Assembly: GCA_043767805.1 (NCBI GenBank)
Contig: JAYUGC010000175.1
Location: 1-21,645 of the forward strand
Direction of reading: 5' to 3'
DNA length: 21,645 bases
DNA from: Pseudomonadota bacterium
Lineage (GTDB): Bacteria; Bdellovibrionota; FAC87; UBA2466
In this document: piece by piece, positions 1 to 21,645 of the stretch
Layout: each line of letters starts with the position of its first letter
Numbering within the stretch: position 1 is the stretch's first letter
Program-made: the position numbers and the translations under genes
Notes under the pieces: generated by a model
Told to the model about the DNA's origin: nothing
Databases searched by the model: none
The model's input: the letters and a program-made list of their open reading frames with translations, nothing else

Positions 1-94
1 CCTTTTAGCTCACACCTTTTAGCTCACACCTTTTAGCTCACACCTTTTAGCTCACACCTTTTAGCTCACACCTTTTAGCTCACACCTTTTAGCT
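1..94. repeat. Perfect 14-bp tandem repeat (CCTTTTAGCTCACA)x6 plus a 10-bp partial copy; may continue beyond the window start
   Basis: Identical units at 1-14, 15-28, 29-42, 43-56, 57-70 and 71-84, then CCTTTTAGCT at 85-94. No spacers between units. Confidence 0.97.
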
Positions 95-3007
95 GAGGAG
101 GGCTAGGAGGTCGGCGCGGGTTAGGGAGGCGGCGGCGGTGGCTCCGTCCAGGGCCATAGCCGCGGTGGCGCGTTTTCGCTCCTGAAGCGCTAGGATTTTC
201 TCTTCGACCGTGTCTTTGGCAACCAAGCGGTGAATGAAGACGGGGCGATCCTGACCGATGCGATGCGCTCGATCGGCCGCTTGATCTTCGGCCGCGGGAT
301 TCCACCACGGGTCGGCGAGGAAAACGTGATCCGCCGCCGTCAAATTGAGTCCCACACCGCCCGCTTTCAATGTCATGAGCAGGACCGGCGGGCCCGACGC
401 GCTTTGAAAGCGAGAGACGATGCTCGCCCGATCTTTCGTCGAGCCGTCGATCCGCAAGAAATTCAAGCCGCGGTCCTTGAGATGCGGCTCGATGAGGTCC
501 AGTAACGACGTCCATTGCGAGAAGACGAGCGCTTTGTGATCTTCGTTCACGACTTCTTCGAGCATGTCGCAAAGTAAGCGCACCTTCGATGAGTTCTCCG
601 CGCTTTGTCCGGGCAAGAGACCGTTGTGGCAAGCCGCTTGTCTCAGGCGCAGCAAGAACTCGAGGGCCGCCATGACGTTGCCTTCGGAGGCGAGAGCTTC
701 CAGCACTTCGGTCTTAGTCGCCAGCATGAGCGCCTGATAGGTTTCCCGTTCCACTGGTTCCAGCTCACAATAAGCAACGAGCTCCGTGCGCGGGGGCAGC
801 TCGGGCGCGACTTCGCTCTTCAACCGGCGAAGGATGAAAGGCTTGATGCGGCTTCTGAACTGACTGGCGAGATGATTGTCGCGCTGCAGATTCAAAGGCG
901 AGTAACGCTTTTGGAAGTCCGCGCGCCCGCCGAGAAGCCCGGGATTCAAGAAGTGAAAGAGACTCCAGAGATCTTCGAGGCGGTTTTCGACGGGAGTTCC
1001 GGTCAGTGCCACGCGGAAATCCGCTTTCAGACGATAGGCGGCTTGGGCCATCTGGCTCTCGGGGTTCTTGATGTTTTGCGCCTCGTCCAGGACGACGATG
1101 TCCCACTTCTGCGAGGAGAGGAGATCCACGTCGAGACGAAGGAGCGCGTACGTCGTCAACGTGATGACCGCGCCAGTCTCCAGCTCGCGGGCGCCGCCAT
1201 GATAAACGGAAACTTTCAGGTTGGGGCGGAAGCGGGTGATTTCCTGCTTCCAGTTGGGCAAGACGCTCGTCGGGCAAACGACGAGGACTTTCCCTTTCAA
1301 GACACAAAGGGTCTGAAGCGTCTTTCCGAGACCCATGTCGTCGGCGAGCAAGGCGCCTAAAGAATTTTGCTGCAGGAACGATAGCCAGTTCACGCCTTGA
1401 TGCTGATAAGATCGCAAAGTCGCCGTCAGATCTTTCGGCAATTTGACGGACGTCAGGCCCTCGAACTTGTCGAGCTGTTTGGCGAGCTTCGAAAACTCCG
1501 GAGGGCAGGGCGTATCGAGCTCCTGGCAAAGGCGCGCGAGCTCGGGCCGAATCTGCGGCGGAAGTTCGCCCGAATCCTTGCGGGCGGCGAGCAGCTCGAG
1601 CAGACGGTGACCGTACTTATCGAGCCATTCCTTGGGAACCGGAGCCCAGCCGTCTTCGTCCAAAAGCGCGACTCGTCCCAAGCCTTCCTGCCAGGCGCGA
1701 AAAACAGCGCGCGCGTCCGCCCGGCCTTTGCCGTCGGCGAGTCTAAATTCCACGTCGATGTCGTCTTTGGTGACCGAGACTTTTGGGGCGAGCATCGACT
1801 TCGTGCCGAAATACGTAAGCCCGTTGCCAACCACTTTCGCGGAAAGCGATCGCAAGCGTTCGACGAAGCCAGTCGCCGCCTCGCCGCGAAATTCCAGACG
1901 TTTTCCCACGGAAAAACCGAGCGTGCCGTGTAGCTCGTTCGCGAGCCGTTGCTCGGCGAGGCGATTGCGGCTCGGAACGACGGTAGCTTCTCCGAGCATC
2001 ACCAAACGGCCCGCATCGACCCGGGCGTAGGGCGGATCGCCGTACACCAAGACCGGAAGCACCGAGAGCATATCGCCTGTCGCCGCCGTTTGAAAAATGA
2101 GCTGAGGGCGATCGTTGGCGCCGGCCGTACGAGGCAAGCGAGTCGTACGAACGTCGATCGCGATTTTCTTGGCGAGAGACGGCAAAGTGTATGAGGCGAG
2201 CTCCGCGAGCTCTCGGCTCGAAAAATAGCGGCCGCGCTCGACGAGCTGTTTTTCGGCGGGGATTAGATCCGCCGTGTCTCTCGCGCAAAGCTCGCCTTCG
2301 CGCACGAGCCCTGAGTTTCTAAAAACCTCGGTCACTTCAGGCGCGTCTTCGCCGCGCACGATGACCCCGCCGTCGGCGTCCCCGTCGAGTACGGCCACTC
2401 GATTAGTGAGGGCGGGGGCTCCGACTTTTATCTTTTGGCCATCGAGGTGCACGCCTTCGCGGCCGACCAAGTGCCGCAGGAGCGTGCCCATCTCTTTCGT
2501 GGGTAGGTTGTCCCACCGAAGCTCGCGGACGAGAGCATCCACGAGAAAATCCGGTTTGGAGGCGCTGATCAAGGGCCCCGGAACCCTGCCCGAGAGAATA
2601 TCCAGGAGAGACCCAGCCAGCGGCGTCTCCTCCTCATTGACCCGAATGGCCCGCTTCAAGGCCAGAGACCCGTCTTTCCGAGTGAAGTAGTACTGAATAA
2701 GTCCCCTCGATACGGGGGATAAAGGGAGCGTTTCGCCCTTTTGCCAGGCACGCCGGAGGGTAATGATGGCCGCCGCCACGTGCTCGCAGCAGCTTTGGAC
2801 GTACCCGCAGTCGCACATCCAGTCCTGTTCTTCGATCTGGATTTGAACCGAGGCGCTGACCACCTTTCCGGGCGTACTTACGCGCAGGAGGGCGACTTCC
2901 TCCGAAAGGCTCTCGGCAATGACCCCATTTTGACGGCTGATCTGGACTCCTAGAGACCAGGCGTGCGTCGAACAGGACTCTCGAATAGTTGTAAATAGCT
3001 CGTCCAA
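89..3007 (-). CDS. SNF2-family helicase/ATPase with N-terminal SWIM zinc finger
   Basis: 972 aa, TTG start. SWIM-like CDCGYVQSCCEH, Walker A LADDMGLGKT, DEAQ box, LTGTPVEN, helicase-C motifs GGVGLNLTAAD and WWNPAAEDQAADRAHRIGQ. Confidence 0.95.
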   Translation of the reverse strand: MDELFTTIRESCSTHAWSLGVQISRQNGVIAESLSEEVALLRVSTPGKVVSASVQIQIEEQDWMCDCGYVQSCCEHVAAAIITLRRAWQKGETLPLSPVSRGLIQYYFTRKDGSLALKRAIRVNEEETPLAGSLLDILSGRVPGPLISASKPDFLVDALVRELRWDNLPTKEMGTLLRHLVGREGVHLDGQKIKVGAPALTNRVAVLDGDADGGVIVRGEDAPEVTEVFRNSGLVREGELCARDTADLIPAEKQLVERGRYFSSRELAELASYTLPSLAKKIAIDVRTTRLPRTAGANDRPQLIFQTAATGDMLSVLPVLVYGDPPYARVDAGRLVMLGEATVVPSRNRLAEQRLANELHGTLGFSVGKRLEFRGEAATGFVERLRSLSAKVVGNGLTYFGTKSMLAPKVSVTKDDIDVEFRLADGKGRADARAVFRAWQEGLGRVALLDEDGWAPVPKEWLDKYGHRLLELLAARKDSGELPPQIRPELARLCQELDTPCPPEFSKLAKQLDKFEGLTSVKLPKDLTATLRSYQHQGVNWLSFLQQNSLGALLADDMGLGKTLQTLCVLKGKVLVVCPTSVLPNWKQEITRFRPNLKVSVYHGGARELETGAVITLTTYALLRLDVDLLSSQKWDIVVLDEAQNIKNPESQMAQAAYRLKADFRVALTGTPVENRLEDLWSLFHFLNPGLLGGRADFQKRYSPLNLQRDNHLASQFRSRIKPFILRRLKSEVAPELPPRTELVAYCELEPVERETYQALMLATKTEVLEALASEGNVMAALEFLLRLRQAACHNGLLPGQSAENSSKVRLLCDMLEEVVNEDHKALVFSQWTSLLDLIEPHLKDRGLNFLRIDGSTKDRASIVSRFQSASGPPVLLMTLKAGGVGLNLTAADHVFLADPWWNPAAEDQAADRAHRIGQDRPVFIHRLVAKDTVEEKILALQERKRATAAMALDGATAAASLTRADLLALLS

Positions 3008-3173
3008 GGCAATCTAACAGCTTTACCCTAAATCGAGATTTCTTGAAAGGTGGCCGCGAGCGGAGGCCCGAAATAAGGGCTAGGCGACTCGGCGCATCCT
3101 AGGTCTTCGCTTTTCGTGCCTGGAAACTGAATATAGACTCCTCCCAACTCGGGGTTTTTAAGGGGCGGGGTCG

Positions 3174-4052
3174 GTGATCGGGCAGCAGCGGGAGTCGCAA
3201 TTCAAAGGGCAGGGCTTTCTCGTTTTGGAGTCCTTTTTCACGCCCGCGGAAATCTCCGCCGCGGTAGCCGACGCGGAGGGCTTGCTCGCGCGCTCCGACT
3301 TTCTGCACTCGGATAATCTGCGCTGCCGCTGGCAGACCCACCCCGAGTCAGGCGAGCCGATTCTGGACACTTTGGATCCGGTGACCGATCTGTCTCCCGC
3401 GATTGAAAAGCTAGCCCGCTCGGAGAAGCTTCTGGGCACGCCGTTCCCGGCGCATGTCGAGCACGAGAACGGGACGCTGGATGAAGTCCGTCTCCGGGGT
3501 ACCTTCAATATCCGGCGGGAGCCGGCGGAAGCGACGGCGATGCTCGCCGAAGCGCGCCGGGTCCTCAAGGCGGGCGGTGAGTTGATGCTGCACCTCTTGG
3601 TGGCCGACAAAGCCATTTCGAAGAAAATGCCCCGGCTTCCGGGACCCGCCGCGCTCGTCGAGTACACTCCGACCGAATCGGAAATGGTGCGCCTGCTCGA
3701 GGAGACTGGCTTTGCGGGAATTTCCTTGAAGCGTCTCAGTCATTCCGCGGTCTTTCAGTTCGACGGTGCCGACATGCGGGAGATGATGCTCCCCGCGACG
3801 CCAAAAACCTGCAGCAGGAACGCCGATAGCTACACCGTCGTTTACAAGGGACCTTTCCGCGAGGTGACCGACGATAGTGGCGTGCGCTACATCCGCGGCA
3901 ACCGCACCGCCATCAACGGGGACACGTTCTCGACGCTGACGCACTCGAAGCTCGCCGATAACTTCGTGTTCTTGAACTTGACGCCCCCGACCGCTTGCGC
4001 GGATCCGCACGAGCCCACGCGCGACCGGACGCAATCTCAACCCACTTTGTAA
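3174..4052 (+). CDS. Chimeric ORF: phytanoyl-CoA dioxygenase (PhyH)-like N-terminal fragment fused to a methyltransferase-like C-terminal region; possibly a deletion-derived pseudogene
   Basis: Residues 1-88 (QFKGQGFLVLESFFTPAEI...LDPVTDLSPAIEKLARSEKLL) resemble a PhyH N-terminus, but no HxD motif follows. The rest has EARRVLKAGGEL (class I MTase-like) and VVYKGPFREVTDDSG..YIRG. Confidence 0.55.
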   Translation: MIGQQRESQFKGQGFLVLESFFTPAEISAAVADAEGLLARSDFLHSDNLRCRWQTHPESGEPILDTLDPVTDLSPAIEKLARSEKLLGTPFPAHVEHENGTLDEVRLRGTFNIRREPAEATAMLAEARRVLKAGGELMLHLLVADKAISKKMPRLPGPAALVEYTPTESEMVRLLEETGFAGISLKRLSHSAVFQFDGADMREMMLPATPKTCSRNADSYTVVYKGPFREVTDDSGVRYIRGNRTAINGDTFSTLTHSKLADNFVFLNLTPPTACADPHEPTRDRTQSQPTL

Positions 4053-4066
4053 TTAGGAATACCAAA

Positions 4067-4573
4067 ATGAAATATTCGAAACTGATGGCCCTCGCTTTTT
4101 GTCTTTCGCTCGGCGCGGCCGCCGCTGAGACCAGTTCCGTTCAGGTCTTGAGCCACCGGGCGAAGTAGCGTACCGGCATCATTCTCGGCATGAACGATCC
4201 GGTTCCCGCGGTGTTCGGCGTGAGCCTCGGCTACAATCTTTTCGATTTCTTTCGCCTGACCGCGGGAGTCGGCCGGTTCAATAGGGATTACGTCTATAAC
4301 GGCGTTACTTTAAAACCCCGCTCGGTGACCTACGGGGCAGGCGGCCGGTTTCTCATGCCGGGCTGGAACCTGACTCCCCTCGTGGGGCTCAGCTGGGCGA
4401 CCATCGCTACGGAGGGCTTTCCCGATGACGACCACCACGTCTATGGAGTCGCCGGTTTGGAGTGGCAGCTGCCATCCGGCCTCAATCTCGGCGCGGGGTA
4501 CGAGCAGTCCTTCGATAAAAAAATTGGCGGCTTGCCGTACCTGACCGTCGCCTGGTACTTGCCTCTTCTTTAG
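4067..4573 (+). pseudogene. Secreted/outer-membrane beta-barrel-like protein interrupted by an in-frame TAG at 4166-4168
   Basis: AGGA RBS precedes ATG 4067. The signal peptide MKYSKLMALAFCLSLGAAAA is in the same frame as ORF 4190-4573, with one TAG at codon 34. The downstream part has alternating Gly/aromatic beta-strands. Confidence 0.7.
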
Positions 4574-4597
4574 TGTCCGTACGCAAGGGAGTCTATC

Positions 4598-5074
4598 GTG
4601 AGCTTGAAGTCCGTTTCCGCTTTGGTCCTTCTCGGGTTTGTTTCTACGGCGTTCGCCGCCATTCCGTTCTCGGATCGGGCGGGGAGTTTCTCCGGTGACG
4701 GAGAATGGTCGGGCTGGTTGGGCGGGTCGGGAAAGCTCACCGTGACGAGCACGATTGCGGTTAACCGGGACTCCAATGGCAAGGTGGAGAGCATCGCCGT
4801 CGCTTCCCAGTACCATATTTTGGGCATGCCCATGGGCGACGCGTACGTTATTCGTAACGAGCGGCGCGGGTACTTCGATCTCTTCGGCAAAAACGGCAAG
4901 AAGCGGGGCAATGGGTATTGCCTCGGCAATCACTGTCACATCGTCATGCCGGCTGATAAGCTCGAAGAGACGATCCTCTTCGAAGCGGACGGATGCCTCA
5001 GCCGCTTCGGCTCGAAGACCGAATATGGTAGCCTTTGGAATTGGAACGAGCGCCTCTGCCCCCTTCAGTTCTAG
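4598..5074 (+). CDS. Secreted hypothetical protein
   Basis: GGGAG RBS before the GTG start. Signal peptide ending AFA-A. Beta-rich, with GYCLGNHCH and further Cys residues. Confidence 0.75.
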   Translation: MSLKSVSALVLLGFVSTAFAAIPFSDRAGSFSGDGEWSGWLGGSGKLTVTSTIAVNRDSNGKVESIAVASQYHILGMPMGDAYVIRNERRGYFDLFGKNGKKRGNGYCLGNHCHIVMPADKLEETILFEADGCLSRFGSKTEYGSLWNWNERLCPLQF

Positions 5075-5075
5075 T

Positions 5076-5297
5076 CTAGCCGTTCTCGTTCTGCTTAAGC
5101 ACGTTCAGGATGAAGACTCCGGCGCTCACCGCCGCCGCCAGCATCCCGAAGATAGCTATTCGAAAGAGCGGCGAACGGCTCGAGTCCTGGCTGAGGGTGA
5201 GAATCACTCCCAATACTACCGGCACTAAGATGAAAGCGAAGTGCGACGGCTGAGAAAACGAGGTCGGTTTGTTTTGAAGGGCGGAATACGTTTTCAT
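5076..5297 (-). CDS. Small hypothetical membrane protein (2 TM)
   Basis: 73 aa with two hydrophobic segments (FAFILVPVVLGVILTL; IAIFGMLAAAVSAGVFILNVL). Lies 28 bp downstream of the cytochrome c gene on the same strand. Confidence 0.6.
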   Translation of the reverse strand: MKTYSALQNKPTSFSQPSHFAFILVPVVLGVILTLSQDSSRSPLFRIAIFGMLAAAVSAGVFILNVLKQNENG

Positions 5298-5325
5298 AGA
5301 GGGTTCTTCCTATTGGACAGATGGT

Positions 5326-6489
5326 TTACGGGCGCTCCGAAGCTTTGGTTTTGAGCTCATCCATCAGCGCTTGAATGTCGCCGGGGATGAAAGTGCCGCC
5401 GCTCCCGGAATAACCAAAATAGACGCTCTCCTCATAGCGATGAAAACACTGCCGAGCGATCGCCGTATGAGGTGAATTGCGGATACAAGCTTCAAAGTAC
5501 ATTTCGGGAAGCGGAGAGACCAACGCGTCTCCCAGCAAGCGGTAAGCGTTGCCGGCGACGAAGAGCGCGTCGCTGGTGTGCTTACCGTCCGGCGCCAGGG
5601 AAAGCAGCTCGTGCACCGCAACCGAAGCGCGCAGATAGAGGACGTCTCCCGAGTGATCGAGAGGATACTGCTGCTTCATTTTTGCGCTCAAGCCGAGAGC
5701 CACGGCTTCCTCATAGAGCTCGTCCGCGGTGACGGAGTCTTTTTTGGGCTCACTCTTCCAAAGCTCAATCGATTCCTTCCAAGCCCGGGCTTCGTTGCGG
5801 AAAAACTCCGGGCCGACTTGTGAGGCAATGACTTTATCGACTATCTTGCCCGCACGCTCGGGATCGCGTTTGACCCGGACGGCGAGGTTCACGCCTTGGC
5901 GGACCGCACGTTCCCATTCGAAAGGCTTTTTGCGGGCCAAGTCCGCGTCGCCCACGACTTTTTCGAACTCGTCGAGGGCTCCGCTGAATTGTCTCGTCGC
6001 CGCCAATAGCTCGGCCCGCTCTATGGGAGTCAGGGACTTGGTTTTCGCCTCGAACTCGAAGGTCGGAAAATCAGGTCCTTTGTCGTGGCGAGTGTGGCAA
6101 GCGATGCAATATCCGGCCACTCGCCGTAAAAGACCGCGGCCGTACTCGACCTGACCTCCCTTGATGCTACGGTTCGCTTGCTTCACCTGAAGATCGAAAA
6201 GGCCCGAGATATACTTCAGTGTCGGATCCGCTTCCGGAGGCAAAGGGTTGGGCGCGGTGTCGGGACTCATGTTGATGGTGTGAGCTAAACTGGCGAGTTT
6301 TTCGGTCGCCGCCGCCAGACGCTTTTCCTCGGCGGGCTTCAGAGGCTCGCGAGAAACGACGAGGGGCAGAACTTCGGTGAACGTCTTTCCCAGCTCCTGC
6401 ATCTTCTCGTTCCATTTGCGGAGTTTCGCTTCGGCTTGCGAGAGGCCAAGGAGAAGGATTACGGCGCTAAGGGCGAGGGAGCGTTTCAT
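5326..6489 (-). CDS. Exported monoheme c-type cytochrome with a helical (TPR-like) C-terminal region
   Basis: AAGGA RBS, signal peptide (…LSQAEA-K), single CXXCH motif CIACH at 6094-6108, helical remainder. Confidence 0.8.
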   Translation of the reverse strand: MKRSLALSAVILLLGLSQAEAKLRKWNEKMQELGKTFTEVLPLVVSREPLKPAEEKRLAAATEKLASLAHTINMSPDTAPNPLPPEADPTLKYISGLFDLQVKQANRSIKGGQVEYGRGLLRRVAGYCIACHTRHDKGPDFPTFEFEAKTKSLTPIERAELLAATRQFSGALDEFEKVVGDADLARKKPFEWERAVRQGVNLAVRVKRDPERAGKIVDKVIASQVGPEFFRNEARAWKESIELWKSEPKKDSVTADELYEEAVALGLSAKMKQQYPLDHSGDVLYLRASVAVHELLSLAPDGKHTSDALFVAGNAYRLLGDALVSPLPEMYFEACIRNSPHTAIARQCFHRYEESVYFGYSGSGGTFIPGDIQALMDELKTKASERP

Positions 6490-6625
6490 GGGAAATTCCT
6501 TTCGTTTCGGAGTTCGAATACTGACGTAAGGCCTGGGCCAGGTTTTGCACCGTATTGGCGCGCGCGGAAAAAGGGATCGCCGGGAAGAGTTCGAAAAGTA
6601 GCTTCGCGGTCATGGTGACTGATAA

Positions 6626-6641
6626 AGCAGAACCCGTGCCA
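6626..6641 (-). promoter_or_regulatory. sigma54 -24/-12 promoter for the cytochrome c operon
   Basis: Minus strand TGGCACGGGTTCTGCT; GG-N10-GC spacing. Confidence 0.8.
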
Positions 6642-6693
6642 AGGAATTTAGGCGGGGCTCAGGCTCACCACTGGCTTAAAAAGCGGGGTGCGC

Positions 6694-6708
6694 GGGCCAT
6701 TTCGTCCC
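6694..6708. promoter_or_regulatory. Putative enhancer (UAS) palindrome, single clear copy
   Basis: GGGCCATTTCGTCCC matches the GGGACA-N3-TGTCCC family. Only a weak half-site lies 20 bp downstream. Confidence 0.55.
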
Positions 6709-6797
6709 GCGAGTTTGCTTTCTGTCGTGGTCTGAGCTTCCGTCGCGGCGTCGCCTGGCTTGCCAACTCGAAGGGCAAAACCGAGTGCCGTGAATGC

Positions 6798-6813
6798 TGG
6801 CACGTCACGTGCT
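6798..6813 (+). promoter_or_regulatory. sigma54 -24/-12 promoter for the NtrC-family regulator
   Basis: TGGCACGTCACGTGCT; GG-N10-GC. Confidence 0.75.
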
Positions 6814-6872
6814 CATTAGAGAAGGAGAGCTCCAGTTCAGGCTGTAAAACATGGGCAGAGGCAAGGAAGCAT

Positions 6873-6907
6873 GGGACACTATGTCCCGCGTTAGGTCAAA
6901 AAGGCCC
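6873..6907. promoter_or_regulatory. Tandem UAS-type palindromes in the regulator's leader (possible autoregulatory operator)
   Basis: Perfect GGGACACTATGTCCC (6873-6887) plus AGGTCAAAAAGGCCC (6893-6907), 20-bp offset. Confidence 0.7.
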
Positions 6908-6925
6908 ATTGAAAGGTAAAGACGG

Positions 6926-8380
6926 ATGAAAACCACTAAGGGCCATGTAGTCGTCGCGGATGATGATAGGGAAATGCGAGGACTCATTACGGATTTCCTT
7001 ACGACCGATGGCTACCAAGTCTCGGCGTTTCCCTCCGCCGTCGAGGCCCTGAAGGCCCTTCGGCCCGGAGGAGGCTTGGAAGCCGGGCAGGGCACCGATG
7101 TCGACGTCATCGTCTCCGACCTTCGCATGGCCCAGATGGACGGAATGCAGTTTCTCAAAACCATCAAGGCCGAGCGCCCGGACATTCCGGTGGTTTTAGT
7201 TACCGCCTTCGGAAGTATCGACACCGCCATCGAGGCGATGCGAAACGGCGCCTATCACTACGTGGTGAAGCCGTTCAAGTTGGCTGAAATGAGCGTGACC
7301 GTGGAGCACGCCCTGGAGCGTCGGCAACTAACTCGCGACAATCAGATCCTTCGCCGCGAAGTAAAAAAGAAATACGGCGTCTCGGGGCTTCTTGGAAAAA
7401 GCACGGCGATGCAATCCGTTTTCGATTTGATCGGGCGAGTCGCCACCTCTACCGCGAACGTGCTCATTAACGGGGAAAGCGGCACGGGAAAAGAAATGGT
7501 GGCCCGCGCGATACACAGCTCCGGTCCTCGGGCCAAGCAGCCGTTCATTGCCATCAACTGCACCGCCATTCCCGAGACTCTTCTGGAGTCCGAGCTTTTT
7601 GGGCATGCGAAGGGCTCCTTCACCGGAGCCACCAGCCGCAAGAAAGGACTCATTGAGGAAGCCAACGGAGGAACACTCTTTCTGGACGAGATCGGTGACA
7701 TGAGCCCGCCCCTCCAGGCCAAACTCCTGAGAGTTTTGCAAGAGCGCAAGATTCGTCCGGTGGGCGACAATCACTTTTATGACGTCGACGTGAGAGTGGT
7801 CTCGGCGACTCATAAGGATCTCAAGGCCGCCATCCGAGACGAGCGTTTTCGCGAAGATCTCTTTTACCGGCTGAGCGTGATTCCCATCGTCATTCCACCT
7901 CTGCGTGAGCGTCCGGAGGACATTCCGCTTTTGGCCGAGCATTTTCTGGAAAAATACTCGGCCGCGAACGCCGTTCCCGGCGGAAAGCGAATCACCGGCC
8001 TTACCAAAGGGGCGCTTTCCAAGCTGATGAGCCTTCGTTGGAAAGGCAACGTACGCGAGCTCGAAAACGTCATGGAACGAGCGGTGGTGCTTTGCCCGCA
8101 AACGATCATCGACGTCTCCGACATTCCCGATCCGCAATCGGCCGGTCCCGACGAGGCGATGCGAGTGGTTACGGGTGATTTTCCGACGGTGGCCCAGCTC
8201 GAAGAGCGTTACATTCGCCTGGTCTTGGAAAAGACGGCGGGTCGTAAGGATAAGGCTTCCCAGATTCTCGGCATCCATCGCCGCACGCTGTACCGCAAGG
8301 AACGAGATTACGGGTGGGTGACCGAAGACGCGGAGATGGAAGGCGGCACGGAACCGAAAGACGAGGTCTCCAAGCGTTAG
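6926..8380 (+). CDS. NtrC/AtoC-family sigma54-dependent response regulator (receiver - AAA+ - Fis HTH)
   Basis: Receiver VADDD…IVSDLRM…KPF; Walker A GESGTGKE; ESELFGHAKGSFTGA; Walker B LFLDEIG; FREDLFYRL; GNVRELEN; HTH ASQILGIHRRTLYRK. Confidence 0.97.
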   Translation: MKTTKGHVVVADDDREMRGLITDFLTTDGYQVSAFPSAVEALKALRPGGGLEAGQGTDVDVIVSDLRMAQMDGMQFLKTIKAERPDIPVVLVTAFGSIDTAIEAMRNGAYHYVVKPFKLAEMSVTVEHALERRQLTRDNQILRREVKKKYGVSGLLGKSTAMQSVFDLIGRVATSTANVLINGESGTGKEMVARAIHSSGPRAKQPFIAINCTAIPETLLESELFGHAKGSFTGATSRKKGLIEEANGGTLFLDEIGDMSPPLQAKLLRVLQERKIRPVGDNHFYDVDVRVVSATHKDLKAAIRDERFREDLFYRLSVIPIVIPPLRERPEDIPLLAEHFLEKYSAANAVPGGKRITGLTKGALSKLMSLRWKGNVRELENVMERAVVLCPQTIIDVSDIPDPQSAGPDEAMRVVTGDFPTVAQLEERYIRLVLEKTAGRKDKASQILGIHRRTLYRKERDYGWVTEDAEMEGGTEPKDEVSKR

Positions 8381-9486
8381 GCTTTCGGTACGCGCACGGT
8401 GAAAGTGGTGCCAGCCCCTTGGGGTAATTTCACGCCGATGGATCCCTGCCACCCGCGCACGATCTGATCGCAAATGGGTAAGCCCAGGCCCGTTCCGACT
8501 TCGGGCGCTTTGGTCGTGAAGAAGGGTTTGAAGATCTCGTCGAGATGCGGCTCGGGGATGCCACAGCCGGTGTCGCTCACGTCCATTTCCCAGTGATCGT
8601 CTTTAAGGCGAGCTTCGATCGTCAAAACATGGTTGCGTGTGCGTCCCTGCTCGATTTCGGACTCGATGGCTTGGATGGCATTGAGCAGGAGATTGAGGGC
8701 GACCTGCTCGAATAGAGTAGGTTCCGCGAGGATGGCCACCTCCTCACCCAGCCGGTTCTCTAACCGAATGCCGTGCTGGGCCAGCTGCGGGGCAAGTAAG
8801 TCGAGGACCTTGTCGAAAATCAGTTTGGGACGAACCGCGGAGAGCGTATCGGTCTTCGTGCCCCGGGCCAAATGCAAGAGGCTGTACATCAGCCGGGCGA
8901 TGCGATCGATTTGATTGACGACGATATCGAGATTTTTGCGGGCCGGTTCGTTCTCTTTCATCAAAAGCGCCAGGTACTCGGCCCGGCCGCGAATGACCCC
9001 GAGGGGATTGCCAATCTCGTGAGCGAGGCCGGCGGAGATTAGCCCCAAAGAGGCCAGGCGATCTTGATGGAGAAGCTGGGCTTCCATCGCTTTTTTTTCC
9101 GTGATGTCGACGGCAATTCCCATGTAGCCCACCAGTTGCCCCGCATCGTTTCGAAAGGGCGTGATGGTGAGAAAGACGGGAACCTCGTGCCCGTCCTTCG
9201 CGCGGTTGACCAGCTCGCCCTTCCAGTAGCCCACTTTCGGATCGGCGATTTGCCTCCACATCTTGCGGTAAAAGACTTCGTCTTGATGCGGGGAGCGAAG
9301 GAGAGCGGGGGTAGCGCCTATGGCCTCCTGCGCGCTGTAGCCGTAAACCCTCTGCCAGGCGCGGTTTACATAGTGAAGCCGTCCGAGCAAGTCGGTGAGC
9401 ATGACCGTATCGTTCGAATCATCCACGCAGCGGTGAAAGACCGAAGGGTCGTCGACCAAGGAGGGAATGAAAGGGGGAACCGGCAT
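8377..9486 (-). CDS. Cytoplasmic PAS-domain sensor histidine kinase (NtrB-like); start uncertain (9486 or 9498)
   Basis: PAS/PAC ([13 protein letters not shown]…[12 protein letters not shown]), H-box [12 protein letters not shown]-box [26 protein letters not shown]. Convergent with the regulator, with overlapping stop codons. Confidence 0.93.
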
Positions 9487-9498
9487 TAGGCTCTTCAT

Positions 9499-9514
9499 TG
9501 CAAAGCCACAGCCA
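9499..9514 (-). promoter_or_regulatory. sigma54 -24/-12 promoter for the PAS kinase
   Basis: Minus strand TGGCTGTGGCTTTGCA; GG-N10-GC. Confidence 0.7.
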
Positions 9515-9534
9515 GCCTCGGGCAGCCTGGGCGC

Positions 9535-9569
9535 GGGCCCAAATGTCAGACCGTAGGCCAAAATGTCCC
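9535..9569. promoter_or_regulatory. Tandem UAS palindromes
   Basis: GGGCCCAAATGTCAG (9535-9549) plus AGGCCAAAATGTCCC (9555-9569), 20-bp offset. Confidence 0.7.
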
Positions 9570-9599
9570 CTCGCCTGCCGGGGGCTGCCCTCGCGGGGG

Positions 9600-9615
9600 T
9601 GGCATGGTCGCTGCA
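9600..9615 (+). promoter_or_regulatory. sigma54 -24/-12 promoter for the MBL hydrolase
   Basis: TGGCATGGTCGCTGCA; GG-N10-GC. Confidence 0.75.
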
Positions 9616-9627
9616 ACTCTCCTGAGG

Positions 9628-10986
9628 ATGCGACTACAATTTTTGGGCGCCACCGGAACGGTGACCGGATCGAAATACCTCGTCGAAAAGGATGAGGTGA
9701 GAATCCTGGTCGACTGTGGCCTCTTTCAGGGAGAGAAAAACCTTCGTTTGCAGAACCGGGATGAGTTCCCCGTCCCACCCGGAGATATTCAGACCGTCCT
9801 TCTCACGCACGCTCACCTCGATCACTCAGGCTATCTGCCGCTTCTAGTCCGAAACGGATTTCGGGGCGAAGTTTATGCGACTCCGGCCACCGAAGCGTTT
9901 TGCCGCATTCTGCTTCCCGACAGCGGGCGGCTGCAAGAAGAGGAAGCCCACTACGCCAATCGCGCCGGCTATTCAAAACACCACCCGGCTCGTCCTCTCT
10001 ATACGTACGATGACGCCGTGAACTGCCTTACTGCTTTCGATCCCGTGCCCTTCGGAAAATCCCTGGGCCTGGGAGGCGGGCTGCAGTTTCATTTCGAGCG
10101 GGCCGGCCATATTCTCGGCGCGTCGATGGTCATGCTCAAAGCGAACGATAAGAAACTACTTTTCACCGGCGATCTCGGCCGGCCGGGAGATCCGGTGATT
10201 TTCCCGCCGAGTCCCATCGAGTCCGCCGACTATCTCGTCTTGGAGTCCACTTACGGAGACCGGCTGCACAAACCAGTGGACTGGCTGAGCGAGCTCGAGG
10301 CGGTTTTGCTCAGAACCATACTGAGGAGGGGAGTGGTCGTGATTCCGGCGTTCTCCGTCGGTAGATCGCAGACCTTGCTCTACGGTCTCTACCGTCTTAG
10401 GGAGGCAAAGCGCATCCCGAACGTTCCCATTTTTCTGGATAGCCCTATGTCGGAGGAGGCGGTGCGAATATTTCGCCGTTTTCAGGGCGAGCATCGCTTG
10501 AGCCCCGAAGAGTGCGCGGGAACTTACGACGTCGCCAAGTACGTCCGATCTTCCGAGGAGTCCAAAGCACTGAATAATCGCAAAGGGCCCATGATCATCG
10601 TCTCGGCTTCCGGCATGGTCACGGGCGGACGCGTGCTTCACCACATCAAAGAGCGGGCGCCCAATCCGGACAACACGATTCTCCTTACCGGTTTTCAAGC
10701 CAATGGGACACGGGGGGCGGCGCTCCTTGGCGGGACGCGCACCGTAAAGATTCACGGGGAACTAGTCGCGGTGAACGCGGAGATTGCTTCGCTGGACAAT
10801 CTGTCGGCGCACGCCGATCAAGGAGAAATCTTAAGCTGGCTGTCTCATTTCAAGCGTCCTCCCGAAACGACCTTCATTACCCACGGCGAGCCGGAGGCCG
10901 CCAGCGCACTGGCGAGCGCCATCGAAAAAAAACTGGGATGGAAGTGCCACGTGCCGCACTACCTGGAAAAGGTGGATTTGAAATAG
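9628..10986 (+). CDS. MBL-fold metallo-hydrolase, beta-CASP family (putative ribonuclease)
   Basis: MRLQFLGATGTVTGS, LVDCGLFQG, THAHLDHSG, AGHILG, FTGDLG, ESTYGDR, SASGM, LSAHAD, HGE. Confidence 0.95.
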   Translation: MRLQFLGATGTVTGSKYLVEKDEVRILVDCGLFQGEKNLRLQNRDEFPVPPGDIQTVLLTHAHLDHSGYLPLLVRNGFRGEVYATPATEAFCRILLPDSGRLQEEEAHYANRAGYSKHHPARPLYTYDDAVNCLTAFDPVPFGKSLGLGGGLQFHFERAGHILGASMVMLKANDKKLLFTGDLGRPGDPVIFPPSPIESADYLVLESTYGDRLHKPVDWLSELEAVLLRTILRRGVVVIPAFSVGRSQTLLYGLYRLREAKRIPNVPIFLDSPMSEEAVRIFRRFQGEHRLSPEECAGTYDVAKYVRSSEESKALNNRKGPMIIVSASGMVTGGRVLHHIKERAPNPDNTILLTGFQANGTRGAALLGGTRTVKIHGELVAVNAEIASLDNLSAHADQGEILSWLSHFKRPPETTFITHGEPEAASALASAIEKKLGWKCHVPHYLEKVDLK

Positions 10987-10987
10987 C

Positions 10988-11983
10988 TCAGGGGGCAAAG
11001 ACTTGATTGGTGAGCGGCCGCCCCTGCTCGAACTCGGTTGCGTTTTGGAGCGTCGTGTCGGCTATGTTGTCGAGCGCTTCCTGAGTGAGGAAACCCTGAT
11101 GAGAGGTGATCAAGACGTTTGGAAACGTCAGCAGCCTGGCCAGGACGTCGTCCTGCAGAACCTGACCCGACATGTCCTTGAAGAAGACGCTTTCCTCTTC
11201 TTCGTAAACGTCGAGGCCGGCCCCTCCGAGCTTCCCCTGTTTGAGGTGCTCGACGAGGGCTTTGGTGTCGATGAGAGCTCCGCGGCCTGTATTGATGAGA
11301 AGGGCGCCGGGCCGCATGCGAGAGAGGGCTTGGTCGTCGATAAGATGACGAGTCTGAGGACCAAGCGGAAGATGTAAGGTGATGATCTGAGATTTTTCGT
11401 AAAGGGCTTGAAGGGAAACGTACTCGGCACCGAGGGCCGCTACTTCCTGGCGAGGAAAAGGATCGTGTGCGAGCACTCTGCAGCCAAAGCCCGTCAGGAT
11501 GCGGACCATCACCGTGCCGATTTGACCCGTGCCAACGACGCCCACGGTTTTGCCGTGCATGTCGAACCCGACCAGGCCATCGAGCGAAAAATTCAGCTCC
11601 CGCACGCGGGAATAAGCGCGGTGGATCTTTCGATTCAAAGTCAGCATCAGGGCGATGGCATGCTCGGCCACCGCGTAGGGCGAATAGCGAGGCACTCTTA
11701 CGACGGTAAGCCCCAGGGTTTTCGCCGTGTTGAGATCGACGTGATTGAACCCTGCCGATCGCAAGGCGATGAGCCGGACGCCTTCCTCTTTGAGCTGAAT
11801 CAAGGTGTCCGCACTCAAATTGTCGTTGGCGAAAGCGCACACTCCTTCATGTCCCCGGGCTAGGGTGGCCGTTTCGCGGGTCAGCCGGGGCTCAAGAAAG
11901 GTGAGCTGGTGCTCATATTTTTTATTGAGTCTTTCCAGGCATTCCCGCTCGAAGGAATGGGTATCAAAGACGGCTAGTTTCAT
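10988..11983 (-). CDS. ldhA: D-lactate dehydrogenase / D-2-hydroxyacid dehydrogenase
   Basis: ALRSAGFNHVD, VRVPRYSPYAVAEH, Rossmann GVVGTGQIG, INTGRG, LDVYEEE, RLLTFPNVLITSHQGFLT - close to LdhA signatures. Confidence 0.9.
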   Translation of the reverse strand: MKLAVFDTHSFERECLERLNKKYEHQLTFLEPRLTRETATLARGHEGVCAFANDNLSADTLIQLKEEGVRLIALRSAGFNHVDLNTAKTLGLTVVRVPRYSPYAVAEHAIALMLTLNRKIHRAYSRVRELNFSLDGLVGFDMHGKTVGVVGTGQIGTVMVRILTGFGCRVLAHDPFPRQEVAALGAEYVSLQALYEKSQIITLHLPLGPQTRHLIDDQALSRMRPGALLINTGRGALIDTKALVEHLKQGKLGGAGLDVYEEEESVFFKDMSGQVLQDDVLARLLTFPNVLITSHQGFLTQEALDNIADTTLQNATEFEQGRPLTNQVFAP

Positions 11984-12009
11984 GGCTGCTTTCCAAATGG
12001 GGTTAGGAA

Positions 12010-12032
12010 GCGGGGGCCTCGAGGGCCCCCGC
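12010..12032. other. GC-rich stem-loop between the secreted-protein gene and ldhA
   Basis: GCGGGGGCC-TCGAG-GGCCCCCGC, perfect 9-bp stem, no long U-tract. Confidence 0.6.
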
Positions 12033-12043
12033 GCTTTCCGATG

Positions 12044-12802
12044 TTAGTTTAGGGGGGAAGTGGGATCCATCGGAAACTTCTTGTGAGGCTCGATGAGCCG
12101 ATTGACCGCTTTACCGTTCATGGAGCGGGCGTGGAGAAGATAGGCATGCTGACCCAGAATCAGGGAGAGAGCCCTTTCCTGGCGAAACGGATAGTAGCCT
12201 GCGGTACAAACGCCCGAAGAAGAAGGTGTGTATTGAATGACGGGCATCACGACGACGACGTCGGTGTAGATTTCTACCCTGATGTCCAAGAGGCTCAAGC
12301 AATCGTTCGGAAAGATGCCGGAGACGACTACGTCATGCCCAAAGGGCATTCTGGGTTTCAGCGTCACGTCACTCACCGGAGCATAAGGAGCGTCGTCGGT
12401 CCCGGGGCCGGTGTTGGTGGCGCGCAAGATAGGCAGCGTGCCCAGAGACGATTGGCTCGTACCGTCCCAAATCTCGTAGTCGCCCGCGGGAAGCACGGGG
12501 AGGTTGGTCATCTGCTCGAAAGGCATCTTGAGGGGCCAGCAATGAGTGCCGGTGTACTGATACGCCTTTTGCACCACGGTAATGCGCCGGTGAACCGGAT
12601 CCACTTTGACGTCTTGATCGGCCAGCTGAAAACAGAGATCGGAGAACTGCCCGGTCACCATGAATTGAGGCACGTCGTTGCTATCAAACCCCACCGGGAC
12701 GTAAGCCTTGGCGAGGGCAACCGAGACGAGCGCCGGGTCGGTACCTTGCGCCGTTGCGAAAGAAGCGACCATCCAGATGCCCAACGTGAGAAAGCGAATC
12801 AT
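12044..12802 (-). CDS. Secreted hypothetical protein, two-repeat Cys-pair family (paralogue 1)
   Basis: GGGAG RBS, signal peptide, YVPVGFDSND, DDAPYAPV and YLLHARSMNGKAVN, shared with 16765-17472. Confidence 0.85.
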   Translation of the reverse strand: MIRFLTLGIWMVASFATAQGTDPALVSVALAKAYVPVGFDSNDVPQFMVTGQFSDLCFQLADQDVKVDPVHRRITVVQKAYQYTGTHCWPLKMPFEQMTNLPVLPAGDYEIWDGTSQSSLGTLPILRATNTGPGTDDAPYAPVSDVTLKPRMPFGHDVVVSGIFPNDCLSLLDIRVEIYTDVVVVMPVIQYTPSSSGVCTAGYYPFRQERALSLILGQHAYLLHARSMNGKAVNRLIEPHKKFPMDPTSPLN

Positions 12803-12847
12803 AAATCTCCCTACTGAAATCGAATTTAGGAAACGTTGACGCGCTTG

Positions 12848-12863
12848 TGCAATCGCCGGACCA
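12848..12863 (-). promoter_or_regulatory. sigma54 -24/-12 promoter for the secreted protein-ldhA unit
   Basis: Minus strand TGGTCCGGCGATTGCA; GG-N10-GC. Confidence 0.72.
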
Positions 12864-12893
12864 CAAAGGTCGTGTGGCGTGAAGAGAAAGTGT

Positions 12894-12928
12894 GAGGCAA
12901 TTTGACCCGAGATCGGACTTTTCGTCCC
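12894..12928. promoter_or_regulatory. Tandem UAS palindromes
   Basis: GAGGCAATTTGACCC (12894-12908) plus CGGACTTTTCGTCCC (12914-12928), 20-bp offset. Confidence 0.7.
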
Positions 12929-12970
12929 AGGGAGGCAAGTCGGTCAGCTTTATAGCGGTGGAATAGTTTC

Positions 12971-12986
12971 GGGCCCGGCCCTTGCA
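12971..12986 (+). promoter_or_regulatory. sigma54 -24/-12 promoter for the CBS-USP-eRF1-like operon
   Basis: GGGCCCGGCCCTTGCA; GG-N10-GC with TTGCA. Confidence 0.65.
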
Positions 12987-13013
12987 ACAGTTAGGTGGAA
13001 AGGAATGCCACGT

Positions 13014-13421
13014 ATGAGCCCGCCAATCTCCGATTTCATGACGACGATCCCCGTGCAAGTCGATAAGAGCGCTTCCCTCGAGACGGCTCGGCGCCTGCTC
13101 GAACGTTACGGTATCCGGCATTTGCCGGTGATGGCGGACGGAAAACTAGTCGGGGTCGTCACCGAACGGGAAATGAACGTAGCCCTCGCTGTCGCAAGAT
13201 CCCATAGTCTCGAAGTGACGGTAGAGACCGCGATGCAGTCCCCGGCTTTCCAGGTCGGCAAGAACGTACCCGTGGGCGATGTGGCCGAGCGAATGGCCAA
13301 AGAGAAGTTCGGCTGCGCCATCGTCGTGCATGAGGAAAAGATCTGCGGCATCTTTACGACTACCGATGCCCTTTTTCTACTGACCAAATATTGCAAGAAA
13401 GAAGGAAAAGACCATGTCTAA
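13014..13421 (+). CDS. CBS domain pair protein (alternative start 13005)
   Basis: IRHLPVMADGKLVGVVTERE and FGCAIVVHEEKICGIFTTTD. AAGGA RBS lies 9 nt before ATG 13014. Confidence 0.9.
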   Translation: MSPPISDFMTTIPVQVDKSASLETARRLLERYGIRHLPVMADGKLVGVVTEREMNVALAVARSHSLEVTVETAMQSPAFQVGKNVPVGDVAERMAKEKFGCAIVVHEEKICGIFTTTDALFLLTKYCKKEGKDHV

Positions 13422-14394
13422 ATCTCGGCTCATTTGGCCCATAAACCCTTTTGCCGACGAGAAAACTTATTTCAAGCATGCCTTGAAGGTCATCGGCGAG
13501 TTTGCGGCGGCGTCCGGCCTCCAGGTCGAGCCGGTGTATGTCTTATCCCCTCCCGGAATAATCCTGCCGACGGGTTACGTGCTGGACAAAATGGAACCGG
13601 CGGAACCGAAAGTGAAAGCGGCTTGGGAAGCGCTTACCAAAGGGAGCAAGTACGCGGGCTCCTTCCTTCCACCGACGGTTCTGACCGATGCTTCTCTGTC
13701 TAAGTATGGAATGTCACGCGCGGTCGTGGACTATGCGAAGACTGTCGGCGCGGAAGCCTTGGCGGTGGCGACGCATGGACGGAAAGGGGCCGCGCGTTTC
13801 GTGATGGGAAGCTTTGCGGAAAGTCTCCTTCATGCGGCGGATTTGCCCCTCTTCGTTTTCAATCCCTGCGCGGAAAAAGCGGGCCGCACTCGCAAGATTC
13901 TCTTTCCCGTGGAGCTACCGCTGAGTCCGACGACACCGGTGGATCAAGTCATTCAGTTCGCCAAAGCGAGCAGGGCGAAGCTCGTTTTCTTTCATAAGGT
14001 GGATTATCTGAACCAGTTCACGGCGGAGCCTCTATTTCAGATGCCAACGTATCGAGGCTATTTGGAACAAGATCTAACGGCTCGGCGGGATGAGCTCAGC
14101 AAGTTGTTGAGCCGCTCGCGCTCGTGCGGGGTAGTGGCGGAAGCGATTTTGGACCAAGGGACCGCCTACGTCCCCGACGGAATTCTGGCCACCGCCAGAA
14201 AGCAGGGCGTGGATCTCATCGCCATGGTGTCAGGCGCGGGACGAGTTCAGTCCGCGCTTCTGGGTAGCGTGACCCGACAGGTGCTCCGGACCGCCAAGCA
14301 ACCCGTCTGGGTGGTGCATCCCGAGCCAGTCGCGGCCCGCCAAACCATTTTTCCTAAAATCGAGGTCGTAACCTCAAGAAAGGCTCGTCAGTAG
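13414..14394 (+). CDS. Tandem-domain universal stress protein
   Basis: ATHGRKGAARFVMGSFAESLL; RKILFPVEL; DLIAMVS…LLGSVTRQVLRTAKQPVWVV. Overlaps the CBS gene by 8 bp. Confidence 0.9.
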   Translation: MSKSRLIWPINPFADEKTYFKHALKVIGEFAAASGLQVEPVYVLSPPGIILPTGYVLDKMEPAEPKVKAAWEALTKGSKYAGSFLPPTVLTDASLSKYGMSRAVVDYAKTVGAEALAVATHGRKGAARFVMGSFAESLLHAADLPLFVFNPCAEKAGRTRKILFPVELPLSPTTPVDQVIQFAKASRAKLVFFHKVDYLNQFTAEPLFQMPTYRGYLEQDLTARRDELSKLLSRSRSCGVVAEAILDQGTAYVPDGILATARKQGVDLIAMVSGAGRVQSALLGSVTRQVLRTAKQPVWVVHPEPVAARQTIFPKIEVVTSRKARQ

Positions 14395-14395
14395 T

Positions 14396-14767
14396 ATGAA
14401 CAATTACATCGTTTTCTTGGACCAGGAGCACGCCAAGCTGTTTGAGCTGCTTCCCGACGGAGTGGAGGCTCACAAGCTGCAACGCCAAGAAATCCGGCAT
14501 CACAGCGGCGTGGAGAAATCGCAAACGGCGCACAAAGACGGATCAAAGTTTTTTCACGAGGTAGCGACCCATCTCGGCAAGGCCGATCAGGTGCTTCTTG
14601 TCGGCCCGGGGCTTGCGAAGAAATCGTTTCAGACGCATTTGGAGAAACATCATCATGCCGAGCTTTTCAAGAAGGTAATCGGCGTTCAGACCGTGGATCA
14701 TCCGACGGATGAGCAGCTCGTAGCGCTCGCTAAGAAATTCTTCAAAGCTCATCTCCGTTTCGAGTAG
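14396..14767 (+). CDS. eRF1-domain/host-attachment-like small protein ('translational machinery protein' type)
   Basis: VFLDQEHAKLF…FFHEVATHL…VLLVGPGLAK…VIGVQTVDHPTDEQLVALAKKFF pattern; His-rich. Confidence 0.75.
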   Translation: MNNYIVFLDQEHAKLFELLPDGVEAHKLQRQEIRHHSGVEKSQTAHKDGSKFFHEVATHLGKADQVLLVGPGLAKKSFQTHLEKHHHAELFKKVIGVQTVDHPTDEQLVALAKKFFKAHLRFE

Positions 14768-15021
14768 ATCTCAATTTGGTGCTTCTAGGCATCATGCCCA
14801 TAGATTGCCTCGCCATCAAAGACGTCGGCTTGGAGGTTCAGCCGAACGTGGTGGTGGTGATGCCGCGTCTCACGCGCATTGCGGGAATGGCGTGCCGGGC
14901 GGGAAATTATCCGTTTCTCAAGGTGGTGCCAGCTGCCAGCGCACTTCCCCGGGGGATCTACTTACTCCACGTCCGCTCCATGGGGGGTCGTTCAATCAAC
15001 AAAATTATCGCCGGTAACTGA
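14768..15021 (+). pseudogene. 5'-truncated remnant of the two-repeat Cys-pair secreted protein family (paralogue 3)
   Basis: GIMPIDCLAIKDVGLEVQPNVVVVMP…ACRAGNYPF…YLLHVRSMGGRSINK aligns to the C-terminal third of 12044-12802. No signal peptide, no RBS. Confidence 0.75.
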
Positions 15022-15028
15022 AGAAGCG

Positions 15029-15059
15029 GAGGCGGTGGGAGTCTGGCTCCGCCGCCTTC
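15029..15059. terminator. Imperfect stem-loop between convergent genes
   Basis: GAGGCGGTGGGAG-TCTGG-CTCCGCCGCCTTC; no clear U-tract. Confidence 0.4.
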
Positions 15060-15364
15060 ACTCCGGATCGGGAGACTCGCTCAGATCCAAGAGTGTGCGT
15101 TTTCCGTCCTTGAGCTGAGTGGCGCCTCGGATCGTCTCGATGGAGGCCGTCTCGGGATTCACGGAGACGTCCACGACATACACCATGAGTCCGCCTGAAG
15201 TGAGCGAGAGTATCTTGGTCGTCTTGTCTTTCTTTTTGCGGAACGCGCCCGATTTATTGACTGACTTCCTCGTGCGCGCGTTCAACCGGTTTGAGCTCTT
15301 CGACCGAAGTAATTTCTCCTTGAACGAGGCTGCAGAAGAAGAGGGGAAGGAGTAGGCGGCGCAT
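15058..15364 (-). pseudogene. Disrupted small secreted protein (stop/frameshift near 15240-15256)
   Basis: GGAG RBS, then ATG 15364 MRRLLLPLFFCSLVQG… which stops after 36 codons at TAA 15254-15256. Coding-like sequence (KILSLTSGGLMVYVVDVSVNPETASIETIRG) continues in another frame to 15058. It has its own sigma54 promoter. Confidence 0.5.
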
Positions 15365-15400
15365 GGGTATCTCCGTCGTTGAGGGGCTAGAGAGATCGAT

Positions 15401-15416
15401 TGCAAGAGCGACGCCA
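15401..15416 (-). promoter_or_regulatory. sigma54 -24/-12 promoter
   Basis: Minus strand TGGCGTCGCTCTTGCA; GG-N10-GC. Confidence 0.75.
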
Positions 15417-15445
15417 GGGTTTGAGCTTCGAGGTCCGGCCCTCGA

Positions 15446-15483
15446 GGGACATTTCATCCCCCGCTGAAGGGACAATTTCACCG
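15446..15483. promoter_or_regulatory. Tandem UAS palindromes
   Basis: GGGACATTTCATCCC (15446-15460) plus GGGACAATTTCACCG (15469-15483), 23-bp offset. Confidence 0.65.
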
Positions 15484-15513
15484 ATCGGACCTCAAGTTCC
15501 ACGCTGGCGGCCA

Positions 15514-15529
15514 TGGCATGACGCCTGCA
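15514..15529 (+). promoter_or_regulatory. sigma54 -24/-12 promoter for the second USP
   Basis: TGGCATGACGCCTGCA; GG-N10-GC. Confidence 0.75.
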
Positions 15530-15560
15530 ACTAGGTTTGACCAAAGCGAAAGGTGAAACC

Positions 15561-16565
15561 ATGACGGATCGAGTGAAGCCAGCTTCCAAATGGATTTGGG
15601 CAGTAGATGCCTTTCATGAGCAGCCCGTGAGTCAGTGGAGAGCGGTGGAGGCCCTGCGTTCCTCACTCGGCGGAGTCCAGCCGGCCATTCAGCCCGTCTC
15701 TTGCCTGGCTCTGGGACAATTCAATCCCGGGCTCGGAGTTTTCGAGGAGAAATGGCATCGACTAGCGGCTCACGCTGAGAAAAAATTGGAATCGCTCCTA
15801 AAACAGGGTGAGCCAAAGGGCCTACTGATGCCACGGCTGCTGCGGCAAGAAGATCCCGTGATCTCTTTCGGCGTGGATGCCCTGGTTAGATTCGCGTTGG
15901 AAGAGGGCGCCGAGGGAATCGTGCTGACTTCTCACGGCCGCAAGGGCCCGGCGCGGTGGGTGCTTGGTAGCTTCGCCGAGACGCTCGTGCTGCGCTCTCC
16001 TCTGCCGGTACTCGTGGTAAATCCGCGCGCGGCTCGCCCGAAACGGATTAAGACCATCGTTTTCCCCACTGACTTCAGCGCCGGCTCTCGGGAGGCCTTC
16101 GGCCGCACCTTGGCGATCGCTTCCCGGATAAAAGCCAAGATTGTCTTGTTCCACAAAGTTTCAACGCTCTACCCTGAAGTCGGCAATGCCACCGCTTCCG
16201 GAAAACGAATCGATCCCGTTCGGGAGAGAAGGGATGAGCTGAAGGCCGAGGGAGCCGCCTGGATCGCGTTCGCCGCCGGGATGGGCGTCAAAGTGAGGGT
16301 CATACTCGACCTCAAAACGGGGCGAGTCCTTCCCGCTCTGATGAGAGTCATCGACAGCGTGGGAACTGACAGCATGGTAGCGATGGCGTCAACGAGCGGT
16401 CTTTTTAAATCCCTGATGCTAGGCAGTCTCTCGCGTCAGGTGCTGCGCGAGGCGCGCCGGCCAGTGCTTATCTTTCACGCTGAACAAGAGTCTTTGACCG
16501 AAGTCTTCCTGGCCCAGCTAAACCGTTTCGCTTTCGCTTACGCCGCGAATCCCGTCGTCCGATAA
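15561..16565 (+). CDS. Tandem-domain universal stress protein (paralogue of 13414-14394)
   Basis: AAGGTG RBS; WIWAVDAF; TSHGRKGPARWVLGSFAETLV; KTIVFPTDFS; MLGSLSRQVLREARRPVLIF. Confidence 0.9.
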   Translation: MTDRVKPASKWIWAVDAFHEQPVSQWRAVEALRSSLGGVQPAIQPVSCLALGQFNPGLGVFEEKWHRLAAHAEKKLESLLKQGEPKGLLMPRLLRQEDPVISFGVDALVRFALEEGAEGIVLTSHGRKGPARWVLGSFAETLVLRSPLPVLVVNPRAARPKRIKTIVFPTDFSAGSREAFGRTLAIASRIKAKIVLFHKVSTLYPEVGNATASGKRIDPVRERRDELKAEGAAWIAFAAGMGVKVRVILDLKTGRVLPALMRVIDSVGTDSMVAMASTSGLFKSLMLGSLSRQVLREARRPVLIFHAEQESLTEVFLAQLNRFAFAYAANPVVR

Positions 16566-16598
16566 GCCATTTCTCCTCTATCGTCGATATCCCAAAGT

Positions 16599-16634
16599 GA
16601 GTCTCCTTGCCCCAAACATGGGTCAGTTTGTCTC
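16599..16634. promoter_or_regulatory. Tandem UAS palindromes (degenerate)
   Basis: GAGTCTCCTTGCCCC (16599-16613) plus GGGTCAGTTTGTCTC (16620-16634), 21-bp offset. Confidence 0.55.
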
Positions 16635-16675
16635 TCTTTTCCTTCTCCGAATTTTCTTTCTCTCATGAAACGAGT

Positions 16676-16691
16676 TGGATCGCTGATTGCA
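16676..16691 (+). promoter_or_regulatory. sigma54 -24/-12 promoter
   Basis: TGGATCGCTGATTGCA; GG-N10-GC. Confidence 0.65.
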
Positions 16692-16764
16692 CAGCGTTTC
16701 GGCATACGAATCTTTCTTGCTTTGCCAAAAGCAGGCGAGAAAAGTCATTACATGGGAGTTCTTA

Positions 16765-17472
16765 ATGCGTAGTACCAAGTGGATTCTTTCATTGCTCTGT
16801 TTCGCCAGACTGGCCGCGGGGGCGGTAAGCGGAGCGGTTCCGGTGCCCAATATTTCCCTCTTCGTGCCTCAAGGATTCGACGATAACGACGAGGTTGTGG
16901 TCACTCTGGATGGATACTTGCCCAATGCCTGCTATCAGCTCACGGAAGCGGTAGTCACCCGCGATCTGACCAACCACCGAATTCTCGTTCAGCAGATGGC
17001 CTACGTGAGCCCCGGGCCGTGCGTGCAGGTGCTGAGCCCGTACGTCAATACCGTGCGGATCGGTCAGCTTCCGGTCGGCAGCTACATGATAGCGAGCGCT
17101 TCGGGAAGTTTGCGCAAAACTTTGAACATTACACGCGCGCCCATTCCCACCAAGGACGACTACTTGTACGCGCCCATCGATTCCGCGATGGTCGCGCCGT
17201 ACCAAGGGGGTTACGTGGCCGTCTTGACCGGACGGTATACGAATTCCTGTCTTCGCATGCGCGCCATTCCGGTAAGAGCCACAGGTGACACGGTTCAAGT
17301 GTTTCCCATCATGGAGTTTCGCAAAGCGGACGAGGCTGGAAGGCCTTGTCGCAAAGTGGAGCTTCCGTTTCGCGTGACCCAAAGACTCCCCGCGCTTTCT
17401 CGGGGACGCTACCTCCTGCACGTTCGGAGCCTGAACGGCCGGTCCGCTAATACGGTCTTCTCGGTAGAGTAG
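16765..17472 (+). CDS. Secreted hypothetical protein, two-repeat Cys-pair family (paralogue 2)
   Basis: GGGAG RBS before ATG 16765, signal peptide, FVPQGFDDND, DDYLYAPID, YLLHVRSLNGRSAN. Confidence 0.85.
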   Translation: MRSTKWILSLLCFARLAAGAVSGAVPVPNISLFVPQGFDDNDEVVVTLDGYLPNACYQLTEAVVTRDLTNHRILVQQMAYVSPGPCVQVLSPYVNTVRIGQLPVGSYMIASASGSLRKTLNITRAPIPTKDDYLYAPIDSAMVAPYQGGYVAVLTGRYTNSCLRMRAIPVRATGDTVQVFPIMEFRKADEAGRPCRKVELPFRVTQRLPALSRGRYLLHVRSLNGRSANTVFSVE

Positions 17473-17487
17473 ATCGCCATCCTACTG

Positions 17488-17520
17488 GCCCACTCGGCTT
17501 TTTGCCGGGTGGGCTTTTTT
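17488..17520 (+). terminator. Rho-independent terminator
   Basis: GCCCACTCGGC-TTTTT-GCCGGGTGGGC followed by TTTTTT. Confidence 0.85.
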
Positions 17521-17607
17521 AATACCTCGCCTACCTCTCAAACTGATCCGGCTCTCCCCACTGAAGGAAGACGCAAGCCATCACTCAAGTGAGCCAAACG
17601 TGGTTAT

Positions 17608-18012
17608 TTATGCCTTTGCTTTGAACGGGACGGAGGGGAGGGGGAGCAGGGCCTGCTCTATTTGCTCTTTTAGGTAGCTCAACGGAAAAGGCTTGATGAG
17701 ATAGGCGGCTGCGTTGAGTCGCGTGGCCTCCTGCCGTTCCTCGGGACTTCCTTCCCCCGTAAACAGCAGAATGGGCAGATTTGGGTGCTCACCGTGGGCG
17801 ACGATGAGAAAATTGAAACCGTTCATGGGGCGCAAGGTGGTGTGGCAGACGATGGCACGGGGAACCTCAGGGCTTTCCAAGGCCAACAACGCATCGACGG
17901 CCGAGCTGAAGCCGCGAACCTCATACCCTTGAGTCACCAGAAAATCCTGGAGAAGCGATCGCATCGGAGCTTCATCGTCGATGACCCAGATCATGTTTTT
18001 AGTAGGGGGCAC
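17608..18012 (-). CDS. Single-domain response regulator with His at the phospho-acceptor position (pseudo-receiver)
   Basis: WVIDDE, IVCHTTLRPMNG (D->H at residue 57), LFTG, YLIKPF. Confidence 0.85.
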   Translation of the reverse strand: MPPTKNMIWVIDDEAPMRSLLQDFLVTQGYEVRGFSSAVDALLALESPEVPRAIVCHTTLRPMNGFNFLIVAHGEHPNLPILLFTGEGSPEERQEATRLNAAAYLIKPFPLSYLKEQIEQALLPLPSVPFKAKA

Positions 18013-18054
18013 TCTGACTCACTCCGGTCCTTGGTTACTCCCTGGATCTAGAAG

Positions 18055-18070
18055 AGCAAGGGGCGTGCCA
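18055..18070 (-). promoter_or_regulatory. sigma54 -24/-12 promoter (consensus match)
   Basis: Minus strand TGGCACGCCCCTTGCT. Confidence 0.88.
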
Positions 18071-18100
18071 AAAAAATTAACCCGTAGCCAGCGAAGGCTC

Positions 18101-18135
18101 GGGAAGGATTGTCTGACTGTGGGACTTATTGTCCG
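18101..18135. promoter_or_regulatory. Tandem UAS palindromes
   Basis: GGGAAGGATTGTCTG (18101-18115) plus GGGACTTATTGTCCG (18121-18135), 20-bp offset. Confidence 0.7.
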
Positions 18136-18218
18136 CCAGGTGGTAGAACCCCACGATACTCTTTATGCAGACTCTTGATTGGTGCCTGGCAAAGGCCCAC
18201 GTTAAGAGCGAGGTAACG

Positions 18219-19778
18219 ATGAACCGCGCTTGGACCGAAGGCACTTTTCAGGGACTATTGGACTCCGCTCCGGATGCGATGGTCGTCGTGCGAGCGGATG
18301 GCAATATCGTCTTAGTCAATAGTCGGGCTGAGCACATCTTCGGTTACACTCGCGGCGAACTTCTGGGCCAAAAAATAGAGATCCTGCTGCCCGCGCGCTT
18401 TCAAAAAAGTCATATTCCGCATCGGGACGGCTATTTCAAGCTGCCGCGGGTCCGTCCCATGGGCGAAGGACTCGATCTTTACGGATGTCACAAGGACGGT
18501 CACGAGTTTCCGATCGAGATCAGCCTGAGCCCTCTACAGACCGCCGAAGGCCTTCTGGTGACGAGCGCGATTAGAGATACGACTGAGCACCGAAAGGCGG
18601 AGGCCGAGCTGAAAAGGGCCCGGGAAGCGGCGGACTCGGCGAATCGAATCAAGAGTGAGTTTCTCGCCAATATGAGCCACGAGATCCGAACTCCGCTCGC
18701 CGGCATTCTCGGTTATCTCGAAATGCTCGAGCTCTATTGCAAAACCGACGAGGATCGCAAGGACTACATCGCCAAAGCCAAGCGAAACGCGAATAATCTG
18801 ACGGAGCTCATCAACGATATCTTGGACCTTTCGAAGGTCGAGGCGGGAGCTCTGCAAGTCGAGCAACTTAAGTTCTCTCTCTCCGTCGAGATCGAAGGCG
18901 TTCTTTCACTTTTGCAGGGCCAAGCGGAAGAGAAGTCGATTGTCTTGGAATCGCTCGTGGAGCGTCCGATTCCTTTAAATATAGTGTCGGACCCGAAACG
19001 CTTTCGGCAAATTCTCATCAACGTTCTGGGAAATGCCCTTAAATTCACGCAGGCGGGCAGAGTCACGCTCCGGGTTCGGTATGTGAAAGCAACGGGTAAC
19101 AGACCCGTCCTCGAGCTCAGTGTTACCGACTCGGGATGTGGCATTGCCGCGGAAGCGCACACTAAGCTTTTCGAGCCTTTCGTGCAGGCCGACAGTTCCA
19201 CGACGAGAAAATACGGAGGCACCGGATTAGGCCTCGCGCTGTCTCGAAATCTGGCACGGGCCTTGGGAGGCGACTTGGTTTTGACTGAGAGCGTTCCTGG
19301 TAAGGGCAGTACGTTCACGATTACCATCGACCCTGGTAACTGCGATTCGTTAGGAGAAGGTTGCGAACGCGTGGGCCGGGCGTTGCCGGCGGCCAATAGC
19401 GACTCCCTTCGCATCGACGGAGTGCGTATCCTGCTAGCCGAAGACAACACGGACAACGAGCTGCTCATTTCTCAATTTTTGACCAGGGCGGGAGGCAAAG
19501 TCTCCATCGTGCGCAATGGGCTGGAGGCCGTTGAAATGGCGCTTAGCGAGAGGTTCGACGTCGTCTTAATGGATATTCAGATGCCTGTGATGGATGGGTA
19601 TGCGGCTTCCAGGAAGTTAAGGAAAGAGAGCTTCGCGAGCCCCATCTTCGCGTTGACGGCGCATGCGATGATCGAAGAGCGCGAGAAGTGCCGAGAGGCA
19701 GGCTGTGACGAGATCTTTACCAAGCCTTTGGATTTCGCGGTCCTGCTCGGCACCATTCAGAAATATTTGAAGCACTAA
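18219..19778 (+). CDS. PAS-domain hybrid histidine kinase/response regulator (FixL-like PAS)
   Basis: [19 protein letters not shown]…[17 protein letters not shown]…[44 protein letters not shown]; receiver LLAEDN…VLMDIQMP…TKP. Confidence 0.95.
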
Positions 19779-19781
19779 GCC

Positions 19782-20243
19782 CTACTGGGGAACCTCGTGG
19801 CTTGTCGCCTTTTCCCAGAGCGGGCGGCCGGACAGCTCCCGTAGAATCGCTTTGTGCTTTCCGCGCAGGATTTCGCGGGCAATCAGCGTCGGTTTGCCCC
19901 CGAGCCGAATGGTGACTCCGACCACTACGACCGGCTCGCCTTTGGTGAAGAGTAAGTCACGCTCCAGCACGAACCAACGGGGCCCGACGTGCACGTCGAT
20001 GTTGCCGCGTTCTCCTTGAAGCTTGAGAGAGATGCCGGGCTCCATCCCCGCAAGCGGGGTGATGTCTTCGGTGCGAAGCACTTTGCCTTCGATGCGTGCC
20101 TCCGATCCCGCCTGGTAAAGATGGTGATAAGCGCCGGAAGTGCCCCAACTGCCGCTGGTGGCGGCGATGGTCTCGGCGTGGCTCAGGGGAAGGTACGCGA
20201 CGACCCAGAGCAGCAGGATTAGGGTAATGGCATGGGTTCGCAT
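19782..20243 (-). CDS. Exported protein, OB-fold-like (VHVGPxWF motif, MamS/MamX-domain-like)
   Basis: GGAGAG RBS, signal peptide ending SHA-E, IEGKV…VHVGPRWF…GEPVVVVG…LIAREI…LRELSGRPLW. Confidence 0.7.
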   Translation of the reverse strand: MRTHAITLILLLWVVAYLPLSHAETIAATSGSWGTSGAYHHLYQAGSEARIEGKVLRTEDITPLAGMEPGISLKLQGERGNIDVHVGPRWFVLERDLLFTKGEPVVVVGVTIRLGGKPTLIAREILRGKHKAILRELSGRPLWEKATSHEVPQ

Positions 20244-20273
20244 GGAAGTCTCTCCGTTGAATAGGTCGGGATT

Positions 20274-20738
20274 CTATTTTCGAAATTTGGCTACTTTGGT
20301 CCGCTTCGAAGTGAGGGGCTGCGGCCAGAGGTCTCTGAGCTCCTTGGGAAGGCACTGAACGACGTCTTCAATCTCCCCCGCGCTTACTTTTTGAGACAGA
20401 AAGACGAAAACGTCCTGAACCATCATTTCGATTTGCTCGTCGGAAAGTTCCTTGAATTGCGGCGAGAGTTTCGCGAGAAAGTCATCCGCGTACCGGCTCT
20501 TCTCCCTCTTTGCCGCTGGTCTCCAACCTTCATAAAAAAGTCCCTTGATGATCAGAGGAAACTGAGAAGCCAGATCGGCGCCTTCCGCGGGCGGCAGATG
20601 CTCGCGTAGCTCCTGCAAGGTGAACCTGAGGGCCCGGCAGGCATAAGCCTCATCCTCGGTATTCATCTCCTTCATCAGCTCGCCAAGCCATTGCCGCGTG
20701 GTTTCCAGACTGGGTTTAAACTCGTTCAACGTGGTCAT
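20274..20738 (-). CDS. DUF2267-family protein
   Basis: AGGAG RBS before ATG 20738; TRQWLGEL…AYACRALRFTLQELREHLP…DLASQFPLIIKGLFYEGW…VSAGEIEDVVQCLPKELRDLWP. Confidence 0.85.
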   Translation of the reverse strand: MTTLNEFKPSLETTRQWLGELMKEMNTEDEAYACRALRFTLQELREHLPPAEGADLASQFPLIIKGLFYEGWRPAAKREKSRYADDFLAKLSPQFKELSDEQIEMMVQDVFVFLSQKVSAGEIEDVVQCLPKELRDLWPQPLTSKRTKVAKFRK

Positions 20739-20769
20739 AATCGCTCCTGGGTTAAATAGATTTCCTGGA

Positions 20770-21288
20770 TCAGTGATCGCGCCAATCGTCTTCCTCATCC
20801 TCGCTGGGCGCCTCGGCCTGCAAAGACTGTGAAAAATCCATTTCTCTCGGCTGCGCGATCTTCCGCCAGGTCTCAAACGGTACGCAAACCGCGTCGCCGC
20901 GGGCTCCCCCGGAGAAAGAAATGTCTTTGGTGATCTTGAGACTCGGATCCATCCAAATATCGATACCCGGCCAGTGGCGCAGGGGAGGAATCGCCCCCAC
21001 TTCACAGTCCGAGAAGAAGAACGCGGCTTCGTCTTCCGAAAGAAGCCTTGCGCATAGGGAAGGCGCGAGCCGGCGGACCTTTTCGAGAGACACTCGCCGG
21101 CAGGCGGGAAGCACGAGCAGCAAAATGGCATTATCGATCTCTACGGCAACGGTTTTGGCGACTTGGCGACCGCTGATGTGCTCGGCCTCCGCGATTTCTT
21201 GGGCAGTGAAGGCCGGCCGGTGATGAAGCTCGCGAAAGGGGGCTCCAGCCGAGCTCAGCGTTTCTTTGACCCAGCGTAATGTGCTCAT
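20770..21288 (-). CDS. YbaK/EbsC (prolyl-tRNA editing-like) family protein
   Basis: AAGG RBS before ATG 21288; HRPAFTAQEIA…VAKTV…LLVLPA…FSDCEVGAIPPL…MDPSL. Confidence 0.88.
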   Translation of the reverse strand: MSTLRWVKETLSSAGAPFRELHHRPAFTAQEIAEAEHISGRQVAKTVAVEIDNAILLLVLPACRRVSLEKVRRLAPSLCARLLSEDEAAFFFSDCEVGAIPPLRHWPGIDIWMDPSLKITKDISFSGGARGDAVCVPFETWRKIAQPREMDFSQSLQAEAPSEDEEDDWRDH

Positions 21289-21417
21289 GGGCGACCTTTC
21301 CAGAAGAAATCGCCGGAGGCGAGGCCAGTTCGATTCCGACGCATTTAGGCGGCAGCGAATTTGCACTCCGCACCGGTTCCAACGATCTTGACGGGTGATC
21401 CTTTCACGCAAACGTTT

Positions 21418-21433
21418 AGCAGGATGCGTGCCA
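21418..21433 (-). promoter_or_regulatory. sigma54 -24/-12 promoter for the YbaK-DUF2267-exported protein operon
   Basis: Minus strand TGGCACGCATCCTGCT. Confidence 0.8.
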
Positions 21434-21474
21434 CGTCGAAGAAAGAGAGAATTTCCGGCCCGGGAGGTCTTGGG

Positions 21475-21509
21475 GGGAATTTTAGTCCCTTAGTGGGCCA
21501 CTCTGTCGC
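21475..21509. promoter_or_regulatory. Tandem UAS palindromes
   Basis: GGGAATTTTAGTCCC (21475-21489) plus GGGCCACTCTGTCGC (21495-21509), 20-bp offset. Confidence 0.7.
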
Positions 21510-21540
21510 TTCTTTACCTAGTTCCCAACCGAATTTCGTT

Positions 21541-21556
21541 TGGCATGAATTCTGCT
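21541..21556 (+). promoter_or_regulatory. sigma54 -24/-12 promoter
   Basis: TGGCATGAATTCTGCT; GG-N10-GC. Confidence 0.8.
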
Positions 21557-21589
21557 CCTTCTGACTTCGAAAACCACCGGGGGAATGTC

Positions 21590-21645
21590 ATGAAATTAGG
21601 TAAAGACCGACCGAAGTCATCCGACGGTGGCCAGCATGGAGTTGG
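21590..21645 (+). CDS. Probable start of a CDS truncated by the window end
   Basis: GGGGGA RBS, then ATG 21590 (MKLGKDRPKSSDGGQHG…), open to the window end and downstream of a sigma54 promoter. Confidence 0.4.
   Translation, partial: MKLGKDRPKSSDGGQHGV

Follow-up and report, generated by a model that had tools for sequence, protein, structure and literature searches.

The window, meaning the whole 21,645-nucleotide contig JAYUGC010000175.1 from a Bdellovibrionota genome (assembly GCA_043767805.1), carries an NtrC-family activator gene, two PAS kinase genes and twelve sigma-54 promoters accompanied by copies of a 15-bp palindrome, arranged as follows (distances run from the palindrome centre to the -26 base of the promoter):

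6626–6641, minus strand: sigma-54 promoter before ORF 5326–6489 (CxxCH protein, no Pfam family); site centre at 60 bp
6694–6708: site for promoter 6641, its partner merely a half-site near 6714–6728
6798–6813, plus strand: sigma-54 promoter of the activator, with a counterpart in 27 orthologs
6873–6907: site pair downstream of the activator promoter (6873–6887, a perfect palindrome, and 6893–6907)
6926–8380, plus strand: NtrC-family enhancer-binding protein gene, by its Pfam domains; putative palindrome binder
8377–9486, minus strand: PAS histidine kinase, by PAS comparison
9499–9514, minus strand: sigma-54 promoter of PAS kinase 8377–9486; site centres at 28 and 48 bp
9535–9569: site pair (9535–9549 and 9555–9569) common to promoters 9514 and 9600
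9600–9615, plus strand: sigma-54 promoter of beta-CASP metallo-hydrolase 9628–10986; 38 and 58 bp
12848–12863, minus strand: sigma-54 promoter of ORF 12044–12802; 38 and 58 bp
12894–12928: site pair (12894–12908 and 12914–12928) common to promoters 12863 and 12971
12971–12986, plus strand: sigma-54 promoter of a run of CBS, tandem Usp and 123-aa ORF (13005–14767); 50 and 70 bp
15401–15416, minus strand: sigma-54 promoter of ORF 15058–15366; 37 and 60 bp
15446–15483: site pair (15446–15460 and 15469–15483, 23 bp apart) common to promoters 15416 and 15514
15514–15529, plus strand: sigma-54 promoter of tandem Usp 15561–16565; 38 and 61 bp
16599–16634: site pair, weak (16599–16613) and strong (16620–16634)
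16676–16691, plus strand: sigma-54 promoter of ORF 16765–17472; 49 and 70 bp
18055–18070, minus strand: sigma-54 promoter of single receiver protein 17608–18012; 38 and 58 bp
18101–18135: site pair (18101–18115 and 18121–18135)
18219–19778, plus strand: hybrid PAS kinase with a FixL-like PAS
21418–21433, minus strand: sigma-54 promoter before tRNA-edit (20770–21288) and DUF2267 genes; 49 and 69 bp
21475–21509: site pair (21475–21489 and 21495–21509) common to promoters 21433 and 21541
21541–21556, plus strand: sigma-54 promoter of an ORF running past the contig end; 39 and 59 bp

The palindrome reads GGGACAnnnTGTCCC and is mostly paired, its copies lying 20–23 bp, or two helical turns, apart. 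The twelve -24/-12 elements (GG-N10-GC) stand ahead of genes and are conserved before the orthologous genes; a consensus scan of the window gave 17 matches at ≥8/11, of which 12 are the promoters of the initial annotation and five (6534, 10070, 13084, 15949 and 21350) had gone unused. That annotation had proposed that the distances from promoter to palindrome are quantised in helical turns. All 11 of its coordinate differences are correct, both the -24/-12 elements and the edges of the palindromes being found where it placed them, and its edges follow a single register of the 15-bp palindrome throughout, so that the choice of edge was not free. Measured from site centre to -26 base, the 11 distances are 28, 38, 38, 50, 37, 38, 49, 38, 49, 39 and 60 bp, and at a period of 10.5 bp they are phased beyond chance (Rayleigh test, R = 0.929, p = 4e-6, n = 11). 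The randomisation modulo 10.5 that had been suggested reached the observed R in 0 of 20,000 uniform draws (15–60), as did 0 of 3,000 draws with the period left free between 8 and 13 bp; with a single value for each of the seven intergenic regions, R is at least 0.897 (p ≤ 0.0011). The six 29–31 bp spacers agree pairwise at just 4–13 of 29 bases, which rules out copied regulatory blocks as the source of the phasing.

The one apparent exception, a gap of 90 at the activator's own promoter, came from mis-pairing that promoter with 6694 and leaving the downstream pair (6873/6893) uncounted. Whereas the sites by the stress genes lie upstream of their promoters, this pair, which includes the top-scoring site of the window, lies downstream; its two centres are 82 and 102 bp away from the -26 base, which puts them at +56 and +76 relative to the start site as inferred. 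The distances had also been called short, which is true: the nearest site lies within 50 bp of the -26 base at 10 of the 11 window promoters, compared with 32 of 93 promoters in relatives and 1 of 51 in Desulfovibrio vulgaris, but the shortness was overstated because edge-to-edge gaps were set against start-site distances (‘80–150 bp’). Relative to a start site inferred by convention, the nearest centres fall at -54 to -86 and the far centres at -74 to -107.

The same spacing recurs in related genomes. With matrices trained on the window alone and thresholds fixed, held-out genomes reproduced both period and phase at all four settings, giving 83 promoter–site pairs at 24–128 bp versus 5 at 150–300 bp, with a best period of 10.5; column-shuffled palindromes put through the same search gave a mean of 3.1 pairs (maximum 55). 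Taking the strongest site per promoter, 93 promoters from 44 related genomes gave R = 0.478 with p = 1.8e-10, a value which, like the other p-values from these genomes, overstates the case as the genomes are kin and non-independent; a single value per genome gives a median p of 7e-5. Of these promoters 75 depart from the phase of the window by a quarter turn or less and 18 are off phase, and phasing is looser outside the window's family (R = 0.389, n = 57) than within it (R = 0.668, n = 36). Across window and relatives the lattice runs at ~38, 48, 59, 69, 80 and 91 bp from site centre to -26 base, and at orthologous loci, where a check on conservation had been recommended, spacing shifts in whole turns on this lattice, as at the Usp orthologs (38/49/50/60/68/69/70/77/79/82). 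Among 133 strong held-out sites, partner spacing is 19–21 bp in 26 of 42 partner cases. In the rest of the window's own genome a site accompanies 13 of 290 promoters (p = 0.078), a far control being equally phased (n = 7, p = 0.04), and the exact joint pattern of site and promoter, too strict for degenerate sites, has 0 matches there.

The activator (6926–8380) combines a receiver (PF00072), a sigma-54 AAA+ domain (PF00158) whose loop reads GSFTGA, and a Fis-type HTH (PF02954), and scores below the NCBIfam cut-offs for AtoC, NtrC and ZraR (464/714, 444/559 and 402/760 bits). The palindrome may resemble the ZraR site. Comparison of sequences points to this activator as the likely binder: its recognition helix is nearly invariant among orthologs across the phylum, and 42 of 77 orthologs carry the palindrome in their leader, versus 0 of 7 other activators. 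In 27 orthologs the leader pair lies 59–61, 68–71, 78–83, 89–92 or 101 bp from the promoter, distances that are phased at period 10.5 (R = 0.789, p = 1.7e-9) with a phase of 6.84, versus 6.87 for the upstream sites of the window. Shared descent of one spacing is ruled out, the turn class being unclustered on the tree (15 changes; least possible 4, shuffled mean 15.8), as is back-to-back inheritance, with R = 0.747 in 21 leaders that have no adjacent antisense promoter.

We consider it probable that the palindrome pairs are enhancers of this NtrC-type activator, placed whole turns from the twelve sigma-54 promoters and acting from one face over a short bend. An oxygen- or redox-type PAS kinase would phosphorylate the activator, whose dimers on a site pair would assemble the AAA+ ring and reach the polymerase over an unusually short bend, from one helix face only. 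The 46–78 bp from pair to promoter centre would be too stiff to twist, so that only whole-turn insertions or deletions would survive; phased A/T, perhaps with HU/IHF-family proteins, may ease the bend, and a pair between divergent promoters could serve either one. Four pairs (9535, 12894, 15446 and 21475) do sit between two divergent promoters, and to this extent, as geometry only, the earlier proposal of one assembly for two promoters stands; a motif-free test of back-to-back promoter spacing in relatives was negative, showing no phasing at 10.5 (n = 16, R = 0.156, p = 0.68). Action without looping, as first envisaged, is not what the relatives suggest, since they keep the same lattice to ~100 bp and the A/T of their 93 spacers oscillates at 10.5–10.8 bp (p = 0.001), which points to a short bend; A/T phasing in the window's own spacers is not significant (p = 0.11).

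The activator's promoter would likely use the pair in its transcribed leader as a downstream enhancer on the same lattice, giving positive feedback, and in some relatives the leader pair may also overlap a sigma-70-like promoter that bound activator would shut off. Of 42 leader pairs, 10 have the motif TAnnnT at the spacing of a sigma-70 promoter, versus 2 of 154 target orientations; this idea came from the first 18 leaders, the later 24 giving 4 (p = 0.003), and no such sigma-70 signature is present in the leader pair of the window itself. That the leader enhancer, on the lattice of the upstream enhancers, both drives the sigma-54 promoter of the activator and silences an overlapping sigma-70 promoter, across Bdellovibrionota, is a possible but tentative reading, which if true would be the glnAp1/p2 switch in mirror image, governing a low-oxygen regulon.

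It is conceivable, but in our view unlikely, that only the upstream pairs are phased enhancers and that the leader pair merely represses (as a roadblock, through a trapped loop or by blocking a sigma-70 promoter), with promoter 6798 activated from 6694 or from solution. The enrichment of sigma-70-like hexamers in leader pairs would suit repression, and 14 of the 42 site-bearing leaders have no sigma-54 promoter at threshold, so that a downstream-enhancer role cannot hold for every leader pair. Site 6694 does lie upstream of 6798, but its distance of 97 bp falls off the lattice, and of the 19 activator promoters listed for relatives just one (L153) has a site no farther than 135 bp upstream. 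Moreover, neither a roadblock nor a sigma-70 block would call for phasing relative to the sigma-54 promoter, yet the leader distances are the sharpest phased set (R = 0.79) and make their 15 jumps on the tree in whole turns. We give similarly little weight to ordinary protein-bent loops of the nifH or pspA type, in which IHF or HU bound to the spacer would set the phase and the present distances would be the short tail of the usual range. Four HU/IHF-family genes in the genome, the phased A/T of the relatives' spacers and a like lattice at D. vulgaris promoters, some of them reportedly IHF-dependent to judge by a paper's title (PMC3897727), are in keeping with such loops. The IHF consensus, however, is not enriched (3 of 105 spacers reach 8/9 versus 4.3 after shuffling; the best match in window spacers is 7/9), which agrees with the contrast to IHF-assisted enhancers drawn initially, and both spacers flanking the 9535 pair are just 13–15% A/T and 20–30 bp long.

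We think it very improbable that some other regulator of this genome binds the palindrome. Seventeen such activators are encoded, so that the binder is assigned here by footprinting only; similar sites lie by promoters adjoining other activator genes on C131 and C172, and the leader site is absent in 35 of the 77 orthologs. The site nevertheless tracks this ortholog, with its nearly invariant recognition helix, across the phylum, while 77 loci of more distant activators, nearly all in other phyla, yield 2 promoter–site pairs among 74 promoters. Chance or selective motif calling is scarcely credible, and is already largely refuted by the held-out and ortholog results: the window matrices were trained on the sites of the initial annotation and the back-to-back test was negative, but period and phase returned in held-out genomes under fixed thresholds, and the spacers are unrelated in sequence.

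Helical phasing of sigma-54 enhancers is already known from other bacteria, looping enhancers included (PMC4740811, PMC6710252 and PMC7408454), and the sharp contrast initially drawn with classical enhancers does not hold, the more so as most D. vulgaris promoters lie within 100 nt of a site (Kazakov 2015; PMC4641369). Whole-turn spacing has been published for the LuxO enhancers of Vibrio qrr genes (Brunwasser-Meirom 2016; PMC4740811), where loop lengths of 61 natural qrr enhancers cluster ~11 bp apart and loop A/T oscillates at 10.6 bp. Both systems have tandem sites of an NtrC-type activator, but the qrr loops span ~80–120 bp from tandem centre to promoter centre, compared with 46–78 bp in the window by the same measure, and belong to a single gene family, while those of the window serve a regulon of several operons in which divergent promoters share pairs and a downstream pair is phased as well. 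In D. vulgaris some sites also lie 40–70 bp downstream (e.g. DVU1063), and the available text of Kazakov 2015 does not contain the word ‘helical’, nor its site tables the motif halves. Re-measured over all 128 Hildenborough rows, the published nearest sites cluster at ~61, 72, 83, 94 and 105 (R = 0.515 at 10.5, best period 11.0); the median distance is 94 bp there, 65 bp in the present relatives and only 38 bp within the window. If the tentative reading of a leader enhancer that also silences a sigma-70 promoter is true, it would, along with loops as short as 46–57 bp (under the NtrC limit reported) and the Desulfovibrio lattice, suggest one general ring–polymerase docking geometry, readable from genomes.

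According to a review on NtrC (PMC7408454), ~70 bp from site to start is the lower limit, below which 7 of the 11 nearest window site centres fall (-54 to -65); NtrC, too, has tandem enhancers at glnAp2 and K. pneumoniae nifLA, with face-of-the-helix dependence at nifLA. The autoregulatory layout of glnA would be mirrored here, with the sigma-54 promoter upstream of the sites. At glnA, NtrC activates glnAp2 and at the same time represses glnAp1, a sigma-70 promoter that overlaps the NtrC sites.

NmpR, of the NmpRSTU system of Myxococcus xanthus (PMC11841059), is likewise an NtrC-type activator with a paired 15-bp inverted repeat and autoregulation; its low-oxygen regulon includes CBS, Usp and P-type ATPase genes, and a hybrid kinase and an extra receiver protein are further features in common. 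Targets of this type (CBS, Usp, P-type ATPase, oxidase) are present here. The NmpR site is GCGCA-N5-TGCGC with a usual gap of 14–15 nt, as opposed to GGGACAnnnTGTCCC with a gap of ~5 nt; it has 0 matches in the window at ≤1 mismatch, and GC-rich loci of other phyla gave scattered matches only and no NmpR locus. The NmpRSTU sensor is the protoglobin kinase NmpU, whereas the two window kinases carry PAS, and no globin domain was found in them.

The literature searched, with most subscription papers outside reach, held no description of the motif, regulon or downstream arrangement, and a search directed at Bdellovibrio found no paper on such a low-oxygen regulator. Every structure of such activators lacks enhancer DNA, according to a 2020 review (PMC7175178), and the regulon could bear on how a DNA-bound ring reaches sigma-54. 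For one and the same activator it would offer naturally occurring loops graded from ~46 to 110 bp, both upstream and downstream, with very short constructs that suit reporters and cryo-EM. In a phylum of predatory bacteria it would also put a name to a likely regulator of the low-oxygen response and to the site which that regulator uses.

A response of this regulon to low oxygen is likely. Its members comprise Usp, CBS, cytochromes and FixL-like and NifL-like PAS kinases, and the relatives' targets include cytochrome c, COX2, a globin, P-type ATPases and Hsp20. The PAS of kinase 8377–9486 is closest to the redox-sensor PAS of 3ewk, NifL (2gj3) and Aer, while that of hybrid kinase 18219–19778 resembles the FixL heme PAS, with a histidine that aligns with the one in FixL's RSRHDSY.

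Helical phasing between palindromic sites and sigma-54 promoters is real in this contig and is reproduced across a phylum. The sites are copies of a 15-bp palindrome, GGGACAnnnTGTCCC, the inferred target of the activator encoded in the window:

6926–8380 (+), NtrC-type activator (NtrC-family enhancer-binding protein)

The initial annotation had read eleven gaps between palindrome edge and promoter as whole helical turns. All eleven coordinate pairs were correct, with the edges in one register, and the quantization (R = 0.929 at 10.5 bp, p = 4e-6) was reached by none of 20,000 uniform draws and in none of 3,000 draws in which the period was left free. It persists with one value per region (p ≤ 0.0011), and the spacers share 4–13 of 29 bases. 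Spacings within site pairs are 20, 20, 20, 23, 21, 20 and 20 bp, the site at 6694 having a half-site only as partner, and four pairs are each in phase with two divergent promoters. Site centres lie 28–60 bp (mode 38) from the −26 base, and, relative to start sites placed by convention, nearest centres fall at −54 to −86 and far centres at −74 to −107. The distances are thus short as claimed, but their shortness was exaggerated because edge gaps had been set against start-site distances. In the tightest divergent pair (9486–9488 and 9626–9628), starts placed by convention fall about 2 nt before the ATG at 9486 (−) and 9628 (+), such that its messages would be nearly leaderless.

The search for activator orthologs covered 41 near relatives and 401 sampled genomes of the phylum, and 137 of the 401 matched the activator's C-terminal part; 99 stretches (1.79 Mb) were then fetched around the best orthologs and a few weaker homologs, and scanned with site and promoter matrices trained on the window alone. 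Strong sites in these held-out genomes (n = 133) give GRGACAAWTTGTCYC. The 211 held-out promoters yielded 83 promoter–site pairs at 24–128 bp upstream (column-shuffled palindromes: mean 3.1, maximum 55), 21 downstream and five at 150–300 bp, and the all-pairs test had its best period at 10.5 and was significant at all four threshold settings. Because paired sites share phase by construction, the test was redone with one site per promoter: across 93 promoters from 44 genomes the phasing remained (R = 0.478, p = 1.8e-10, best period 10.6–10.85), with a phase of 6.2 compared with 6.9 in the window, 75 promoters within a quarter turn, and a median p of 7e-5 using one value per genome. It is sharper within the window's family (R = 0.668, n = 36) than outside it (R = 0.389, n = 57). 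Spacing in orthologous loci, proposed at the outset as a check, bears this out, as the promoters of homologous Usp, CBS and paralogous unfamilied genes stand at differing whole turns; the nearest distance in relatives has a median of 65 bp, placing the window at the short end. The proposal that activation works from one face of the helix appears correct.

Back-to-back promoter spacing in relatives, which requires no site calls, speaks against the phasing: it was unphased (n = 16, R = 0.156, p = 0.68), possibly through two errors adding up; in the remainder of the same genome 13 of 290 promoters had a site (p = 0.078, where the far control itself gave p = 0.04); and 77 loci near more distant activators, nearly all from other phyla, gave two pairs among 74 promoters. 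Elsewhere in the genome similar palindromes occur at C131:9167–9224, C172:6423, C172:8498, C143:19374, C59:2066, C112:6028 and C20:16298, respectively 50, 39, 60, 27, 71, 70 and 72 bp from sigma-54 promoters. These may be further targets or sister motifs, and two of the contigs bear another activator gene.

Helical phasing here is no new principle. In 61 natural Vibrio qrr enhancers the loop lengths form whole-turn clusters at about 80–120 bp, with A/T phasing (PMC4740811), phase dependence has been measured in a synthetic PspF system (PMC6710252) and is reported for NtrC in another organism, with a lower limit of about 70 bp for NtrC (PMC7408454), and the usual distance in Clostridiales is 100–250 bp (PMC6615313). 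The D. vulgaris study places most promoters less than 100 nt from a site, with a few sites 40–70 bp downstream (PMC4641369). We re-measured its tables for 57 promoters, assuming that listed positions are first bases and excluding the four promoters of non-coding RNAs, any gene whose sites had no promoter in the list and, for the two genes with two promoters each, the more distant one. The 38 nearest sites at 24–128 bp are phased (R = 0.515 at 10.5, p = 2e-5, best period 11.0), as are nine downstream sites (p = 0.003); the nearest-site distance has a median of 94 over 51 and is 50 bp or less in one of these. Sites of many different D. vulgaris activators fall on an 11-bp lattice, at about 61, 72, 83, 94 and 105 bp, which the text of that paper does not mention. 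Since those sites are phased too, phasing is a general trait; the present system stands out for its short distances and for a conserved pair downstream. The closest system by function, NmpR of M. xanthus (PMC11841059), differs in site and in sensor type, which speaks against membership of the present system in it.

The activator's own promoter at 6798 had been set aside as the one exception, with a gap of 90. That count omitted the window's best site, 6873, and its partner 6893, which sit downstream of this promoter and ahead of the start codon. This supposed exception tells more than any other part of the observation, and the downstream autoregulatory lattice is what most deserves attention. 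A site no more than 110 bp from the start codon is found in 42 of 77 orthologs (at least 53% identity) versus none of seven other activators, which ties the motif to the activator protein. In 27 relatives the leader site is preceded by a sigma-54 promoter, and the first downstream site then lies 59–61, 68–71, 78–83, 89–92 or 101 bp past the −26 base (R = 0.789, p = 1.7e-9, period 10.5, phase 6.84; one locus, L020, enters with a weak third site at 69, its other reading being 82); in 14 of the 42 site-bearing leaders no sigma-54 promoter reaches the threshold. Turn class switches 15 times on a tree of 28 orthologs (minimum possible 4, shuffled mean 15.8), so the lattice has been re-created time and again by jumps of whole turns.

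An adjacent antisense promoter, present in six of the 27 leaders, could own the pair; the 21 leaders that lack one keep the phasing (R = 0.747). Blocking of transcription would need no phase, and the leader pair is thus most likely a downstream enhancer. It most likely also doubles as a repressor site in some lineages. Leader pairs resemble sigma-70 promoters more closely than target pairs: TAnnnT at 16–18 bp spacing occurs in 10 of 42 leader pairs versus two of 154 target orientations; the sigma-70 idea was drawn from the first 18 leaders, and the later 24 carry the sigma-70-like signature in four (p = 0.003; scanned with general hexamer weights). The window's own leader pair lacks this signature. 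A sigma-54-like element at 6775–6790 (−), back to back with the promoter of the activator, has one surplus base between GG and GC and lies 90 bp from the centre of site 6873; it is possibly a decayed promoter, and in six relatives the antisense promoter at this place is intact.

From binding onward, we infer that the phosphorylated activator most likely binds a site pair, builds a ring and contacts sigma-54 across 46–78 bp (pair centre to promoter centre, in the window), where half-turn changes would be lost because DNA this short resists twisting. The general IHF consensus is not enriched in the spacers (at least 8/9 matches in 3 of 105, versus 4.3 when shuffled); the genome has four HU/IHF-family genes. 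A/T content of 93 held-out spacers oscillates at 10.5–10.8 bp (p = 0.001), which fits an intrinsic bend, and the oscillation is not significant in the window's 12 spacers (p = 0.11).

The window is a complete contig (C175) within a 4.5-Mb genome. Of the named loci nearest to the activator's C-terminal part, most bear the labels Bdellovibrionales and Oligoflexia (one among the top four is labelled otherwise), and the phylum is accordingly taken to be Bdellovibrionota. It begins with about six copies of a 15-bp unit (1–93), directly past the stop of a SNF2 helicase gene. ORF 3174–4052 has no Pfam match and resembles a fusion of unrelated fragments, and a stop near 4166 breaks the frame of an outer-membrane protein gene from 4067; these anomalies (3174–4190) are either pseudogenes or assembly errors. 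From 5.3 kb onward lie the activator, two PAS kinases, a lone receiver protein, a beta-CASP hydrolase, a D-2-hydroxyacid dehydrogenase, a CBS protein, two tandem Usp proteins, DUF2267 and a tRNA-edit protein. The 387-aa product of 5326–6489 contains a CxxCH motif, falls into no Pfam or NCBIfam family, and has a homolog adjoining the activator in many relatives. ORFs 12044–12802 and 16765–17472 encode paralogous proteins whose N-termini resemble signal peptides and which match no Pfam family; the two recur in many ortholog loci, often paired and also behind phased promoters. Upstream of the hybrid kinase, a TGGCA element at 18187–18202 (+), lacking the −12 GC, is a possible degenerate promoter; its distances to the 18101/18121 pair, 59 and 79 bp, fall on the lattice.

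The hybrid kinase's PAS matches FixL heme PAS domains and that of the other kinase matches 3ewk, NifL and Aer, so the regulon's input is likely to be oxygen or redox. Among 34 of the 88 first genes behind held-out promoters that were scanned (singletons or cluster representatives), 13 had no family match, and targets include cytochrome c, a COX2 domain, a globin, two P-type ATPases, Hsp20, FtsH, a multicopper oxidase and an acetyl-CoA hydrolase.

Follow-up and report, generated by a model that had tools for sequence, protein, structure and literature searches.

Genes and sigma-54 elements of the island

The sequence analysed (the window) is the whole 21,645 nt of contig JAYUGC010000175.1 from assembly GCA_043767805.1 (Bdellovibrionota; FAC87; UBA2466), whose own genome is called G000 here. 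It encodes an NtrC-type sigma-54 activator (6926–8380, +), composed of a receiver (D65), an AAA+ domain carrying GSFTGA and a Fis-type helix-turn-helix, as expected from the initial annotation, which had placed an enhancer-binding protein here. GSFTGA is a listed active variant of the GAFTGA-type loop (PMC4641369). The window also encodes a soluble histidine kinase with a NifL/MmoS-like PAS domain (8377–9498, −, start probably 9486), a soluble hybrid kinase with a FixL/FG214-like PAS domain (18219–19778, +), and a single receiver domain in which His replaces the phospho-acceptor Asp (17608–17994, −).

The remaining genes are described here as cargo. The commonest, found at 17 of 22 loci, encodes a secreted single-haem protein with a cytochrome c′-like four-helix domain and a TPR-like domain (5326–6489, −). 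Sequence comparison found no relative of known structure for it, and a Foldseek search was empty at E 0.001. Cytochrome c′ entries come at E of about 0.3, with probability 1.00 and a TM of 0.69 over the target, and this fold match, backed by the position of the CxxCH, is taken as a lead to a cytochrome c′ domain. Further along are a β-CASP RNase of the metallo-β-lactamase fold (9628–10986, +) and a D-lactate dehydrogenase-like 2-hydroxyacid dehydrogenase (10988–11983, −), which we infer to be transcribed from the promoter at 12848; the corresponding gene of relatives has its own promoter module. Two secreted β-sandwich proteins (12044–12802, −, and 16765–17472, +) are paralogues, the second with an Atlas lead to the YB1M family, which is mostly from Bdellovibrionota. 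Between them are genes for a CBS-pair protein, a tandem universal stress protein and a small pelota/eRF1-like protein (13014–14767, +), the C-terminal remnant of a third β-sandwich paralogue (14776–15021, +; 56% to a full-length gene of G001, a genome of the same genus), a deletion remnant (15058–15364, −) with a start that by eye is Tll0287-like and an end that matches the next gene of G001, and a second tandem universal stress protein (15561–16565, +). The pattern G-2X-G-9X-G(S/T), as formulated in our analysis, is found in neither universal stress protein. YbaK-like, DUF2267 and MamS/MamX-like (Atlas lead) genes occupy 19782–21288 (−).

Sigma-54 elements were scored with a matrix derived from the other 203 contigs of G000 alone, using a threshold of at least 7. 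There were 15 hits in the window. Twelve of these are the GG-N10-GC elements listed in the initial annotation, all recovered at the same positions and strands with scores of 9.9–21.0, and the other three are at 6534(+), 12558(+) and 21350(+). Only the hit at 12558 is coding, and the 14 in non-coding DNA (2,556 bases) compare with a mean of 0.45 and a maximum of 4 across 1,000 sequences shuffled in 2-base blocks, and with 2.4 expected at the genome's own intergenic rate (Poisson p 3e-7). The bare GG-N10-GC string occurs 282 times in the window. On our own gene map, the stretch from 5076 onwards holds 13 transcription units, of which 12 are preceded by an element, in line with the earlier claim that almost every unit has one, and the exception is the hybrid kinase gene (18219). 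The gene for sigma-54 itself, rpoN, is present on contig C10. A sigma-70 scan gave 2 sites compared with 4.6 in shuffles, Rfam gave no match, and the FNR-type box TTGAY-N4-RTCAA is absent from the window, where loose TGA-N6-TCA matches fall outside the promoter spacers.

A paired palindrome in phase with the promoters

Promoter density and back-to-back pairs are by themselves unremarkable in G000. There are 355–440 (about 350) intergenic sigma-54-like sites in the genome and 24 back-to-back pairs, of which 6 are on contig C3, which is denser in sites than the island, and 5 on the island contig. These figures would suit an explanation in which a sigma-54-rich genome makes promoter clusters and pairs without anything specific being involved, but the palindrome, phasing and clade conservation described below are missing from most other promoters, and only one of the 19 pairs outside the island contig has a palindrome scoring at least 9. 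That explanation is largely refuted. The defining feature of the island is the palindrome, and not the number of promoters.

The palindrome, GRGACA-WWW-TGTCYC, occurs mostly as pairs of sites 20 bp apart. In four of the back-to-back arrangements, a single site pair is in phase with the promoters on both its sides. These modules are 9499–9615 (promoters 9499–9514(−) and 9600–9615(+), sites 9535–9549 and 9555–9569), where both transcripts are predicted to be almost leaderless; 12848–12986 (promoters 12848–12863(−) and 12971–12986(+), sites 12894–12908 and 12914–12928), which has an equivalent in G001; 15401–15529 (promoters 15401–15416(−) and 15514–15529(+), sites 15446–15460 and 15469–15483); and 21418–21556 (promoters 21418–21433(−) and 21541–21556(+), sites 21475–21489 and 21495–21509), where the rightward promoter faces a gene truncated at the contig end. 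The spacers of these two-way cassettes are 85–107 bp. There are also two single modules, at 16599–16691 (+; sites 16599–16613, weak, and 16620–16634, promoter 16676–16691) and 18055–18135 (−; promoter 18055–18070, sites 18101–18115, weak, and 18121–18135).

The fifth pair is arranged differently. The promoter of the cytochrome c′-TPR gene (6626–6641, −) and that of the activator gene (6798–6813, +, conserved in orthologues) are separated by one strong site (6694–6708; score 12.9 with a matrix built from relatives only), which is 61 bp upstream of the leftward element, measured from its centre to the first G, and in phase with that promoter. The activator has its site pair in the leader, downstream of the promoter (6873–6907; sites 6873–6887 and 6893–6907), and this has the best score in the window, 18.9. 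The arrangement originally proposed, of two promoters diverging from a shared enhancer, thus describes four of the five pairs and not 6626/6798.

An identical consensus was recovered de novo twice, from the window spacers and from relatives alone. The information content from the window spacers is 11.5, compared with 6.9 ± 0.2 for 12 shuffled sets and 7.5 ± 0.5 for 12 random sets of sigma-54 upstream regions, the eight window regions having been picked after the motif was already spotted by eye. The relatives-only matrix finds the palindrome at all 12 of the listed island elements. It is present at 12 of the 14 sigma-54 sites in the window and at 12 of 411 elsewhere in the genome, while column-shuffled matrices matched on average 0.2 of the 14.

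The distance from site to promoter has a periodicity of 10.5 bp, with R of 0.70 over 52 promoters and 0.74 when a single promoter is taken from each of 16 genomes. Judged from the sequence, the predicted sites are paired dyads upstream of promoters, as in sigma-54 enhancer-dependent regulons. The combined pattern of site and promoter was matched 19 times, in 10 of the 41 genomes, and the reversed pattern never.

The activator clade and candidate targets beyond the island

G000 has about 19 candidate sigma-54 activators. The palindrome lies upstream of only one of the 19 genes, that of the island activator (18.9, the other 18 scoring 5.6 or less), and it precedes the orthologue in 19 of 21 loci, with the leader layout (promoter, then site pair downstream) kept in all 10 aligned orthologue loci. 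The leader site pair is probably an autoregulatory operator. Orthologues were defined with a quick tree, in which the clade has a support of 99; L137_4342 grouped with another paralogue and was left out of the counts. The recognition helix is almost invariant in 22 orthologues. Nine of the 10 genomes with the combined pattern also hold an orthologue, so that the pattern is found in 9 of 19 genomes with one and 1 of 22 without. Kin are not independent, so that p-values from such comparisons overstate significance.

It would therefore be the local activator that most likely binds the palindrome, as judged from these sequence comparisons. The earlier suggestion that the island is run by this protein gains from the way in which the palindrome between promoters tracks its clade, and is qualified by the number of candidate activators in the genome. 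The palindrome could instead be bound by another protein, either a repressor or a different activator among the 19, with the local activator itself just a target. The strongest site is downstream of the activator promoter, in a repressor-like position, three relatives have a site pair before the oxidase operon discussed below with no sigma-54 element facing it, and one genome, G026, has the motif while an orthologue was not detected. However, G026 is 79% complete, and the association with the clade, the near-invariant recognition helix and the phasing to sigma-54 sites, which fits an enhancer, make this alternative improbable.

The island had also been described as self-contained, which it is not fully. 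The other contigs of G000 contain about 7–10 more candidate promoters with the motif, and no overlap was found between the ends of the island contig and another contig. In relatives, a cbb3-like oxidase operon is preceded by a full module in 6 of 10 genomes, and four of these six modules stand apart from the activator gene. In three of the 10 cases the site lacks a sigma-54 element facing the operon, and in one there is no site. The cbb3-like subunits are below NCBIfam cut-offs, and no match to them was found in G000. Cytochrome bd is not supported as a target, with no module within 1.5 kb at any of 13 loci. A Zn alcohol dehydrogenase, an acetyl-CoA hydrolase and a lactate dehydrogenase are among the targets or neighbours.

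On contig C11, three candidate modules stand before genes for CopA/CopB, methionine-rich proteins and a copper ATPase, and many homologues of the activator carry the label 'HydG' in sources. Both would suit a regulon for copper or other metals similar to those of ZraR and CorR. Set against this, a module is present at only 1 of 23 copper-ATPase loci, and the first 17.3 kb of C11 form an atypical island that stops at an integrase-like gene and a tRNA. The activator scores 402, far under the ZraR cut-off of 760, and reaches the cut-off of none of the 25 NCBIfam models among the matches listed. ZraSR and CorSR combine a membrane-bound sensor kinase with conserved metal-resistance targets, neither of which is found here: both kinases are without membrane segments, and therefore without periplasmic sensors. 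Copper was dropped as the signal on the basis of the ATPase loci, and a metal regulon of this kind is very improbable.

Proposed regulation and its precedents

The best matches to the PAS domain of the simple kinase are MmoS, NifL and Aer, and the key Fα Trp of FAD-type PAS domains (Trp81 here) is found in 5 of 5 aligned domains. For the hybrid kinase the best matches are FG214, FixL and DosP, and the Fα His of haem-type domains (His65) is found in 11 of 11. The arginine that holds O2 on the distal side in FixL is replaced by leucine at the aligned position, so that binding of oxygen in the manner of FixL is uncertain. The residue criteria for both cofactors were taken from the available part of bioRxiv 10.1101/2023.04.23.537977. 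Relatives differ in their kinases, and 4 of 22 loci showed no kinase gene. The simple kinase is likely to be the cognate kinase of the activator.

The promoters, the palindrome, its 10.5-bp phasing, the link to the activator clade and the cofactor-type PAS kinases are all seen in the sequence. Activator binding, transcription and the signal are what we infer from them, as follows. The soluble PAS kinases would sense gas or redox state via haem and FAD, and the simple kinase would phosphorylate D65. Activator dimers would occupy the site pair, on one face of the helix, and then oligomerise. Because 39, 50, 60 or 71 bp separate the site pair from the −24 element to either side, one bound activator could open either of two back-to-back promoters via a short loop. 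The leader site pair may limit the activator's own expression or serve a divergent gene. The output would be a persistence kit of stress proteins, an NADH sink, an RNase and a gas-binding cytochrome, to which relatives would add a high-affinity oxidase. We consider this wiring highly probable and an oxygen or redox signal rather likely; the full proposal, in which the activator governs a sigma-54 regulon with the island as its core and low oxygen or a reduced cell interior acts as the switch, is probable.

The same wiring could respond to another signal (NO, CO, haem supply or the overall energy state of the cell) and drive a growth-arrest or nitrosative-stress programme. The cytochrome c′ fold binds NO and CO, and the commonest cargo has a domain of this type; universal stress and CBS proteins are general stress markers, G000 has no cbb3-like gene, and the hybrid kinase PAS is without the FixL-type arginine. 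The closest solved PAS domain, FG214, is a redox switch according to the accessible part of bioRxiv 10.64898/2026.03.15.711900. By contrast, the high-affinity-type oxidase operons behind modules, most of them unlinked to the activator gene, favour oxygen, and the lactate dehydrogenase, Zn alcohol dehydrogenase and acetyl-CoA hydrolase suit oxygen shortage. A different signal is thus rather unlikely, and we retain low oxygen or a reduced cell interior as the preferred one.

No description of this regulon was found in the literature searched, which did not include supplements, motif figures or most subscription papers. The initial annotation had not recognised it either, and this stands for the activator clade, motif and sensors; there is however a precedent for a sigma-54 activator running similar cargo, namely NmpRSTU of Myxococcus xanthus (PMC11841059). 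In the accessible part of that paper, an NtrC-type activator acts with sigma-54 at 15-bp palindromic sites in pairs, several kinases feed in, a haem-type sensor among them, and the targets are CBS and universal stress proteins, a cbb3 oxidase (here only in relatives) and its own genes. The same source gives the motif as GCGCA-N5-TGCGC with 14–15 nt between sites, compared with about 5 nt in the island; a protoglobin kinase, NmpU, as sensor where the island has PAS kinases; and 7 promoters in the regulon, compared with 12 in a single island here. The NmpR motif has 19 exact single matches in G000 and none on the island contig, and no match to protoglobin (PF11563) was found in G000, which is 100% complete by markers. 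L242, a stand-in for NmpR chosen by gene context and not NmpR itself, is 43% identical to the island activator, has a different recognition helix and is outside the clade. Our best reading is that the island works like Myxococcus NmpR, with a different activator clade, motif and sensors.

Other systems share fewer features. Rhizobial FixL-FixJ has a haem-type PAS kinase with the Fα histidine, and its regulon includes a cbb3 oxidase among the outputs, as in relatives of G000. FixJ is not a sigma-54 activator and works via FixK and NifA, and the island kinase differs from FixL in being a hybrid without the distal arginine and in having a second, FAD-type kinase beside it. DosR of mycobacteria has haem sensor kinases and a cargo of universal stress, CBS and small heat-shock proteins, but differs in its LuxR-type regulator, GAF sensors and sigma-70-family promoters. 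The lxa locus of Burkholderia cenocepacia, as far as described in the accessible text, clusters stress proteins, cytochrome c, a metal-dependent RNase and redox enzymes, and a single motif recurs there in many intergenic gaps and also at a few outside loci, but that motif is the FNR/Anr-like TGA-N6-TCA (PMC3721108) in place of sigma-54 promoters with an enhancer. In Desulfovibrio vulgaris, activators of sigma-54 regulons adjoin their targets and DVUA0100 has a divergent pair sharing an upstream motif; most of these regulons have 1–4 operons and the largest, which is flagellar, has 12 (PMC4641369). This comparison is based on the text of the paper and leaves room for a look-alike motif among those regulons.

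It is about evenly balanced whether the island is an independent invention: a low-oxygen persistence regulon with haem and FAD PAS kinases and an undescribed Bdellovibrionota clade of sigma-54 activators, built on phased-enhancer cassettes of about 100 bp with two promoters, in which the activator would cap itself via its leader sites. Should oxygen be the signal, one and the same cargo would be under FNR-type, DosR-type, NmpR and island regulators, as convergent wiring. The two-way cassette would be a natural test of one enhancer-bound activator serving two sigma-54 promoters, and may be a compact synthetic part for two-way control. The cytochrome c′-TPR and β-sandwich families, of unknown function, would gain a physiological setting, and an activator, a candidate site, probable sensors and targets can now be proposed for a largely uncultured group.

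Sigma-54 promoters in the window and the genome

The source genome is 4.5 Mb in 204 contigs, and the window is the complete 21.6-kb contig C175. The initial annotation had proposed twelve GG-N10-GC sigma-54 elements, all of which were confirmed in place: five pairs, 6626(-)/6798(+), 9499(-)/9600(+), 12848(-)/12971(+), 15401(-)/15514(+) and 21418(-)/21541(+), and the singles 16676(+) and 18055(-). They are among the 15 window matches of a sigma-54 matrix trained on contigs other than C175. On those contigs the density of sites is about 11 times higher in non-coding DNA than in coding DNA (4.6 vs 0.42 per 10 kb at score 11), and rpoN, on which the proposal depends, was found on C10. The non-coding DNA of the island holds 14 matches, compared with 0.45 in shuffles and 2.4 expected at the genome's own rate. 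This is nevertheless a sigma-54-rich genome, with 355-440 sigma-54-like intergenic sites, about 19 activator genes and 24 back-to-back pairs (six of them on C3), and therefore density and pairing alone neither define a regulon nor implicate the local activator, an NtrC-type protein encoded at 6926-8380(+).

A denser sigma-54 cluster occurs on C3 (locus L084; 19 intergenic sites, six back-to-back pairs) and carries its own activator together with KGG, BON and CBS genes. The enhancer palindrome described below occurs in just one of these pairs, so that the cluster is probably under another activator. At the 9499/9600 pair, the predicted start sites are about 2 nt 5' of an ATG on both sides (9486-9498(-) and 9628-9630(+)), which would make both transcripts nearly leaderless; the long-ORF starts 9498 and 9604 abut or overlap these promoters.

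A probable enhancer palindrome and its geometry

The spacers between the promoters hold a palindrome with the consensus TGGGACAAATTGTCCCA and the core GRGACA-WWW-TGTCYC. It was first spotted by eye, and a palindrome search then made over eight spacer and leader regions recovered it at an information content of 11.5; shuffles gave 6.9, and the DNA upstream of other sigma-54 sites 7.5. The palindrome matrix places site pairs at 6873/6893, 9535/9555, 12894/12914, 15446/15469, 16599/16620, 18101/18121 and 21475/21495 (start positions), and a single site at 6694. With the matrix trained on these window sites, seven of the ten best-scoring site pairs of the genome fall in the window.

Orthologues of the activator were found in 18 of 40 relatives searched (57-85% identity), and the related loci carry Bdellovibrionota group names; three cytochrome or activator homologues (P0051, P0054, P0156) are labelled Gammaproteobacteria or Xanthomonadaceae. 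A de novo motif search in the DNA around the start codon of 21 orthologue loci, with the window left out, gave the same palindrome consensus. Nineteen of these loci score at least 14; of the other two, one is compromised by Ns and the other lacks a site. Using the matrix from relatives only, an enhancer site is found 25-105 bp upstream of 12 of the 14 intergenic sigma-54 sites in the window; on other contigs, 12 of 411 have one. The twelve in the window are exactly those originally proposed, and neither of the two extra sites has one. Control ranges farther upstream and downstream gave 3/411 and 2/411. Among the 19 activator genes, only this one has the palindrome upstream. The joined site and promoter pattern was matched 19 times, in 10 of the 41 genomes, and never when reversed; nine of the ten have an activator orthologue, and the tenth genome is 79% complete. 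In a quick tree the 22 orthologues group together as a single clade (SH-aLRT 99), and their recognition helix hardly varies. At the level of sequence, the island is well supported as a real sigma-54 regulon that has an enhancer motif of its own.

Measured from the centre of the site to the promoter's first G, distances fall into groups at 38-41, 47-51, 58-62, 68-72, 80, 92 and 101 bp, and repeat every 10.5 bp (R 0.70 for 52 promoters from relatives; R 0.74 with one promoter from each of 16 genomes). The window's 11 target promoters give 21 distances, every one of them 29, 38-40, 49-51, 59-62 or 70-71 bp. The suggested module of two promoters facing away from a shared enhancer holds for the four true pairs (spacers 85, 107, 97 and 107 bp), where a single pair of sites is phased to both promoters, but not for the activator's own promoter, whose site pair is 81 and 101 bp downstream, within the leader. 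This arrangement is kept in 10 aligned loci, selected for showing both promoter and downstream pair, and in several relatives the leader pair is also in phase with a divergent promoter. The simplest reading of the leader pair is negative autoregulation. Activation from downstream, as with FlrC and FleQ, is possible.

Cargo and candidate targets

The window cargo comprises two tandem USPs, a CBS protein, a beta-CASP RNase, a D-lactate dehydrogenase-like enzyme, YbaK, DUF2267, a pelota-like protein, two secreted beta-sandwich proteins and a single-haem protein. For the last, 84 homologues are listed, and its confident model (pLDDT 90.9) has weak fold matches to cytochrome c' and to TPR proteins. 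Across the 22 orthologue loci, the single-haem protein occurs in 17, USP in 15, CBS in 12 and a kinase in 18, with neighbours including HSP20, a Tll0287-like protein, a Zn alcohol dehydrogenase and a potassium channel. At 14776-15364 lie two gene remnants left by deletions, which show that the island has lost DNA here; the 15401(-) promoter and its enhancer sites are intact and now drive a remnant. A perfect 14-bp tandem repeat (6.7 copies, 1-94) occupies the contig end directly after an SNF2 helicase gene, and an odd ORF at 3174-4052(+), outside the regulon, has a dioxygenase-like start (by eye) fused to an ArsM-like methyltransferase part.

In G001, a genome of the same genus, a ccoP-ccoN-ccoO-like operon has a module facing it. 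The close form of this cbb3-like oxidase occurs in ten genomes, and a full module faces the operon in six, once via a first USP gene and in four apart from the activator gene. Three of the remainder have the site with no facing sigma-54 element and one has neither. In L172, L174 and L177 (three genomes of one genus), a site pair is found 5' of the cbb3-like operon with no facing sigma-54 element, and a divergent sigma-54 site is 122-124 bp off. No module was found within 1.5 kb at five distant oxidase forms or in 13 cytochrome bd genomes, and a search of the source genome gave no hit for the cbb3-like subunit.

The regulon, proposed as self-contained, is not fully so: twelve sigma-54 sites on other contigs reach score 9, with 2-3 expected by chance. 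These candidates include one on C66, 5' of a paralogue of the beta-sandwich family, and three on C11 before copper genes. The C11 stretch (L082 1-17400) has atypical codon use, with a low codon score, and terminates at an integrase-like gene (tyrosine-recombinase-like by eye) and tRNA-Ala. It carries CopA/CopB, a copper ATPase, zwf/gnd, methionine-rich proteins, three enhancer-promoter modules and a paralogue (61%) of window 19782-20243. The module is present at only 1 of 23 copper-ATPase loci, so the copper genes are a local addition. On C20, a hemerythrin-like gene (by eye; L160 1289-1744(-)), weakly matching the PA2171 family, has a strong sigma-54 site upstream and one enhancer-like site at its start.

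Known systems and the predicted signal

The closest system we found described is NmpRSTU of Myxococcus xanthus (PMC11841059), reported there as a hypoxia-induced system with an NtrC-type activator, paired 15-bp palindromes and CBS, USP and cbb3 targets. Identity with it was rejected: the motif is another one (the NmpR motif is absent from C175), no protoglobin was found in the source genome, and an NmpR-like protein, 43% identical to the activator, falls outside its clade. That protein comes from L242, a locus with tandem NmpR sites, HemN, USP and an NmpS-like kinase. Metagenome loci L218-L288 have tandem NmpR-type sites about 39 and 51 bp from sigma-54 sites, roughly as for the palindrome here, and L247 has eight, with CBS and beta-CASP genes. 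The cargo resembles the FNR-type lxa island of Burkholderia, as outlined in PMC3721108. Literature searches for this activator, palindrome or regulon returned no description of any of them, and the accessible text of a sigma-54 regulon survey (PMC12316311) does not mention Bdellovibrio.

Membrane segments are absent from both kinases. The PAS domain of kinase 8377-9498(-) best matches MmoS, NifL and Aer and retains the F-alpha tryptophan, while that of kinase 18219-19778(+) matches FG214 (10JX), FixL and DosP and retains the F-alpha histidine; these residues are described as markers of FAD and haem binding, respectively (bioRxiv 10.1101/2023.04.23.537977). Tryptophan is present in 5/5 and histidine in 11/11 aligned PAS domains (identity at least 38%). 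10JX is described as a haem-bound redox switch (bioRxiv 10.64898/2026.03.15.711900). The FixL distal arginine is not conserved in the PAS domain of kinase 18219-19778, so the ligand of this haem-type domain need not be O2. Kinase content differs between relatives, and we infer from kinase class alone which kinase would phosphorylate the activator. In the single receiver at 17608-17994(-), His replaces the phospho-acceptor Asp, as in two relatives (L123, L124); other relatives keep Asp. Binding, transcription and signal are all predictions from sequence; the regulon most likely answers to low oxygen or redox state.

Follow-up and report, generated by a model that had tools for sequence, protein, structure and literature searches.

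The 15-bp palindrome GGGACA-N3-TGTCCC, which recurs mostly as tandem pairs in a 21,645-bp stretch of Bdellovibrionota DNA (the window), is very probably bound by the sigma-54 activator encoded at 6926-8380, as judged from comparative sequence evidence. We consider it likely that the pairs form the enhancer of a sigma-54-dependent low-oxygen programme, which is the best overall explanation of this activator. The site is newly described, and a switch of such a kind is already known.

Tandem palindromic sites near sigma-54 promoters

All 15 of the 15-mers that the initial annotation had listed were recovered in register at their positions, with 0-4 mismatches. The offset within a pair was 20 bp in five pairs and 21 and 23 bp in one each, and the copy at 6694 stood alone. 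The sites (listed without strand) were as follows.

6694..6708, single palindromic site; 52 bp to a minus-strand sigma-54 element and 89 bp to a plus-strand one
6873..6907, site pair, offset 20; 59 bp past the sigma-54 element of the activator gene, inside that gene's predicted 5' leader
9535..9569, site pair, offset 20; common to divergent promoters at 20 and 30 bp
12894..12928, site pair, offset 20; common to divergent promoters at 30 and 42 bp
15446..15483, site pair, offset 23; common to divergent promoters at 29 and 30 bp
16599..16634, site pair, offset 21; plus-strand promoter 41 bp downstream
18101..18135, site pair, offset 20; minus-strand promoter 30 bp downstream
21475..21509, site pair, offset 20; common to divergent promoters at 41 and 31 bp

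The sigma-54 -24/-12 elements of the window were identified by a consensus scan.

6626..6641, minus strand, cytochrome c-TPR gene
6798..6813, plus strand, activator gene
9499..9514, minus strand, FAD-type PAS kinase gene
9600..9615, plus strand, beta-CASP metallo-hydrolase gene
12848..12863, minus strand, gene of a 252-aa signal-peptide protein, then the D-2-hydroxyacid dehydrogenase gene
12971..12986, plus strand, CBS-USP-hypothetical gene run
15401..15416, minus strand, toward a doubtful 115-aa ORF
15514..15529, plus strand, second tandem USP gene
16676..16691, plus strand, gene of a 235-aa signal-peptide protein
18055..18070, minus strand, single-domain receiver gene
21418..21433, minus strand, run of YbaK-like, DUF2267 and 153-aa protein genes
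21541..21556, plus strand, gene truncated by the contig end

No sigma-54 element was found for the plus-strand kinase gene beside the pair at 18101..18135.

Enrichment over coding and shuffled background, by which the initial annotation had proposed to judge the motif, was observed in both comparisons. Seven window sites with at most two mismatches fell in non-coding DNA (2,887 positions) and none in coding DNA (18,744 positions), and 40 loci (774 kb) contained 50 pairs where a Markov null gave 8 on average; 44 of the 50 had offsets of 19-21. With leave-one-region-out matrices, no more than 1-7 positions among the roughly 4.5 million in the genome scored at least as high as each held-out pair. 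The weak partner of several pairs (9535, 16599, 18101 and 21495) scored 5-7 bits with an orthologue-only matrix, and position -4 of the site matrix showed A at 61% and T at 16%.

The 4.5-Mb source genome was scanned with a matrix trained on 94 sites, all taken from other genomes, at a threshold of 19 bits and offsets of 19-23. Ten pairs were returned: all seven of the window, two on contig C11 and one on C87; three control offset bands in the same scan gave 4, 4 and 1 pairs. The earlier statement that every sigma-54 intergenic region carries the motif holds in the window, for seven of seven regions (6694 and 6873/6893 lie in one region), but not genome-wide. Only 8 of 246 intergenic sigma-54-like elements had an upstream pair of at least 20 bits, all in the window, in a count whose ORF mask removed some true promoters, including three in the window and those on C11.

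The distances from pair to promoter were helically phased (best period 10.9 bp, R 0.53, n=50), and none of 2,000 jitter nulls was as high; the relatives alone (n=36) gave p ~2e-4 at 11 bp. Tandem palindromic sites placed non-randomly near -24/-12 elements are what characterizes enhancers of sigma-54 activators (upstream activator sequences, UAS). Rfam returned no match in the window or in L002.

Probable assignment of the site to the local activator

The proposed binder is encoded beside the first sites.

6926..8380, plus strand, sigma-54 activator of 484 aa with receiver, AAA+ and Fis-type HTH domains

Its recognition-helix columns R48, R49, T50, L51, R53 and K54 were invariant (17/17). A pair lies near only this one of the 17 activators in the source genome (26.1 bits vs at most 13.7 for the rest); the remaining 16 have different helices and no pair nearby. 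For the named activators NtrC, ZraR/HydG, AtoC, NorR and NifA, the protein stayed below the curated NCBIfam cut-offs among the best 25 of 29 families (AtoC 464 vs 714, NtrC 444 vs 559, ZraR 402 vs 760). Many orthologues carry the JGI annotation 'HydG'.

Pairs were present at 10 of 11 orthologue loci, nine of them directly before the activator gene, and 69 loci of non-orthologous activators yielded five weak pairs, none at the start of the activator gene. A site of at least 10 bits preceded the activator gene in 21/23 orthologues. A pair lay upstream of it in 27/43, a count whose matrix was, for L116-L155, trained on those same loci; several of the 16/43 without a pair before the gene look operon-internal. 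No pair was found within about 10 kb in 9 of 36 full-length orthologue loci. These comparative counts include kin and hence are not independent.

Among the genomes of the class, the site model matched 20/22 with a full-length orthologue, 2/11 without one and 0/5 with an ATPase-less form, and it matched 10 of the 11 full-length-orthologue genomes that had supplied no training sites (G014 set aside). Outside the class, 13/30 genomes with an orthologue matched vs 6/91 others, the other 17/30 having no match under strict filters; membership of this sample was inferred from handle order and family tallies. Presence and absence rest on an alignment-based model that was limited to 150 or 44 scored candidates in each genome and failed to detect known pairs in G022. 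At the promoters of ATPase-less forms, the sigma-54 elements were kept and the pairs absent. The activator was present in 85 of 251 sampled Bdellovibrionota genomes.

In G014, four site copies and the model matches are located at the replication origin and not beside a promoter. A general role in origin binding was rejected: arrays occurred in one of 28 dnaN-upstream regions (a further region was too short). A strict paired-site pattern found 0/38 genomes and also none of the controls, and was too strict to be informative.

We assign the site to the local activator because it is conserved at the orthologues' own genes and tracks orthologue presence, and because it is absent near the 16 paralogues and the 69 non-orthologous loci and gone where the ATPase is lost. 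The initial annotation had predicted that the HTH of this protein reads the site, and the comparative evidence supports that prediction.

A pair downstream of the activator's own promoter

The pair 6873/6893 was found not upstream but downstream of the promoter of the activator gene, at about +50 to +84 relative to the predicted transcription start. This leader placement is repeated in 17 orthologue loci. FleQ reportedly uses downstream enhancers (Jyot, 2002), and the likeness lies in activator sites downstream of the sigma-54 element; the difference is that FleQ has flagellar targets, whereas in the window it is the gene of the activator itself that carries the downstream pair.

Predicted target genes

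The following genes are predicted or probable targets in the window.

9628..10986, plus strand, beta-CASP metallo-beta-lactamase-fold hydrolase (predicted)
10988..11983, minus strand, D-lactate-dehydrogenase-like enzyme (probable)
13005..14767, plus strand, CBS-pair protein, tandem USP and 123-aa protein without a Pfam match (predicted)
15561..16565, plus strand, second tandem USP (predicted)
19782..21288, minus strand, YbaK-like editing-domain protein, DUF2267 protein and 153-aa signal-peptide protein (predicted)

The 70 proteins downstream of pairs included 9 USP, 11 CBS proteins, 8 PAS kinases, 2 hibernation factors and 3 P1B ATPases. In two relatives (L122 and L132), a cbb3 oxidase follows the P1B ATPase in an operon behind a pair; the source genome had no cbb3 oxidase above cut-off. 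The motif had been suggested as a means to predict the regulon genome-wide, and this yielded two convincing extra promoters, both on C11, and nothing further here except the C87 pair. The C11 targets, a copper-oxidase/CopB/gnd/zwf run and small proteins near a heavy-metal ATPase, agree less directly with low oxygen. The C87 pair precedes a gene that resembles DAHP synthase by sequence, has no clear sigma-54 element, and is doubtful as a regulon member.

Putative sensor kinases and the cytochrome c-TPR neighbour

Three further genes of the window bear on the signal.

5326..6489, minus strand, signal-peptide protein with a putative class II cytochrome c-like four-helix bundle, a haem-c motif and TPR-like repeats
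8377..9498, minus strand, soluble PAS histidine kinase, FAD-type PAS by homology; likely cognate kinase
18219..19778, plus strand, PAS hybrid kinase with a PAS like those of FixL and DosP

The solved structures nearest to the PAS of the kinase at 8377..9498 were PDB 3ewk (1e-27), which we take to be the FAD-binding PAS of MmoS, and NifL 2gj3 (7e-17). With FAD sensors as its closest solved relatives, this PAS is predicted to be of the NifL/MmoS FAD type. Homologues of it occurred in 32/49 orthologue loci vs 1/69 control loci, and we think it probable that this adjacent kinase pairs with the activator. The kinase at 18219..19778 matched FixL at E 1e-16 with a His aligned at the position of what is presumably the FixL haem ligand, and its PAS is a candidate for the FixL type; homologues occurred in 8/49 orthologue loci.

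No other specific neighbour of the activator is as conserved as the cytochrome c-TPR gene (35/49 orthologue loci, 0/69 controls), in whose product C128, C131, H132 and M30 are invariant. Structural matches to cytochrome c' (Z 9.4-9.8, rmsd 2.6-3.4, 110-115 aligned) are below the caution level for helical bundles, and Foldseek paired it with 1e83 at a probability of 1.00 but an E of 0.64. Protoglobin (PF11563) had 0 matches in the source genome, which is 100% complete; the control matched 10/14.

Proposed mechanism

The palindrome would be an upstream activator sequence that takes one HTH dimer, and the spacing of about two helical turns within a pair would place two dimers on one face of the DNA. 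The FAD-type PAS kinase encoded next to the activator would most likely phosphorylate it, a step perhaps modulated by the lone receiver and by the hybrid kinase with the FixL-like PAS. Phosphorylated activator would oligomerise and open sigma-54 promoters lying in phase 20-50 bp away, one pair often serving two divergent promoters, and the pair in the activator's own leader would allow autoregulation, positive or negative. The output would be a low-oxygen, low-energy programme, here of USPs, CBS proteins and the D-lactate-dehydrogenase-like enzyme and in relatives of a ribosome-hibernation factor, HSP20 and cbb3 oxidase.

Because of the stress and CBS targets, the cbb3 oxidase in relatives and the NifL-like and FixL-like sensor domains, what the activator turns on in Bdellovibrio-type bacteria is probably a programme for survival at low oxygen; low oxygen or redox is reasonably likely as its signal. 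A wider reading is tentative: about one third of Bdellovibrionota may run a DosR/FixK-like low-oxygen dormancy via one sigma-54 activator that activates itself from the leader enhancer pair (a positive loop, possibly bistable), is fed by a soluble FAD-PAS kinase and not by globin or FNR, and has a periplasmic protein, the cytochrome c-TPR protein, for its hallmark output. Such an activator would repeatedly have lost its ATPase and kept its DNA-reading helix, the enhancer being lost too in the one genus checked.

Comparison with known systems

The DosR, FixLJ-FixK and Anr regulons use NarL- or CRP/FNR-type factors and sigma-70-type polymerase. They resemble the present system in their USP, CBS, HSP20, hibernation-factor and cbb3 outputs and in haem-PAS sensing, and differ in having no sigma-54 activator. 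The NtrC box and the ZraR/HydG site are bound by dimers of Fis-type HTHs. These sites have the same dyad spacing and serve as an enhancer common to divergent promoters; they differ in the outer bases, and the window protein is below the cut-off of every model among the best 25 of 29. ZraR is reported to bind a divergent spacer and to autoregulate (PMC8249747).

NmpR, of the NmpRSTU oxygen-utilisation regulon of Myxococcus xanthus, is a sigma-54 activator whose promoters each carry two palindromic 15-bp sites; it controls its own operon and its kinases and targets CBS, USP and a P-type ATPase-cbb3 operon (PMC11841059). The site architecture is shared, as are the control of own operon and kinases, predicted here, and the CBS and USP targets, and the ATPase-cbb3 operon in L122 and L132 but not in the source genome. 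Arms and spacer differ, NmpR sites are 14-15 bp apart vs 4-8 here, and NmpRSTU, from another phylum, has the protoglobin sensor kinase NmpU in place of PAS sensors (PMC11841059). Homologue and cluster look-ups for the activator returned no Myxococcus-named protein.

A table of predicted Desulfovibrio sites contains tandem offsets of 19-21 bp, and its DVU2394 palindrome is the nearest published one by eye, with the same length, central step and A/T-rich 3-bp centre (PMC4641369). Both activators share a one-residue variant of the sigma-54-contact loop. By visual comparison, the palindrome is not identical and is spaced at 32-34 bp vs offsets of 19-21 here (PMC4641369). TspR of Acidithiobacillus caldus is a sigma-54 two-component activator with the same two hexamers, but in opposite order with a 4-bp spacer, and with sulfur-oxidation targets (PMC6335251). 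A metagenome scan for the TspR site returned at least 119 stretches, and the Acidithiobacillus locus was not recognised among the 80 examined. No description of the site or regulon was found in the literature covered, with most subscription journals, RegPrecise and bioRxiv supplements outside coverage.

Alternative explanations

With binder and sites unchanged, the signal could be general energy, copper or nitrosative stress and not oxygen, which we regard as possible though unlikely. The multicopper oxidase, CopB, gnd and zwf among the C11 targets point that way, together with the lack of both cbb3 oxidase and protoglobin in the source genome and its separate sigma-54 stress island (C3). Relatives add HSP20, rhodanese and cytochrome c peroxidase as targets, along with a possible nitric oxide reductase made up of a dihaem cytochrome c and a COX1-family protein. 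The FAD-type and haem-type PAS kinases argue for oxygen instead, as does the P1B ATPase-cbb3 operon behind a pair in two relatives, which is also a reported output of NmpR (PMC11841059). It is improbable that another co-inherited factor, an activator or a CRP/FNR-type protein, binds the pairs and that the local activator is merely a target. Good pairs persist in G036 (97% complete) and G002 (79%), where no orthologue was found, and the pair at the activator gene lies downstream of the promoter like a repressor site; but sigma-54 promoters require an AAA+ activator (PMC4641369), the other 16 activators of the source genome have different helices and no pair nearby, and the pairs are gone where the local activator lost its ATPase.

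The true dyad might be the junction between two sites, with the hexamers reversed. The published TspR site has this order with a 4-bp spacer and fits the offset-19 junction (PMC6335251), but we hold this reading to be very improbable: the spacer within a site is always 3 bp, whereas junctions range from 4 to 8 bp, lone near-perfect 15-mers exist (6694; L095, L098), and the outer half-sites are conserved as well as the inner ones. We give almost no credence to the pairs being an RNA hairpin, a repeat or an IHF- or Fis-like architectural element general to sigma-54 promoters. Pairs do lie between or beside sigma-54 elements, and four copies sit at the G014 origin; against this, none of the 12 sigma-54 elements of the C3 cluster has a pair, origin arrays are confined to one of 28 genomes, most pairs are upstream of inferred starts, and Rfam gave no match.

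Significance

For a regulator of the mostly uncultured phylum Bdellovibrionota, there is now a predicted binding site open to testing, together with its probable cognate activator, candidate sensors and a list of predicted targets. The enhancer is compact, phased and two-way, and the site matrix is usable to pick regulon members in further genomes. If the signal is oxygen, these bacteria would run the same low-oxygen programme as Myxococcus NmpR, reached with other sensors and another site.

The palindrome and its pairs

The 15-bp palindrome GGGACA-N3-TGTCCC was located in a regulatory island of a 4.5-Mb genome, of which the window is contig C175. The features of the island and the contig ends are as follows.

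1-95: 14-bp tandem repeat at the contig start, about six and a half copies, after a SNF2-family helicase gene (89-3007)
3174-4052: ORF apparently fusing dioxygenase-like with methyltransferase-like fragments; no Pfam match
4067-4573: outer-membrane barrel gene, apparently interrupted by a stop near 4168
5326 to contig end: the regulatory island
Island regulators: receiver-AAA+-HTH activator (6926..8380, + strand), two PAS kinases (adjacent kinase, 8377..9498, - strand; hybrid kinase, 18219..19778, + strand) and a lone receiver
Other island genes: two tandem USPs, a CBS protein, a beta-CASP hydrolase, a D-lactate-dehydrogenase-like enzyme, a DUF2267 protein, a YbaK-like protein and several signal-peptide proteins
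12044-12802, 16765-17472 and 14776-15021: signal-peptide protein family of ~240 aa that matches no Pfam entry, here as two full copies and a fragment; another member near 49150 on contig C66
21571-21645: contig end, just past a promoter with a pair

All 15 sites named in the initial annotation were found in register, and the seven best (two mismatches or fewer) lie exclusively in intergenic DNA. When each region in turn was held out of the matrix, the score of its pair was reached at 1-7 of ~4.5 million genome positions. A first matrix was built from the best site before each of 21 orthologues of the activator (23 loci examined), leaving out its own locus, one truncated, five ATPase-less and one degenerate locus; the top eight window sites it returned were one from each of the eight claimed locations. 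Using a second matrix of 94 sites from other genomes, ten pairs (two tandem sites) reached at least 19 bits genome-wide, seven in the window, two on contig C11 and one on C87, compared with 4, 4 and 1 in the control offset bands of the same scan.

In 40 gene-centred loci of other genomes (774 kb), 50 pairs were observed versus a Markov-null mean of 8, with start-to-start offsets of 19 (5 pairs), 20 (16), 21 (23), 22 (3), 23 (1) and 26 bp (2). A pair was present in 28 of these loci, and nine of the 36 full-length loci had none. Among 109 sites, the strongest columns were G at -5 (96%) and G at -7 (83%), with a C-A step at -3/-2 (74% and 72%) and A/T at the centre. The motif is real.

Proposed assignment of the site to the local activator

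The statement that the site lies in every sigma54 intergenic region held for the window, where twelve clear elements are spread over seven regions, all with the site, but not genome-wide: a strong upstream pair occurred at 8 of 246 intergenic sigma-54-like elements, all eight in the window. None of the 12 elements on contig C3 had one, so a general sigma-54 cofactor site was rejected. The C3 elements (754-15848) cluster around another activator, lack the palindrome and form a separate regulon. To our knowledge, each activator family has its own site.

The genome encodes 17 full activators; the local one alone is accompanied by a strong pair (within 5 kb), and the recognition helices of the others differ. 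The helix of the local activator is nearly invariant across orthologues, which were found in 27 of the 38 genomes of the class and in 85 of 251 from the phylum. Pairs were present at 10/11 orthologue loci versus 5/69 control loci of other activators, where they were weak and never at the control gene's start. A sequence-only model of the pair, run on the class genomes, matched in 20 of the 22 with the full-length gene, in 2 of the 11 without it, and in none of five in a genus whose gene lost the AAA+ domain. The training sites came from ten class genomes; among the 12 others, 11 matched, including G014, at its origin and not at a promoter. Outside the class, matches were found in 13/30 genomes with an orthologue versus 6/91 without (membership inferred from handle order). 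Two genomes, G036 and G002, are exceptions in which pairs are kept and the orthologue was not found. The predicted assignment to the local activator, already proposed in the initial annotation, is well supported by comparative evidence.

A strong single site (15.8 bits) lies upstream of a sigma-54 element near another activator gene (contig C131, near 9167-9224), possibly reflecting cross-regulation or chance. In two order-mates (loci L277:9816 and L283:9939) a pair is conserved ~7 kb from a different activator; no sigma-54 element was called within 130 bp of it.

Promoter architecture and probable self-regulation

Four window pairs lie between divergent promoters, 20-42 bp from each. Pair-to-promoter distances (36 from relatives, 12 from the window and 2 from C11) were best fitted by a period of 10.9 bp (R 0.53), a value reached by none of 2000 jitter nulls. 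Such phasing would be expected of a protein site that needs to face the polymerase.

A pair lies within 230 bp of the activator gene start in 27 of 43 full-length loci. Of these 27, 17 have a sigma-54 element on the same strand upstream of the pair and none has one downstream of it, so the pair-promoter order is the reverse of that at targets; in 12 of the 17 the stretch has no divergent element. Because the element is upstream, the own-gene pair would lie inside the leader, presumably kept for autoregulation. FleQ reportedly provides a precedent for downstream enhancers.

Regulon content and probable signal

In relatives, the 70 proteins encoded behind a pair and its promoter included 11 CBS proteins, 9 USPs, 8 PAS kinases, 3 P1B ATPases, 2 hibernation factors, 2 D-hydroxyacid dehydrogenases, and one each of HSP20, HiPIP and DUF2267. 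Genes for cbb3 oxidase follow that of the ATPase in two loci (L122 and L132). Distant pairs lie upstream of a dihaem cytochrome c and COX1-family pair, a cytochrome c peroxidase, a rhodanese and a HiPIP. The window's genome has two extra units on contig C11 (locus L001).

2619-9165: pair-promoter distance 39 bp; multicopper oxidase, CopB, gnd and zwf-pgl
9158-11102: pair-promoter distance 40 bp; small proteins (one a 61% paralogue of window 19782-20243) close to a heavy-metal ATPase

Neighbours were counted in 49 orthologue loci from 46 genomes, leaving out three duplicate loci. The PAS of the adjacent kinase is of the NifL type, with a homologous domain in 32/49 orthologue loci versus 1/69 controls; the hybrid kinase, present in 8/49, has a FixL-type PAS in which the His is aligned. 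The ~240-aa family was found in 17-20/49 versus 0/69. The most constant specific neighbour was the signal-peptide protein at 5326-6489 (35/49 versus 0/69), which is uncharacterised and has no Pfam family. Its model (pLDDT 90) resembles a cytochrome c'-like bundle with TPR-like repeats, with only middling fold scores, and an invariant Met may be the second haem ligand. Look-alike clusters in the Atlas come from Bdellovibrionota and Myxococcota.

A low-oxygen role of the regulon is likely. Against a purely oxygen-related reading, cbb3 oxidase and protoglobin were not found in the window's genome, and its targets on C11 belong to copper resistance and the pentose-phosphate pathway. As the contig ends just past a pair and its promoter, the regulon is probably larger than visible.

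ATPase-less forms and a diverged orthologue

In the ATPase-less genus, sigma-54 elements are kept and pairs are lost from those promoters; one such locus, L140, has a weak pair without promoter. The ATPase-less versions are receiver-HTH or HTH-only with the recognition helix unchanged (L140:9660-10310, L147:8968-9417, L148 and L149; proteins P0209, P0213, P0228, P0230, P0232 and P0243). Several look independently derived.

In G014, four near-perfect palindrome copies (17-20 bits) adjoin a DnaA-box array upstream of dnaN (L279:9311-9430, contig C114), an arrangement seen in this genome alone among 28 checked. Its orthologue is diverged (~40% identity, changed helix), and its own locus has no pair. 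The window's genome encodes a second, divergent DnaA-like protein (C168:1202-2641), below the curated cut-off.

Comparison with known systems

Literature searches found no published account of the palindrome or regulon. No row of the Desulfovibrio site table (628 rows, PMC4641369 supplement) matched the palindrome when compared by eye, DVU2394 being the nearest. The tandem layout itself has precedents, since several activators in the same supplement show 19-21-bp tandem offsets. The TspR site has the same hexamers in reversed order.

The functionally closest system is NmpRSTU of M. xanthus, which (PMC11841059) is a self-regulating sigma-54 activator system with paired palindromes and CBS, USP and ATPase-cbb3 targets. 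It differs in site, spacing and sensor, and on these three the window system falls outside it. By analogy, the logic of the window regulon has already been seen in NmpR. Features worth noting are the compact two-way phased enhancers, the putative self site in the leader and the apparently repeated ATPase loss. What is new here is the enhancer sequence and the regulon of a phylum-wide activator family.
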